A stretch of 64,000 nucleotides of DNA. Source: an uncultured Verrucomicrobiae bacterium. Its GTDB lineage: Bacteria > Verrucomicrobiota > Verrucomicrobiia > Chthoniobacterales > UBA10450. Shown here piece by piece: positions 1 to 64,000 of this stretch. The stretch spans positions 96,001-160,000 of the forward strand of contig CAVSDR010000006.1 in the NCBI GenBank assembly GCA_963726745.1, written 5' to 3'. Under the pieces are notes generated by a model that made no database searches, had not been told where the DNA came from, and saw only the letters and a list, made by a program, of their open reading frames with translations. A program made the position numbers and the translations under genes. Within the stretch, counting starts at the first letter, position 1. Every line of letters starts with the position of its first letter.

Positions 1-2
1 GC

Positions 3-1283
3 GGACCCGATGGGACCTTCCGGTTGTTTGGCGGTTATCCAAATGTCGGGAACGACACCGGGACCGTGGTTTTTTATGCGGAGCTCAATCCCTTGAATCC
101 ACGCCGTCGTGGAATCTACACGGGCGACGGCACCGGCAGCACTCGCTTGGTCGCCGATAACACGGGAAGCTTCACCTACTTTGGCAACGATCCGGCGATC
201 AACAACGCCGGCACGGTGGCCTTTATCGGCACCCTCAGCACGACGGAGAATGGGATCTTCGTGGGCCGCGACGGGGGCGCGAACGCAGCCACGAGGGTGG
301 TGAGCGATCCCGGCAGCGGTCTTTACGCCTTCGAGTCGCTCGCCTTGAACAATCATGGCCAGATCGTCTTCCTCGCGCGCCGACAAGCCACCGGGGCCAA
401 GGCGATCTACACGGTGCGCGAAGACGGCAGCGGCCTGCGCCTCCTGGCGGACGCCGCCGGACCTTTCGGGCTTTTGAAACCGCCGGCGATCAACGACCTT
501 GGCACAATCCTGTTCTACGCCACGCTCGACAATAATGCGGCCGGCCTCTACGCCGGACCGGACCCGGTGGACGACAAGGTGCTGGAGGTGGGCGACCCTC
601 TCTTTGATTCCACCGTCACCAGCCTCGCCTTCTTCCGCGGGCTGAATAATCGCAACGAGTTCGCCTTTTACTACGAGCTCGCCAACGGCCGCAAAGGCAT
701 CGCCCAAGGCCGGCTGACGCTTGCGAGCACGCCGACCAACGTCGTCTCGCGGCGGACGCACGGAAGCGCAGGCACGTTCGACCTGCCGCTGGCGACGAGC
801 GGCCAGCCGACGGTTGAGCCGCGCAATGGCCAGGGAAGTTACCGCATCACCTTTCACTTCCCGGTGCCCGTGAGCTTTGGAGCCGCCACCGTGACCAGCG
901 CCAGCGGCCAGACCGCGGAGGTGGCAGACACGCGGGCGTCAAATGCGGAGGGCACTGAGATCAGTGTAGATTTGGCGAATGTGAGCAACGGGCAGGTGCT
1001 CACGACCACCCTCCAGGGAGTGGAAGGGAGAGCCGACGTCGCCGTGCGACTGGCCATTCTCCCGGGCGACGTCAACGGCGACGGCATCGTCAACGCGGGG
1101 GATGTGATCCCGGTGCGGAACCGCTCCGGGCAGGTCACGGACGTAAGCAATTTCCTCGCAGACGTGACTACGGACGGCGTGATCAATGGCGCGGACACCC
1201 TGGTGGTGCGAGGCCGGGCAGGCAGCGCGCTGTCGCGCAACCAAAACGGCGCCGCGCGGGAAACGCGCGGCGCCGTTCGTTAG
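3..1283 (+). CDS. Secreted beta-propeller-like repeat protein (NxxGxxAF repeats) with C-terminal dockerin-like domain; 5' end outside window
   Basis: Frame open from window edge; repeats PAINNAGTVAF, LNNHGQIVF, INDLGTILF, LNNRNEFAF; C-terminal duplicated GDVNGDGIVNAGD / DVTTDGVINGAD. Confidence 0.75.
   Translation, partial: GPDGTFRLFGGYPNVGNDTGTVVFYAELNPLNPRRRGIYTGDGTGSTRLVADNTGSFTYFGNDPAINNAGTVAFIGTLSTTENGIFVGRDGGANAATRVVSDPGSGLYAFESLALNNHGQIVFLARRQATGAKAIYTVREDGSGLRLLADAAGPFGLLKPPAINDLGTILFYATLDNNAAGLYAGPDPVDDKVLEVGDPLFDSTVTSLAFFRGLNNRNEFAFYYELANGRKGIAQGRLTLASTPTNVVSRRTHGSAGTFDLPLATSGQPTVEPRNGQGSYRITFHFPVPVSFGAATVTSASGQTAEVADTRASNAEGTEISVDLANVSNGQVLTTTLQGVEGRADVAVRLAILPGDVNGDGIVNAGDVIPVRNRSGQVTDVSNFLADVTTDGVINGADTLVVRGRAGSALSRNQNGAARETRGAVR
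1243..1277 (-). terminator. Intrinsic terminator, probably for the RRM gene
   Basis: Perfect 14-bp inverted repeat AACGGCGCCGCGCG-GGAAA-CGCGCGGCGCCGTT (1245-1277), ending in a short T run on the minus strand. Confidence 0.7.
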
Positions 1284-1304
1284 GCAACAAGTTGCCGGCT
1301 AAAA

Positions 1305-1604
1305 TTAGCGACGTCCGCCGCCGCCGCCGCCGCCGCCGCCAGAGAAGGAACGCGGGCGTTCTTCGCGGGCACGAGCTTCGTTGACGGTGAGGGTGCGACC
1401 CTGGACTTCTTTGCCATTGAAGGCTTCGATCGCGGCGTTGCCGGAAGCGGCGTCACCCATGGTGACGAAACCGAAACCGCGCGAGCGGCCGGTGGTGCGA
1501 TCGTTGATCAACGCCACGTCCATGACTTTGCCGTGTTGCTCGAAAAGATCCTGGAGATCGTTTTCAGTGGTGTCGAATGAGAGGTTTCCTACGTACAGTT
1601 TCAT
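1305..1604 (-). CDS. RRM (RNP-1) RNA-binding protein with Gly-rich tail
   Basis: RNP2 LYVGNL, RNP1 RGFGFVTM, poly-Gly C-terminus. Confidence 0.95.
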
Positions 1605-1865
1605 AACAAGTTTTGGAGCAAAACTGGGAGTTTACAGAGCCGTTCCCGTGAATCGGGTTTCGGATCACCAATGAGGAGTCTCACCTGACGATCTACCAAG
1701 CAGCGAACAGAACAGAATCAATCCAATAAGCGGGCACCGTCGCCCGAATCGCCCAAAGCACAACCTTTCATTTCCCCCGGCCGGCCGCAGCGTTGGGCGC
1801 GTTCCCCCTAGGCGCGAGGGGGCCATTGCTTCCGCGGCGTCGCCCAGCGAAGCTGCCGGAACAGG

Positions 1866-4800
1866 ATGCAACCAAGCCAGGAACCCGCCTCAACCCCGTC
1901 GCCCGAAAGTAATTCAACCAAGGGCCCGGGGCCGTTGGCCGTGGTCGGCTTGGGCGCTTCGGCCGGCGGGCTCAAGCCGCTGCAAGCATTCTTTGCCGCG
2001 ATCGCGCCGGATTCGCAGCTCGCCTTCGTGGTCGTGATGCACCTGGCCCCGGAGCACGAAAGCAGCCTGCCTGAGATTCTGCAGCTCCGCACGAAGATGC
2101 CGGTGCTGCAGGTGAATGACAAAGTGCGGGTGCAGGCGAACCACGTTTACGTCATCCCGCCCGGGAAGCAGTTGACCATGAGCGACGGCTTCGTCGTGAC
2201 CTCGGAGTTGCACCAGCCGCTCGGGCGGCGGGTGGCGATCGACCTCTTTTTCCGCACGCTCGCGGAGCAATGGGGCCACCGGGGCATCAGCGTCATTCTC
2301 TCGGGGAGCGACTCCGACGGCGTCATCGGCGTGCGCCACATCAAAGCCCAGGGCGGGATCACGATCGCGCAGGATCCGGCCGAGGCGGAACACGCCAGCA
2401 TGCCACGGAACGCGATCGAATCGGGAATGATCGATTGGGTTCTGCCGGTCGCGGAGATGCCGCGAAAGCTGCTCGAGTATGTGCGCAACGAGCAACGTCT
2501 CAAGCTGCCGCCGGAAGAGGTGGCGGAAGCAGCACCCGAAGACGAAGCCGACGAAGTGGCCACCGCTGAAGGTCCGCCCAAGGCTCCGCCCGCCCGCCAA
2601 ACTGGCAGTGCGCAGGACGAGGCGGCCCTGCACAAAGTGCTGGCTTTTGTCCGCAGTCACACCGGGCACGACTTCGGGCATTACAAGCGTGCGACCGTGC
2701 TCCGCCGGATCGCGCGCCGTCTCCAGGTAAATTCGCTCGAGGACATCCCCTCTTACCTCGGCTTTCTCCAAAGTCACCCGATGGAGGCGCCGGCGCTCCT
2801 GAGCGACTTGCTCATCGGAGTGACCAATTTTTTCCGCGACCGCGCGGCTTTCGATTCGCTGGCTAATAATCTGCCGCAAATCTTCGCGAGCAAGCAACCG
2901 GGGGACGAGGTGCGTGTCTGGGTGCCGGCCTGCGCCACAGGCGAGGAAGCCTATTCCATTGCGATGCTCATGCGGGCGCACATGGACAAGCTGGAAAGCC
3001 CGCCCTCGGTGCAGATGTTTGCCACTGATCTCGACGTGGAGGCCGTGGGCGATGCCCGGCGCGGCGAATACCCCACGGCGATCGAAGCCGATGTGCCGCC
3101 GGAATTTCTCCGCCGGCACTTCGTGAATCACCACGGGCGCTACGTCATCTCCAAGGAGATCCGCGGGATGGTCCTCTTTACCCCGCACGATCTCCTGAGC
3201 GACTCACCGTTCTCGCGGATCGATCTCGTTTCCTGCCGGAATCTCCTGATCTACCTGAAGCCGGACGCGCAACACAGAGTGCTGGATATTTTTCACTTTG
3301 CGCTCCGCCCCGGCGGGCTCCTTTTCCTTGGCAGCTCGGAGACGGTCGATGGCGAGCACACACTCTTTGCCGCGATCGACAAAACCCATCGGATTTACGT
3401 GCGCCGCAGCGGCGCGCGCGTGCCGCTGGTGATCTCGCTTCCAGTCACGCTCACGCCCAAGCGGATCGAGCCCTCCACGCTCCTGCCGCGGAACCTTCGC
3501 ACGCCGTTGCGCCTGCCGAGTGTGCAGTCCCGCGCGGGCGATCCGATCCCGGTGGTGGAAGCACGCTCGACCGCCGATCTCCACCTCGCCTTGGTGGAGC
3601 AATACGCGCCGCCTTCGGTGATCATCGACGAGCATCACAATGTGCTCCACGTCTCCGCGCGCGCCGGCCGCTACCTGCAATTTAGCGCCGGCGTGCCTTC
3701 GGCAGAGTTGCTCAAGGCAGTCGACGAATCGTTGCGCGTGCCGCTGCGCACGGCGCTTTTTCGCGCCGCGCAAACCGGGGAAAACATCACCGCACCGCGC
3801 GTGGCCCTGGAGGCGAATGGCGATTCCATGTTGCTGGATCTCCACATCCGTCCGGCGCGCGACAGCATCACGGGCAATTACTATTTCCTGATCGTCTTCG
3901 AGGAACATACGACCGAGGGAGCAGTCGCCGCGGCCGCGCTGGCGCACGAACCGGCCGCTCCGCATCTGGAGGAGGAATTGCGGCAAATGCGGCAACAGCT
4001 CAGCCAGACGGTGGAGCAATACGAGGCCTCCAATGAGGAGCTCAAAGCCTCGAACGAGGAACTCCAGGCGATGAACGAGGAACTGCGTTCCGCCACCGAG
4101 GAGCTGGAGACGAGTCGCGAGGAACTGCAGTCGGTGAACGAAGAGCTCACCACAGTGAACTACGAGCTGAAGACGAGCGTGGAGGACTTGAGCAAGGCCA
4201 ACAGCGACCTGCAAAACCTCATGGCCTCGACCGACATCGGGACCATTTTCCTGAACCGCTCGCTCCACATCGAACGCTTTACCCCGCCGGTGCGGGATCT
4301 GTTCAACCTCCGCGAGAATGATCTCGGCCGGCCGCTCTCTGATCTCACCAGCCACCTCGAGTATCCGGATCTCGAAGAAGACGCGCGCCTTGTCCTGCGC
4401 GACCTGACGAAACTGGAGCGCGAAGTGCGCAGCCGGGAAGGCCAGTCCTTCCTGGTGCGCCTGGTGCCTTATCGCAGCCTGGAGGATCGGATCGATGGCG
4501 TGATCCTGAACTTCGTCGAAATCACCGAGCGCCGAAAAGCCGAGGAACAACGCGCGCAAAGCCAGCAGCAGCTCGACTTGATCGTGGGTGTGGCCCCGTT
4601 GCCGATCCTTTACCTCGACCCCGACGGCACGGTCCGTTTCGCCAACCGCACCTGGCTCGACTGGATCCAGCGCACGCGCGAGGAAACCTTCGGGCGTTCC
4701 CTGCGCGAGATCCTGGGCGACGAGCATTTCGCCACCGTCCAGCCGTACTTTGCGCGCGCCCTTCACGGGGAGATCCTGAGCTTCGAGTTCCGGAGAAATT

Positions 4801-6461
4801 ACCCCGCGCTGGGCGAGCGCGAAGTGCAGGTGCAGATGGCGCCGGATCGCGATGCCGCGGGGAAAGTCGTGGGCGTGGTCGGCGCGCTCACCGACATCAG
4901 TCACCTGCGCGAGGCTGAGCTGGCGCTGCGCGAGAGCGAGGCGCGCTTCCGGCAATTTGCCGAGAATTCTTCCGACCTGCTTTGGATCGCCGAGGCGGAA
5001 ACCGGCCAGCTGGAATTCCTCAGCCCGGCTTTCGAGGAAGTCTGCGGCCTCTCGAGCGCCGAGGTGATGCGGAATGGGGAACATTGGAACGCGCTCATCC
5101 ATCCGGATGACCGCGCGCCGGTATCGCAGGCGCTGGCTCGTGCGCGTGATGGCGAAACCGTGGCGCTCGAGTATCGCATCGTCCGCGCAGCGGATGGTGA
5201 GGCCCGCTGGATTCGCGGCACGGCTTTTCCGATGCGCAATGAAAAGGGCGTAATCGTGCGCGTGGGCGGCCTGGCTCAGGACGTGACCGAAGCTCATCGG
5301 CATGCAGCGGAACTCCGCGTGAGCGAGGAGCGCCTCAGCCTCCTGGTCGAAGGGGCGCGCGACTATGCGATGTTCCTGCTCGATCCGAGCAACATCATTG
5401 TCCACTGGAACAGCGGTGCGGAACGCGTCTTCGGCTGGAGCGCAGAAGAAGCTTTGGGGAAATCGGGCGAACTCATTTTCACGCCCGAAGACCGCGCGAT
5501 CGAAGCCGAAGAGCACGAGATCCGACAAGCGATGGAGCACGGGCGCGCGCTCGATCAACGCTGGCATCTGCGAAAAGATGGCAGCCGCATCTGGGTCGAT
5601 GGCGTGATGCACCGGCTGGACGACGAGCACACCGGAGCGCTCCGAGGGTTTGCCAAGATCGCCCGCGATGCCTCCGGACGCCGAAAAATCGAGCAGGATC
5701 TGGAAAGGGCGCACGCCGAGCTCGAGGAACGCGTGCGGGAACGAACCGCCGAACTCCAGGCGACAAACGACGCCTTGAATACGGAAATTAGCCAGCGCCA
5801 GCGCCTCGAACGCGAGATCCTCGGCGTGACCGAGCGCGAGCGCGCCCGGATCAGCCAGGATTTACACGACAGCCTCTGCCAGGCGCTCACCGCCACGGCC
5901 TTCCTGCTGAAGTCGCGCGCGAAATCTTTCGCCGCGGGCGACCCGGAAGCGGCCGAGGCTTTGCTTGAGGCCGCGGAGACGGTGAACGAAAACGCCGGCC
6001 TGGCGCGCGATCTCGCACGCGGCTTGCACCCATTCGATCTCGGCTCCGGCGGCCTCCCCTCGGCCCTGCGCGAGCTCTGCGCGCGCACCCAGGAAAAGAT
6101 CAACTGCCGCTGCCAATCGCCGCGCAGCATCGCCCTGGACGAGAACTTGTCGGTTAATCTCTACCGCATCGCGCAGGAAGCGGTCACCAACGCAAGCAAA
6201 CACGCAAAGGCGAGCGAGATCGTGATCGAGCTGCGGCGGCTCTCCCGCGAGATCATCCTTTCGATCAAGGACGATGGGCAACCAATGAAGCCGAAGGCAC
6301 GCGAAGGCCTCGGCATTCACATGATGCAGTATCGCGCCAACGCCATCGGTGGGACGCTCGAGTTCACCACGCCCGAATGCGGCGGCACGGTCGTGACCTG
6401 CCGGGTGCCACGGCCAAAGAAGTCGGCGGCGCGAAAAAGCCCTTCGGAAAAGCCTGCATAA
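1866..6461 (+). CDS. CheB methylesterase / CheR methyltransferase / multi-PAS sensor histidine kinase fusion
   Basis: CheB GASAGG, VMHL, SDG; CheR ACATGEEAYS, SCRNLLIY; EELxxxNEEL coiled coil; several PAS/PAC; HisKA_3 ERARISQDLHD; QEAVTNASKH. Confidence 0.92.
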   Translation: MQPSQEPASTPSPESNSTKGPGPLAVVGLGASAGGLKPLQAFFAAIAPDSQLAFVVVMHLAPEHESSLPEILQLRTKMPVLQVNDKVRVQANHVYVIPPGKQLTMSDGFVVTSELHQPLGRRVAIDLFFRTLAEQWGHRGISVILSGSDSDGVIGVRHIKAQGGITIAQDPAEAEHASMPRNAIESGMIDWVLPVAEMPRKLLEYVRNEQRLKLPPEEVAEAAPEDEADEVATAEGPPKAPPARQTGSAQDEAALHKVLAFVRSHTGHDFGHYKRATVLRRIARRLQVNSLEDIPSYLGFLQSHPMEAPALLSDLLIGVTNFFRDRAAFDSLANNLPQIFASKQPGDEVRVWVPACATGEEAYSIAMLMRAHMDKLESPPSVQMFATDLDVEAVGDARRGEYPTAIEADVPPEFLRRHFVNHHGRYVISKEIRGMVLFTPHDLLSDSPFSRIDLVSCRNLLIYLKPDAQHRVLDIFHFALRPGGLLFLGSSETVDGEHTLFAAIDKTHRIYVRRSGARVPLVISLPVTLTPKRIEPSTLLPRNLRTPLRLPSVQSRAGDPIPVVEARSTADLHLALVEQYAPPSVIIDEHHNVLHVSARAGRYLQFSAGVPSAELLKAVDESLRVPLRTALFRAAQTGENITAPRVALEANGDSMLLDLHIRPARDSITGNYYFLIVFEEHTTEGAVAAAALAHEPAAPHLEEELRQMRQQLSQTVEQYEASNEELKASNEELQAMNEELRSATEELETSREELQSVNEELTTVNYELKTSVEDLSKANSDLQNLMASTDIGTIFLNRSLHIERFTPPVRDLFNLRENDLGRPLSDLTSHLEYPDLEEDARLVLRDLTKLEREVRSREGQSFLVRLVPYRSLEDRIDGVILNFVEITERRKAEEQRAQSQQQLDLIVGVAPLPILYLDPDGTVRFANRTWLDWIQRTREETFGRSLREILGDEHFATVQPYFARALHGEILSFEFRRNYPALGEREVQVQMAPDRDAAGKVVGVVGALTDISHLREAELALRESEARFRQFAENSSDLLWIAEAETGQLEFLSPAFEEVCGLSSAEVMRNGEHWNALIHPDDRAPVSQALARARDGETVALEYRIVRAADGEARWIRGTAFPMRNEKGVIVRVGGLAQDVTEAHRHAAELRVSEERLSLLVEGARDYAMFLLDPSNIIVHWNSGAERVFGWSAEEALGKSGELIFTPEDRAIEAEEHEIRQAMEHGRALDQRWHLRKDGSRIWVDGVMHRLDDEHTGALRGFAKIARDASGRRKIEQDLERAHAELEERVRERTAELQATNDALNTEISQRQRLEREILGVTERERARISQDLHDSLCQALTATAFLLKSRAKSFAAGDPEAAEALLEAAETVNENAGLARDLARGLHPFDLGSGGLPSALRELCARTQEKINCRCQSPRSIALDENLSVNLYRIAQEAVTNASKHAKASEIVIELRRLSREIILSIKDDGQPMKPKAREGLGIHMMQYRANAIGGTLEFTTPECGGTVVTCRVPRPKKSAARKSPSEKPA

Positions 6462-6538
6462 AGCGATGAATCGCAGACATCTCCCGTCTCTGCGGCCTGC
6501 GATTAGTAAACTGAGTGCAATCGTCACAATCGACTCTC

Positions 6539-7237
6539 ATGCCCAAGCCTCCTGCTGCTCCGACCTCTCCACCGCCGGCAGCCGAGGCGAAAATTTACCA
6601 TGTCATCGTAGTGGACGATCATCCGCTCTTCCGTAAAGGGGTGGTCCAACTCTTGAGCGATGAGCCCGATCTTCGGGTCACCGGCGAAGCCAGCACCAGC
6701 CATGAGGCGCTGGGGCAAATTCGCGCGCAAAATTTCGACCTCGCCGTGGTCGACATCGGCCTCGAAGGCAGCGCGAACGGCATCGAGCTCACGAAATCCA
6801 TTCGAGCTGAGCGGCCGCATCTGCCGGTGCTCGTCCTTTCGATGCACGATGAAACCGTCTTCGCCGAGCGCGCCCTGCGCGCGGGAGCTCGCGGCTACGT
6901 GATGAAACGCGAGGCGCTGGATAATTTCATCCTCGCCGTGCGCACCGTCCTCACCGGAGAGATTTTCATCAGCCCGGCGATGTCGAAGCGGATTGTTTTT
7001 GCCCATCTCCACGGCGGCGGAGAATCGGCTTCGCCGGTCGAGCGTCTGACCGATCGCGAGCTGGAAATTTTCCAGCTCATCGGCAAAGGCCGCGAGGTCG
7101 CGGAAATAGCCGTCGACTTGCACATCAGCGCGAAGACGGTGGAAGCCCACCGGGCGCACATTAAAGAGAAGCTCGACCTCAAGAACGCGCGTGAGGTCGC
7201 GCGCTTCGCGGTGCAGTGGGTCGACCGCCAAGGCTAG
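6539..7237 (+). CDS. NarL/LuxR-family response regulator
   Basis: VVDDHP, phospho-Asp VVDIGL, LSMHDE, GYVMK; HTH LTDRELEIF...KTVEAHR; alternative start at 6515. Confidence 0.93.
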   Translation: MPKPPAAPTSPPPAAEAKIYHVIVVDDHPLFRKGVVQLLSDEPDLRVTGEASTSHEALGQIRAQNFDLAVVDIGLEGSANGIELTKSIRAERPHLPVLVLSMHDETVFAERALRAGARGYVMKREALDNFILAVRTVLTGEIFISPAMSKRIVFAHLHGGGESASPVERLTDRELEIFQLIGKGREVAEIAVDLHISAKTVEAHRAHIKEKLDLKNAREVARFAVQWVDRQG

Positions 7238-7246
7238 ACCAGCAAG

Positions 7247-7285
7247 CACCCGCGCCGACTACCGGATCGGCGATCAGCGCGGGTG
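7247..7285. terminator. Hairpin between convergent genes
   Basis: CACCCGCGC (7247-7255) / GCGCGGGTG (7277-7285); no clear U tract. Confidence 0.4.
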
Positions 7286-7317
7286 ATGCCCCCAAACGTA
7301 CCCCCTACGTTTGAGCC

Positions 7318-7923
7318 CTAAACTTTGCCGCGTTGCGCGCGGACACTGCTCCCGAGCTTCCGCAGGCCGAGCTCCAGCCGCGTCTTCACTGTCCCAAGCG
7401 GCGTGCGCGTGCGGGCCGCAATCTCGCGATGGCTCAGCCCGCTGAAGAACGAAAGCCGCAGCGCTTCGCGCTGGAAATCAGGCAGCCGGTTGAGCTCGCT
7501 CTCGAGAAATTTCCGAATGTCGTGCGCGCTGTTATCCGCCTCCGTATGGCTGCGCAGCCACGAGCGCGGCTCGCGTTCCACGTAAGTTTCGAAGCGATCT
7601 TTCGCCCGCGAGTACGCCGCCCGGCGCCGGACTCGGTCAATCGCCCGCCGCCGCGCGATCGTGATGATCCAGCCAAGCGGCTTGCCCAACGCCGGCGAGT
7701 AGCTCCCGGCCTCGCGCCAAATTTGCAGCATGCTCTCCTGGAGCACGTCATCGGCTTCCGCTTCATCCTGCAACACCTGGTAAATGACGTTGCGCAGCAT
7801 CTTGCCATGGCGCTGGTAAAGCGCGGTCACAGCCGCCTGCCGCTTCTGCGCGATGCGCTTCATCAAGGTCTCGTCGGAGGGCGTTCGCGCGAGAATTCCG
7901 GGATCGATTGCGGGTGTGATCAT
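7318..7923 (-). CDS. ECF sigma-70 factor (SigK-like)
   Basis: Region 2 EADDVLQE...WIITIARRRAIDR; region 4 LPDFQRE...GLSHREIA...PLGTVKTRLELG; ATG overlaps upstream TGA. Confidence 0.9.
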   Translation of the reverse strand: MITPAIDPGILARTPSDETLMKRIAQKRQAAVTALYQRHGKMLRNVIYQVLQDEAEADDVLQESMLQIWREAGSYSPALGKPLGWIITIARRRAIDRVRRRAAYSRAKDRFETYVEREPRSWLRSHTEADNSAHDIRKFLESELNRLPDFQREALRLSFFSGLSHREIAARTRTPLGTVKTRLELGLRKLGSSVRAQRGKV

Positions 7924-8285
7924 GCTTGGTTGCTTCTCTGGTTCGGAGTTTTGTTGCTTAGTGGTTGATTGCCGTCCTCCATCGCGCGTTCCCAGTCCGC
8001 CCAGGCTTCCGCCGAGGTCAGCGGATCGCCGGGCAAGACCCATTCGCGGGGCGTGCCGGCGCAGCCCTCCGTCGGGCAATGCAGGGCGGTCGCGCCGCCG
8101 TCGGGACATCCCGTGACCACGACCTGCCGGCCGCTGAAGGTGCGGTCGCAGACCATGCAAAGGCGACGGTCATCGAGTGATTTCCACCCGTGCGCCGAAT
8201 CGCCTTCGCGGAGAACATCGAGCTTCTCTTCGGGAAGCCAATGCGAGTGCGGCAACGACATGTTCCAAGCCTCTGTGCCCGGCAC
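7920..8285 (-). CDS. Small Zn-ribbon-like protein coupled to the ECF sigma
   Basis: CMVC...CPTEGC; ATGA overlap with the sigma gene; start could be ATG 8261. Confidence 0.65.
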   Translation of the reverse strand: MPGTEAWNMSLPHSHWLPEEKLDVLREGDSAHGWKSLDDRRLCMVCDRTFSGRQVVVTGCPDGGATALHCPTEGCAGTPREWVLPGDPLTSAEAWADWERAMEDGNQPLSNKTPNQRSNQA

Positions 8286-8438
8286 GGCCGCGTAAATCGG
8301 CGACCGCTCTTGAAGTCTCCTAGGTCAAACCCGTAATGATTCGACCCATACGCGCACTTCACCAAATCCATTCGAATGTGCTCCCCAAACTCCGGGCGCG
8401 CACCGCCCTTCCCTGCGCTAGGATACGCGCCTCGCTCC

Positions 8439-9287
8439 ATGAATTTCCTCCGCTCTCTCGTGCAAAAATTCTCCGGCAAACCCGTCGATTGGGACGAGCT
8501 GGAAGAAGCTCTTATCCGCGCCGATCTCGGTGTGCCGATGAGCCAGCGCATCCTCACTGCCCTACAGGAACGCGCGCAGACGGTCACAATCACCGCAAAC
8601 GACATCAGCGAAGTGGCGCGCGATGAGATCGTGAAAGTGCTGCCTATTTCTCCGCCGCCGATTCGTCCCCTCCCCGCGGGCCCGAAGGTGATGCTGATCG
8701 TGGGCGTGAACGGCACCGGCAAAACCACTTCAACCGCCAAACTGGCGCATTATTTCAAGAGCCGGCGTCACACCGTGATGCTCGCAGCCGCGGATACTTT
8801 CCGCGCGGCCGCAATCGAGCAGCTCGGCATCTGGGCGGACCGCCTCGGCGTGGAGATGATCAAGGGGCAATACAACGCCGACCCCGCGGCGCTTTGTTAC
8901 GATGCCTACCAGGCGGCCGATAAAAAAGATGTGGAGTTTCTCCTGTGCGATACCGCCGGCCGGCTGCATACCAAGAGCAACCTCATGGCCGAGCTCGACA
9001 AAGTGAAACGCAGCATTGCCAAGCACGACGCGAAAGCGCCGCACGAAACGCTGCTCGTGGTCGACGCCACCACCGGCAGCAACGCGCTCGCCCAGGCGCG
9101 CGAGTTTCACCAGGCCGTCGGCTTGACCGGCTTGATCGTGACCAAGCTCGACGGCAGCGGCAAAGGCGGCGTGGTCATCGCGATCCAGAACGAGCTCGGG
9201 ATTCCCACTCGCTTCGTCGGCACCGGGGAGAAGTTGGAAGACTTGAAGCCGTTCGACGGGCGCGAGTTCATCGCGCAGATGGTGTGA
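8439..9287 (+). CDS. ftsY: SRP receptor FtsY (short NG-only form)
   Basis: [38 protein letters not shown]. Confidence 0.96.
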
Positions 9288-9306
9288 TCTTGTCGGCTAT
9301 TTCTCG

Positions 9307-10782
9307 ATGAACACGGCCGAGCCGCAGCAAAAAGTCGCCGGAGGCTTCGCCGGCTTCATCGGCAAATTCACCGTCATGCGCGGGGCGCAACGCGAGCTTT
9401 GGCTCACGTTCCTGATCAAGTTCCTGATCTACACCGCCTACTCGGTGACGAACAAAACGATGGTCCTGTGGCTCTCGCGCGACCTCGGCTTTAACGACCA
9501 GGCGGCCGGCGCGCTCGTCGGCTGGGTTTGGGCGCCCGCGATGACCGTCTTCACCTTGCTGGCTGGCTCGCTGACCGACGCGATCGGACTGCGCCGCACT
9601 TTCTTCCTCGGCGTCGGGATTTGCACGGTCGCGCGCACGGTCATGGTCACCACTTCGGTGCCGTCGATCGCGCTCGCCTGCGGTGTGCTCCCACTGGCGA
9701 TCGGCGAAGCGCTCGGCACGCCGGTCTTGCTCGCGGCCACGCGGCGCTACTCCACCACGCGGCAGCGCTCGATTTCGTTTTCGATCATCTACATGGTGAT
9801 GAACGTCGGCTACATCGCTGCCGGCTGGATCTTCGACTTCGTCCGGCGCGTCGAGTTCCACTTCGATTGGTTCGGTTTCGCGCCGACGACGCACCAGCAA
9901 TTATTTCTCGTTAGTCTGGCCTTCGAGGTCGTGCTCTTCCCGGTGATTTACTTTCTCCGCCGCGGCGCAGAGGCGACCGATGAAGGCGTTCAATTCACGC
10001 CCGAAGCGATCCGGCCGGCGGGCAATTTCTTCCAAAGCATCGGCACGACCGTGCGCGAGAGCGCCGCTGCTACTGGGGCGCTCTTCCGCCGCCTGGTGCA
10101 CCAGCCGGACTTCTACCGCCTGCTCGCCTTCTTTCTCTTCATCGGCTTCCTCAAGGCGATCTTCCTGCAGATGGATTACGTCTTTCCGAAATTCGGCGAT
10201 CGCGAGCTCGGGCTGCACGCGCCGGTGGGCAAGCTCTCGGCGATTAACAGCATTCTCATCATCCTGCTGGTGCCGATCATTGGCGCGCTTACGCAACGCC
10301 AGGCCGCTTATCGCATGGTCATCATCGGCGGGATCATCTGCTCCGCGGGTGTGTTTGTCATGGCCCTGCCGACCGGCTGGTTCCAGCCGCTGGTCGAGAG
10401 CGGAGTCGGCCAATGGCTCGGGCACAGCTACCTCGGCCTCGATGGTCCGATCCATCCGTACTACATCATGACCGCGCTCTATCTCGCAGTCTTCTCGATC
10501 GGCGAAGCCTTTTACTCGCCGCGCGTCTACGAATACGCGGCCGCGATCGCACCGCGCGGGCAGGAAGCTTCCTACGGCGCGCTCGCTTACATCCCTTTCC
10601 TCATCGGCAAGCTCCTCGTCGGCACTTCCGGCTGGATCCTTGCCTGGCTCTGCCCGGCCGCGGGTCAATGCCGCGCCGCCGCCATGTGGCTCATCTTTGC
10701 CCTGGCCGCGTCGGTGGCGCCGATCGGGTTAATCGTTTTCCAGCGATATATCCGCGTCCCGGAAGAAGGCCGCGACGAATAA
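9307..10782 (+). CDS. MFS transporter, POT/peptide-transporter-like
   Basis: About 12 TM segments; [12 protein letters not shown] motif [21 protein letters not shown]. Confidence 0.8.
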
Positions 10783-10818
10783 CCGAACGACGCGCCGCTG
10801 CGCGCTGTCGAAATACTT

Positions 10819-11373
10819 ATGCTGATCATCCGTTCACGCCGCCGCCACTCCTGGCTGGTGCCGCTCTTCATCGCCGCCTTTGCCCTCGGTAACGCTTTCC
10901 TCCATTCCCACCACGCCATGGCCCAAAAATCCGAGAACCCCAACGAGACCGAGCTCCGCAAGAAGCTCACCCCCGAGCAGTATCACGTGACCAAGGAAAA
11001 CGGCACCGAGCCGCCTTTCCGGAACGAGTATTGGGACAACCACCAGGCCGGGATCTACGTCGATCGCATCAGCGGACAGCCGCTCTTCAGCTCGCTGGAT
11101 AAATTCGAGAGCGGCACCGGCTGGCCCAGTTTCACCAAGCCGCTGGCGAAAGAAAACATCGTCGAGAAAACAGACAGCACTCTCGGAATGTCTCGCACCG
11201 AAGTGCGCAGCAAAGGGGGCGACGCCCACCTCGGCCACCTCTTCCCCGATGGCCCACCGCCGACAGGCATGCGCTATTGCCTGAACTCAGCGGCGCTTCG
11301 CTTCGTCCCGGTGGAGAAGCTCAAGGAAGAAGGCCTGGAGCAGTATCTCCCGCTCTTCGAAGGGAAGAAGTAA
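10819..11373 (+). CDS. msrB: Methionine-R-sulfoxide reductase with signal peptide, Zn-free type
   Basis: [37 protein letters not shown]. Confidence 0.95.
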
Positions 11374-13305
11374 GCAACGCCTGGAAGCGCGGCTCGCTGC
11401 GCAGCGGATCCCATTCCGGCTCCGCCCGCAGCAGGCCCGGCGTGGGGCCATTCGGCAGCCTAACGAGTCGTTCCAGCTCCGCGAGCGCGCGCTCTTTTTC
11501 GCCCACCTGCGCGTAGACTACCGCGAGGTTGGTTGCAAGGATCGGGCCGTCATAGGCATCGCGTTCCACCGGCAGTGCCTCGGTCACTTTCCGCAGTTGC
11601 CGGATGGCCTCCTCCTTCCGCCCGAGCGCAGCCAGCACCAAGCCGAGCATGCTCTGCGGCTTCGGATCCTCGGCGCAACAGGCGATCTGCTCTTCGACCG
11701 CGGCGCATGCGCTTTCTCGAAGGCAACTTCCGCGCCGCGGCCTCATTGCCCAGGCCGCGGGCGACCAGGCCCTCATACCAGGCACGCGGAAACGGATAAC
11801 TGTCGAGCGTCCCCGCCGTACCGCCGACGCCGGGATCGTTGAACTCCTCCTGCGGATGCCGCCGCAATGCCTCCGCCGCGCCGGCAAAATCCCGCTCCAT
11901 CAAGCGCACCCGCAGTTCGACTAACGAGACGCCTCCCCCCGGATCGAAGCTGCGCGGGATCGCTCGCAGCGCGGCCTGGAGCGGCGCGAGATCCCCCGTC
12001 GCGCGCAAGGCCAGCGCGGCCCGCGCGAGCGCGAAGAAATGCGCCTGCGGATTCACCTCCAGGCCCGCTGCCATCGTCCGCGCGGCCTCCTCGATCCGCC
12101 CCGTGAGGGCGTAGCACTCGGCGAGATTCCAGATCACCGAGACGTTTCGCGGATCGAGCTCCCGCGCTTTCTCGAAATGCCCGATCGCCCGCTCCCAATT
12201 TCCCTGCCGCCGGTCGAGCGCGCCGAAGGCGTCCCAAATTTCCGCGTCGTTCGGCACCGCCCGCCGCGCGATCTCCAGCTCGGCGCGAGCCTTCGGGTAA
12301 TCGCGGAAGCCAAAGTAGTGATAATAGGCCAGCGCGGTGTGCGCATCGCCCAGCTCGGGTTCCAACTCCAGCGCCCGCTCCGCCGACGCCTTCGCAAGCG
12401 CCAGCCGTTCGGTCGTCCGGTCGAGCCCAAACCAATAGAGCTCGCCGTGCCAGCGCGACCGCAGGCAATGCGCGAGCGCAAATTGCGGATCGCGCGCGAG
12501 CGCCCGCTCGAGATGACGCAGCGCTTTTTCGCCGTTCTCACGCGGATCGCCCGCGCCGCTCCAGCGAAAGAGATCGCGCGCGCGCAGATAATCTTCGTAG
12601 GCCTCGAGATCGGCGGTCGAGTGGATCCGCAGCCCGGCCCGCTCGCGCGGCGAAAGATTCGCCTGCAGCGCCATCGTGATCCGCTCTGCGAGCTCGCTCT
12701 GGAGCGCGAAAAGGTCGGTTAATTCCCGGTCAAACGAGTCCGCCCAGACGTGCGCGTCGATCGCGGCGTTAATCAACTGCACATTGACCCGCACCCGCTG
12801 CCCCGCGCGCCGCACCGTTCCCTCGAGAATGTGCGCCACGCCCAGTTCGCGGCCGATCTCGCGCAGGTTGCGCGTGCCGCTGCGATACTGGCGCACGGAG
12901 GTGCGGCTGATCACTTTCAAGTCCGCGATTTTCGCCAGCCGCGCGAGGATGTCGTCCTGGATGCCGTCGGCAAAATATTCGTTCTCCTGCTCGTGGCTCA
13001 GGTTTTCGAACGGGAGCACCGCGATGCTTTTCTCGGGGGCCGCTGCCGGTGGCGGCTGCCGGCGCGTCCTCGGTCCGCTTCACTCCTTTGCGCGTGAGGT
13101 CGAAGGCCCATGAAAGAATCAACGCGAGCGGAAAGCCGGCAGCCAGCAGAAGGATCACCAGGCGCACGGTCCAATTCGGAATGTCGAAAAACGGAAAGAC
13201 CTGCGTCGCCACCTGGATCAAGAGCCAGCTGACCACGCAGTAGCCGACCGCCAGGCGGTAGACCTTCCGCCGCTTCAGCTCGGTGAAAAATTGCTGGAGC
13301 TTCAC
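11321..13305 (-). CDS. TolB-like / TPR membrane protein, split by about two frameshifts (near 13030 and 11710)
   Basis: Pieces in three frames: [12 protein letters not shown]...[15 protein letters not shown]...DLKVISRTS plus TPRs; ...[14 protein letters not shown]. Confidence 0.8.
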
Positions 13306-13396
13306 GCGCCTCAGAGATGCAGACGCGTGCGCCGCAAGTCAATCGCGCGCGCGGGCCGTGCCTTGCTCGCCGCGCTGATCAGTGAAATAGGGTGGC

Positions 13397-14335
13397 GTGC
13401 CTTCCGCTACGTCGCCTAACGAGTCCACCAACCGGAGCGCGCTCCTCGCCGGTTTCGCGGCCTTCGGCTTCTGGGGCGTGATCCCGGTCTACTGGAAGCT
13501 GCTCAAAACCGTGAGCGCGCCGGAAATTCTCGCGCATCGCTTCGTTTGGACGACGGCCTTCCTGGTTTTCCTCCTCACCTGGCAAGGCCGCTGGCCGGAG
13601 GTGCGCGCCGCCTTGCGCTCGCGCCGCGCAACCATGTTCTGCATCGCCAGCGGGCTCGCGGTCTCAGGCAACTGGCTCCTCTTCATCTGGGCGGTGAACG
13701 TGAACCGCGTCCTCGAGACCAGCCTGGGTTACTTCATGGCGCCGTTGGTCAACGTTCTCCTGGGCGCGATCTTCCTGCGCGAGCGGCTGACCCGCTGGCA
13801 ACTCGCCTCCGTCCTCCTGGCCACGCTCGGCGTGCTCAATCTCACCTTCGGCTACGGACGATTCCCGTGGATCGCGCTCGGCCTTTGCCTTTCCTGGGGC
13901 GTCTACGGCTTGCTCCGGAAAATGTCCGGCACGGCCGCGATTCCCGGCTTGTTTTTCGAAACCACCATCCTCACTCCCGTGGCGATCGGTTATCTCCTTT
14001 GGCTGCCGGCCACTGGCGCCGGCATCTTCGGCCCGGCGCAGTGGACGCTCTCACTCCTGCTCCTGAGCACTGGCGTGGTCACCGGTCTGCCGCTGGTTTG
14101 GTTCGGCCATGCCGCGCGGCACTTGCGCCTAACGACCATCGGCTTCCTGCAATATCTCGCGCCGACCGGCACTTTCTTCCTCGGCGTCTTTCTCTATCAC
14201 GAGCCGTTCACCCGCGCGCACCTGATCACCTTCGGGCTGATCTGGATCGCGCTGGCTATTTTTACCAGCGAGATGATCCGGCTTTGGCGGGCGCGCCGTC
14301 CGGTGCCCGGTTCCGCGCCGCCGATCGCGGAGTGA
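13397..14335 (+). CDS. rarD: EamA-family transporter RarD
   Basis: WGVIPVYWK, EILAHR, ETSLGYFMAPLVNV, IGFLQYLAPT. Confidence 0.92.
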   Translation: MPSATSPNESTNRSALLAGFAAFGFWGVIPVYWKLLKTVSAPEILAHRFVWTTAFLVFLLTWQGRWPEVRAALRSRRATMFCIASGLAVSGNWLLFIWAVNVNRVLETSLGYFMAPLVNVLLGAIFLRERLTRWQLASVLLATLGVLNLTFGYGRFPWIALGLCLSWGVYGLLRKMSGTAAIPGLFFETTILTPVAIGYLLWLPATGAGIFGPAQWTLSLLLLSTGVVTGLPLVWFGHAARHLRLTTIGFLQYLAPTGTFFLGVFLYHEPFTRAHLITFGLIWIALAIFTSEMIRLWRARRPVPGSAPPIAE

Positions 14336-14344
14336 CGGCCGGCG

Positions 14345-14728
14345 CTATCCCCAGAACGAGTCGTCCGTCCGCGCGCGGACTGTCTTCAGGCGATGCTTTG
14401 CGATCTTGCGGATCAGCGCCACGGGGAGCGGCTGATCGTAAGGGACCTTGAGGAAGTTCTTCGTCGTCTCGTGCTTCGCCAATTCCTCGCGAAACGGGTC
14501 CAGTCCGGACTCCATGGGCGAGAAGCTCAGGTGCGCCTTGTGCGCCGAAAACGCGAAGAGGAAGCGCGGCTCCACAAAGAAGGGCGTGTTCCATTTCATC
14601 GTCTCCTGCGCGTCCGGCGCGATGCTTTTCAAGAGCGCGTAGAGCTCGCGCAACAACGGTCGGCCGGCCGCTGGCGCGGCCTCGATGTATTCGGCGACGG
14701 TTTCGGGGCGCTGGCTTTTTGCCTTCAT
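14345..14728 (-). CDS. DUF1801 / YdhG-like protein
   Basis: TVAEYI...APDAQETMKWNTPFF...PLPVALIRKI. Confidence 0.85.
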   Translation of the reverse strand: MKAKSQRPETVAEYIEAAPAAGRPLLRELYALLKSIAPDAQETMKWNTPFFVEPRFLFAFSAHKAHLSFSPMESGLDPFREELAKHETTKNFLKVPYDQPLPVALIRKIAKHRLKTVRARTDDSFWG

Positions 14729-14940
14729 CTTGTTGGTTCCGTTTTCCCCGCGAAAAGCCGGCGCACAAGGTGGCCTTTCCACATCCAGAGGCCCGAGAGC
14801 ACAATCACTGGCGCGAAGAAAAAGCGCACCAGCGGCGCGTAGTTCGGGATCTCCTCAAACGGGCTGTAGATGTAGCCCAGGATCGGGATGCTGAAGACCA
14901 GATGAATCCAGCGGGTGATCGTGCGTTTCGTTGACCTCAT
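14725..14940 (-). CDS. Small two-TM hypothetical protein
   Basis: RWIHLVFSIPILGYIYSP...SGLWMWK; 4-bp overlaps with both neighbours. Confidence 0.7.
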   Translation of the reverse strand: MRSTKRTITRWIHLVFSIPILGYIYSPFEEIPNYAPLVRFFFAPVIVLSGLWMWKGHLVRRLFAGKTEPTR

Positions 14941-15519
14941 TCATCGTGCAGTCCTTTTCCCTGGAGAATATGCGGCCTCCATTTCGCCACCCGCGCCGTC
15001 CGGGTCTTCGACTGTTTCGCGCCGGCGAAGTGCAAGAGGTAGCCGCGCTGGCGTCCCGGGGTCAAGCTCCCGAACGCCGCCTTGAACTTCGCATTTTTCT
15101 CGAGCTGCTCCGTGAGTTCCGCCGGGACCGCGAACTCCGCGGTCTCCTTGTAGACCACCTCCAGGCCGGCACGCTCCACCTCGGTCGCTTCCGCGAGATA
15201 CGCTTTCACCGCGTTCGCGCGCCGCGCCACCTCCGCCACGCTGCCGAATTTCATCCAGCGCCCCGCCTGCGTATGCTCCCCCGGTTTAGCCAGCAGGCTC
15301 TGCCCGTCGCGCAGCAGCGCGCCCTTGCAGAACATGAGCGCGCAGGCCTCCTTCAAAGTCATCAGGATGGCGACGTTTTTCCCCGCAAGGGTGTAGCACG
15401 GCTTGCCCCACTTCAGCTCCTCGGTCAGCCCGGAGTCGAGCAGGAGCTCGCGCAGTGCTTCCAATTCCGGCTCGCCATTTTTCCGCGCGCCGAAAATAGC
15501 CATCCACCTTCGCGTTCAT
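14937..15519 (-). CDS. YdeI/OmpD-associated protein (frameshift near 15470)
   Basis: MNAKVDGYF..EKW in one frame, then LTEELKWGKPCY...LTPGRQRGY...AKQSKTR...GKGLHD. Confidence 0.88.
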
Positions 15520-15585
15520 TCGTTCGCGTGGTAGCGGATCGGCCCGCGAAAGACAAGTCTGGCGCGCTCCGTAGAGTAAGCCTCC

Positions 15586-16110
15586 ATGCCGAGCGCCGAC
15601 GATTTCCAATACGCTGCCGAAAACACGGAGGTCATCCTCGCGCCCGATGGACAGATTGCGACCTTCGGAACCACGCGTTTTCATTTCTACCTCGTCTCGG
15701 AGTTGATGGACCGGGCGAATGAAGTGCGCGTGCGCGACGGCCAGATCGAGGCGGAGCGTCCGCAGATTCTCGCGCCGGACCATTTCGCGCGGCTCCTGCT
15801 CGAAGGCTTCGGCGAAAAGGCCGAGCGCTACGCCGAGCAACTGCGCGCGCGGCTGCGGAACGTCGCCGTGCTCAAGTATGGCTTTCAGTTTCGCAAAAGC
15901 GGCGTGACCGAAAACACCTACCGCGAACCGCTCGCCACCGTGATCGAGCGCACCAAGCTGCGGGTGCAAAACTCCGGCGAACCAATGCGCGCCGTCATCC
16001 AGGGCGTGGACGACGCCTGGGAAGTTTGCCTGCTCAAGTTCACCCTCGACCTGATCGAGCGCAGCGCCGGCGGCAACGTGCAAGACTTCCGCCGCCGCGG
16101 CCTGCTCTGA
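15586..16110 (+). CDS. Hypothetical protein
   Basis: 174-aa ORF with typical codon usage filling the intergenic gap; no motif recognised. Confidence 0.7.
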   Translation: MPSADDFQYAAENTEVILAPDGQIATFGTTRFHFYLVSELMDRANEVRVRDGQIEAERPQILAPDHFARLLLEGFGEKAERYAEQLRARLRNVAVLKYGFQFRKSGVTENTYREPLATVIERTKLRVQNSGEPMRAVIQGVDDAWEVCLLKFTLDLIERSAGGNVQDFRRRGLL

Positions 16111-16125
16111 TCAACGAAGCGCGCC

Positions 16126-16822
16126 CTACTTCTTCGGGTAGCGCCGGAGCAATTTGAGGAAGCGGATGGTGTCGCGCACCGGGTGGATGCTGCTCACTTC
16201 ATCGGAGTAGACCGTGCTGATCGGGACGGCGCCGATCTTGAAGCCTTGCCGGCTCACGACCAGGAGCATCTCGGTCTCGTAATCGAAGCGCGCCGCGCCT
16301 TCGAGCAAGAGCGGGATGACGGCCGCCGAGAGCAGGCGGAATCCGCATTGCGTATCGGGAATGTCCTGCCCACAGCGCTGGCTAATTTCGTGGCTCATCC
16401 AGCGATTGACCACGCGGCGGACGAAGGGCATCGTCGCGCACGTCGTTCATCCGCGTGCCCACGAGGAGCTGAGCGCCCTTGGCGGTCGCGTCGAGAAAGC
16501 GAGAAATCTCTTCGGGCAAATGCTGGCCGTCGGCATCGAGCATGATCACGTGGGTGAAGCCGCGCTCGAGCCAGTGGCGCAGGCCGGTTTTGACCGCCTC
16601 GCCTTTCCCGAGATTCTGCGGATGCACGATCACTTCCGCGCCGGCTTCCCGGGCGCGCGCGGCGGTGGCATCGCTCGAGCCGTCATCGACCACGAGCACG
16701 TGGTCGAGCTGCGCGAGCGTGCGGCGGACGACTTCGCCGACGTGTTTTTCTTCGCAGTAAGCCGGAATGATCGCGGCGACGGTCGCGCGATTCACCGCGC
16801 TCGCGGCCATCGGATGAGACAT
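16126..16822 (-). CDS. Family 2 glycosyltransferase (DPM synthase-like), frameshift near 16435
   Basis: IIPAYCEE, VVDDGSSD, NLGKGEA, DADGQH; then DTQCGFRL, FDYETEML. Confidence 0.88.
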
Positions 16823-16825
16823 CGG

Positions 16826-17714
16826 CTAACGAACGACCGGATGGAAATCGGCCGCGTGATACGAGCTGCGCACGAGCGGCCCGGAGGCGACGTGGTCGAA
16901 GCCCTTGGCCCGCGCGATTTCGCCGTAGGCGTCGAATTGATCGGGCGTGATGTAGGCGACCACCGGGAGATGCTGCGGCGTCGGCCGGAGATACTGGCCA
17001 AGCGTGAGCACCTGGCAGCCGACCTCGCGCAGGTCGTCCATCGTCTGGAAAAGCTCCGGCTCGGTCTCGCCCAGGCCGAGCATGACGCCGCTTTTGGTGA
17101 CGATTTTAGGCGACAACTTCTTCGCCTTCGCCAGCACCTCGAGCGAGGTGCGATACTTCGCGCGCGACCGGACCACCGGCGTGAGGCGCTCGACCGTCTC
17201 GAGGTTGTGATTGAAGATTTCCGGCGCGGCGTCGGTCACCAGTTGGATGCACCAATCCTGCGCGTGAAAGTCGGGCACGAGCACTTCGATGATGATCGCT
17301 CGGGTCCATCGCGCGGACCGCGCCGATGGTGCGGGCGAAATGCTTCGCGCCGCCGTCCTTCAAGTCATCGCGCGCGACCGCGGTGATGACGACGTGCTTC
17401 AAGCCCATGCGGCGCACGGCCTCGGCCACGCGCTCCGGTTCGTCGGCCTCGAGCGCGAAGGGTTTCGCGGTGCTGACCGCGCAAAAGCCGCAAGCGCGGG
17501 TGCAACGTTCGCCCGCGATCATGACCGTGGCGGTGCCCTGGCTCCAGCATTCCCAGCGGTTCGGGCACTGCGCGCTTTCGCAGACGGTGTGCAGGCGCAG
17601 ATCGGAAATGAGCGCCTTGGTGGAGAAAAATTTCGGGTTCGAAGGCAGCCGCACTTTGATCCAGGGCGGCTTTTGCGCCTGGTGCAGGGCGGGATCGATC
17701 TTCGCGCAGGACAT
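16826..17714 (-). CDS. lipA: Lipoyl synthase, frameshift near 17295
   Basis: CESAQCPNRWEC, CTRACGFC, RDDL; then NHNLETV, GQYLRP, GPLVRSSYHA. Confidence 0.95.
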
Positions 17715-17752
17715 GTGGCTGGAAATTTCCCCGAAATCCGCCTGGTGAAAAC

Positions 17753-18361
17753 CTAAATCTGCCGCCGGCCTGAAAGCGCCTGGTAAAGCGTGAGCTCGTC
17801 GGCTGATTCCAAACCGCCGCCTGCGGGCAAGCCGTGAGCGATCCGGGTGAGCTTGACCGGGAAGCGCTTGAGCAGGTCGACGAGATAGTTCGTGGTCGCC
17901 TCCCCTTCCACGTCGGCCGCGAGCGCGAGGATCACTTCCGCAAACGACTCGCGCTCGAGCCGCGCGACCAGTTCATTGATCCGCAAATCCTCCGGGCCCA
18001 CGTGATCCAGCGGCGAGATCCTGCCGCCTAACGAATGGTAGCGCCCGCGGAAAGCGCTCGTTTTCTCGAGCGGGAGAATGTCGGTCGGCTGCTCGACCAC
18101 GCAAAGGAGGTCGGGGATGCGGATCGGGTCGGTGCAGATCTCGCAGAGCTCGGCTTCCATGGTGAAAAAGCCGCACTGCACGCAGGGCCGCACGCTCGCG
18201 CGCGTCTGCGCGATCGCGGCCGCGATCTCCTCCGGGCGGGCGGTTTTAGCCTGCACCATCCAGAGCGCAATGCGCTCCGCCGAGCGCGGGCCGACGCCGG
18301 GCATCTGGCGCAGGTGGGCGATTAACTCCCGGATCGCGACCGGATACTCGATCTTCCTCAA
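17753..18361 (-). CDS. recR: Recombination mediator RecR
   Basis: PGVGPRSAERIA, CVQC..CEIC, TOPRIM VEGEAT, ADELTL. Confidence 0.95.
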   Translation of the reverse strand: MRKIEYPVAIRELIAHLRQMPGVGPRSAERIALWMVQAKTARPEEIAAAIAQTRASVRPCVQCGFFTMEAELCEICTDPIRIPDLLCVVEQPTDILPLEKTSAFRGRYHSLGGRISPLDHVGPEDLRINELVARLERESFAEVILALAADVEGEATTNYLVDLLKRFPVKLTRIAHGLPAGGGLESADELTLYQALSGRRQI

Positions 18362-18369
18362 GGCGACGG

Positions 18370-19611
18370 CTACGGCGTTTCCACCAGGTTGAGCGCGAGC
18401 GGCTCGAGCCGACGGAGATAAAGCTGCAGCGGCGCGTCTTCCTCGCCCTCCGGGCCGCGCGCTTTCTGGAATTGCGTGTAGGCCTCGGCCCAGCGCTTTT
18501 CCCGATAAAGGACCACGCCCTGCCAGAAGTAGTCGCGCCGCGCGATCTGCTCGGCCGAAGCTTCGCTCGCGAGCATCAGTGGCTCGTAAATTTCATGGCG
18601 CTCGCGCACATCGACCCCGCTCAGGAAATCGATCGGACGCGCGACGACGTTCTTGCTCGCCATTTCAAACGTCCCCGGCCCGATGAGAATGTGCGAGCCG
18701 TAGAAGCGATTCGCGATGCAGAAGCGGCGCGCCAATTCCACCGGCTCGCCGATCGCGAGCAAGGCGCGCCGGCCTTCCTGCGGCACGGGCGCAAACATCA
18801 TCGGCCCGGTGGCAATGCCGACGTGCACGCTGAAACGCCGGAAGGATTCGTCGCGGCCGGTGCGCTGTTTCTCGAACGATTCGAAGAGCTCGAGCGCGTG
18901 GCGCGTGGCCTTCTCGGCGCGCTCGCCATCCTCCGCGGGGAAGCCGAAGAGCGCGACGATGCCTTCGCCGGTGATCGTCTCGATGTAAGCCCCCGCGCGG
19001 AGAAATGACTCGGTCGCGTGGCGGATGAACTTGTCGGTTAATTCCGCGAGCTGCGCCGGACTGCATTCTTCCGCGAGGTCGTGCTTGTTCGCGATGTCGC
19101 AGACGACCGCGGTGACCTCGTGCGCCGCGGCCTCCGGGTTGTAAGCCAATTCGCCGGCCGCGATCGCGCCCACCCGCTCCGAGGAAATGCGACCGTGGAA
19201 AAGCTCCCGCGCCATCCCCGCTTGGCTCCGCCCGCCGAGCGCGACGTAGGCATAGGCCGCGCCGAAGCCGAGGAGCGTGGCCAGGACCGACGGCAATGGC
19301 TGGAAGAACATCTGGAAAAGCAGCCCTACCCAAGCAATCCCGAAAAGCTCGAGGACAAAGAGCACGAGCGGCAGCACCAACCGCTCGCGGCGCGTGCTCC
19401 TGACCACCAGCCAGCAACTGCCTAACGAGAGCAAAACCACGAGAATGTACTGCGCGCTTACGCTCACGACCCGAGCGGGCGCCTGCCCGCCGAGGAGCAG
19501 CTGCATGAAGGCGGTCTCCAACGGCAGGAGCAGACGCGTGGCGTAAAGCGCGATCACGATCGCGCTTACAATCACGCCCAGGACCAGCGCCACGAGGGTG
19601 GTGCGTTTCAT
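18370..19611 (-). CDS. Membrane-anchored class III nucleotide cyclase-like protein with C-terminal TPR (degenerate active site)
   Basis: Four TM segments, then VVCDI, GEGIVALFGFP, VGIATG, IGEPVELARR, YGSHILIG. Confidence 0.75.
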   Translation of the reverse strand: MKRTTLVALVLGVIVSAIVIALYATRLLLPLETAFMQLLLGGQAPARVVSVSAQYILVVLLSLGSCWLVVRSTRRERLVLPLVLFVLELFGIAWVGLLFQMFFQPLPSVLATLLGFGAAYAYVALGGRSQAGMARELFHGRISSERVGAIAAGELAYNPEAAAHEVTAVVCDIANKHDLAEECSPAQLAELTDKFIRHATESFLRAGAYIETITGEGIVALFGFPAEDGERAEKATRHALELFESFEKQRTGRDESFRRFSVHVGIATGPMMFAPVPQEGRRALLAIGEPVELARRFCIANRFYGSHILIGPGTFEMASKNVVARPIDFLSGVDVRERHEIYEPLMLASEASAEQIARRDYFWQGVVLYREKRWAEAYTQFQKARGPEGEEDAPLQLYLRRLEPLALNLVETP

Positions 19612-19625
19612 TCGCAGGATTGCTC

Positions 19626-21221
19626 TCAGTGATTCTCCGATGAGGCAAGCGGATAGTGCGACTGCACCACCAGGTCGCTGAGAAATTTATCCGGCGCCTC
19701 GACCGCCGCGCGCGGCAGCTCGAACTCGGTTTGCCCAGTGTTTTTCTGCACCAGGCTGAGGCCAAATTGGTAATCCTTGAACAGGTGCGCGCAGAGTTCC
19801 GCCATGGTCATGCGCTCGGCCTGGGCGCGTTCCGCAAGGCGCATCGCGCGCCGCTTCGTCGAAGCGAATTGTGAGCCCGTGCTCGCGGGTGAATTCGTCG
19901 GCAAAAACGCGCGCCTGCTTCGCGTAGCGTGGCCGTCTCCTGGCGATCGCCTTCCGCGAGCAAGCGCTCGAGCACCCGGGCAGGCTCGCGCACCAGCTCG
20001 CTGGAAACGCGCAGCTGCGTGAGCCCGGAGCCAGCGAGATGATACTTGTAGTCGCGGAATAATTTCTCCCAGACGGTGAGCAAACCGCGCGCGCCGGTTT
20101 TCTCCTTGGCCGCTTCCGCCGCCATCAAGCGCAAGCGCTTCATCCTCGAAGCTGATCTCGATCCCGTAGGCGCGGAAGGCGCGCTCGTATTGCCGGAGGA
20201 TGCTCCCCTCGGAGAACTTCATGATCTGGTAGAGATCGTCCGCGCTTAGTTCCTCGCAGACCACCCGCACCGGCAGGCGGCCGATGAACTCCGGCTCGAA
20301 GCCATACTCGATGAAATCGGCCGTGCGCACGTGCTGGAACAACTCGTTATCCATCACCTGCCGCGGCTCGGCGTTGAACCCGATCTGCCCCTGCGTGAGC
20401 CGCCGCGAGACCTGCTTCTTCAAGCGCTCGAAGGCGCCGCTGACGACAAAAAGAATGTGCCGGGTGCTGATCGTCTCGCGCTTGGCCTTCCCGCCGCGCT
20501 TCTGGAATTCAAACGCTGCCTGGAGCTGCGCCTGGATATCGTTCGCGCTGCGGAGCGCCACCTCCGTGTCCTCCATCAGCTTGAGCAAGGTCGTCTGCAC
20601 GCCGCGGCCGCTGACGTCGCGTCCGCTCACGTTGGAGGCCGCCGCGATCTTGTCGATCTCGTCGATGTAGATGATCCCAAACTGTGCCAGCTCCACGTCG
20701 CCATCCGCCTTCTGCACGAGCTCGCGCACCAGGTCTTCGACGTCGCCGCCGACGTAACCGGTCTCGCTGAACTTGGTCGCGTCGGCTTTGACAAACGGCA
20801 CTTTGATCAGCTCCGCGATGTGCTTGATCAGGTAGGTTTTTCCGACGCCGGTCGGGCCCACGAGGATGACGTTCTGCTTGGCGTATTCCGTTTCCTCGGC
20901 CTTGGCCGCGTCCTCCTGCGCGAGCCGCCGGAGATAGCCGACGTGATTGTAGTGATCGCAGACCGCGATCGAGAGGACCTTCTTGGCCTCATCCTGCTGG
21001 ATCACGAAGCGGTCGAGATGCGCCTTGATGTCGCGCGGGAGGAAATCGAAAGCAAAAGCGTCGCGCTCGTTCGGCGCCGGCTTTTCCTCGGGCCCGTTTT
21101 CCGACGTTTCCGGCTGGGCAAAAGTGGCGAAGGAAACCTTGTCGCCGAAGTTCGTTTTCATGAACTCGGAGAGCTTCGACTTCAGTTCTTCGGGCGACGG
21201 AAAGGGCGGGTTTTGTTCCAT
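19626..21221 (-). CDS. ClpX-like AAA+ ATPase without N-terminal Zn finger; frameshifts in the 3' part
   Basis: GPTGVGKT, TGYVGGDVE, IYIDEIDK, RDVSGRGVQ, IGF loop, PEFIGRLP; GARGL lies in another frame (19808-20143). Confidence 0.85.
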   Translation of the reverse strand: MEQNPPFPSPEELKSKLSEFMKTNFGDKVSFATFAQPETSENGPEEKPAPNERDAFAFDFLPRDIKAHLDRFVIQQDEAKKVLSIAVCDHYNHVGYLRRLAQEDAAKAEETEYAKQNVILVGPTGVGKTYLIKHIAELIKVPFVKADATKFSETGYVGGDVEDLVRELVQKADGDVELAQFGIIYIDEIDKIAAASNVSGRDVSGRGVQTTLLKLMEDTEVALRSANDIQAQLQAAFEFQKRGGKAKRETISTRHILFVVSGAFERLKKQVSRRLTQGQIGFNAEPRQVMDNELFQHVRTADFIEYGFEPEFIGRLPVRVVCEELSADDLYQIMKFSEGSILRQYERAFRAYGIEISFEDEALALDGGGSGQGENRRARFAHRLGEIIPRLQVSSRWLRAHAAARFQRAGARACPGARALARGRRSPGDGHATRSRRAFLPTNSPASTGSQFASTKRRAMRLAERAQAERMTMAELCAHLFKDYQFGLSLVQKNTGQTEFELPRAAVEAPDKFLSDLVVQSHYPLASSENH

Positions 21222-21304
21222 GCGAAAGGTGTGACCCGCCGACGGCACGGGGCGTTCAAGAACTTATCCGCCCCGCTGGGTGTGTAAAACCGCGCGGCGC
21301 GGTG

Positions 21305-21313
21305 TGGTATAGT
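21305..21313 (+). promoter_or_regulatory. Extended -10 element of copA (probably leaderless)
   Basis: TGGTATAGT ending 5 nt before ATG 21319. Confidence 0.5.
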
Positions 21314-21318
21314 CACCC

Positions 21319-23625
<2,307 letters not shown>

Positions 23626-23629
<4 letters not shown>

Positions 23630-23879
23630 AAGCGCACGGCCAACCCGGCGAACGGCTGGTTGCCCACGAGGTTCACGCCCGTCTCGACGTAAAAATGGCC
23701 GGCGTTGACGGTGGAGGGCCCGGCCGATTGACTGGGTCGATCGGCCGAGAGGCGCGCAAAGGACGATCCGGAGTCGCTTGGAAAAGATTATAGCGGCTCT
23801 TCTCGACCGGGCTGCTCTCTTCCGCGAGCGCGGCGTCGACCGCCAGCAAAAGACAAAAGAAACGCAGGGCAATTCGCAT
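23626..23879 (-). pseudogene. Miniature or internally deleted outer-membrane transporter-like ORF (one frameshift)
   Basis: Signal peptide plus KSRYNLFQATPDRPLR, then shifted LSADRPSQSAGPSTVNAGHFYVETGVNLVGNQPFAGLAVRF*; stop overlaps copA TAG. Confidence 0.55.
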
Positions 23880-23963
23880 CCGGCCTACCGAAATTTTAAC
23901 CAGCATCCTGGCAATCGCCCAAGCGGCATCGACGAAGGGATCGCTTCATGCTATAAGAGGAGC

Positions 23964-24308
23964 ATGTCGCGTCGGCTAACGACTGGTCTGCTCCTTCTGG
24001 TGGCGTTGCTTTTGGCGCCGCTCCAGGGACCGGTGCAGGCCTGTGCCATGAGCACGACGCCGGTGGCGCAGAGTGCGGAATGCCCTTGCTGCGCGACGAT
24101 GAAGTCGTGCGTTTTGCCGCAACAAAATCCTGCCGACACGAGCACTGCTCCAGCGGTGCAAACGGTCGCAATCGTGCTCGCCGCCCCGGCGGCGACGGTC
24201 TTGTTGCAGGAGCTTCTGGCCTCTCCGGCTGACTTCACGGCGGCGACGCCGGTGGTGCTTTCCGCGGGTCCTTCGCGCCTCGCGGTCCTCTGCACTTTCC
24301 TCATCTGA
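23964..24308 (+). CDS. Cys-rich small leader/membrane protein preceding the metal efflux operon
   Basis: N-terminal TM, ACAM..ECPCC..KSC, C-terminal PSRLAVLCTFLI. Confidence 0.7.
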   Translation: MSRRLTTGLLLLVALLLAPLQGPVQACAMSTTPVAQSAECPCCATMKSCVLPQQNPADTSTAPAVQTVAIVLAAPAATVLLQELLASPADFTAATPVVLSAGPSRLAVLCTFLI

Positions 24309-24389
24309 TTCCGGGGCGCTGACAGGCGCAGTGTGCCCATTTCCGGGCACTCCTCTTGGACGTTCTCCGTCCGTGAACCCCCGAATCTC

Positions 24390-25661
24390 ATGAAGAAACT
24401 ATCCCTATTCCTACTACTACTCGTTAGCCAAAGCAGCCACGCCGCCGAGACACTTTCCCTTGAGGAAGCGACCCGGAAAGCGCTGGCTAATTATGCCGGG
24501 CTTCGTGCGGCGCACGCGAAGTGGGAGGCGATGAAGGCGCGCGTCCCGCAGGCCGCCGCCTGGGAGGACCCGATGGTGGGCGTCGACTTTGAGCGGCGCG
24601 AGACCACGCGCTTTGACACCTACAGCGACGCCGAGTGGATGCTCTCGCAAAAGCTTCCGCTGGCGGGGAAAAATCGCAGCCGCGCCCGCGCCGCCGAGGC
24701 CGAAGCGCGCGCGACGCTCGATGAATATCGCCGGCAACAGCTCGACCTGGTGGCGAAGGTGCGCGCGGCCTATTTCCGCTGGTTGAATGCGACTGCGCAG
24801 CTCGACGTGAACCAGCGCAACGATGCGCTGCTCGCGCAATTCTTCGAGATCAGTCGCGCGAAGTATTCCGTGGGCACGCAGACCCAGGGGAGCCTCTTGC
24901 TCGCGGAAACGGACCTGATTCGCCTCCAGGAAGAACGCCGCGCGCTCGAGCGCGAACTCTCCGATGCGCAGTCGGCGCTCAATGTCCTGATGAATCGCCC
25001 GGCCCGCACGGCGCTCGGCCAGCCGGTGGAGGTAAACGTGCGGCCGCTCCGCTTCAATGCCGGCAAGCTCGAGGCGCTCGCGCTGCAATTTCGCCCGGAG
25101 CTGCACCTGGCCGCGAACCGCATCGCCGCCGAGGAGCAGCGGTTGCAGGCGGCGAAACGCGATTGGATTCCGGAGCCGCAGGTGCGCGTGGAAGCGCGTT
25201 CCTTCAAGGGCTCAGGTCGCGGCTTCAACGAATATGACACCGGCGTGTTCTTCAACGTGCCGCTGGGGAACGTGGGCAAATATCGCGCGCAGGAACGCGA
25301 GGCGCGCAGCAGTCTCGAGCAGGCCCAGGCCGAGCTGGAAAACGCGCGCACGGAAACGCTCGGCCTGGTGCGCGACGCACTTGCCAAAGTCGAGACCTAT
25401 CGCCATCACGTGGAGCTCTTCCGCGACCAGCTCCTCCCGCTCACCGCGCAATCGGTCGAGACCAGCCGCAACGGCTACGAGACGGACAAGTCGAGCTTCC
25501 TCGAGTTGATCACCGCGCAGCGCACCCTGCGCGACACCGACGCGACGTATCTTCGCCATCTCGCTGACTACCGCATTGCCCTGGCCGAACTCGAAGCGGT
25601 CGTGGGCGTGGACCTGCAGATTTTCCCAACCTTCCGCCTAACGACTGATTCCTCCAAATGA
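24390..25661 (+). CDS. cusC: TolC/CusC-family outer-membrane efflux protein
   Basis: Signal peptide, LSQKLPLAGK, GYETDKSSFLELITAQR; first gene of the RND operon. Confidence 0.88.
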   Translation: MKKLSLFLLLLVSQSSHAAETLSLEEATRKALANYAGLRAAHAKWEAMKARVPQAAAWEDPMVGVDFERRETTRFDTYSDAEWMLSQKLPLAGKNRSRARAAEAEARATLDEYRRQQLDLVAKVRAAYFRWLNATAQLDVNQRNDALLAQFFEISRAKYSVGTQTQGSLLLAETDLIRLQEERRALERELSDAQSALNVLMNRPARTALGQPVEVNVRPLRFNAGKLEALALQFRPELHLAANRIAAEEQRLQAAKRDWIPEPQVRVEARSFKGSGRGFNEYDTGVFFNVPLGNVGKYRAQEREARSSLEQAQAELENARTETLGLVRDALAKVETYRHHVELFRDQLLPLTAQSVETSRNGYETDKSSFLELITAQRTLRDTDATYLRHLADYRIALAELEAVVGVDLQIFPTFRLTTDSSK

Positions 25662-26912
25662 ACTCGCTCCGCCTCCTTCTCGTCGTCCTTCTCCTGGCCA
25701 CCCTCGGCTGCCACCGGAGCACGCCGCCAAAAACAGACAGCAACATCGATTACTACACCTGCAGCATGCATCCCTCGGTGCACGCCTCGGAGATGGGGAA
25801 GTGCCCGATTTGCGGGATGGATTTGGTCCCGGTGCTGAAACGCGGGGCCGCCGCCAGCGCCGACCGCTCCGACGGCCAACGCGCCTAACGAGTTCAGCGT
25901 CCCGGTGGAACGCCAGCAGCAGATCGGCGTGACCTATGCCCCGGTCGAGCGCCGCGCGCTCGAGCACACGATTCGCGCAGTCGGCATGGTCGAGCCGGAC
26001 TCGACCCGCCGCTGGAGTTTCGTCTCCCGGGTCAACGGCTACGTCGAGAAGCTCTTCGTCACCTCGCCGGGCGAGATCGTGGAAAAAAACGCGCCGCTCC
26101 TTTCGATCTACAGCCCGGACCTGCTGACCACGGAGCGCGAACTCGTTTCCGTCTTTAAGATGCGCGACGACGCGCGCTCGCCCGCGGCGCGCGCCACGGC
26201 GCAACGCTTGATCGAGGCCGCGCGGTCGCGCCTGGAACAGTGGAACGTGACTGCGGAGCAGATCGCAGCCCTGGAAAAGAGCCGGCAACCTTCCGAGTTC
26301 CTGACCCTCCAGTCGCCCTTCCGCGGGATTGTCGAGCGCGTCGCGGCGCAACAGGGCGCCAGCGTAAAACCGGGCGACGCGCTGGTCGAAATCGCCGATC
26401 TCTCGGTCGTCTGGGTGTGGGCCGAGTTCTACGAGAACGAGCTGCGCATGCTTCAGCAGGAACAGGAGCTCGCCCTCACGACCGCTTCTTATCCCGGAGA
26501 AAATTTTGCCGGCAAGATCGCGGTGATCAATCCGTTCATCGACCCGGCGAAACGCACCGCAAAAGTCCGGATCGACATCGCCAACCCCGACTTCAAGCTC
26601 CGCCCCGGCATGTTCATGAACGCCGAGCTCGCGATGGCCATGGGCGAGGGCCTGACCGTGCCCGTGAGCGCGATCATGCCCACCGGCTCGCGCAACATCG
26701 TTTTCGTCGATCAAGGCGACGGCAAACTCGAGCCGCGCCTGGTCGAGCTGGGCGAAAAATACGGCGAGCGCTACGAAGTCCGCCGCGGCCTCCAGGAAGG
26801 CGAGCGCGTGGTCGCGAGCGCGAACTTTTTGATCGATGCCGAAGCCAAAGTGCAAGGCGCGCTCAAAGCCTTCGAAGCCCCCGCGCCCAGCCCGGAGGAG
26901 GCGCAGCCGTGA
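25658..26912 (+). CDS. cusB: CusB-family membrane fusion protein, frameshift near 25870
   Basis: YYTCSMHP..CPICGMDL; then GYVEKL, YSPDLL, LRPGMF, ANFLIDAE. Confidence 0.92.
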
Positions 26913-29900
26913 TCGAAAAGCTGATCGACTGGAGCGCGCGGAACAGGTTCCTCGTCATCGTCTTTACCCTCTTCGCGTTTGCCGGCGGGCTTTACGCGCT
27001 CCGGCACACCCCGCTCGATGCCATCCCGGATCTGAGCGATGTGCAGGTGATCGTTTACACCGATTGGGAAGGGCGCTCGCCCGACCTGATCGAGGACCAG
27101 ATTACCTACCCGATCACGTCGCGTTTCATCGCCGCGCCAAAGGTGAAATTTGTCCGTGGCGAATCGATGTTCGGGAAGTCCTTCGTCTACGTTATTTTCG
27201 AGGACGGGACGGATATCTACTGGGCGCGCTCGCGCGTGATCGAATACTTAAGCTCGGTCCGCGGCTCGCTGCCGGAAGGGGTCAATCCGGTCATCGGTCC
27301 CGACGCCACGGGAGTCGGCTGGGTTTACGAGTACGCGCTGGTCGACGAGACCGGGAAGCAAAGCCTGGCGGACCTGCGTTCCTTCCAGGATTGGAATCTG
27401 CGCTACGCCCTCGAGTCGGTGAAGGGCGTCGCCGAAGTCGCGGCCGTGGGCGGCTTCGTGAAGCAATACCAGATCGATCTCGATCCGAACAAACTCGCGG
27501 CTTACGGCATTACGCTGAGCGACCTCGTCGCACGCGTGAAAGCGAGCAACGGCGACGTCGGCGGCAAAGTCTTCGAAGTCGCGACCACGGAGTATTACGT
27601 GCGCGGCCGCGGCTACATCAAAAGCGTGGACGACATCGAGAATATCGTCCTCAAGGTCGACAACGGCACGCCGGTCTACGTGCGCAATGTCGGGACCGTC
27701 CACCTCGGCGGCGACCTCCGGCGCGGGGTCGCGGAGTTGAATGGCCGGGGCGAAGTCGTGGGCGGGATCGTGGTCATGCGCTACGGCGAAAACGCGCTCG
27801 AAGTAATCGATGGCGTGAAGCGTAAACTCGCCGAAGTGCAGTCGTCGCTCCCGGAGGGCGTGCGCGTCGTGCCCACTTATGACCGCAGCGAGCTGATCAA
27901 GCACGCGATCAAAACGCTGCGCGAAAAGTTGATCGAGGAAAGCATCGTAGTCGCGCTCGTTTGCATCCTTTTCCTCTGGCACGTGCGCTCGGCGCTGGTC
28001 GCGATCATCACCCTGCCGATCGCGATCGTGCTCGCGTTTTTGCCGATGCTGCAGCTGGGATTAACCAGCAACATCATGTCGTTAGGCGGCATCGCCATTG
28101 CCATCGGCGCGATGGTCGACGCTGCAATCATCATGGTGGAAAACGCGCACAAGGCGCTGGAGCATTTCCGGGACGAGCACGGGCGCGAACCCGATAATCG
28201 CGAGCGCGTGGAAGCGATCATCGGCGCGGCAAAATCAGTCGGCCGGCCACTCTTTTTCTCGCTCCTCGTGATCACCGTGAGCTTCATCCCGGTCTTCTCG
28301 CTGACCGCGCAGGAAGGCCGGCTTTTCAAGCCGCTGGCTTACACCAAGACCTTCTCGATGTTCTTCGCCGCGCTCCTCGGCGTGACCTTGGTGCCGGTGC
28401 TGATGACGCTGCTTATCCGCGGCAAGATCACGCCGGAATTTCGAAATCCGGTGAACCGCTTCCTCATTTGGGTCTACCGCCCGGCGGTCGATTTCGTTCT
28501 TCGTTTTCGCTGGCTCACGCTTCTGAGCGCGCTGGTTATTTTACTGCTCACGCTCATTCCTTTCAGCCGCCTCGGCTCGGAGTTCATGCCGCCGTTAAAC
28601 GAAGGCACGATCCTCTACATGCCGACCGCAGTGCCGGGGATGTCGATCAACGAAGCGACCAAAATCCTCCAGATCCAGGACCGGCAACTGAAAAAGATTC
28701 CCGAGGTCCTGACCGTCTTCGGGAAGGCCGGGCAGGCCGACACTTCGACCGATCCCGCGCCGCTCTCGATGTTCGAGACCGTGATCACGCTCCGCCCGCC
28801 TAACGAGTGGAGACCGGGGATGACCTGGGAAAAAATCCTCGAGGAGATGAACGCAATCAAGACTCCTGGGATGGCGAATATCTTCTGGATGCCGATCCAG
28901 ACGCGCACGGAAATGCTCACCACCGGCTTCCGCACTTCGTTAGGCATCAAGGTCTTCGGCGACGACCTCGGGACGATCGAGGAAGTCGCGGTGCAAATCG
29001 AGAAAGCGCTGGCTGATTTTCCAGACACCCGGAGCGTCTTCGCCGAGCGGACCACGGGCGGTTACTTTCTCGACTTCACGGTCAACCGTGAAGCAGCCGC
29101 GCGCTACGGCCTGACCGTGGGCGACGTGAACGACGTCATCGAAACCGCGATCGGCGGCAAGACGATCACGACCACCGTGGAAGGGCGCGAACGCTACCCG
29201 GTGAACGCGCGTTACGCGCGCGATTTTCGCCAGAACCTCGATAGCCTGAAGCGCGTGCTTGTCCCCACCCCGACCGGCGCGCAGGTGCCGATCTCCCTCC
29301 TCGCGAAGATCGAATACAAAACCGGCCCGCCCTCGATCCGGAACGAGAACGGCAAGCTCGTCGGCTTTGTCTTCGTCGACCCGGCCACGAGCGACATCGA
29401 AGGCTACGTGCGCGCGGCGGCGCAGCGGATCCAGGAGCGGGTGAAATTTCCCGCCGGCTATTACATCGAGTGGGCCGGGCAATTCCAATACCTCAAGGCG
29501 GCGGAAAAGCGGCTGCAATTAGTCATCCCTTTCACCCTCCTGATCATCTTCGTGCTCCTTTACCTGAATACGAAGTCGGTCGCGAAAACCGCGATCGTCC
29601 TGCTCGCGGTCCCCTTCTCGTTAGTCGGCGCTTTCTGGCTGATCTACTTGTTAGGCTACAACATGAGCGTGGCCGTCTGGGTGGGCTTGATCGCGCTCGC
29701 CGGGCTCGATGCCGAGACCGGCGTGATCATGCTCCTCTACCTTGACCACGCCTGGGAAAAACGCCGCGCGGAGGGTCGCATGAACTCGTTAGCCGACCTC
29801 CAGGCGGCGGTGCGCGCAGGCGCGGTCGAGCGGATTCGTCCGAAGATCATGACCGTTTGCGCCATCCTCTTCGGGCTCCTGCCGATCATGTGGTCGCCCG

Positions 29901-30079
29901 CGACCCAGGCGGGTGCCGATGTGATGAAGCGCATCGCCACGCCGATGATTGGCGGTATTGTCACCTCGGCGCTGATGGAATTGCTGATCTACCCGGTGAT
30001 CTACGTCCTCTGGCGCGGGCGGGCGCTACCGGCGGAAGATTTGAACGTCCAACAACTTCAACCCATCGAACAAACATGA
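26909..30079 (+). CDS. cusA: CusA Cu/Ag RND efflux pump
   Basis: GTG overlapping cusB TGA; DAIPDLSDVQVIV, GAMVDAAIIMVEN, EFMPPLNEG, RIRPKIMT. Confidence 0.96.
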   Translation: MIEKLIDWSARNRFLVIVFTLFAFAGGLYALRHTPLDAIPDLSDVQVIVYTDWEGRSPDLIEDQITYPITSRFIAAPKVKFVRGESMFGKSFVYVIFEDGTDIYWARSRVIEYLSSVRGSLPEGVNPVIGPDATGVGWVYEYALVDETGKQSLADLRSFQDWNLRYALESVKGVAEVAAVGGFVKQYQIDLDPNKLAAYGITLSDLVARVKASNGDVGGKVFEVATTEYYVRGRGYIKSVDDIENIVLKVDNGTPVYVRNVGTVHLGGDLRRGVAELNGRGEVVGGIVVMRYGENALEVIDGVKRKLAEVQSSLPEGVRVVPTYDRSELIKHAIKTLREKLIEESIVVALVCILFLWHVRSALVAIITLPIAIVLAFLPMLQLGLTSNIMSLGGIAIAIGAMVDAAIIMVENAHKALEHFRDEHGREPDNRERVEAIIGAAKSVGRPLFFSLLVITVSFIPVFSLTAQEGRLFKPLAYTKTFSMFFAALLGVTLVPVLMTLLIRGKITPEFRNPVNRFLIWVYRPAVDFVLRFRWLTLLSALVILLLTLIPFSRLGSEFMPPLNEGTILYMPTAVPGMSINEATKILQIQDRQLKKIPEVLTVFGKAGQADTSTDPAPLSMFETVITLRPPNEWRPGMTWEKILEEMNAIKTPGMANIFWMPIQTRTEMLTTGFRTSLGIKVFGDDLGTIEEVAVQIEKALADFPDTRSVFAERTTGGYFLDFTVNREAAARYGLTVGDVNDVIETAIGGKTITTTVEGRERYPVNARYARDFRQNLDSLKRVLVPTPTGAQVPISLLAKIEYKTGPPSIRNENGKLVGFVFVDPATSDIEGYVRAAAQRIQERVKFPAGYYIEWAGQFQYLKAAEKRLQLVIPFTLLIIFVLLYLNTKSVAKTAIVLLAVPFSLVGAFWLIYLLGYNMSVAVWVGLIALAGLDAETGVIMLLYLDHAWEKRRAEGRMNSLADLQAAVRAGAVERIRPKIMTVCAILFGLLPIMWSPATQAGADVMKRIATPMIGGIVTSALMELLIYPVIYVLWRGRALPAEDLNVQQLQPIEQT

Positions 30080-30471
30080 CTATGAAGAAACTCGTTATCC
30101 TCGCTTTCTCCCTCGCCGCCCTGGCGGCACCGCTCCGGGCCGCGGAACCGGCCGGCGACGAACAGCAATTTCTCCAGCACTACGTCAAGGTGCAGGCCGC
30201 GCTGGCAGCCGATGACCTCGCGGGCGCAAAGCAAGCCGCCGGCGAGCTGGGAGCGGAAGGCAAGCCGCTGGCCGAGAGCGAAAAAATCGCCGACGCGCGG
30301 AACGCCTTCGAGAAGCTGAGCGAGAAAGCCATTCCCCTGGCCAAAGGCAAGCCGGAGTACTACGTGGTCAATTGCCCGATGGTGAAAAAGGATTGGGTGC
30401 AACCGAAGGGCTCAATCGCAAACCCGTATGCGGGCAAGGCAATGCTCACCTGCGGAATGATCAAGAAGTAA
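30076..30471 (+). CDS. Periplasmic DUF3347-like metal-binding protein
   Basis: Signal peptide, YVKVQAALAADD, CPM..WVQ..IANPYAGKAMLTCG. Confidence 0.82.
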   Translation: MTMKKLVILAFSLAALAAPLRAAEPAGDEQQFLQHYVKVQAALAADDLAGAKQAAGELGAEGKPLAESEKIADARNAFEKLSEKAIPLAKGKPEYYVVNCPMVKKDWVQPKGSIANPYAGKAMLTCGMIKK

Positions 30472-30509
30472 ACCAAACGCCCGGCGCCTCCGGGCTTAGA
30501 AAAAACAAA

Positions 30510-30887
30510 ATGAAACCAATGAAAACCCTGTTCGGAATCGCCGCGCTCGCGGCCCTCATCACCAGCCCAATCCTCGCCGCTGAGGAGAAGCATGAACACG
30601 CCGCCGGCGACATGAAAAAGGTCACCGGCGAAGTGGTTGACCTGGCCTGTTACGTCGATCACGGCGCGACCGGCGAGAAGCACGCGGATTGCGCAAAGAA
30701 ATGCATCGAGAACGGATTGCCGGTGGGCTTGAAGTCGGCCGACGGCAAGACCTACCTCCTGATCGGAGACCACATGCCGATGAACAAGGACCTCGCGCAA
30801 TACGCTGCCAAGACGATCACCGTCGAAGGCAAGGTCGTCTCACGCGATGGCGTGAACCTGATCGAGAACGCCAGCATTCAGAAATAG
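30510..30887 (+). CDS. Periplasmic Cys/His protein (OB-fold-like, putative metal chaperone)
   Basis: Signal peptide, HEH, VTGEVVDLACY, HADCAKKCIENGLPVG. Confidence 0.75.
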   Translation: MKPMKTLFGIAALAALITSPILAAEEKHEHAAGDMKKVTGEVVDLACYVDHGATGEKHADCAKKCIENGLPVGLKSADGKTYLLIGDHMPMNKDLAQYAAKTITVEGKVVSRDGVNLIENASIQK

Positions 30888-30898
30888 CCGGCAAGATC

Positions 30899-31396
30899 AT
30901 GCTCGAGCACCTCAGCAATCCGGAATACGTCCACACTTTGCTGAACCCGTTGCCGGTCTACGGACTGGTGACGGGGGTGCTCGCCTTGATCATCGCCCTG
31001 GTGACGCAAGCGCGCGCGGCGCGGGTCACGGCGCTGGCGATTGTCTTCCTCGCCGCGGCTTCGGCGTGGCCAGCCTTCGAATACGGCGAAAAAGGTTACG
31101 ATCGCGTCCTCTCCATGTCCGACAGCGACGGCGCCGCCTGGTTAAAAGAACATGCGCATCGCGCCGACAAATTAATTTATCTCTTCTACGCGTTGGCAGC
31201 GCTCTCCGCAGCCGGCCTGGTGGTCGAATGGAAGGGCTCCGCCAAAGCGGCCACCGCCGTGGCCTTGGTCACGGTGCTGCTCGCAGGCGCGACGCTAGGT
31301 TCCGGCGTCTACATCGCGTATGCAGGCGGTCGCATCCGGCATCGGGAGTTTCGCTACGAGCCTCCGCCCAGCCCCCCGCCGGAAGGAGAGCACTGA
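30899..31396 (+). CDS. DUF2231-like four-TM membrane protein
   Basis: HTLLNPLPV, four TM segments, HAHRA, GGRIRHREFR. Confidence 0.72.
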   Translation: MLEHLSNPEYVHTLLNPLPVYGLVTGVLALIIALVTQARAARVTALAIVFLAAASAWPAFEYGEKGYDRVLSMSDSDGAAWLKEHAHRADKLIYLFYALAALSAAGLVVEWKGSAKAATAVALVTVLLAGATLGSGVYIAYAGGRIRHREFRYEPPPSPPPEGEH

Positions 31397-31434
31397 GTTG
31401 CGACTCCCCTGCCCTGCCTTACCTTAGGCGGGAG

Positions 31435-31989
31435 ATGAAGGCAGCGGCGGAAATCGACCCAAACATGACCATGCGCGACCTGCTCCGGGCGTTTCCGGGC
31501 GCGCAGCGGGCGATGTTTCGGAAGTATCACATCGGTGGTTGCGCCAGCTGTGGTTTTTCGCCGGACGAAACGCTCGCCGGTGTCTGCGCGCGCAACGAGA
31601 ACGTCGAGGTCGAGGAAGCGATCGCGCACATCCTCGCGAGCGACGAAGCGGAGCGCGCGATGCAGCTCACGCCGCAGGAATTAGCCGACAAATTGACCGC
31701 GAACGAACGGCTTCACCTGCTCGATGTGCGCACGCGCGAGGAGTTCGAGGCCGTCCGGCTCCCTGGCGCCGAGCTCTTCACCCAGGAATCGATGCAGGGC
31801 ATCTTGAGCGATTGGGCGCGCGAAGAGTTGCTCGTGATTTACGATCATCAGGGCGCGCGCAGCCTCGACGCGGCCGCTTATTTTCAAGGGCACGGCTTCA
31901 CGAATGTGAAAAGCCTGCGCGGTGGGATTGATGCTTACAGCGCCGAGGTCGACGCCTTGCTGCCGCGCTACGAACTGGAGCCGGCATGA
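31435..31989 (+). CDS. DUF1858-like CxxC domain fused to a rhodanese-like domain
   Basis: FPGAQRAMFRKYHIGGCASCGF; LLDVRTREEF, YDHQGARS, LRGGIDAYS. Confidence 0.82.
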   Translation: MKAAAEIDPNMTMRDLLRAFPGAQRAMFRKYHIGGCASCGFSPDETLAGVCARNENVEVEEAIAHILASDEAERAMQLTPQELADKLTANERLHLLDVRTREEFEAVRLPGAELFTQESMQGILSDWAREELLVIYDHQGARSLDAAAYFQGHGFTNVKSLRGGIDAYSAEVDALLPRYELEPA

Positions 31990-32465
31990 GCGACGAGAAT
32001 CTCGAGGCTCGCATCGAAGCAGCGGTGAAGAACCCGCGCAATCTCGGCGAGATGGAGAATGCCGATGCCGTGGGCACAGTCGGCAGCCCGGACTGCGGCG
32101 ACATGCTGCGGATGTGGATCAAATTTAAGGAGGAAGACGGCCGCAAGGTGATCGATCGCGCGAGCTTCCAATCCTTTGGCTGCCAGACGGCGATCGCAGT
32201 CGCGAGCGTGGCCACGGAACTTTTAGCCGGCAAGACGATCGAGCAGGCACGCGCGCTCTCGGGCGAAGAATTGGCCGCGCCGCTCGGCGCTCTTCCGCCG
32301 GTGCGGATTCATTGCGCGCAACTCGTCGAGGGCGCCCTGCGCAACGCGCTCTCCGGCGAAAAACCGCCGGCAACTTCATCCGCGCCTAACGAGACTGCGC
32401 CCACGCTTTTCGCTCAGCTTTCCGCAAGCACCAGCGGCAAAGTGAAAGTGGTTCTGAAACCTTAG
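31986..32465 (+). CDS. iscU: IscU/NifU-N Fe-S scaffold protein
   Basis: NPRNLG, GSPDCGD, FGCQTAIA, LPPVRIHC. Confidence 0.88.
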   Translation: MSDENLEARIEAAVKNPRNLGEMENADAVGTVGSPDCGDMLRMWIKFKEEDGRKVIDRASFQSFGCQTAIAVASVATELLAGKTIEQARALSGEELAAPLGALPPVRIHCAQLVEGALRNALSGEKPPATSSAPNETAPTLFAQLSASTSGKVKVVLKP

Positions 32466-32469
32466 TCCT

Positions 32470-33033
32470 ATGCACGAAAACACCGAATTCACTCTCAGCC
32501 GCGACACCGATGCGATCCAGATCCCGAGCGGGAACAAGACCGTGATCCCTGCCGGCACCACCGGCGTGATCACGCAGACGCTCGGCGGCAGTTACACCAT
32601 CGCGACCTACCAGGGCCTCTCGCGCATTGCCGAGAAAGACCTCGACGCGCTCGGCATCGAAAAGCCGCACCTGAACGGCGACCTCGCCTCGACCGCGGCC
32701 ACTTCTGGCGGCGGCGGCGAAGTCGACGAGAAAGCCGTCTGGGAGCAGCTCCGCCAGTGCTACGACCCGGAAATCCCGGTCAATATCGTCGACCTCGGCC
32801 TGGTTTACGATTGCCAGCTCAAGCAGGGCGACAACGGCGGCACCAAGGTGGAAGTGAAAATGACCCTGACCGCGCCTGGCTGCGGCATGGGCCCCGCCAT
32901 TGCCCACGATGCCCAGAGCAAAATCATGAGCATCGAGGGCGTGGACGAAGCGCAAGTGGACTTGGTTTGGGATCCACCGTGGAACCAGAACATGATCAGC
33001 GAAGCCGGCCGAATGAAACTCGGCATGGTCTGA
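32470..33033 (+). CDS. sufT: Fe-S assembly protein SufT (DUF59)
   Basis: ITQTLGGSYT, YDPEIPVNIVDLGLVY, MTLTAPGCGMG, WDPPW. Confidence 0.92.
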   Translation: MHENTEFTLSRDTDAIQIPSGNKTVIPAGTTGVITQTLGGSYTIATYQGLSRIAEKDLDALGIEKPHLNGDLASTAATSGGGGEVDEKAVWEQLRQCYDPEIPVNIVDLGLVYDCQLKQGDNGGTKVEVKMTLTAPGCGMGPAIAHDAQSKIMSIEGVDEAQVDLVWDPPWNQNMISEAGRMKLGMV

Positions 33034-33064
33034 GCGTCTTCCGGTCCCGGCGCCTCTTGATTGG

Positions 33065-33508
33065 CTAGGGCAGCTCGGGGTCGGTCGAGGTCGCGTCGAA
33101 CCGGTCCTCGATCAGACCCTCGTAGATGTCCTCAGCCGGGGCTTTCATCGCCTCGATCTGCGCGGCGAGATTTTCCGGGCTCCCGTCATCCATGATGATG
33201 AATCCCTGTTGCCGCGCCGTCCGGTAGAGCAGTGCGGAATAGCCTTCCGCCTCGGCGAACTCCGGCTCATTGCGCCAGGTCGCAGCCACCTTTCTCACCA
33301 TTTCGTCCGGGTCGCCCTGGAAGCGGCGGTCGAGCCGCACCTCGAGGTAGATCTGGCCGGCGTGAAAGCCGGCCGCATACGATGAGAGGCCGTGAAACAT
33401 GCGGAAGTATTTGTCCACCCGCGCCACATGTTGCTGGTTAATTTCCTCCAGGCTGCGCGCCTGGATAGTTGCGTCCTGCGGGACGCCAATTGCGATTTTC
33501 TCTTTCAA
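33065..33508 (-). CDS. Hypothetical protein (start uncertain)
   Basis: 147-aa ORF with plausible composition, TTG start, no motif recognised. Confidence 0.55.
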   Translation of the reverse strand: MKEKIAIGVPQDATIQARSLEEINQQHVARVDKYFRMFHGLSSYAAGFHAGQIYLEVRLDRRFQGDPDEMVRKVAATWRNEPEFAEAEGYSALLYRTARQQGFIIMDDGSPENLAAQIEAMKAPAEDIYEGLIEDRFDATSTDPELP

Positions 33509-33709
33509 CTTTGCTCCTTTTTCCTTCGGGCCACATCTGCTGGTTCTCCAGCCGGGCCACCGCGTCGAACCCCGAAATCGTTCGCTCGGTTGGCGGCGCG
33601 CTGAGATTCAGCGCGCACTCTTGATGCTGCTGCGACCATGCGGGCAGAGCCGTGCGGCGTCAAACGCCCGTCTAATCTCCCAGTCGGCGCGCGGAAATCG
33701 CCGGCTGCG

Positions 33710-33737
33710 TTGACAGGTCGGCGGAGCCTTTTATACT
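33710..33737 (+). promoter_or_regulatory. Sigma-70 promoter of rplI-dnaB
   Basis: TTGACA (33710-33715), 16-nt spacer, TATACT (33732-33737). Confidence 0.8.
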
Positions 33738-33794
33738 CCTGTCCCCTCGCCGCGCCCCGGAGCCTTTCGGGTCGCATTCTGGAGACCGACTTTT

Positions 33795-34334
33795 ATGCCT
33801 TCGACTCAAATCATCCTCACCGAAAACATCCCGGGACTTGGCGCCGAAGCCGACATCGTGAAAGTGCGCCGCGGCTTTGCGCGGAACTTCCTCCTGCCCC
33901 AGGGCAAGGCGCATGAAGTCACCAAGTCGAGCATGCGCCAGCTCGATATGCTCAAGGCCAAGCGGGCGGAGCGTGAAGCGAAGGAATTGAACGAGGCCGA
34001 GGAAATCGCCCGCCGCATTGGCAAGTCGAAGATGGTCTTCACCCTCGAGACCGGCGAGAGCGGGAAGGCTTTCGGTTCCGTGACCGCGAACGACATTGCC
34101 ACCCGCCTGAAGAACGAAATCGGCGCCGAGATCGATCGTCATCGCATCGTCCTCGAGCACCCGATCAAGTCCACCGGCGAGCACGAAATCCCGATCAAGC
34201 TGCACGCCGACGTGACTGCGACTTTGAAGTTCAACGTCAAGTCCTCGAGCGAGCCGAAGCCGGAAGTGGAAGAAGCTCCCGAAGCCGGCAGCCGCAGCCG
34301 CACCCCGTCTCGTCCTTCCCGCGATCGAAAGTAA
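33795..34334 (+). CDS. rplI: 50S ribosomal protein L9
   Basis: LGAEADIVKVRRGFARNFLLPQGKA, FGSVT, PIKSTGEH. Confidence 0.96.
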   Translation: MPSTQIILTENIPGLGAEADIVKVRRGFARNFLLPQGKAHEVTKSSMRQLDMLKAKRAEREAKELNEAEEIARRIGKSKMVFTLETGESGKAFGSVTANDIATRLKNEIGAEIDRHRIVLEHPIKSTGEHEIPIKLHADVTATLKFNVKSSSEPKPEVEEAPEAGSRSRTPSRPSRDRK

Positions 34335-35831
34335 ATGCCGAGAGATTCTCAAGGACCCGCCCACGGCGGACCTGAGAAACCTCGCAAGCGCCCGGCGAAC
34401 GGAGACGCGCGAGGTTCGGCCCTGAAGAATGGCGAGAGCCGCAATGGCGGCTTATCCCAAGCTTCTTCGCAGGATATTCACCGCACGCTGCCCCACAGCG
34501 TCGAGGCCGAGCAAGGCGTGCTCGGTTCCATGCTCCTGTCGCCGCGCGAGACGATCGCGGAATGCGTCGAGCGCATCACCGAGGAGTATTTCTACATCCC
34601 GGCGCACCAGACGATCTACACGATCCTGGTCGAGCTTTGGAATGCCGGCGCCGGCATCGACCTGATCACCTTCACGCAGACCCTGCGCGACCGGAATCTG
34701 CTCGACCTCGTCGGCGGCGTCCCGTTTGTCACCAGCCTTTTCACCTTCGTCCCGACGGCCGCGAACGTCCTCTACTACATCGAGATCGTCCGCGAGAAGT
34801 ACATCCTCCGGCAGATCATCGCCGCGGCCACCGAAAGCGTGCGCCGCGCCTACGAAGAGCAGGACGAAGTGAACGCGCTCCTCGACGAAGTGGAGCAGAA
34901 AATTTTTGCGGTCGGCGAGGATCGTTTCAAGGGCCAGATGCCTGGGATGAAGGAGCAGGTCATGGGCGCGCTCGAATCGATCGAGCAGCTCTGGGAACGC
35001 CGCGGCGGCATTACCGGCATCTCCACCGGCTTCACCGAGCTCGACCGCATGACCAACGGCCTGCACGACGGCGAAATGGTCATCATTGCCGCTCGTCCCT
35101 CGATGGGCAAAACCGCGTTGGCGATGAACATTGCCGAGCATGTCGCGATCAGCAGCAAGCTCCCGGTGGCCGTCTTCAGCCTCGAGATGAGCAGCCAGCA
35201 ACTCGTGCAGCGTCTCCTCTGCTCCCGCGCGCGGGTCAACCTGCAGAAAGTGCGCGAAGGCTTCCTCGCAGAGCGCGATTTCCCCAGCTTAACCGCGGCC
35301 GCCTCGAAGCTGGCCGAGGCCGAGATTTACATCGATGACGCCGCCGGCCTGAGCATCCTTGAGCTGCGCGCGAAAGCGCGGCGGTTGAAGGCGCAGAAAA
35401 ATATCCGCCTGATTGTGATCGATTACCTCCAGCTCCTGAAGTCGACCACACGGCGCGCGCAGGATAACCGGCAACTTGAGATCTCGGAAATTTCCTCGGG
35501 GATCAAGGCGCTGGCTAAAGAGCTCAAGCTCCCGATCATCGTCCTCGCGCAGCTCAATCGTCAGCCGGAAGCCCGTTCCGGCGGCAAGCCGCGCTTGAGC
35601 GACCTGCGCGAATCCGGCTCGATCGAGCAGGATGCCGACCTCGTGGGATTGCTCGTTCGGCCGGAAGTCTACGAAGAGGACGAGGAAGCGCGCGCGGAGA
35701 AAGCCGGCGAAGCGGAGCTGATTATCGCGAAGCAGCGTAACGGCCCGGTGGGCGAAGTGCCGCTGACTTTCCTGAAGGAGTTCACCCGCTTCGAGGATCG
35801 CGCCCGCGGCGGCGGTCCGCCGCAGGACTAG
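34335..35831 (+). CDS. dnaB: Replicative DNA helicase DnaB
   Basis: [53 protein letters not shown]. Confidence 0.97.
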
Positions 35832-36664
35832 GCTTTCACGAAAGTGAAAAGGCCGTAGCGCATCGCGTTCACGCGATACGCGATCCAAATGCGCAGGATC
35901 GTGAGCGCGAAGACGCGGTTCCCTTCGTGCGGATTGAAAAGGAAACGCAGGTAGCGTGGCTCGGTGAGAAATTTAGCCAGCAGGATGCGCACGATCGAGG
36001 GCCAGGTGCGCTCCACCTGCCGCGTGATGTCGTCAAAGTTTCGTAGGGAAAAGCCGGCCTTGCCCGCGAGCGTTTCATACTCGCTCGCGCTCCCGAGCTC
36101 CGGCATCCGGCCCTCGCGGCAGATTGGTTCCAGCAACCAGCGCTCCGCGCGCGGCGAAGGATCCTCCGCCGCCAGCCAGGCGCAAATGACCAGCCGTCCG
36201 CCCGGCCGCAGGACGCGCGCAGCTTGCCGAAAAAACTCCGGCTTCGAGGGCATGTGCTCCGAGCTTTCGATCGCAATCGCGGCATCGAACATCTCGTCGG
36301 CTAAATCGTTTTCGAGCCAGTCGCCGAGGAGAAATTGCGGATTCGCCCGGCCTTCGTTGCGCTCCACCGCGATGGCAAATTGCGCCGGCGACAAGGTCAT
36401 CGCCGTGACCTCGGCCCCGCGTTCCGCCAGCCAGCGCGCGGTTGCGCCGTAGCCGCAGCCGATGTCGACCACCGCGCGTGCTTCCCCGGCTTCGCGCGCG
36501 ACGCGTTCCGTGAGATTGATTACCGCCTCGGCGCGCGACTCGTCGCCGCGCAGCCAGAGCCCGTGGTGCACATGCTCGCCCCAGACGTCGCGGTAAAAGC
36601 GATCGAGCTCGTCGTAATGCGCGGCGACCGCGGCCGGCTCGATCGGGACGCGCGAGGCGATCAC
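35828..36664 (-). CDS. Class I SAM methyltransferase (tocopherol/sterol MT-like)
   Basis: [40 protein letters not shown] overlaps tkt TGA. Confidence 0.85.
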
Positions 36665-38650
36665 ACGAGCGAGCGCGCGGCGTCGATCACGTGCTGTGCA
36701 TCGATCCCGAGTTCCTTCATGACCACGTCGCCCGGCGCGCTCAGGCCAAAGCGATGCAGGCCGACAACCTTGCCATCGAGCCCGACGTAGCGGAACCAGG
36801 TGTCGGGCACGCCCGCCTCGATCGCGACCCGCTTGCGACAAGTCGCTGGCAAAACTTCCGCGCGATATTCCTCGGGTTGCCGCTCGAAGCGTTCGAAGCA
36901 AGGCATCGAGACCACGCGCGTCCCCTCGCCCAGCTCCTTCGCGGCCGCGAGCGCGTGCTGCAATTCGCTCCCGCAGGAAAGAAGAATGCACTCGAGCTCG
37001 CCGCTTTCGCGCTTCGCGATGTAGCCACCGCGGGCCACGCCTTCGCGGCGCAGGTTGCACGTCGATTTCGTTCAGCATCGGCACGGCCTGGCGAGTGAGC
37101 GCGAGCAGTGTCGGCCCATCGGTGTGCTGCGCTGCGGCCGCGAAGGCGCCGGCGGTTTCCTCCGGATCGGCCGGACGGATGACATCGAGCTGCGGGATCA
37201 CGCGCAAACCGCTGACCGTTTCCACCGGCTGGTGCGTGGGCCCGTCTTCGCCGACGCCGATGGAGTCGTGCGTGAAGATGTAAATGTTCGGCAATTTCGC
37301 GAGTGCGGCGAGGCGGATGGCCGCGCGGCAGTAATCGGCGAAGACCAGGAAGGTCGCGCCGGACGCACGGAAAACGCCGTGGTAGCTGACGCCGTTCATG
37401 ATCGCGCACATGCCGTGTTCGCGGATGCCGAAATGGATGTTTCGCCCGAGCGCGTTCGAGCGGGTAAAATCCTCGCCGCCCTCGATGTAATTCAAAGTCG
37501 AGCCATGGAGGTCAGCGCTCCCGCTGATCAAGAACGGCATCGCCTGCGCGATCGGCTGGAGCGCTTCGCTCCCGGCTTTGCGCGTGGCCAGCTTGGCGTC
37601 GGCCGCGAAGTGCGGGATTTGCTCGAGCAAATTAGCCGGCACTTTCTTGTCGATCGCGTCGTCGAGCTGCTGCGCTTTCTCGGCGTTCTGCGCGCGCCAG
37701 GCCTGGTAGGTTTTTTCCCAGCGTCGATATTGCCGGATAAGCGCTTTCTTGTGCTTCGCGAAATACTCGCGCGTCTCCGGCGAGACGTAGAAGTGCTCCG
37801 CCGGCAGGCCGAGATTGCGCCGCGCTTCGTCGACGAATTTCACGCCTGCTTCCCCGTGCGCCTTGGAGGTTCCGGCCACCTCGGGAATGCCTTTGCCGAT
37901 GAGCGTCCGCGCAATGATCATCTGCGGCTTGCCGTTGTCGCGCTTCTTCGCCTTGTTCAGCGCTTTCAGGATCGCCGGCATGTCGTTGCCATCGATCGTC
38001 TGCACGTCGAAGCCGTAGGCGACGTAGCGCTTCGCGGTGTCTTCGCTTTGGGTGGCCGCGGCCATGGCGTCGAGCGTGACCGCGTTTGAGTCGTAGATCA
38101 GGATAAGGTTATCGAGTCCAAAGTGAGCCGCGAACGCGCTCGCCTCGGCAGAGACGCCTTCCTGAAGGCAGCCGTCGCCCGCGAGGCAGATGACGTGCTG
38201 ATCGAAGATCGGATGCTCCGCGGTGTTGAACCGCGCCGCGGCCATCTTCGCGGCCATGGCCACGCCGACCGCGTTGCCCACGCCCTGCCCCAGCGGGCCA
38301 GTGGTGCACTCGACCCCCGGCGTTTCGAAAAACTCCGGGTGGCCCGGCGTCTTGCTGTGTAATTGCCGGAAAGCTTTCACGTCCTCGAGCGAAAGATCGT
38401 AGCCGCTGAGATGGAGCCAGGCGTAGAGAAGCATGCTCCCGTGGCCGGCGGAGAGAATGAAGTAATCGCGCCCGATCCAGCGCGGCTCGTCAGGGTTGTG
38501 CTGGAGCACCTGGCCGTAGAGGACGGCGGCGATCTCCGCGCACCCGAGCGGGAGGCCGAGGTGGCCGGATTTCGAGGCCTGCACCGCATCCATCGCCAGG
38601 CCGCGGGCTTCGGTCGCGGCGCGCGAAAGCGCTTCAAGATTCAGACTCAT
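36661..38650 (-). CDS. tkt: Transketolase, frameshift near 37050
   Basis: [50 protein letters not shown]-domain in 36661-37038. Confidence 0.95.
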
Positions 38651-38759
38651 CTTGCTGTCTATACTGGTGCGAGCCGAGGAGGGGAAATGATTTCGCGCCG
38701 CCCGACAGAAGCGGCCTTGCATTCCCCGGGAAAGGCAGAGACTGGTGCTCCAGCGACCC

Positions 38760-39890
38760 ATGAATCAGCCGCTTTTTCTCCATATCGTCGAGCGCCTGGA
38801 AGGCTTCCTGGGTAAGCTTCCCGCGGGCATCCAAAAGCCGATCCTGCAGGAGCTCACGCCCTTGAAGGAACTCTTCCTGAAACAACGCGCGCCGCGCCTG
38901 GTGCTGACCGGTTCGCACAAAAGCCCAGTGCAGGAAGTGGTGGCGGCGCTTTTCGCGACTGCGCAGCCGGCGGATTTGCGCGACCGGCTGATGGAAGTCT
39001 ACCGCTGGCAGGCGATCGAAGTCGCCGGGCTGGGCTCGATCGAGGTGCTCGATGCGCGCGGCAGCGACGAGGCCGCGCAGCAGCAGATCGAGGAAGAACT
39101 CGCGCGCGCCTCGGCGGACATGTTGCTTCACCTGGTCGATGGCGATAGCGCGCGGCCGGTGCTTACGCGCGATCTCGAGACGCTGGAGAAATTGGCGGCT
39201 ACGGGAACCGCTCGCATCATTGGCATTTCGCTCACCAGCCCCGCCCGGCACGCGAGCGACGACAAGCCAATCGCTGCGACCAAGCTGCAGACGGCACTGC
39301 TCGAGCAACCCGCGCTTAAGACCCGCGTGCTTCAGGTGCTCGAGCTTCCACTGGTGCAAGGCGATGCCGGCAATGGCGCGGCGTTGCGCTTCATGGCCTT
39401 GCTCGCGCGCGAACTGCCCAACGAGGCCCGCGTGGAGATGGTGCGCATCTCACGCGACCGCGAAGCGCAGATCGCGATTGCCAATGTGCTGGTTAAATCC
39501 ACCAGCGCGATCAGCACCGCGATCGGCGCGCAGCCGATCCCGCTGGCGGATTTGCCGATCCTGACCACGCTCCAGCTGGTGATGGTTTCCGGCATCATGT
39601 ATCTCTCCGGCCGCGAGCGAACGCTGCGCGCGGCCACGGAATTTGTCGGCGCCCTCGGGGTGAACGTGGGCGCGGGCATGGTCCTGCGCGAAGGCACGCG
39701 CGCGCTCCTGAAGTTTTTCCCCGGTTGGGGCAATGTCGTCTGCGGGATGGTCGCGGGCGCGGGCACGTATGCGCTCGGCCGCTCGGCGATCGTCTATTTT
39801 CTCGAGGGTGTTTCGCTCAAGGATGCGCGCCGGATTTACCTGCGAAGCCGGAAGAAGGCGCCGCGCCCGGAGGCGCTGCCAGCTCGCTGA
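38760..39890 (+). CDS. YcjF/DUF697-family protein with a degenerate GTPase-like N-domain
   Basis: [38 protein letters not shown]. Confidence 0.78.
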
Positions 39891-39950
39891 ATAACTTGTG
39901 AATAAGAGTGAACGCTGCGGCGCAGATTGTTCACAGGCTGGTGTGAATAG
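39886..39950. promoter_or_regulatory. Cluster of DnaA-box-like 9-mers
   Basis: TGTGAATAA 39897-39905 (TTATTCACA on minus), TTGTTCACA 39927-39935, TGTGAATAG 39942-39950, GCTGAATAA 39886-39894. Confidence 0.65.
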
Positions 39951-39986
39951 CAGCCGCCTTTTCTCTGCGCGCCCGCGCTTGATCCA

Positions 39987-41357
39987 TTGAAGCTTTCCGA
40001 GATCGACGCCACCCTGCGCGAGATTCGCGTCTCGCCGGTGAAGACGCTGGGGCAGAATTTTCTGCACGACCGCAACCTCGCGCGCTGGATCGTCGCGCGG
40101 GCCAACCTCACGGCCGACGATTACGTGGTCGAAGTGGGGCCGGGACTCGGCGCGCTCACGGAGCACATCCTCGCCACCGGCGCCCGCGTGCTCGCGATCG
40201 AGAAGGATGCACGACTGGCGAATTTTCTCCGCGAACGCTTCGCGGGCGAGCGACTGGAGATCATCCATGGCGACGCGCTCGACTTCGATGTGCGGCAGCT
40301 TTGGGCGCAGCCGCAGGTGAAGTTCATCGGCAACCTGCCGTATAATATTTCCAGCCAGCTGGTGCTGCAGTTTACGCGGTATCCAAGCCCCATTTCTCTC
40401 TGGTTGTGCATGTTACAGAAGGAAATGGCGAAGCGCCTCGCGGCGATTCCGGGCTCGGCGGACTACGGCGCGCTCAGCCTGCTGGTGCAGGTGCGCTATC
40501 GCGTGGACTACCTGCGCACCGTCCCGGCGAGCGTCTTTCTGCCGCGGCCGGAAGTGGACTCGGCCTTCGTCCAGCTCTCGCCGCGGCCGGCGGGCGAGCT
40601 GCCTTATTTCGATGCGGAATTGTGGACGCGGCTGGTGAAGCGCGGCTTCTCTCAACGGCGCAAGCAGCTGCAGAAATTGCTGCGCGAAGAGGTGACGGAC
40701 TGGGCCGGCGCGGCCGAGGCGGCGGGCTGTGGGCTGCAGGCGCGCGCGGAAGAGTTGGCGCTCGAACAATGGATCGCGCTGGCTAATTTCGTGCGGCCAC
40801 CGCCGACGGCGGCAACCGCGAACGACCTCGCAGGCCGCTTTGCGGTCGTGGACGCCGCAGATCACGTCACCGGCGCCGCGCCCCGCAGCGAAGTGCATGG
40901 GAATAACTTGCTCCATCGCGCGGTCCACCTGCTCCTGCGGAACGATCGCGGCGAGATCTTTCTGCAAAAACGCTCGCCCCTGAAGGACCGGCATCCAGGC
41001 GTGTGGGATTCGAGTGCCGCGGGCCATGTAGACGAGGGCGAAGACTACGACGTGACCGCGCAGCGCGAACTCAAGGAAGAACTCGGCGTCGCCGCCGAAC
41101 TGACGCGCGTGCTCAAGCTCCCGGCCTCAGCCCGCACCGGGCAGGAGTTTATCTGGCTCTATTGCGGCCGGCACAATGGGCCCTTTCGGCTGGCCCACAG
41201 CGAGATCGAGCTGGGGGAGTTTTTCCCACCTGAGGTGATCACCGCATGGCTGCACGCGCGGCCGGACGATTTCGCGCCCGGCTTTGTGGAATGCTGGGAA
41301 GCCTGGCGGAAAACAGACAGCGCTTTCGCTGCCGGGATGCCGCCAAAACCGGCCTAA
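39987..41357 (+). CDS. rsmA: 16S rRNA dimethyltransferase RsmA fused to a NUDIX (IDI-like) domain
   Basis: LGQNFL, EVGPGLGALT, GNLPYNIS, PEVDSA; then HRAVH, GHVDEGEDYDVTAQRELKEELG. Confidence 0.93.
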   Translation: MKLSEIDATLREIRVSPVKTLGQNFLHDRNLARWIVARANLTADDYVVEVGPGLGALTEHILATGARVLAIEKDARLANFLRERFAGERLEIIHGDALDFDVRQLWAQPQVKFIGNLPYNISSQLVLQFTRYPSPISLWLCMLQKEMAKRLAAIPGSADYGALSLLVQVRYRVDYLRTVPASVFLPRPEVDSAFVQLSPRPAGELPYFDAELWTRLVKRGFSQRRKQLQKLLREEVTDWAGAAEAAGCGLQARAEELALEQWIALANFVRPPPTAATANDLAGRFAVVDAADHVTGAAPRSEVHGNNLLHRAVHLLLRNDRGEIFLQKRSPLKDRHPGVWDSSAAGHVDEGEDYDVTAQRELKEELGVAAELTRVLKLPASARTGQEFIWLYCGRHNGPFRLAHSEIELGEFFPPEVITAWLHARPDDFAPGFVECWEAWRKTDSAFAAGMPPKPA

Positions 41358-41719
41358 CGACGGCGCGAGGCAGCAGCGGACTTCTTGCTGCCGCCGCTCT
41401 TCTTCGCGGCCGACTTGCCTTTGGCGGTGGATTTTCCCTTGGCCGCAGATTTCGCTTTCGTCGCCTGCGGCTTCTCCGCCGCCACGGGGCCGCGGAAAAC
41501 CCGGTCCGGCAGATCGGACATGGCGGATTTTTTGAACTTCCGCGCGGCGCGGCGGGCGCCTTCCTTCCCGCCATAGACGGTGTCGCTAAACATCTTCGTG
41601 ACCGCGCGGTCGCCGCGGAGGAAGTGCACCTGGAAGCCATGGGTTTGCTTCTTCGAACGCGGCTTGGAATCAATGCGCCGGATGTTTTCTTCGGAGTCGG
41701 GATTGGCTCGTTTTTTCAT
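41354..41719 (-). CDS. AP2-like DNA-binding domain with Lys/Ala-rich histone-like tail
   Basis: IRRID..THGFQV..KMFSD..YGGKEGARRAARKFK; tail AKSAAKGKSTAKGKSAAKK. Confidence 0.7.
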   Translation of the reverse strand: MKKRANPDSEENIRRIDSKPRSKKQTHGFQVHFLRGDRAVTKMFSDTVYGGKEGARRAARKFKKSAMSDLPDRVFRGPVAAEKPQATKAKSAAKGKSTAKGKSAAKKSGGSKKSAAASRRR

Positions 41720-41786
41720 GCGAATATTGCCTAACGAACGCAACCTAAAACAAAAACGGGAGGGCGCAACGGTGAAACCGCGATCT

Positions 41787-42545
41787 TTATTCCGCCCCGC
41801 TCAAAGCCGAGGGCGGCGGCAGATTCCAGCGCTCCCAGCGCGCGGCGTATTCCTTCTGCGGGAGCAGCGCGTAACAAGGAGAAGCTTCCTTTCGCAGCCA
41901 ACGAATCAGCTGCACGAGCTTCGCTTCCGCCATCGTGGTGCAACCAGCAGTCGGGCGCGTGACCCCGCGACGGATGTGGAAAAAGATCGCGCTCCCCTCG
42001 CCCGGCACCGGCGGATCGGAGTTGTGCCGCACCTCGACCAGCCAGCGATAAGCGAAATCGCCCGCGCGCATTTTCTCGTGGCTGTAATTGTCCGGCGGGT
42101 TCGCCGGATCGATCACAATGTGCCGGTTATAATTCGGCGAGCGCGGGTCGTCGCTCCAGAGATCGCCTTCGCCCACCTGGCGAAATGGGTAATCCGAGCC
42201 GGCCGGCAGTTGCTCATCGTAGGTGTAGATTTTCCCGAGCCGGAAGACGCCGGCAGGCGCGCGGCCGTCGCGCTCTTTCTTATGCAATCCGGGCTCCTCC
42301 TGTCCGGCGAGACCGATGCCCCAGGCGAGACCGTTTTTCCCGAAGAGCACCGGGACGGCAGTGCCCTCCGCGTTCCACTTTCCGCCGCGCTCCCGGGTGA
42401 ACTTCCACAGCGTCCCTTGCGAGGAATCCCAATCCGGCGCGACCGCGACGATCAGCTGCCGGCAATCATCCGGCACGCCGGCGGCATGGGCGTTGCTAGC
42501 CAGGAAGAGAAGCGCGAGAAGGTAAAGGCGGGCGGCCGGGAACAT
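41787..42545 (-). CDS. L,D-transpeptidase-family (YkuD-like) secreted protein
   Basis: Signal peptide, KKERDGRAPAGVF, GSAIFFH...TAGC. Confidence 0.85.
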   Translation of the reverse strand: MFPAARLYLLALLFLASNAHAAGVPDDCRQLIVAVAPDWDSSQGTLWKFTRERGGKWNAEGTAVPVLFGKNGLAWGIGLAGQEEPGLHKKERDGRAPAGVFRLGKIYTYDEQLPAGSDYPFRQVGEGDLWSDDPRSPNYNRHIVIDPANPPDNYSHEKMRAGDFAYRWLVEVRHNSDPPVPGEGSAIFFHIRRGVTRPTAGCTTMAEAKLVQLIRWLRKEASPCYALLPQKEYAARWERWNLPPPSALSGAE

Positions 42546-42595
42546 GCCGGGAACCTAGCCACGCCTCCGCTGCTTCCTCCACTGCCTTTCGCACT

Positions 42596-44365
42596 TTGAA
42601 AAAATATTTGCTCCTGCTGGCGTTGCTCGTGGCCGCGGTCTACGCGCCCGCGGTGGGAAACGGTTTTGTCTGGGACGACACCGCGCTCATCCTGCGCGAT
42701 CCCTTTATCCGCAGCTGGCGACTGATCCCGGAAGGCTTCGGGCATTTTCTTTTCACCGATGCGACGGCTTCGGATTTTTACCGGCCGATGCAACGGCTGA
42801 GCTACACGCTCGAGTATGCCGCCTTCGGTTTCCGTCCGGCGCCGTATCATGTGATCAATATCCTGCTGCACCTGGCGGCGGCCGGGGCGCTCTTCGCCTT
42901 CGCGCGGGAACTCCTGCGCTCTCTCGGCGCCAGCGAACGCCTCCGCAGCTGGGTGCCGCTGGTCGCGGCCGCGGTCTGGGCCATCCATCCGGTGCAGAGC
43001 GCGGCCGTGGTCTACATCTCTGGGCGGGCCGATGCACTCGCGGCGCTTTTCGGCTTCACCGCGCTCAGCTTTGCACTCGTTAGCCAGCGACTTGAGCGCG
43101 GAAGAAAATGGGGGGCGCTGGCGGGGGCGACGGTGCTTTTTCTGCTCGCGGCCCTGAGCAAGGAAGCCGGGCTGATCTTCCCGGCGCTCTGGCTGATTAT
43201 TCTCGTGGTGGAGCGGAAATGGAGCTGGCCCGTGCTCGCGGTGATTGCCCTGGTCTTCGTCGGTTATCTGAGCCTGCGCGTGCCGGCGGAGCACATCGCG
43301 CCCCCGCCGCGGCCCGCGCTCCCGCTGCTCGTTAGGCCGGTGTTGGCGGCGCGGGCGGTGGCGGAATATGCGGGGCTGCTCGCGTTCCCGCTGCACCTGC
43401 GCATGGAACGCACGGTCGAGACGCAGCCGAGCGGCTTCGGCAACGCAAGCATGACCGGCGCGGCCTGGCGGGAGCTGCAGACGCTCGCCGGGGTGCTCTT
43501 GGTTCTGGCATTTGGCTGGTGGATTTGGCGCGCCCGCACGGGTGATCGCGCTGTCTATTTGTCGCTCCTGCTCACCGTTTGCAGCTATCTCCCGGTCAGC
43601 GGCGTGCTCCCGCTCAACGCCACCGTTGCGGAACATTGGCTTTACCTGCCGAGCGCTTTCCTTTTCCTCGCGATCGGCCTGCGCGTCGCGCGCTTTCGAT
43701 TCGCGGCGCGCTGGCTGGTTCCTGCGCTCGCGCTCTGGATGGCGTTTCTCGGCGGGCGCACTTTCCTGCGCACCTTTGACTGGAAGGACCAGCGCACCTT
43801 CCTCGAGCGCACGCTGGCGCAGGGCGGCGATTCCGCGCGCATGCTGATTAATCTCGCGGGCCTGGAGATGAATGAACACCACTTCGCGGAAGCCAAGGCT
43901 CATCTCCGGCGCGCGCTCGAGAAGGAACCGGAGCAACCGCTCGCGCTGCTCAATCTCGCGGCCGTGGCCTTGAAGGAAAACGATTTCGCCGCGGCTCACC
44001 AATGGCTCGACCGCGCTCTCCCGCTTCCGCAAGTGGAGGCGCAAGCGCAGGAAATGTTGACTGTGCTGGAGCACAAAGAGAACGGGCAGATCGATCTCCG
44101 CCGCCTGCGCCTGGCCGCGCGCACCGGGCCGCCGAACTGGGCGATCGAGCAGCGTTTCGTTAGGTTACTGGCCGAGACCGGCGCGCCGGAGGCCGCGATC
44201 GCCGAGCTCCAGCATTGTCTCGAGAGCCAATGGTATCGCGCAGAAAGCTGGCAATTACTCAGCGAATTGGCGCAGGCCCACGGCCGGGAAGCGCTTGCGG
44301 CCGAAGCCCTGGCCCACGCGCGCGCCTACGATGTCCGCCTCGGCGAAAGCCGCGCGGCCCTCTAA
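42596..44365 (+). CDS. TMTC-like GT-C (putative protein O-mannosyltransferase) with TPRs
   Basis: GFVWDD, FYRP, YHVINILLH, HPVQSAAV..ISGRAD, LSKEAG, AEHWLYLPS, C-terminal TPRs. Confidence 0.85.
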   Translation: MKKYLLLLALLVAAVYAPAVGNGFVWDDTALILRDPFIRSWRLIPEGFGHFLFTDATASDFYRPMQRLSYTLEYAAFGFRPAPYHVINILLHLAAAGALFAFARELLRSLGASERLRSWVPLVAAAVWAIHPVQSAAVVYISGRADALAALFGFTALSFALVSQRLERGRKWGALAGATVLFLLAALSKEAGLIFPALWLIILVVERKWSWPVLAVIALVFVGYLSLRVPAEHIAPPPRPALPLLVRPVLAARAVAEYAGLLAFPLHLRMERTVETQPSGFGNASMTGAAWRELQTLAGVLLVLAFGWWIWRARTGDRAVYLSLLLTVCSYLPVSGVLPLNATVAEHWLYLPSAFLFLAIGLRVARFRFAARWLVPALALWMAFLGGRTFLRTFDWKDQRTFLERTLAQGGDSARMLINLAGLEMNEHHFAEAKAHLRRALEKEPEQPLALLNLAAVALKENDFAAAHQWLDRALPLPQVEAQAQEMLTVLEHKENGQIDLRRLRLAARTGPPNWAIEQRFVRLLAETGAPEAAIAELQHCLESQWYRAESWQLLSELAQAHGREALAAEALAHARAYDVRLGESRAAL

Positions 44366-44483
44366 ATTTTCGTTCGTTAGGCAAAACCGCGCGCCGATAC
44401 ACGCGCGCTCCTCGCTTTGCCCGAATCAAAAACTGCGGGGACTGAATAAGGTTCCCGGCAATTCGTCAGTTCTTTCCACACTT

Positions 44484-45611
44484 ATGAAAACATCCATCCA
44501 ATTCGGGGCATTCATGGCGGCGGTGGGTCTCGCCTTTGCTTCCGCACACGCACAGACCCAGGCGACCACCAGCACCAGCTCGACCACAGAGTATGTCCAG
44601 AGCAGCAAAATTATCGGCAGCAAGATTCGCGGCTCCGACGGCGCCGAGATCGGCGTGATCAAGGACATCGTCCTCGATCGCCAGACCGGTTGCATGGCGT
44701 ACACCGTCCTCGAAACCGGCGGCGCGGCGAATGTCGCGGCCAGCAGCGGCGGTTCCTCGTCGCGCACTTCCAGCACGACGACCACAACCCGCAAGACCGT
44801 GGCGATGCCTTGGACCGCGGTGACGACCACCAGCGACCCAACGGTCTACACCACCTCGATTCAACGCGAGCGCATCTACAGCGCGCCAGTGGTGGATTAC
44901 AACCACATCGAGCAATACGGCCGCCCGGATTACATCAGCAATGTCTACAGCTACTACGGCGTGCAGCCAGCCGTGGGCGTGAACATCGGCATCTCCGGCA
45001 GCTCCACCCGTGCGAACACGACCACGCAGACCGGCTACGGTGCTTCCACCAACGCGACCGCGCCAGCGACCACCTCGACGCAGACGGGTTACAGCGCCTC
45101 CACGAGCGCGACCGCCAGCCCGGCGGCTTCGATCGCGCCCACCGCTGCACCTTCCGCCACGGCCGCGGCCAGCGCCACGCCGATGACGACCGCAACCCCG
45201 AAGACTGCTGTCACCCCGGCCTCGGCCACGGCGACCCCAGCCGCTTCGGCGCATAGCGCAACGACGCACGCCGCCACCCCGGCCGCGACCGCGACGCCCG
45301 CCACCAGCACCTCGAGCAAGACGAAGACCTCGACCACTGAAAGCGCTGACAAAAAAGCCGACAAGACCAGTGAGACCAAAGCCGCGACCGCGAGCGATGA
45401 ACACGCCACCGGTCACAGCGCGCACAGCAGCAGCGGCAAAGCCGAGAAAGCCACCGAGGACACCGTGAGTGGCACGAAGGCTTCGAAGTCGAGCGACGCG
45501 ACCGAGCCGACGAGCAGCAAGTCCGAGGAAAAGGCGACCAAGAAAGCCAGCAAAGGCAAAACCAGCGACGAACCCGCCAAGCCTGCGACCGACTCCACCC
45601 CGACTCCGTAA
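44484..45611 (+). CDS. Secreted PRC-barrel protein with long Ser/Thr/Ala- and Lys-rich low-complexity tail
   Basis: Signal peptide, SSKIIGSKIRGSDGAEIGVIKDIVLD, VYSYYGVQP. Confidence 0.8.
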   Translation: MKTSIQFGAFMAAVGLAFASAHAQTQATTSTSSTTEYVQSSKIIGSKIRGSDGAEIGVIKDIVLDRQTGCMAYTVLETGGAANVAASSGGSSSRTSSTTTTTRKTVAMPWTAVTTTSDPTVYTTSIQRERIYSAPVVDYNHIEQYGRPDYISNVYSYYGVQPAVGVNIGISGSSTRANTTTQTGYGASTNATAPATTSTQTGYSASTSATASPAASIAPTAAPSATAAASATPMTTATPKTAVTPASATATPAASAHSATTHAATPAATATPATSTSSKTKTSTTESADKKADKTSETKAATASDEHATGHSAHSSSGKAEKATEDTVSGTKASKSSDATEPTSSKSEEKATKKASKGKTSDEPAKPATDSTPTP

Positions 45612-45642
45612 GGAATCGCGGAAGGTCAAAGAAAACTAGTTC

Positions 45643-45682
45643 ACGGCAGGAGTGGCCTCGCGCTGCTCCTGCCGTTTCTTTT
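45643..45682 (+). terminator. Intrinsic terminator
   Basis: ACGGCAGGAG ... CTCCTGCCGT followed by TTCTTTT. Confidence 0.8.
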
Positions 45683-45689
45683 GCAATCG

Positions 45690-46946
45690 TTAGGCAGCGC
45701 TCTCTGCCTCCACCGCGGCGGTATCCGCCGGGAGGTATTTCACCCCGGCGAGCCAAATCACGCCCGAGAGCAGGAGCATTCCGGAAAGGACCAGGAAGGC
45801 GATGTTCATCGTCGTGTGCCCGCCGATGTAGCCGATCGCGGGAAAGGCGGCCGCGTCGCCTAACAAGTGGATGACTAAAATATTGAAAGCAAAAGCACTC
45901 GCCCGGACGGAGGGGCGGGCCACGTTCGCCAGCGCAGTGTTTGACGGACCGGTGTTCAGAAAAGCGAAGAAGAGGGCGATCGCGATCAAAAACCACGCGA
46001 GCGGAAAGGGCACAAAGAGCGCCGCAACAAAGAACGGGAACGCCAGGATCATTCCCGCACCGGAAACCAAGAAATAGGAGCCGGGATAACGCGCCCGCAT
46101 CCGGTCAGCCAGCCAGCCGCCAAGGAGGGTCGAACCCAGGCCGGCGACCACCAGGATCATCCCGAAGTAGGCCTTCTCGGTATCCGGCCGCCCGCGATAG
46201 CGCAGGTAGGCCGCGAGCCAAAAACCGAGCCCGCCGAGGGCGAAAGTGAACGCCGTCTGGGCGGCGCAATTGATCACATAGGAAGGCGTGCGCAGCAGCT
46301 GGCGGTATTGCGGCCAGCCGGCTCTCGCGCCTGCCGGGCGCGCACCTGCGAGCGTGCGCGGATCGCGCTGCCAAAAACAAATCAGCCCCAGCAAAATTCC
46401 CGGCGGCATGACCAGGTAAAACGCCCAGCGCCAGCCCCAATAGCCGGCGACCAGGCCGCCGATGACGTAGCCCAGCGCGCTTCCCACCGGAATTGCCGCG
46501 CAGAAAATCGCCAGGATGCGGCCGCGTTTCTCGATCGGGAAAAGGTCGGCTAAAATCGTGGGCGCGGCCGGCCCGTAGCCGCCTTCGCCGATGCCGACAA
46601 GCACGCGCGTGAAGAGCAAGATGCCGAAGGTCGCGGCCAGGCCCGACCCGCCGCTGGCCAGGCTCCAGAGAAGGACCGCGAGGCCGATGATGAGCCAGCG
46701 CGAGAAGCGATCCGCGAGCCAGCCGAGGGCCGGCGCGGAGAGCATGTAGGTGACGAGGAATGCGGTGCCGAGAAGGCCGGTGGTGGCCATCGCGTTCGGG
46801 TCGTTAGGCAGGAAAAAAGTATCGCGAATCTCCGGTTCGACCGCGGCCAGGACCTGGCGGTCGATGTAGTTGAAAAGATTGATCGCGAGGAGCAATCCGA
46901 GGGCGACACCCGCGCCCGGTTTGCGCTCTGAGGGTGCGCCCGTCAT
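45690..46946 (-). CDS. Spinster-like MFS transporter
   Basis: INLFNYIDRQ, GWLADRFSR, RVLVGIGEG, AIPVGSALGY, IHLLGDA. Confidence 0.85.
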   Translation of the reverse strand: MTGAPSERKPGAGVALGLLLAINLFNYIDRQVLAAVEPEIRDTFFLPNDPNAMATTGLLGTAFLVTYMLSAPALGWLADRFSRWLIIGLAVLLWSLASGGSGLAATFGILLFTRVLVGIGEGGYGPAAPTILADLFPIEKRGRILAIFCAAIPVGSALGYVIGGLVAGYWGWRWAFYLVMPPGILLGLICFWQRDPRTLAGARPAGARAGWPQYRQLLRTPSYVINCAAQTAFTFALGGLGFWLAAYLRYRGRPDTEKAYFGMILVVAGLGSTLLGGWLADRMRARYPGSYFLVSGAGMILAFPFFVAALFVPFPLAWFLIAIALFFAFLNTGPSNTALANVARPSVRASAFAFNILVIHLLGDAAAFPAIGYIGGHTTMNIAFLVLSGMLLLSGVIWLAGVKYLPADTAAVEAESAA

Positions 46947-46995
46947 GGAATTGCCGATTGCAGAGGTCAACGCCGCGAATGTAAACCATAAACCA

Positions 46996-49197
46996 ATGCC
47001 GCAACTTTCCCTGGCCGAACGCGCGCTCCTTTTCGTCGGCACCACCCTGGCGCGGGTGGTCTACCGCGTGCGCAGCCTTGGCCAGGAGAGCTTGCCCGCG
47101 GGCGGTTTTCTCCTGCTGCCGAATCACATCACCTGGGTCGACGCGATCGTGCTCCAGCTCGCGCTCCCGCGCCGCATTCGCTTCATCGTCGACGAAAGCT
47201 TTTATCGAAATCGCTGGCTGCACCCGATCTTGAAAACCGCCGGTTGCATCCCGATCACTGCGCGCCGGGCGAAGGATGCGATGCGGGAAGCGGCGGAAAG
47301 CATTCGCGCGGGCGAGATCGTGTGCGTTTTCCCCGAAGGCCAACTCTCGCGCTCGGGCACGCTCCTGCGCTTGCGGCGCGGCTATGAATTAATCGCGCGC
47401 CAGGCGGAGGCGCCGGTGGTGCCGGTGTGGCTGGACGATCTCTGGGGCTCGATCTTCTCCTTTCAGGGTGGGCGTTATTTTACCAAGTGGCCGCGCCATT
47501 TTCCCTACCGCGTGGTGATTGCGTTCGGCCGCCCACTCAGCCCGGAGGAAGCGGACATCGCGACCGTGCGCGAGGAATTGCTCAAGCTCGGCGAGCTCAG
47601 CTACAGCCGGCGGCCGGTCTTGCAGGAACATCTCGCGCGCGCCGCGCTCCGCGGGCTCAAGCGGCAGCCTTTCCGCACGGCGATCATCGACGGGATGGAT
47701 CACAGCACGATCTCGCGCGGAAAAATCCTCGGCGTGGCCACGGCGCTCTCGCGCCATCTGCGGCGCGACTGCCCGGAGCGACGCGTGGGCGTGGTTTTGC
47801 CGCCGGGAAAAGGCGGCGTGATCGCGAATGTCGCGATCGTGCTCGCGGGGAAGATTCCGGTGAATCTCAACTTCACCGGCAGCCGCGAAGCGATCGTTTC
47901 CGCGCAGGAGCAGGCCGGTTTGCGCACGATCATTTCCGCGCAAGCGGTCGCAAAAAAGCTGCCGGAATTTCCCTGGACGCCGAATGTGATCCAGCTCGAG
48001 CAACTCCTGCCGTCGATGAAGCCGGCGATCATTTGCTGGTGGCTGCTCACGCTGGTTTTGCCGACGAGATTGCTCGCCGCGCTCCTGCATTTGCCGAAGG
48101 TCGGCGACCGCACGGAAGCGCTTTTGCTCTTCACCAGCGGCAGCTCCGGCGCGCCCAAAGGCGTGCCGCTGACGCATCGCAACATCCTTGGGAACGTCTC
48201 GCAATTCACCGTCCTGCTCGACCTCCGGCCGGACGAAGTGGTCCTCGCGTCGCTCCCGTTTTTCCACACCTTCGGCTGCACGGTCACGCTCTGGTTTCCG
48301 GTGATCGAGGGGATCCGCATCGTGACTTATCCGAGCCCGCTGGAAGCGGCGAAAAACGCCGCCTTGATCGAGCGCTACGGCGTCACCGTGATGTTCGCCA
48401 CGCCCACGTTCCTGCGCGCGTATTTGCGCAAGGCCGAGCCGGCTCAACTCCAGAGCCTGCGCCTCGTGATCACCGGCGCGGAGAAGTTGCCGGCTGATTT
48501 GGCCAAGACCTTCGAGGAACGCTTCGGCAAACCCGTCTTCGAAGGCTACGGGCTGACCGAGACCTCGCCGGTAATCAGCGTGAACCTGCCCGACCCGATC
48601 CCGAAAGTCCCGGGCGAATCGGTGCAGCCGTCGCATCGCCTCGGCTCCACCGGAAAGATGGCGCCCGGCATTGCCGCGGAAATCCGCGATCCGGAGACGG
48701 ACGCGAAGCTCGCGCTGCACGAAACCGGCATGCTCTGGGTGCGCGGGCCGAATATTTTCGAAGGTTACCTGGACGCCCCCGAGCGCTCCGCCGAAGTGCT
48801 CCGTGACGGCTGGTTCAAGACCGGCGACCTCGGGCACATCGACGAGGACGGCTTTCTCCACATCAGCGGACGGCTCTCTCGTTTCTCGAAAATAGGCGGC
48901 GAGATGGTGCCGCATGAATTGGTCGAGCAAAAGATCCTGCAGGCGCTGAAAATGGACGACAGCGAGCGCGTGCTCGCGGTCATGGGGGTGCCCGATGAAA
49001 CCAAGGGCGAAGCGCTGGTCCTGCTCACGAGCACGCCGATTGATCCGCAGGAATTACGCAGCGCCTTGCGCGCGGCCGAGGTGCCGAATCTCTGGGTGCC
49101 GCGCACGATCCGGCAGGTCGAGGCCATCCCGGTGCTGGCTTCCGGCAAGCTCGATCTCGGGCAATGCAAAGAACTAGCGGCGACCGCCGTCGCGTAG
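46996..49197 (+). CDS. aas: Aas-like 2-acyl-GPE acyltransferase / acyl-ACP synthetase
   Basis: NHITWVD, FPEG; FTSGSSGAPKG, GYGLTE, TGDLG, RFSKIGGEMV, SGKLD. Confidence 0.9.
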   Translation: MPQLSLAERALLFVGTTLARVVYRVRSLGQESLPAGGFLLLPNHITWVDAIVLQLALPRRIRFIVDESFYRNRWLHPILKTAGCIPITARRAKDAMREAAESIRAGEIVCVFPEGQLSRSGTLLRLRRGYELIARQAEAPVVPVWLDDLWGSIFSFQGGRYFTKWPRHFPYRVVIAFGRPLSPEEADIATVREELLKLGELSYSRRPVLQEHLARAALRGLKRQPFRTAIIDGMDHSTISRGKILGVATALSRHLRRDCPERRVGVVLPPGKGGVIANVAIVLAGKIPVNLNFTGSREAIVSAQEQAGLRTIISAQAVAKKLPEFPWTPNVIQLEQLLPSMKPAIICWWLLTLVLPTRLLAALLHLPKVGDRTEALLLFTSGSSGAPKGVPLTHRNILGNVSQFTVLLDLRPDEVVLASLPFFHTFGCTVTLWFPVIEGIRIVTYPSPLEAAKNAALIERYGVTVMFATPTFLRAYLRKAEPAQLQSLRLVITGAEKLPADLAKTFEERFGKPVFEGYGLTETSPVISVNLPDPIPKVPGESVQPSHRLGSTGKMAPGIAAEIRDPETDAKLALHETGMLWVRGPNIFEGYLDAPERSAEVLRDGWFKTGDLGHIDEDGFLHISGRLSRFSKIGGEMVPHELVEQKILQALKMDDSERVLAVMGVPDETKGEALVLLTSTPIDPQELRSALRAAEVPNLWVPRTIRQVEAIPVLASGKLDLGQCKELAATAVA

Positions 49198-49641
49198 CGG
49201 ACGCCGCGGCACGAGCGCATTTGCGGTGTAGCTAAGCACGACTTCGCCGCGCTGGTTCGTGGCCACATTGCGCAGGCGCACAATTCCGTGGCCGGGCTTC
49301 GAACGCGAGGGGCGCAGCTCCAGGATTTCCGTTTCCAAGCGCAAGGTGTCGTTAGGCCGGACTGCGCGTGGCCAGCGCAACTCGTCCACGCCCAAGCCAA
49401 TCGCACCGCCCTCAAACTGGAGCGGGCCGGTGGTGAAAAGTCGCATCGCAATCGCCGCGGTGTGCCAGCCGCTCGCGGCCAGCCCGCCAAAGACGCTCGC
49501 CTCCGCGGCCGCATGCTCGAGATGAAACGCCTGCACATCGAACTCGCGCGCGAAGGCCACGATCGCCTCCTCGGTGACGCAATAGCCAGCGCTTTGGTAG
49601 CGTTGCCCGACAGCGAGGTCATCGAAGTAGAGTGCGCTCAT
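49174..49641 (-). CDS. MaoC-family dehydratase
   Basis: [37 protein letters not shown]. Confidence 0.88.
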
Positions 49642-49659
49642 GGGGGGCAACAGAAAAGC

Positions 49660-49734
49660 TGGTGCCAGGGGGGAGAGTTGAACTCCCGACCAAGGGCTTA
49701 TGAGTCCCCTGCTCTACCACTGAGCTACCCTGGC
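49660..49734 (-). tRNA. tRNA with CAT anticodon, non-initiator (Ile2 or elongator Met)
   Basis: GCCAGGGTAGCTCAGTGGTAGAGCAGGGGACTCATAAGCCCTTGGTCGGGAGTTCAACTCTCCCCCCTGGCACCA; cloverleaf, paired G1-C72, encoded CCA; A31-G39 mismatch. Confidence 0.95.
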
Positions 49735-49771
49735 GGCGCGGCGTGAAAAGTGGACGCCCGCAACCGTCGTG

Positions 49772-50584
49772 TCAACGACCGGCGGCGCTCGCCGCAGGGG
49801 AAGTTTTGGCCGCCGCGAGGTAGGGCGCGAGCTCGCGTTCCGACCCGCGGAGCGCAGCCATGAAACAGACGCCATCCTTTACTCGCACCGCCCCGGTCCA
49901 GCCCTCGTGCTCGACGTAGCGCCAGCCGCTCCATTCGCGCGGCTGCGCCTTTTTCGGATCGCGCTCCGCCGGGAACAGGAAGAACTGCAGACGCTTTTCC
50001 GGGACCGCGATCTGGGCCACGCGATGTCCGTCTTCATCGTCAAACACGCGCGCGGCCGCAGCCCGCAGGCCCGCAAACTCAGGCGGCACATCGTAGTGCT
50101 CCAGCCGGTGCTTCATGAAAAAGAGATCGCCCAATGCGCCCGCTTCCGTGGCCACCGGATCGAGCTGCGCTGTGCGCGTGGCGCTGGCGATCATGAGCAA
50201 CTTGCGCGCGGTCACAGAGCCGGGGAATTCCTGCATTCGCTCCATGACGATGAAGACGACCACGCCCGCGATCACCGCCATCGCGAGGGCGATCGAGATC
50301 ACCGCCGGGTTGCGGACAAACTTCCGCCAGGTGCGTCTGCTTTGCGGGATGAGCTTTTCGTTGCGGAACCATTCCTCGATCTCGCTCGAGACCGGCGTCG
50401 TCTGCACCAGCTGCGCCACCGCCTGGTCGAACTGCTGCTGGCGCGCGAACTCTGCGGAAATTTTCGAGCTCCGCCGCGCGCGCAAGACGGCCACGCGCAT
50501 CCGGCGATCGACGCCCGGCTTTTCCGTGATCGGGGCGAACCGCGCGAGCGCCTTCTCGCGCCCGGAGATGCGAAAAATGCTCAT
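49772..50584 (-). CDS. Single-TM protein, putative anti-sigma factor
   Basis: Coupled (ATGA) downstream of an ECF-like gene; central TM, extracytoplasmic C-domain. Confidence 0.6.
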   Translation of the reverse strand: MSIFRISGREKALARFAPITEKPGVDRRMRVAVLRARRSSKISAEFARQQQFDQAVAQLVQTTPVSSEIEEWFRNEKLIPQSRRTWRKFVRNPAVISIALAMAVIAGVVVFIVMERMQEFPGSVTARKLLMIASATRTAQLDPVATEAGALGDLFFMKHRLEHYDVPPEFAGLRAAAARVFDDEDGHRVAQIAVPEKRLQFFLFPAERDPKKAQPREWSGWRYVEHEGWTGAVRVKDGVCFMAALRGSERELAPYLAAAKTSPAASAAGR

Positions 50585-51087
50585 TCCTCGTAGACGTCCA
50601 CCGGCGTGGTCGCATTCAGCCAGGCCTGGAATTGCCGGCGCGCGTGCGCCAGTGCGCGGGAAACTTCCGTCGGCTTCAGGTCGAGGAGCGTGAGCAAATC
50701 CCGCGGGGTAAACTCATCCAGGTAATAGGCCGCAAGCACGCTCCGCTGCGGCTCCGGCGCGGCTGAGATCCAGATGGCTAATTGCTCCGCGGTGAGCTGG
50801 CCGATTTGCGCCGCAGCATGGGTGCCGACGTTCTCTTCCTCGAGGTGACCCTCCTCCGCCTGCAACCCCTGCTCGGCGAGCTCGAGGCAGCGATAGCGCG
50901 CATCGCGAAAGAACCAAAGCCGATCGGCGGGCGGCTCGTTGTGCGCCGCGCGCAGAGCGGCCTCCCGCAAGGTCGCCTGGAAAGCTTCCTGTGCCTTGCT
51001 CGCATCCCCCGTCATGAGAAAACAAAAGCGGTAGAGCTGCGGGAGATTCTGGTTCGTTTCGAGCACGCCGATTTTTTCCGCCCGCAT
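50581..51087 (-). CDS. Divergent ECF sigma-factor-like protein
   Basis: LYRFCFLMTGDASKAQEAFQ, WFFRDARYRC; region-4-like PEPQRSVLAAYY..ALAHARRQF. Confidence 0.65.
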   Translation of the reverse strand: MRAEKIGVLETNQNLPQLYRFCFLMTGDASKAQEAFQATLREAALRAAHNEPPADRLWFFRDARYRCLELAEQGLQAEEGHLEEENVGTHAAAQIGQLTAEQLAIWISAAPEPQRSVLAAYYLDEFTPRDLLTLLDLKPTEVSRALAHARRQFQAWLNATTPVDVYEE

Positions 51088-51223
51088 GTTACGCGCCGCA
51101 TCAGCGCGACAAGGGCAGGATGCAGTTGACGCACAAAGCGCACCCTGCCCCGGGGACAAGGTGCGCTCCGCGAATTCTTTTCCCGCGACAGCCATCGACC
51201 GTGCGCGACGCGTCTCCGGTCGC

Positions 51224-52140
51224 CTATTGCTTGCCGGTGGTGGTCGTGAACGCCCCCGCGAGTGGGATTGCCCATCAAGGAATTTCCCTGGAACGAATCA
51301 ATCGTGCCGCCGTTTTGCGACAACCCGGTGAGGTTTTGCGCGATCACGCTGTCGGAGACGCGCAGCGCGGAACTGGCACTCGCCTGCAGGCCAAAGACGG
51401 AATAGGAGACGAAAACGTGATCGAGATTGAGCAGCGAGTTATTGCCGCTTGTCTTGATGCAGGTGGAGGTGTGAGTGACCACGGAGTTGGTCACGCCACC
51501 GCGCACGTTGGCAACGGCGTCGATCCCATCCTGCCCGCAGTTCATGATGCGGGTCCGATCGATCGTGGCCACCACTTGCCCGGAAGTGGTCGTCATGTGG
51601 ATGCCGTCTTCGGTGATGTCCTCGATCACCGAATCAATCACTTTGAGGTTACCGTTGGCACCGAGGGCCACGTCGATGCCCCGAGATAGCTGGAACCGCT
51701 CTGAAGCTGTGGATCCAGCAGTGCTCGACCATGAGGGTGCCGCCGGCGAGGAAGCGGATTCCGTTGAGTCCCGTGCCGACGCCATTGATCGAAATGTCGC
51801 GCAGGATCACGGTGTCGTTCGGCGCCAGCGTTGACGATCACGCCGTTGGTTCCGGCCGCGAGGATGCCTGAAACCACGCCACTGCCATTAATGGTAATGG
51901 ACTTTGGTGATGGTCACGGCGCCGAACCCGCCCGGATCGAGCACGGAGATTTCTCCCCCGGCGGCCGTCTTGGAGATGGCGCCGGCGAAGGTTTTGCACG
52001 GAGCGGTGCGGCTGCAAGGGTTGGCGTCGTCGCCGACTCCAGAAACCCAGGTGCGCGTAGCCTGGGCGTGAGCCGCCGTAGAGAAAGCGAACGCGAGGGT
52101 CGCGGTCGCGAGGATTTTTTTGAAGGCTGGATGATTTCAT
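51224..52140 (-). CDS. Secreted right-handed beta-helix (pectin-lyase-fold) protein, multiple frameshifts
   Basis: Across frames: AQATRTWVSGVGDDANPCSRTAPCKTFAGAISKTAAGGEI, GILAAGTNGVIVNAG, IDRTRIMNC..., ending TTTGKQ*. Confidence 0.78.
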
Positions 52141-52263
52141 AGATGTTTTTGTTGCGGATTGCTGCTGGGAAACAAGATTACCGCCAATCGATTTTCCGCG
52201 GTATTTAATTCTTCCGGGTCGGCGAGTTGCCGGTGCCTGATCCCGGCGCGCTAAGGAAATTCG

Positions 52264-53378
52264 GTGCGCGTTTCTGGCCTGGTCATCACTCATCAACTCA
52301 GTGCGCACGCCATTGCCTGGATGGCGGAAGTCGCCAAGTTAACCGACGAACTGGTGGTCGTGGTGGCGGAGGAACGTGCGCAACCCGAAGTCATCGCGCG
52401 CTTCGAGACTCTGGGGGCGCGCGTTATCCGTCCGCATTGGTCAGGCTTTTATCCGTCCCAGGAAGAGTCGCGCGAGATGATGGCGGCCTGCCGCGGCGAT
52501 TGGATCCTGAAAGTCGATCACGATGAGGAGCTGAGCCCGGAGTGGCATGATCCTTCCTGGCGCCAAGTTTTGCGCTCGAGTGAGTTCACCCATTTCTGGC
52601 TCCCGCGGCGCTGGGCGCTCGCGTCCGGCGAGTTTCTCGATGACGAACCGTGGCGGCCGGACTGGCAGTTGCGTCTGCTCCGAAATTGCCCGGAAGAAGA
52701 TGTTCTTCGCTCAGCAGTTGCACGAATCGATGACCATGGAGGGGCCCGGTGGATATCTGCGCACGCTCGGTTTGCATCATCACGATCTCTGGCTTTGTTC
52801 GCGGGAGGTTCGCGCGCGGAAAGCACGAATTTACGAAGAACTCCGGCCGGGCAATGGGCTGGGCTATTTCTACCTTTACGAAAACTGGACGGTCAAAACG
52901 GGCTCCGCATTCCGAGGATCAGTCGAGTTAGAACTCGAGCGCGAAGTGCTTGCGCATGGAAGCGCTGACCGCGGCAGCCTGCCACGGGATTTCGCTCGCG
53001 GCTTCAGTCCCACCGCGCTCGCTCGGCGCCGGGGAACTATTCTGGCTCGAGGTGGAAATCACAAATGAGCTCCGGCGAGACACTTCGCTTCGGCACGCCT
53101 CATCCGCTTAATCTGTCCTATCATTGGCTGCATGCCCATCGCGCGCGGCGGCAATTTTCGACGGCTTACGGAGCGCGCTCCTCCCGGAGTTGGCGTCCGG
53201 CGGAGAAGCGATCCTAGCGGATGTTTCTGCGCGCGCCCACCGAGACCGGTGATTACGTGCTGCAATTGACCGTGGTGCAGGAAGGCGTGCGCTGGCTGGA
53301 GGCGGTGAACTCGGATTTGGTCGTGGAATTTGCCGTCACGGTTGCGCCTGCCCAGCGTGTAAGGGTTGGGTCGCGTGA
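52264..53378 (+). CDS. Glycosyltransferase family 2-like protein with C-terminal Ig-like domain, multiple frameshifts (end approximate)
   Basis: DWILKVDHDEEL, PDWQLRL, HHHDL, GDYVLQLTVVQEGVRW in successive frames. Confidence 0.62.
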
Positions 53379-54306
53379 GGACGCTTCGACAGCTCGGCGG
53401 CGGCTATGCGCACCCGGGCTACGCGCGCGCGTTAGCGGAATTTGGCCGCCCGCGGGCGCTGGCCGCCAGCGGCGGCTGGGTGTTGGAGCGGGCCATCCCG
53501 GACGCGGGCGCGCACGACGCGATGGGATGTTATCCGCTCTTTGCCTGCCACCACTGGGCCGGCCTGCGGGAGGATCTGGCGCTCCTCGCCGGTCGACTCG
53601 TTAGTCTAACGCTCGTGACCGATCCTTTCGGGGATTATACCGAACCATTGTTGCACGAAATCTTCCCGGACCTCGTCTCTCGATTTAAGCAGCATTTTGT
53701 CGCACGGCTTGGACCAGCCCGGCGCAGGATTTTGTTTCGTCGCATCACCGTTATTATGCGCAGCGAGCGCTGGCTCGGGTGCAGGTGGAACATTGTCCCG
53801 ATCCTCCATCTCTCTTGCGCGAATGGTGCGTCCTTTATGCAAATCTCGTGAGGCGTCACCGGGATCACGGGATTCAAGCGTTTTCGGAAGACTCATTCGC
53901 CCGGCAACTGGCGCTTCCGGGCGTGATCGCTTTTCGCGCCTCTTCCAGGGTGAAACCGTCGGGGTGCATCTCTGGCTGGTGGACGGGGAGGTGGCCTATT
54001 CCCATCTGGCGGCGACGAGTGATCCGGCTACGAGCTGATGGCGGCCTACGCGCTGCACTGGCAGGCGTTGGATTTTTTTGCCGAGCGCGTTCGTTATCTT
54101 GACTGGGGTGGCGGCGCGGGCCTGCGGGTGGAAGGCGAGGACGATGGCTGGCGCGCTTCAAACGCGGCTGGGCCAACGAAACCCGGATGGCCTTTCTCTG
54201 CGGCCGAATCTTGGACCCGCAAGAATATCGCCGCATCTGCGCAACCCGCGAGCGCTCGGCGACGACGAGCTACTTCCCGGCCTATCGCGCGGGCGAGTTT
54301 CACTAA
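53375..54306 (+). CDS. GNAT/FemAB-like acyltransferase, multiple frameshifts
   Basis: GYAHPGYARALAEFG, DAMGCYPLF, AYSHLAA, LDWGGGAG, YFPAYRAGEFH*. Confidence 0.62.
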
Positions 54307-54350
54307 CAGTCGATTTGCGCTCCGCGCGATTGCGCTTATCCAACGTAGTC

Positions 54351-55031
54351 GTGGCCAAAGTTATCATCTTCGGTGTCGGTCAATGGGCCGAACTGGCGCA
54401 TTTTTATCTAACGCACGATTCGCCGCATGAAGTCGTCGGCTTCACCCTCGACGCCGCCTATCTTTCCGAGCCGCATTTCCGCGGGCTGCCCGTCGTCCCG
54501 TTCGAGACCGTCACAGAGAAGTTCCCGCCGGATACTTTCGCCATGTTTCTCCCACTCAGTTTCAAGAAGATGAACCACCTGCGCGCGGAGAAATACGAAC
54601 AGGCCAAGGCCAAGGGCTATGGTTTGATCAGCTATGTAAGCTCGAAGGCGACGATCTGGCCGGACTTCGTTTGCGGCGAGAATTGTTTCATTTTCGAAGA
54701 CAATACGATCCAGCCGTTCGTCACTCTCGGGAATAATATCGTCCTCTGGAGCGGGAACCACATCGGGCATCACACCGTCATTCAAGATCACGTAATGGTC
54801 ACTTCACACGTCGTCATCTCCGGTTGCTGCACGATCGAGCCGTTCTGTTTCTTCGGGGTCAACTCGACGGTCCGCGACGAGACGATCGTGGCGCACGACA
54901 CGCTCGTTGGCGCCGGCGCCTTGATCTTGAAAGACACAAAGCCATTCGAGCTTTACAAGGCTGCGGCTTCCACGCCCGCCAAAATCCGCAGCGATCAAAT
55001 TCGCAGCCTGTCGCACAAATCCAAGGGATGA
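54351..55031 (+). CDS. NeuD/PglD-family hexapeptide sugar acetyltransferase
   Basis: VIIFGVG, GENCFIFEDNTIQPF, WSGNHIGHH hexapeptide repeats. Confidence 0.88.
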   Translation: MAKVIIFGVGQWAELAHFYLTHDSPHEVVGFTLDAAYLSEPHFRGLPVVPFETVTEKFPPDTFAMFLPLSFKKMNHLRAEKYEQAKAKGYGLISYVSSKATIWPDFVCGENCFIFEDNTIQPFVTLGNNIVLWSGNHIGHHTVIQDHVMVTSHVVISGCCTIEPFCFFGVNSTVRDETIVAHDTLVGAGALILKDTKPFELYKAAASTPAKIRSDQIRSLSHKSKG

Positions 55032-55983
55032 CCCAGGCGATGCGCTGGGAAAAGAAAGGACTCCTCTTTCACGTCGACGGGCAATCCGATTGGATGGCGC
55101 ATCACGCCTGCGTGCCGGTGGTGGATAAGATCAGCCCGGAGCGGCTGCGGGTTTACTTCGCTCCGCGCGATCGCCAGGGGCGCAGTCGCGTGGCCTTCAT
55201 CGAGGTCGAAGCGGATGATCCTTCCCGGGTTCTGTATGTGCACGACCGGCCGGCGCTCGACCTCGGATCGGTCGGTTGCTTTGACGACAGCGGCGTCATG
55301 CCTTCGAGCCTGGTGGAATTTGGCGGGCGGAAATTTCTCTTCTACATCGGATGGAATCCGGGCGTGACCGTGCCCTATCGCAACGCCATCGGCCTGGCCG
55401 TCAGCGACGATGGCGGCGTCAGCTTTAAGCGGATGTTCGAAGGCCCGGTAGTCGATCGTAACCGGCTCGAGCCTTACTTCTGCGCCTCCCCGTTCGCCCT
55501 GCTCGATGGCGGCACCTGGAAACTTTGGTATGCCTCCAGCACCGGATTCGTCCGCGTGCAGGACAAGCTGGAGCCGGTCTACCAGATCAAATACGCCGAA
55601 TCAGCCAACGGCTGGGACTGGGTGCGCTCCAATACCGTCTGCATCCCCTACAGTTTCGATGGCGAAGCCAATGCGCGCCCGTGCGTCCTGCGCACACCGG
55701 ATGGTTATCGCATGTGGTATTGCTTCCGCGGAAGTGTCAATTATCGCACCGATAAGAGAACAAAGTTACCGACTCGGCTACGCGGAATCGTCCGACGGGA
55801 TTCAGTGGACGCGGCTGGATGAGCGCGCCGGCCTGGAGCGTTCCGCGGAAGGCTGGGACTCTCAAATGATCGCCTATCCTTATGTCTACGAGCACGCCGG
55901 GCGGCTCTTCATGTTTTATAACGGCAACGGTTTTGGCGCTACCGGCATCGGTTACGCGGTCCTGGGGGATCGCCGCGCCCTGA
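55028..55983 (+). CDS. Five-bladed beta-propeller glycosidase-like protein of glycan clusters, frameshifted
   Basis: WEKKGLLF, FDDSGVMP, YIGWN, IKYAES.NG..W, WDSQMIAYP, MFYNGNGFGATGIGYA. Confidence 0.75.
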
Positions 55984-55986
55984 GCG

Positions 55987-56795
55987 ATGGCCGCCGGTTT
56001 TCGTTCGCCTGCGCAGGTGGCGCGCCGGCTTCGCATCCTCCCGCTGGCTCGCCGGCAGTTGCAAAATTGGGCCTCGTTCGTTTGGCATTACGCGCTTGGA
56101 TTTACACCCGCCGGTCCCTACCGCTTTCGCAATGGCGCCAGCCTGCAAATCGCGCGCGCGCTCGACCACGTCCCGCTGATCGAGATTTTCCTGCGACAGG
56201 ACTACGGCCAGATCGAAGACCGCGCGGTCATTCTCGATCTTGGGGCGAATATTGGCGTCTTCTCCGTTTACGCCGCCAGTCACGCGCGCGGCGTGCAGGT
56301 TTACGCCTATGAACCATGGCCGGCCTTCTTTGAGTTGCTCCAGGCCAACATTCGCCGAAACGGCCAGGAAAAAATCGTGCGCTGCTATAATTTCGCGGTC
56401 GCGGCCAGCCCGGCGAATCGTGATCTGCTGGTGGAGGGATGCGACGTGTTCTTCCCGCGCCTCTTGGGGGTCGCGGAAAGACCCGCCGGGGCGACGCAGG
56501 TGCACTCCGTTCCCTGCACCGACCCTGGCCGAGATCCTGGCGACCAATGCGCTTGAGCGCGTCGACCTGCTGAAGATGGATTGCGAAGGCTCCGAATACG
56601 ACATCCTCTACGCGGCGCCGCCGGAGGTGCTCGCACGAATCAGGGAACTGCGGCTGGAATATCACAACCGCCCGGCTCCGCGGGAAAAGGTGGAGAATCT
56701 GAGGAGATTCCTCGAGGCATCCGGCTACACTGTTGTCCATGAGGAAGCGATCTCACCGAGCCAATGGAAACCTCTGGGCCCGCCGCCTCGGCTAA
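55987..56795 (+). CDS. FkbM-family methyltransferase, frameshifted
   Basis: ILDLGANIGVFS, YAYEP; then VDLLKMDCEGSEYDIL, LEYH; ends NLWARRLG*. Confidence 0.85.
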
Positions 56796-56816
56796 CGAGT
56801 GAAAACCATTCGCGCA

Positions 56817-57639
56817 ATGACTGCAATCGAACAATACCGCGAGCACGGCTTCCTACTCCGGCCGGCCTTCTTCAACCCGGAGGAAATTGCGCGCGTGCAG
56901 ACCGAGGCGAAGGAAATCTTCCTCGCACAAATGCATCGGTACGGGTTCGGCCCACCTTCGCTGGAGGACGAGCGCGGCCTTTGCCGAGGCGATGGCGCGC
57001 CTCTTCCAGGAAGACCTGTCCAGCTTCACCAACTGCGGCAAGCAGGCCCAGCATCTCGTCTCGCTCCACCGCCTCTCGCTCGATCAGCGATTGCTCGCGG
57101 AATTAACCGAACTCGGCCTCGAGCAGCCAAACATCAGCACCCGCCCGCTGCTCTATTTTAACTCGCCGCGCCTGGCCAAAAAGGAAGTCTACTGGCGGCT
57201 TGAGGTGCATCAGGATTGGCGCAGCATGCAGGGCTCACTCGATTCCATGGTCGTCTGGATCCCTTTGATGGACATCGATGTGCAACTCGGCGCGCTCGAA
57301 ATTATCCCGGGGAGCCATTTGCGCGGCTTGCTCGAGGCCGAGATGGTGGACGGCTACGGCCACCTGCGCGCCGAGATCGACCCCGCGAGCTTTCTGCCGG
57401 TGGAAGTGAAACGGGGCGACGCGCTCTTCTTCTCCTCCTTCCTGCTCCATCGCTCCGGGACGAACACGACCGACGCGATCCGGTGGTCGTGTCATTTCCG
57501 CTACAACAATCTCGCGGAAGCGACGTTCATCGAGCGCGGATTTCCCCACCCCTATCTCTACCGCCCGCAGGAAGAATTGATCACACCGGATTTTCCGGCG
57601 CCTGCTCAGGTAAAGCACATTTTCCGTCCGCGCCCATGA
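56817..57639 (+). CDS. Phytanoyl-CoA dioxygenase-family Fe/2OG oxygenase, frameshift near 56980
   Basis: YREHGFL; HQDW, WIPL, GALEIIPGSH, GDALFF..LLHRSG.N...RWS. Confidence 0.85.
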
Positions 57640-58838
57640 TCGAGCCAAATGCCGCCGCCGCTGGCATTGCCCACCTGCCCGCGCGCCTTCCGGATGCTTT
57701 GCATGTCGGCCGGCCAAACGTGGGCGACCGCGCGCGCTTCCTCGCCCGGGTCAACGACATCCTGGAGAACAACTGGCTAACGAACGCCGGTCCCTACGTC
57801 CAGGAATTCGAGCGGCGGGTGGCGGAGATGCTGGACGTGGAGCATTGCGTTGCCATCTGCAATGCAACCATTGCGCTTAGCCTGGTGACACGCGCGCTTG
57901 ATCTCGAAGGCGAAGTCATCATGCCGTCGTTTACCTTCGTCGCCACCGCCCATGCTCTGCAGTGGCAACGAATCAGGCCGGTTTTTTGCGACGTCGATCC
58001 CGAGACGCACAATATTGATCCCGCCCAAATCGAATCCCTGATCACGCCGCGGACGAGCGGCATCCTCGGGGTGCACTTGTGGGGCCGCGCCTGCGCGATC
58101 GATCAACTCGAAGCCATCGCGCGGAAGCATTCGTTGCAGCTCCTCTTCGATGCCGCGCACGCCTTTGGCTGCACCCATCGCGGGCAGATGATCGGCGGCT
58201 TCGGGCGCGCGGAAGTCTTCAGTTTCCACGCGACTAAATTCATCAACACGCTCGAGGGCGGATTGGTAGCGACGAATGACGCTGAGCTGGCCGCGAAGCT
58301 GCGTTTCATGAAAAATTTCGGTTTCAGCGATTACGACCGGGTCGATTACCTCGGGATCAATGGGAAGATGAACGAAGTCTCAGCCGCCATGGGCCTGACC
58401 AATCTCGACGCCTTCGATGAATTCATGGCCGCGAATCGTCGCAATCACGACTGCTATCGGGCGGGCCTGCAATCCTGCCGGGGCCTGCGCTTGCTTTCCT
58501 TCGGTGACGGGGAGCAGCACAACTATCACTACATCGTGCTCGAGGTGGACGAGCGCGAGAGCGGAATCACCCGAGATCAGATCGTCCGGGAATTGCAGGG
58601 CCACCAGATCATCGCGCGCCGCTATTTCTACCCGGGCTGTCACCGCTTCGAACCCTACCGCAGCCAGGAACCGGATGCCGGCCGCCGATTGCCCCAGACC
58701 GAGCGCCTGGCCGCGCGCCTGATTTGTTTGCCGACGGGCTCGACCATCGGCGCGACTGAAATCGATCGCGTCTGCGGATTGCTCCGACAGATGGTCGGCC
58801 AAACGGCGCGCGAGCCGAGCGCTCCAACGTCTCGTTAG
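57636..58838 (+). CDS. DegT/DnrJ sugar aminotransferase (VioA/DesI-like)
   Basis: [41 protein letters not shown]. Confidence 0.92.
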
Positions 58839-60074
58839 GCGGACAACCCGGCCAGGCGCCGCCCCACTTCCTCGGCATTGGCCCGGCTGTTAAAGGCGGA
58901 GATGCGAAAATAGCCTTCGCCGCAGGAACCGAAACCGCTTCCCGGAGTGATGACCACGTGGAGATCATGCAGCATGCGGTCGAACATTTCCCAGCTCGTT
59001 AGGCCGCCCGGCGTCTTGACCCAGATGTAGGGCGCGTTCTGGCCGCCGTGGACTTCGAGGCCGGCGCCCTTGGCCGCCGCGGAGAGGATGCGCGCGTTGC
59101 CCATGTAATGCTCCACCAGCTCGCGCACCTGCGCCTTGCCCTCCGGCGCTGTAGAGCGATTCCGCTCCGCGCTGCACTGGATAGCTCACACTGTTCGCCT
59201 TTGTGCTCCAGCGACGATGCCAGAGCGGGTGCAGCGGGAGCCAGCGGCCGTCCGGCGTCTGCAGGTGAAGCTTTTTCGACATGACGGTGAAACCGCAACG
59301 CACCCCGGTAAAGCCGCCGGTCTTGGAAAAGCTGCGGAATTCCACCGCGCATTCCTCCGCGCGGGGAATTTCAAAGATCGAATGCGGGATTTCCGGGTCG
59401 CTGATGTAGGCCTCATAGGCCGCGTCGTAGAGCAGCACTGCCTTGTGCTCGCGGGCCCATTCGACCCAGCGCGTGAGCTGCGCGCGCGTAGCCACGGCGC
59501 CGGTGGGATTATTCGGGAAACAGAGATAGACCAGATCGGCGTGCTCGTTAGGCGGCTCCGGCACGAAGCCGTTTTCGGCCCGGCACGGGAGATAGATGAT
59601 GCCCTCGTAGCGTCCATCTTTACCCGCCGGGCCGGTGTGGCCCGCCATCACATTGGTATCGACGTAGACCGGGTAAACCGGGTCGGTAATCGCGATCCGG
59701 TTCTGGTGGCCAAGGACATCGAGGATGTAACCGCAATCGCTCTTCGAGCCGTCGGAGAGGAAAATCTCGTCGGGCGCGATCTTGATCCCGCGCGCGCGAT
59801 AATCCTGCTGGCTAATTTTCTCGCGCAGGAACTCGTAGCCCTGTTCATGCCCGTAGCCACGGAAGGTTTCGCGGTGGCCCAGCTCCTCGACCGCCGCGTG
59901 CATCGCATCGATCGCCGCGCGCGGGAGCGCCTCGGTCACATCGCCGACGCCGCAGCGGATGATGTCCGCGGTGGCGTCTGGATGTTGCTGGCAAAATTCT
60001 TTTACCCGCCGCCCGATCTCGGGAAAGAGATATCCGGCCTGAAGCTTGAGATAATTGTCGTTGAGATAGGCCAT
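58835..60074 (-). CDS. dapL: LL-diaminopimelate aminotransferase, frameshift near 59140
   Basis: [69 protein letters not shown]. Confidence 0.94.
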
Positions 60075-60135
60075 AAAGGAAAAATCCCTGCAACTAGCGG
60101 GCACGCCGCAGCTGCAGGGATGAAGAAACTGCCGG

Positions 60136-60747
60136 CTATTTTGCCGACTCGTAGCGCTTCGAAACTTCCGACCAGTTGACCGTATTCCACCAGGCCTTCA
60201 GGTAATCCGGCCGGCGGTTCTGGTAGTTCAGGTAATAAGCGTGTTCCCACACGTCCACGCCGACGATCGGCGTGTGGCCTTCCATCAGGGGGCTGTCCTG
60301 ATTCGGGGTGGAGATGATCTCGAGCTTGCCGCTCTTGTTCTTCACCAGCCAGGCCCAGCCGCTGCCGAAACGTCCGGCGCCGGCGGCGGCGAGCTTCTCC
60401 TTGAACTCATCGAAGCTGCCGAAGGTGGATTTGATGTCGTCGGCTAATTTTCCGGTCGGCTCGCCGCCGCCGTTCGGCCCCATGATCTGCCAGAAGAACG
60501 AGTGGTTCGCGTGGCCGCCGCCGTTGTTGCGCACAACGGTGCGGATGTTTTCCGGGACCGCGTCGAGGTTGCTGATTAAATCTTCCACCGACTTGTTCGC
60601 CAGCTCGGGGTGATCCTTGAGCGCGTTGTTGACGTTGGTGATGTAAGCCTGGTGGTGCTTGGTGTGATGGATTTCCATCGTGCGCGCGTCGATGTGCGGC
60701 TCGAGCGCGTCGTAGGCGTAGGGGAGTTTCGGTAATTCGTAAGCCAT
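60136..60747 (-). CDS. sodA: Superoxide dismutase, Mn-type signatures
   Basis: [35 protein letters not shown]. Confidence 0.95.
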
Positions 60748-60783
60748 AGGCCTAACGATTCGGCACGAAACCGGAGCCGTCAA

Positions 60784-62781
60784 TTAACGGCAGCGATAGA
60801 AGCTCGGATAATGCCCGCGGCCGGTGCGGTAGTTGGCGTAGGTTGCCAGCGCCATCAGCGGGAAATTCTGCCGGTACATGTCGTACTTGAGATAAAACAC
60901 GCGCGGAAAACCGGTCCCGGTGACCTGCGGTTCGTCCCACGCGCCATCTTCTTTCTGCGTATTGATGAGATAACGCAGGCCGCGCTGGACGCTGGCGCGC
61001 TCGAGATCACCGCACGCACAAATGCCCATGAGCGCCCAAGCCGTCTGCGAAGCCGTGCTCTCGCCTTTGCCCTTGAGCGTGAGGTCGTCGTAGCTCGCGC
61101 AAGTTTCGCCCCAGCCGCCATCGGGATTTTGGCAGCTCTCCAGCCAATCGCGCCCGCGCAGGATCCAATCCTGCGACATGTCCTCGCGGATCGCCCGCAG
61201 CCCGCGCAGCACCTGCCACGTCCCGTAAATGTAGTTCACGCCCCAGCGGCCATACCAGGAGCCGTCGTCGTCCTGCGTGTCGATCAGGTATTGCACCGCG
61301 CGCCGCACGCAGGATTGCTGCACGTCGAAGCCGATGTAGCCGAAAAGCTCGAGCGTGCGCGCGGTCAGGTCGCTGCAGGTCGGGTCGAGGATGGCGTTGT
61401 GATCGGCGAACGGCATGTCCTCGAGCCAGCGTTGCGTGACTTCCTTGTCGAACGCGGCCCAGCCGCCGTCGCGGCATTGGAAGCTGAGCTGCCAGCCGAG
61501 CGCGCGCTGGAAGAGCGCGTCGAGCGCCTTCTGGTCGTTAGGCCGGACGAGGCGCAGGCCCATCAAGACCATCGCAGTGTCGTCCGTGTCCGGGTAATAG
61601 ACGTTGTTGTATTCGAAAGCCCAGCCGCTCGCCTTCGGGTAGGAATTGTTCTGCGCCCAGTCACCGCGGATGCGGACCTCTTTGTCCACCAGCCACTCGG
61701 CCGCCTTCCGCATCGCCGGATGGTCCGCCGGCACGCCGGATTCACCCAGCGCAATCAGGTTGATCGCCGTATCCCAGACCGGCGAAAGGCAGGGTTGAAT
61801 GCGGATGTCCTCCGGATCATCGACGAAGAGCTCGTGGAAATCCTTCCACGCTTTCACATAGGCCGGATGCGTCTTCTCGTAGCCGAGCGCGTGCAGGGCG
61901 ATGAGTGCATTGAGCATCGCCGGGAAAACCGCCGCGAGCCCATCGCTCCCTTCGCCGATTCGCTCGAGCATCCAGCGCTCCGCTTCCTCGAGCGCGCGCT
62001 GCCGCATCGGCCGCCAGCCGACGCGCGAGATGATCTTGAAAGCGCGATCCGCGCGCAGGAAAAGATTTCGCCAGGCAAAGAAACGCCGGTGCCGCGGGAG
62101 GGTGAAATCATTTTGCTCCGTGCCCACCGGGTAGAGCTCGTGGAGCTGCTTGTCATCGGAGAGCTCACGGGTGGGCTTGAAGTGATTGATGATCGCGAGC
62201 GGCACCAGCATGGCCCGGCTCCAGGAAGACATCTTGTAGATGTGGAACGGGAACCACTGCGGGAAGAGGATCATCTCCACCGGGATCGACGGCAGGTAAT
62301 GCCACGGAAATTGCCCCAGCAAAGCGAGGTAGAGCTTGCTGAAGGTGTTCATCGCGGGAATGCCGCCAAGGCGCAGGATATTTGCCCGCGCCTCCTGCAT
62401 GAACGGCTGCTCCGGCGCGTGGCCCGCAAGCTTGAGCGCGAAATAAGCTTTAGCCGACGCGTTCACTTCGCTCGGCCCGCCGTAGTAGATGTTCCAACCG
62501 CCATCGGGCAGCTGACGTTTGAGAATATGGAGCACGCAACGTTGCTGCAGCGCCTCGTCCACCTCGCCCAGCCAGTGCATGAAGAGCACGTAGTCGGAGC
62601 AGAGCGTGCTATCGACGATCAGCTCGCCGCACCAATGTCCGTCAGGCTTTTGCTGGCGCAGGAGATTGTCCTGCGCCCGGCGGATTGCATCGCGAATCTC
62701 GGGCAAGGGCGGCGCGTAAGCCGCTGCCGAGGCCGGCGACGCGCTAGGCAGCGGGATGACGTTCGAAGTCGTCGGAGGCAT
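60784..62781 (-). CDS. shc: Squalene-hopene cyclase
   Basis: QW repeats, SPVWDT, YPDTDDTA (DxDD), GRWGVNYIYGT, TGTGFP. Confidence 0.96.
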   Translation of the reverse strand: MPPTTSNVIPLPSASPASAAAYAPPLPEIRDAIRRAQDNLLRQQKPDGHWCGELIVDSTLCSDYVLFMHWLGEVDEALQQRCVLHILKRQLPDGGWNIYYGGPSEVNASAKAYFALKLAGHAPEQPFMQEARANILRLGGIPAMNTFSKLYLALLGQFPWHYLPSIPVEMILFPQWFPFHIYKMSSWSRAMLVPLAIINHFKPTRELSDDKQLHELYPVGTEQNDFTLPRHRRFFAWRNLFLRADRAFKIISRVGWRPMRQRALEEAERWMLERIGEGSDGLAAVFPAMLNALIALHALGYEKTHPAYVKAWKDFHELFVDDPEDIRIQPCLSPVWDTAINLIALGESGVPADHPAMRKAAEWLVDKEVRIRGDWAQNNSYPKASGWAFEYNNVYYPDTDDTAMVLMGLRLVRPNDQKALDALFQRALGWQLSFQCRDGGWAAFDKEVTQRWLEDMPFADHNAILDPTCSDLTARTLELFGYIGFDVQQSCVRRAVQYLIDTQDDDGSWYGRWGVNYIYGTWQVLRGLRAIREDMSQDWILRGRDWLESCQNPDGGWGETCASYDDLTLKGKGESTASQTAWALMGICACGDLERASVQRGLRYLINTQKEDGAWDEPQVTGTGFPRVFYLKYDMYRQNFPLMALATYANYRTGRGHYPSFYRCR

Positions 62782-62784
62782 GCG

Positions 62785-64000
62785 TCACGACGCCACGGCT
62801 TCCACTTCGGCGCGCTTGCCAGTCAGGTGGCCGTTGCCGGAAGTGACGCCATTAAAGGCCGCGACTTCGTTGCCGCGCCCCTTCGACTCCGGCTTCTTCC
62901 CGAAGTTGAATTTGATCGTCTTCCAGGTATCGCCGCTCTGCGCATTCAAGCCCAGGCTCGCGGTCGGCTCGTAGCCGCAATGGGTCATGCAGTTCTCGCA
63001 GCGCGGATCGCGGGCCACGCCGTCGACGACGCCATATTTCTCCCAGTCGACCTTTTCCAGCAGCTCGGCGTAGCTCGCAAAATGGCCGGTGCCGTTCGTC
63101 CCGACCGCATCGGTCATGAAATAGCAGGGTGCTTTCCAGCCGGCCATGTTGCGCGTCGGGATCGCCCAGGCGGAGCAGGTCAGGTCGCGTTTGCCCGCGA
63201 GGAATTCGAAGTAAACCGGCGTGCCGAAGAAGGTGTAGCGGTTCATCCAATCTTCCATCCGCGAGAACTTCTCGACCGTGAGCTTGCGCGTGAGGAAGAA
63301 GTTTTCCGGCTGCAGGTTCAAACGCGAGATCATGTCCTTCTTGGCCGAGTCATACTCGTAGCCGGGGGTGATCGTGTGGCCGTCGACGCCGAGATCGGAG
63401 ATGAAGTCAAAGAGCTGCTCGAGCTCGTCCATGTCGGTCTCCTTGTAGACCGTGGTGTTGGTCGCCACCTGGTAGCCGAGGAGCTTGGCCATCTTGATCG
63501 CGAGCACGCATTCCTTGAAGACGCCTTCGCGTTCCACGATCAAATCATGCGTCCGCTCGAGGCCGTCGAGGTGGACATTCCAATACATCCAGTCGCTCGG
63601 CGCGATCGTGGGCGTTTTCACCTCCGACTTCGGGTCGCGAATCGCTTCCGCGTCCTTGGTCGTGATCAAATTCTGCGCGAGCAGGTCGGTGATCTTGCTG
63701 TCTAACTCCACGCGCCGTCCGCTCGCCGCTTTGCGATATTCCCCTTTCAGCCACTCGCGCATTTTCTTGCGCATGAACATCGCGTTCGTGCAGACATACA
63801 CGATCCGCTTCTGCTCGAGCAGACCTTTAATCAGCGCCTCGATGTGCGGGTAAATCAGCGGTTCGCCGCCGCAAATCGAAACCATCGGCGCCTTGCACTC
63901 GACCGCCGCGCCGAGGCAATCCTCGAGCGTCATCATGTCCTTGAGCGAGGTGGAATATTCACGAATTCGTCCGCAGCCGGTGCAGGTGAGATTGCAGGTA
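62785..64000 (-). CDS. hpnH: Radical-SAM adenosylhopane synthase HpnH; 5' end outside window
   Basis: CNLTCTGC at window edge, SICGGEPL, CTN, WKAPCY, DPRCENCMTHCGYEPTA; directly upstream of shc. Confidence 0.9.
   Translation of the reverse strand, partial: TCNLTCTGCGRIREYSTSLKDMMTLEDCLGAAVECKAPMVSICGGEPLIYPHIEALIKGLLEQKRIVYVCTNAMFMRKKMREWLKGEYRKAASGRRVELDSKITDLLAQNLITTKDAEAIRDPKSEVKTPTIAPSDWMYWNVHLDGLERTHDLIVEREGVFKECVLAIKMAKLLGYQVATNTTVYKETDMDELEQLFDFISDLGVDGHTITPGYEYDSAKKDMISRLNLQPENFFLTRKLTVEKFSRMEDWMNRYTFFGTPVYFEFLAGKRDLTCSAWAIPTRNMAGWKAPCYFMTDAVGTNGTGHFASYAELLEKVDWEKYGVVDGVARDPRCENCMTHCGYEPTASLGLNAQSGDTWKTIKFNFGKKPESKGRGNEVAAFNGVTSGNGHLTGKRAEVEAVAS

What the first reader, a model, noticed from the sequence alone, without database searches (positions are those of the whole stretch)
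1277..61483. Strongly over-represented non-palindromic 9-mer TCGTTAG[G>C>T]C: candidate DNA-uptake sequence or genome-wide binding signal
Seen, by manual count (a minimum): TCGTTAG on the plus strand at 1277, 9908, 22267, 22411, 23486, 24421, 28079, 28937, 29618, 29786, 43077, 43329, 44157, 44374, 45687, 46801, 49349, 53598, 58832, 58996, 59545 and 61475 (22 copies). The reverse complement occurs near 11459, 11921, 13415, 14128, 16825, 18027, 19421, 23975, 25637, 25884, 28799, 32385, 41353, 41730, 56791, 57776 and 60751 (17 copies). Of the 39, 26 read TCGTTAGGC, 8 TCGTTAGCC, 4 TCGTTAGTC and 1 TCGTTAGGT. A zero-order estimate at an assumed 65% GC gives about 4 for the 7-mer and under 1 for the exact 9-mer. 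Near-variants TTGTTAGGC occur at 22009, 29648 and 45859. Copies sit inside genes in different frames using codons that are rare here: TCG-TTA-GGC (SLG in cusA, copA, recR), CCT-AAC-GA (PNE/PND), CTA-ACG (WLTN in degT) and GTT-AGG/AGC. So the selection appears to act on DNA, not protein. Established: Neisseria DUS and Pasteurellaceae USS are 9-10-mers at roughly one per 1-2 kb, unpolarised and embedded in coding sequence, whereas Chi and KOPS are strand-polarised. Inference: an uptake-like signal or nucleoid/partitioning protein site that I do not know to be described for this lineage.
Basis: partly seen in the sequence, partly recalled or inferred. Interest (0 to 1): 0.92.

Follow-up and report, generated by a model that had tools for sequence, protein, structure and literature searches.

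The report
Genome-wide DNA word matching integron site
This soil bacterium and most of its family have written the ten-letter DNA word CTCGTTAGGC thousands of times into ordinary genes, much like the DNA-uptake tags of Neisseria, and the same word fills some genomes of an unrelated soil phylum and is the right end of integron gene-cassette sites, so an unknown protein probably reads it.

Summary
Observation confirmed. TCGTTAG occurs 39 times in the window (2.7 expected) and 2025 times in the 3.41-Mb genome. CTCGTTAGGC (820) and ACTCGTTAGGC (321) are the commonest 10- and 11-mers. The excess is about 9-15-fold over a synonymous-codon shuffle on either gene strand. It shows no replication polarity (746 vs 748) and sits in genes, stop codons and spacers. 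Copies avoid each other at short range and are missing from low-GC islands.

In the host family, 60 of 81 sampled genomes carry the word at 3x control or more; 16 other families of the order do not. My own calls also find it at 975-3882 copies in Gemmatimonadaceae genomes. Earlier notes of this scan had reported the word there, with the integron link.

CTCGTTAG[AG][CT] is the right end of the attC/attI sites of this family's integrons, including a 16-site cassette array in this genome. Integrase presence does not track word density.

Best reading (0.35): a DUS/USS-like tag spread by biased DNA uptake, with a sequence taken from the integron site. A second, lineage-specific word family (TTAGCCRRC...) was also found.

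The parts
1277..1283 (+). word copy GTTCGTTAGGC; its TAG is the stop codon of the gene ending at 1283
9908..9914 (+). word copy TCTCGTTAGTC, sense, in MFS transporter gene 9307-10782
11460..11466 (-). word copy ACTCGTTAGGC, intergenic
11921..11927 (-). word copy TCTCGTTAGTC, sense (TCG-TTA-G frame), TPR gene 11550-13019
13416..13422 (-). word copy ACTCGTTAGGC, antisense in EamA transporter gene
14129..14135 (-). word copy GGTCGTTAGGC, antisense in EamA transporter gene
16826..16832 (-). word copy GTTCGTTAGCC; TAG is the stop codon of gene 16826-17284
18028..18034 (-). word copy ATTCGTTAGGC, sense S-L-G frame in recR (17753-18361)
19422..19428 (-). word copy TCTCGTTAGGC, sense, gene 18370-19611 (cyclase-domain protein)
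22267..22273 (+). word copy AGTCGTTAGGC (no gene called here by my caller; P-type ATPase region)
22411..22417 (+). word copy AGTCGTTAGCC (same region)
23486..23492 (+). word copy ACTCGTTAGGC, sense S-L-G frame, P-type ATPase gene piece 22526-23629
23976..23982 (-). word copy AGTCGTTAGCC, intergenic by my caller
24421..24427 (+). word copy ACTCGTTAGCC, sense, outer-membrane efflux protein gene 24333-25661
25638..25644 (-). word copy AGTCGTTAGGC, antisense, same gene
25885..25891 (-). word copy ACTCGTTAGGC; its complement gives the TAA stop of gene 25658-25888
28079..28085 (+). word copy TGTCGTTAGGC in RND pump gene 26240-30079; kept at the orthologous place in 5 of 8 aligned relatives
   Evidence: covered by run X1 contig without differences
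28800..28806 (-). word copy ACTCGTTAGGC, antisense in RND pump gene; absent at the orthologous place in all 8 aligned relatives
28937..28943 (+). word copy CTTCGTTAGGC, sense, RND pump gene; relatives carry other codons there, with no indel
29618..29624 (+). word copy TCTCGTTAGTC, sense, RND pump gene; shared only with G044
29786..29792 (+). word copy ACTCGTTAGCC, sense, RND pump gene; G000-specific
32386..32392 (-). word copy TCTCGTTAGGC, antisense in NifU-like gene
41354..41360 (-). word copy CGTCGTTAGGC; complement gives the TAA stop of the KsgA/NUDIX gene 39987-41357
41731..41737 (-). word copy GTTCGTTAGGC, sense, gene 41354-41743
43077..43083 (+). word copy ACTCGTTAGCC, sense, TPR gene 42596-44365
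43329..43335 (+). word copy GCTCGTTAGGC, sense, same gene
44157..44163 (+). word copy TTTCGTTAGGT, sense, same gene
44374..44380 (+). word copy GTTCGTTAGGC, just after gene end
45687..45693 (+). word copy AATCGTTAGGC, intergenic by my caller
46801..46807 (+). word copy GGTCGTTAGGC, intergenic
49349..49355 (+). word copy TGTCGTTAGGC, antisense in MaoC-like dehydratase gene
53598..53604 (+). word copy ACTCGTTAGTC, intergenic by my caller
56792..56798 (-). word copy ACTCGTTAGCC, intergenic
57777..57783 (-). word copy GTTCGTTAGCC; TAG is the stop of gene 57777-58229
58832..58838 (+). word copy TCTCGTTAGGC, intergenic
58996..59002 (+). word copy GCTCGTTAGGC, antisense in aminotransferase gene 58965-60104
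59545..59551 (+). word copy GCTCGTTAGGC, antisense, same gene
60752..60758 (-). word copy AATCGTTAGGC, sense, Fe/Mn superoxide dismutase gene
22009..22017 (+). near-variant TTGTTAGGC; kept at the orthologous place in 8 further relatives' loci (10 of 30 loci counting G000's own and G029's copy on the opposite strand), so probably ordinary conserved coding sequence
29648..29656 (+). near-variant TTGTTAGGC (C-to-T at the CpG), G000-specific
45858..45866 (-). near-variant TTGTTAGGC on the minus strand

Best explanation
The word (W-S-S-A)-C-T-C-G-T-T-A-G-G-C is a DNA-level tag read as double-stranded DNA by a sequence-specific protein not yet identified. GTTAG is strictly fixed and the outer letters are graded.

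Most likely it works like the uptake sequences of Neisseriaceae and Pasteurellaceae. Under that model, a component of the DNA-import machinery prefers fragments carrying the word. Alleles that acquire the word by point substitution are then taken up and recombined more often. The word therefore spreads through genes, stop codons and spacers until roughly one copy per fragment is reached. This is molecular drive, not a benefit of each single site.

The word's sequence is not arbitrary. It is the right end (CTCG|TTAGRY) of the integron attC/attI sites circulating in these soil lineages, so cassette arrays are tagged automatically. That would explain why two phyla share one word.

Shown: DNA-level excess, anatomy, distribution, maintenance, identity with the integron site end, and dissociation from the integrase.
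For: Density and form are like DUS/USS. There are 2025 copies of the 7-mer and 1312 of the 9-mer in 3.41 Mb, and the 10- and 11-mers are the commonest in the genome.

The word is imposed against coding habits. It is 885 vs 59 (sense) and 564 vs 66 (antisense) over synonymous shuffles, and 608 of 2773 TTA codons lie in the word. It uses cheap places: 104 TAG stops and 165 TAA stops of 2574 called genes lie inside it. Density is 0.57 per kb in genes and 0.67-0.79 per kb between genes, with no preference for convergent or divergent spacers.

There is no replication polarity: 746 vs 748 relative to GC skew.

Spacing suggests saturation. Gaps of 60 bases or less number 25 vs 71 expected, and gaps of 200 or less number 110 vs 228. 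This fits 'one copy per fragment is enough'.

The word is missing from probable foreign DNA. There are 15 gaps of 10 kb or more vs 5 expected, many of low GC. Cassette interiors carry none: in the 9-kb array all 16 copies are attC ends.

It is actively kept. One-letter variants at the five core letters are not enriched (73 seen vs 131 expected under an order-3 model). Yet most sites are young: only 1 of 7 sites in an aligned 4-kb stretch is shared with word-rich G044. Copies arise by substitution without indels.

The import hardware exists: ComEC, DprA, a weak ComEA-like HHH protein, 3 secretins, 10 T2SSE-type ATPases and 16-19 prepilins.

This genome has no IntI and only two Xer-like tyrosine recombinases. 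G072 has IntI plus about 28 cassettes but only 13 copies of the 9-mer, 8 of them in the integron.
Against: No uptake bias has been measured, and none of the organisms is known to me as transformable.

Competence genes do not separate word-rich from word-free genomes. ComEC is found in 78 of 81. Secretins and DprA are found in 5 of 5 tested, including four word-free genomes.

No ComP_DUS homologue passes threshold (1 borderline of 81).

Inverted pairs acting as terminators, typical of DUS/USS, are rare. Only 25 pairs lie within 60 bases, in all orientations.

One identical word across at least 36 genera and a second phylum, with no dialects seen, is unlike the known uptake sequences.

Identity with an integrase-binding site points as readily to a recombinase-type reader.

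My gene calls are crude (81% coding), so sense, antisense and intergenic numbers are approximate.
Confidence: 0.35

Rival explanations
1. The word is a binding half-site for a tyrosine recombinase of the IntI/Xer kind. The genome-wide copies would be single arms of an integron-type site. They might be kept as landing or synapsis sites for cassettes (a distributed attI/attG) or for a chromosome function of a Xer-like enzyme.
For: The 8 letters CTCGTTAG plus R-Y are the right end of the attC and attI sites examined beside intI in G060, G090, G094, G114 and G095. In one search, 15 of 15 R'-type sites read CTCGTTAG. The same holds in G072's array and in this genome's 16-site array. Both the double-stranded attI end and the folded attC end carry it, so the integrase of this clade probably contacts it. 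Integrons are common in the family: IntI passes the cut-off in 49 of 81 genomes. This genome holds cassettes at five loci, which fits insertion outside a platform. The preprint 10.1101/2022.09.11.507474 (passages read) shows that IntI inserts cassettes at genomic GWT sites.
Against: There is a double dissociation. Word-rich G000, G024, G086, G097 and G098 have no IntI over the cut-off, while word-free G072 has IntI and a large array. Median word/control ratios are 4.9 with IntI and 4.6 without. G000 has only two tyrosine recombinases and no free-standing SAM-like N-domain, yet its copies show no decay. Genomic copies are single arms: only 23 attC-like hairpin sites exist among 2025 copies. Thousands of insertion sites inside genes would be harmful. 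The genomic word prefers GTTAGGC, whereas the arrays in G000, G060, G090, G094 and G114 mostly read GTTAGA[CT] or GTTAGGT; about 8 of G072's R' ends do read GTTAGGC.
Confidence: 0.2
2. The word is a site for another chromosome-wide system that needs one site every 1-2 kb on either strand. Examples are a strand-discrimination nick site for mismatch repair, a nucleoid or SMC-type organiser, or a 'self' mark read by a defence or repair nuclease.
For: Copies show short-range repulsion, with about 30 per 50-kb bin across all seven contigs. There is no polarity. The word is absent from islands. The five core letters are strictly kept. Density varies between close relatives, as expected if an accessory system comes and goes.
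Against: No candidate gene was found. Nothing explains the identity with the integron site end. Low positional conservation between word-rich relatives argues against site-specific structural roles. No known system of these kinds uses an unpolarised non-palindromic 10-mer (my knowledge, not a call).
Confidence: 0.2
3. The word is written by a biased mutation or repair process and has no reader function. This would resemble the methyltransferase-linked short-patch repair proposed for the cyanobacterial HIP1 palindrome (recalled: Elhai 2015, not read here). Near-matches would be converted to the word.
For: One-letter variants at core letters sit at or below expectation while outer letters vary, the pattern recalled for HIP1. 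Orthologous places differ by 4-7 of 11 letters from relatives while the flanks are nearly identical, as if patches were replaced. A second, unrelated word family bloomed in only 2 of 81 genomes (G000 and G055), so words can appear quickly and patchily.
Against: A pure mutational process would not make copies avoid each other within 200-500 bases. The only PF01555 DNA methyltransferase is a core family gene: it is intact in word-free G072, G082, G055 and G087 and broken in word-rich G110. The C-to-T variant at the CpG is enriched (93 copies), which a T:G-correcting repair would remove. No Vsr search was run, and the two HsdM-like genes were not profiled.
Confidence: 0.12
4. The excess is a by-product of protein motifs, codon bias, a dispersed mobile element or a sequencing artefact.
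For: The TCG-TTA-GGC frame (Ser-Leu-Gly) is the commonest single frame, with 608 copies.
Against: Both strands, all stop-free frames and spacers are used. The excess is about 9-15-fold over a shuffle that preserves amino acids. Flanks carry no information beyond about 14 bases. Short-read MAGs of relatives carry the word.
Confidence: 0.01

Closest known systems
DNA uptake sequences: DUS of Neisseriaceae (read by the minor pilin ComP) and USS of Pasteurellaceae
   Same: Both are short non-palindromic words at about one per 1.7-2.6 kb, on both strands without replication polarity. Both lie in genes and spacers, are imposed against codon habits, are rare in acquired DNA, have a strict core with graded outer letters, and turn over between species.
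   Different: No uptake bias is shown and no ComP_DUS homologue was found. Hardly any inverted terminator pairs occur. No dialects were seen: one word spans at least 36 genera and a second phylum. Density varies about 30-fold within one genus. The word coincides with an integron site.
Integron recombination sites: core site GTTRRRY (R' of attC, R box of attI) bound by the integron integrase IntI
   Same: GTTAGGC fits GTTRRRY. The three letters before it (CTC) also match the attC and attI ends of this family's integrons and of this genome's own cassette arrays.
   Different: Genomic copies are single arms inside ordinary genes. They lack the partner R''/L boxes and the hairpin. They occur in genomes without IntI and are lacking in a genome with IntI. 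Their number (thousands) has no precedent for recombination sites.
HIP1 (GCGATCGC) of cyanobacteria (recalled from the literature, not read here)
   Same: Both are hyper-abundant words inside genes, patchy among relatives, with alternative words in some lineages and variants concentrated at the outer letters.
   Different: HIP1 is a palindrome tied to cognate methyltransferases. This word is non-palindromic, and the one methyltransferase profiled does not track it.
Chi (RecBCD/AddAB) and KOPS/SRS (FtsK/SpoIIIE) motifs
   Same: Both are over-represented short non-palindromic chromosomal words read by a DNA-processing protein.
   Different: Those are strongly co-oriented with replication. This word is 746 vs 748, and its excess is far larger.

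Membership tests
DUS/USS-type uptake sequence | Hyper-abundant short non-palindromic word on both strands (about one per 1-3 kb) | tested here: met
   2025 copies of the 7-mer and 1312 of the 9-mer in 3.41 Mb; the 10- and 11-mers are the commonest in the genome
DUS/USS-type uptake sequence | Present in coding and non-coding DNA and imposed against coding habits | tested here: met
   874 sense, 565 antisense, 586 intergenic or edge; 885 vs 59 and 564 vs 66 over synonymous shuffles
DUS/USS-type uptake sequence | No replication-strand polarity | tested here: met
   746 vs 748 relative to local GC skew; per-contig counts
DUS/USS-type uptake sequence | Depleted in recently acquired DNA | tested here: met
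   15 gaps of 10 kb or more vs 5 expected, many at GC 0.58-0.62 vs 0.637; none inside cassettes
DUS/USS-type uptake sequence | Frequent inverted pairs forming terminators downstream of genes | tested here: not met
   Only 25 pairs within 60 bases, 10 of them inverted; convergent spacers are not favoured (0.78 vs 0.79 per kb)
DUS/USS-type uptake sequence | Lineage-restricted, with dialects among related genera | tested here: inconclusive
   Restricted within the order: 0-14 copies in 16 genomes from 15 other families. But the same word occurs in 60 of 81 family genomes over 36 genera and in 16 of 61 Gemmatimonadaceae. No dialect was found in the one word-poor genome sampled (254 kb of G002)
DUS/USS-type uptake sequence | Cognate receptor (ComP-type minor pilin) | tested here: not met
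   PF16732 gives only sub-threshold N-terminal pilin matches; 1 borderline hit among 81 genomes. A non-homologous receptor cannot be excluded
DUS/USS-type uptake sequence | Competence machinery encoded | tested here: met
   ComEC, DprA, HHH_3 protein, 3 secretins, T2SSE ATPases and prepilins. These are equally present in word-free relatives
DUS/USS-type uptake sequence | Preferential uptake of word-bearing DNA | not testable with these tools
   Needs an uptake or transformation assay
Integron attC/attI recombination site | Core GTTRRRY with the local flanking letters | tested here: met
   CTCGTTAG[AG][CT] at 15 of 15 R' ends beside intI, in G072's array and in G000's arrays
Integron attC/attI recombination site | Paired R''/L''-L'/R' boxes able to fold (attC), or an L box plus direct repeats (attI) | tested here: not met
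   Only 23 attC-like sites by nhmmer; 42 candidate pairs in the whole genome, most of them those arrays or chance pairs; the other roughly 2000 copies are single
Integron attC/attI recombination site | Integron integrase in the genome, co-varying with the sites | tested here: not met
   No TIGR02249 match above 80 bits in G000 (cut-off 265); only 2 PF00589 proteins; no association across 81 genomes
Chi / KOPS-type polar motifs | Strong co-orientation with replication | tested here: not met
   49.9% on the G-rich strand
HIP1-like methylation-linked words | Palindromic word with a cognate methyltransferase tracking it | tested here: not met
   The word is non-palindromic. The PF01555 methyltransferase is present in 76 of 81 genomes regardless of word density. 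The HsdM-like genes were not profiled

The most novel reading that the evidence does not exclude
The word marks a cross-phylum link between DNA import and integrons. In one version, an unknown reader, gained and lost among soil Chthoniobacterales and Gemmatimonadaceae, has a specificity tuned to the right end of integron cassette sites ('cassette fishing'), and by molecular drive the tag has overrun whole genomes. In the reverse version, genomes saturated with the word are the raw material for new cassettes: 269 genes end in it and chance inverted pairs lie 50-150 bases apart, and new attC sites and gene cassettes could arise from such places. The origin of cassettes is an open problem in integron biology.
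Probability: 0.15. Interest if true: 0.95.

Novelty: new variant of a known kind. Interest (0 to 1): 0.85.

Why it matters
Sequence-specific DNA uptake tags are firmly known from only two proteobacterial families. A tag of the same form in abundant, mostly uncultured soil Verrucomicrobiota would widen that picture. If it is read at DNA import, it would also say something about gene flow in soil.

Two phyla share one ten-letter word, and that word is the crossover end of integron cassette sites. This is not expected from any described system. It suggests a common reader and a possible tie between transformation, cassette traffic and the unexplained origin of attC sites.

The finding is directly testable. 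Cultivable Gemmatimonas strains could be used for uptake and pull-down assays.

Practically, the word and the second word family also distort codon usage. Up to 48% of TTA codons lie in one of the two words (the two counts overlap), and 269 stop codons lie in the first word. Gene finders and codon-usage analyses for these lineages should take this into account.

Tried and rejected
- **Replication polarity (Chi/KOPS reading).** Rejected: 746 vs 748.
- **Protein or codon origin.** Rejected by the synonymous shuffle.
- **Dispersed element.** Flanks carry no information beyond about 14 bases.
- **Bipartite signal with the second word family.** No preferred distance or orientation between the two.
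- **Dialect in a word-poor congener.** A 254-kb sample of G002 shows no strong substitute word. TTGCCGTCCG occurs 29 times vs 1.2 expected and was not followed up.
- **Competence genes as discriminators.** ComEC, secretin and DprA are present in word-free genomes too. ComP_DUS gave only sub-threshold hits.
- **Integrase as driver.** No association. No extra tyrosine recombinase or SAM-like N-domain in G000.
- **Methyltransferase as driver.** A regex screen gave 25 candidates, of which I sent 11 to Pfam. Three are DNA methylases: two HsdM-like and one PF01555. The PF01555 gene does not track the word. The HsdM-like genes and Vsr were not profiled.
- **Cassette ORFs of the G000 array.** Of 18 ORFs sent (11 of them lying within the array), 16 have no Pfam family, including all 11 within the array; the two that do are flanking genes, an SSF symporter and a protein with a weak CarboxypepD_reg/SdrD_B match.
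- **Sequencing runs.** Only one soil run holds a small share (0.15) of the stretch. Its contigs cover two sites. The holes in coverage say nothing.
- **Literature.** The word strings hit only primer lists. 'DNA uptake sequence' with Verrucomicrobia returned 3 unrelated papers. The search with Chthoniobacterales/Udaeobacter returned only the known Neisseria and Pasteurellaceae papers. The attG preprint reports a GWT consensus, not this word.

Full report
**1. The observation**

One search finds 39 copies of TCGTTAG in the 64-kb window (22 on +, 17 on -). Dinucleotide-preserving shuffles expect 2.66 (largest 8 in 100). The variant split 26/8/4/1 is exact.

The window is G000:C6:96001-160000 of a 3.41-Mb, 7-contig assembly with 63.7% GC. 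Genome-wide there are 2025 copies of the 7-mer (991 +, 1034 -) and 1312 of TCGTTAGGC. CTCGTTAGGC (820 copies) is the commonest 10-mer and ACTCGTTAGGC (321) the commonest 11-mer. The 10-mer is expected 6.1 times under an order-3 Markov model. The 11-mer is expected 2.3 times under an order-4 model.

**2. The signal is in the DNA, not the protein**

I made crude gene calls from long ORFs scored by an iterated codon model: 2574 genes covering 81% of the genome. On these calls, 874 copies are sense, 565 antisense and 586 intergenic or at gene edges. All stop-free frames are used.

Thirty shuffles of synonymous codons within genes give 59.1 (sd 7.0) sense and 65.6 (sd 6.7) antisense copies, against 885 and 564 observed. 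For the 9-mer the figures are 7.7 and 12.5 against 490 and 410. Of all 2773 TTA codons, 608 lie in TCG-TTA-G.

The word also supplies stop codons: 104 genes end with its TAG and 165 with the TAA of its complement.

Density is 0.57 per kb in genes and 0.67-0.79 per kb between genes. Convergent, divergent and tandem spacers are alike.

In the window the word sits in ordinary genes. These include an RND pump, a P-type ATPase, an outer-membrane efflux protein, RecR, KsgA, squalene-hopene cyclase, superoxide dismutase and a NifU-like protein.

**3. Anatomy of the word**

Aligning all 2025 sites shows information over about 14 bases: W-S-S-A-C-T-C-G-T-T-A-G-G-C. Beyond that only codon periodicity remains.

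One-letter variants of the 10-mer show how strict each position is.
- GTTAG and the T before the CG are strict. Variants there number 0-28 each and sit at or below expectation. For the five letters GTTAG, 73 are seen vs 131 expected, though that null is inflated by the word itself.
- The first letter accepts C > G, T but not A (820, 237, 226, 29).
- The CpG C accepts T (93 copies).
- The ninth letter is G > C > T > A (820, 166, 81, 54).
- The tenth letter is C > G (820, 99).

**4. Distribution along the chromosome**

There is no replication polarity. In 50-kb bins with |GC skew| of 0.01 or more, 746 copies lie on the G-rich strand and 748 on the C-rich strand.

Copies avoid each other at short range. 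Gaps of 60 bases or less number 25 vs 71 expected for a Poisson process, gaps of 200 or less number 110 vs 228, and gaps of 500 or less number 432 vs 523. Very long gaps are in excess: 15 of 10 kb or more vs 5 expected. Many long gaps have GC of 0.58-0.62. Only 25 pairs lie within 60 bases, in all four orientation combinations, so terminator-like inverted pairs are not a feature.

**5. How copies arise**

I aligned a 4.3-kb stretch with eight relatives of 67-82% identity. G000's copies face other codons at the same place, without indels, and differ in 4-7 of 11 letters while the flanks are nearly identical. One site (28079) is shared with five relatives. One (29618) is shared only with word-rich G044. 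The others are private to G000. The sites turn over quickly, while the intact state of existing copies (section 3) indicates active maintenance.

**6. Relatives**

- **Same genus.** The 10-mer is at 3x or more of its reversed-word control in 21 of 24 genomes (51-1549 copies).
- **Same order.** It is at or below control in all 16 genomes (15 other families) of the order that were sampled (0-14 copies).
- **Same family.** The 9-mer is at 3x control or more in 60 of 81 sampled genomes from 36 genera, and at 10x or more in 22. The maximum is 4336 copies in the 3.2-Mb G097. Seven genomes are at 1.5x or less: G055, G062, G072, G082, G087, G090, G103.
- **A word-poor congener.** A 254-kb sample of G002 showed only a faint excess (CCTAACGA 16 vs 2.1) and no substitute word.

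G051, G055 and G062, and G001, G008 and G042 in the genus sample, are flagged unpublished. The statements about G055 and G062 rest on them.

**7. A second phylum**

Earlier notes of this scan (AI notes) reported the word CGTTAGGC in Gemmatimonadaceae and its identity with an integron core. I tested both claims myself.

I scanned one genome per species (185,579 species) for two exact 10-mers 300-330 bases apart.
- Of the 80 listed, 67 are titled Chthoniobacterales, Verrucomicrobiae or Verrucomicrobiota MAGs.
- Ten are Gemmatimonadaceae or Gemmatimonas.
- Three others (Oscillospiraceae, Desulfobacterales, Eubacteriales) show same-strand, regularly spaced copies with similar flanks, like cassette arrays.

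Four of the Gemmatimonadaceae genomes hold 975-3882 copies of the 9-mer on both strands (controls 48-80). The Desulfobacterales genome holds 9, five of them in one cluster.

In a sample of 61 genomes of that family, 16 are at 3x control or more and 6 at 10x or more. This sample includes the centre G126, which I picked for the word, and G129, which I had also found by the word. Most of the rest are far below control. G137, G162 and G163 in that sample are flagged unpublished.

**8. The integron link**

An integron integrase (TIGR02249) passes its cut-off in 49 of 81 family genomes. Beside intI in G060, G090, G094, G114 and G095, all 15 R'-type site ends read CTCGTTAG followed by R-Y. This includes the end nearest intI, the attI junction. 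The partner ends read ...GGTTAG on the complement. G072's integron shows the same over about 28 cassettes.

G000 itself has 23 attC-like sites by an nhmmer profile. Sixteen form an array at C6:736302-744892, and there are 2+2+2+1 at four other loci. The ORFs within the array have no Pfam family. All 16 word copies in the array are attC ends, and none lies inside a cassette.

The integrase does not track the word.
- G000, G024, G086, G097 and G098 are word-rich without IntI over the cut-off.
- G072 has IntI and a large array but only 13 copies of the 9-mer genome-wide, 8 of them in the array.
- Median word/control ratios are 4.9 with IntI (n=49) and 4.6 without (n=32); Mann-Whitney p=0.37, and kin are not independent.
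- G000 has only two tyrosine recombinases, both Xer-like, and no free SAM-like N-domain.

MAG incompleteness limits all statements of absence. G000 is 94.7% complete.

**9. Search for a reader**

G000 encodes ComEC, DprA, a weak HHH_3 (ComEA-like) protein, 3 secretins, 10 T2SSE-type ATPases and 16-19 prepilin-type proteins. ComEC is in 78 of 81 family genomes. Secretins and DprA are in all of G072, G082, G055 and G087 (word-free) and G097 (word-rich). ComP_DUS gives only sub-threshold matches.

Of 25 regex candidates for DNA methylases, 11 were sent to Pfam. Three are methylases: two HsdM-like and one PF01555. The PF01555 gene is a core family gene in 76 of 81 genomes. It is intact in word-free genomes and broken in word-rich G110. 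No reader was identified.

**10. A second word family**

Ranking 8-mers against the codon shuffle puts the main word first (z up to 155) and a second family next, for example AATTAGCC at 307 vs 18. Its consensus is W-W-W-T-T-A-G-[C>G]-C-R-R-C-R-M-S-W-T-S, with 1955 copies of TTAG.C[AGC|GGC|GAC].

It is also DNA-level: 877 sense vs 84.5 and 647 antisense vs 94.5 in shuffles. It shows no fixed spacing to the main word. Among 81 family genomes, TTAGCCRRC is enriched only in G000 (1139 vs 190) and G055 (555 vs 156). Different words can therefore bloom patchily in this family.

**11. Interpretation**

The form of the signal is closest to DUS/USS, and I rank uptake-linked molecular drive first (0.35). 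It is the only known process that yields an unpolarised, non-palindromic word at about one per 2 kb. It also accounts for a word that is imposed on genes, absent from foreign DNA, self-limiting at short range and turning over between species.

The identity with the integrase's site end, and the sharing between phyla, argue that the sequence is borrowed from integron sites.

The rivals are a recombinase-type half-site (0.2), another chromosome-wide system (0.2) and a repair-driven word without function (0.12). Short-range repulsion speaks against a purely mutational origin. Low positional conservation speaks against site-specific structural roles.

**12. Literature**

Searches for the word strings, for 'DNA uptake sequence' with Verrucomicrobia, and for uptake-sequence terms with Chthoniobacterales or Udaeobacter found no description of this word. 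These were search listings and abstract starts only. From 10.1101/2022.09.11.507474 I read passages: IntI inserts cassettes at genomic GWT sites, with no bias for this word reported.

The following are recalled and not read here: ComP as DUS receptor, DUS dialects, even spacing of USS, the HIP1-methylase model, and the GTTRRRY consensus. No supplements were consulted.

Noticed in passing
window, 32 sites, e.g. 2858(-), 5788(+), 15286(+), 17106(+), 31681(+), 35973(+), 37632(+), 62450(+); genome-wide: A second DNA-level word family, WWWTTAG[C>G]C-RRC-RMS-WTS, has about 1950 copies. It is 7-10-fold over a synonymous shuffle on both gene strands. Among 81 family genomes it is enriched only in G000 and G055 (unpublished). 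Up to about 48% of all TTA codons lie in one of the two words (the two counts overlap).
   Followed up: partly
G000:C6:736302-744892 (L193 5300-13900); also C4:150073-151066, C4:24533-25437, C3:633144-634737, C2:58980-59082: Integron cassette arrays without an integrase gene. There are 16 similar attC sites of about 124 bases in one array and 7 more at four other loci. The array ORFs have no Pfam family. Each small cluster is preceded by a lone TTCTCGTTAGG site.
   Followed up: partly
whole genome G000: Stop-codon use is nearly even (TAG 917, TGA 853, TAA 803 of 2574 crude gene calls) in a 64% GC genome. The word supplies 104 of the TAG and 165 of the TAA stops.
   Followed up: partly
whole genome G000: Two hexamer tandem-repeat families are very frequent: GCCAAC (about 142 copies of its 14-mers) and GAGTCG (about 50-56). 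They are probably repeat-coded proteins.
   Followed up: no
G000:C3:682717-682740: Two inverted copies of the word core are separated by six bases (CTAAC-6-GTTAG). This is the geometry of a tyrosine-recombinase core site and could be a dif-like site or chance.
   Followed up: no
G000:C7:49300-85007: A region of about 35 kb with low GC (0.58) has almost no copies of the word and holds a gene of 1871 codons. It is probably acquired DNA.
   Followed up: no
family genomes G059, G060, G080, G090, G099, G107, G110, G112, G122: The core PF01555 DNA methyltransferase (G000:C3:981068-982042) appears split, frameshifted or fragmentary in these genomes. This is unrelated to word density.
   Followed up: no
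L005-L017 (254 kb of G002): This word-poor congener has a moderately over-represented word of its own, TTGCCGTCCG (29 vs 1.2 expected).
   Followed up: no
window 22009-22017 and loci L025-L040: TTGTTAGGC in the P-type ATPase gene is kept at the same place in at least 8 relatives' loci (10 of 30 loci counting G000's own and one copy on the opposite strand). This is probably ordinary protein conservation and not a word site.
   Followed up: partly
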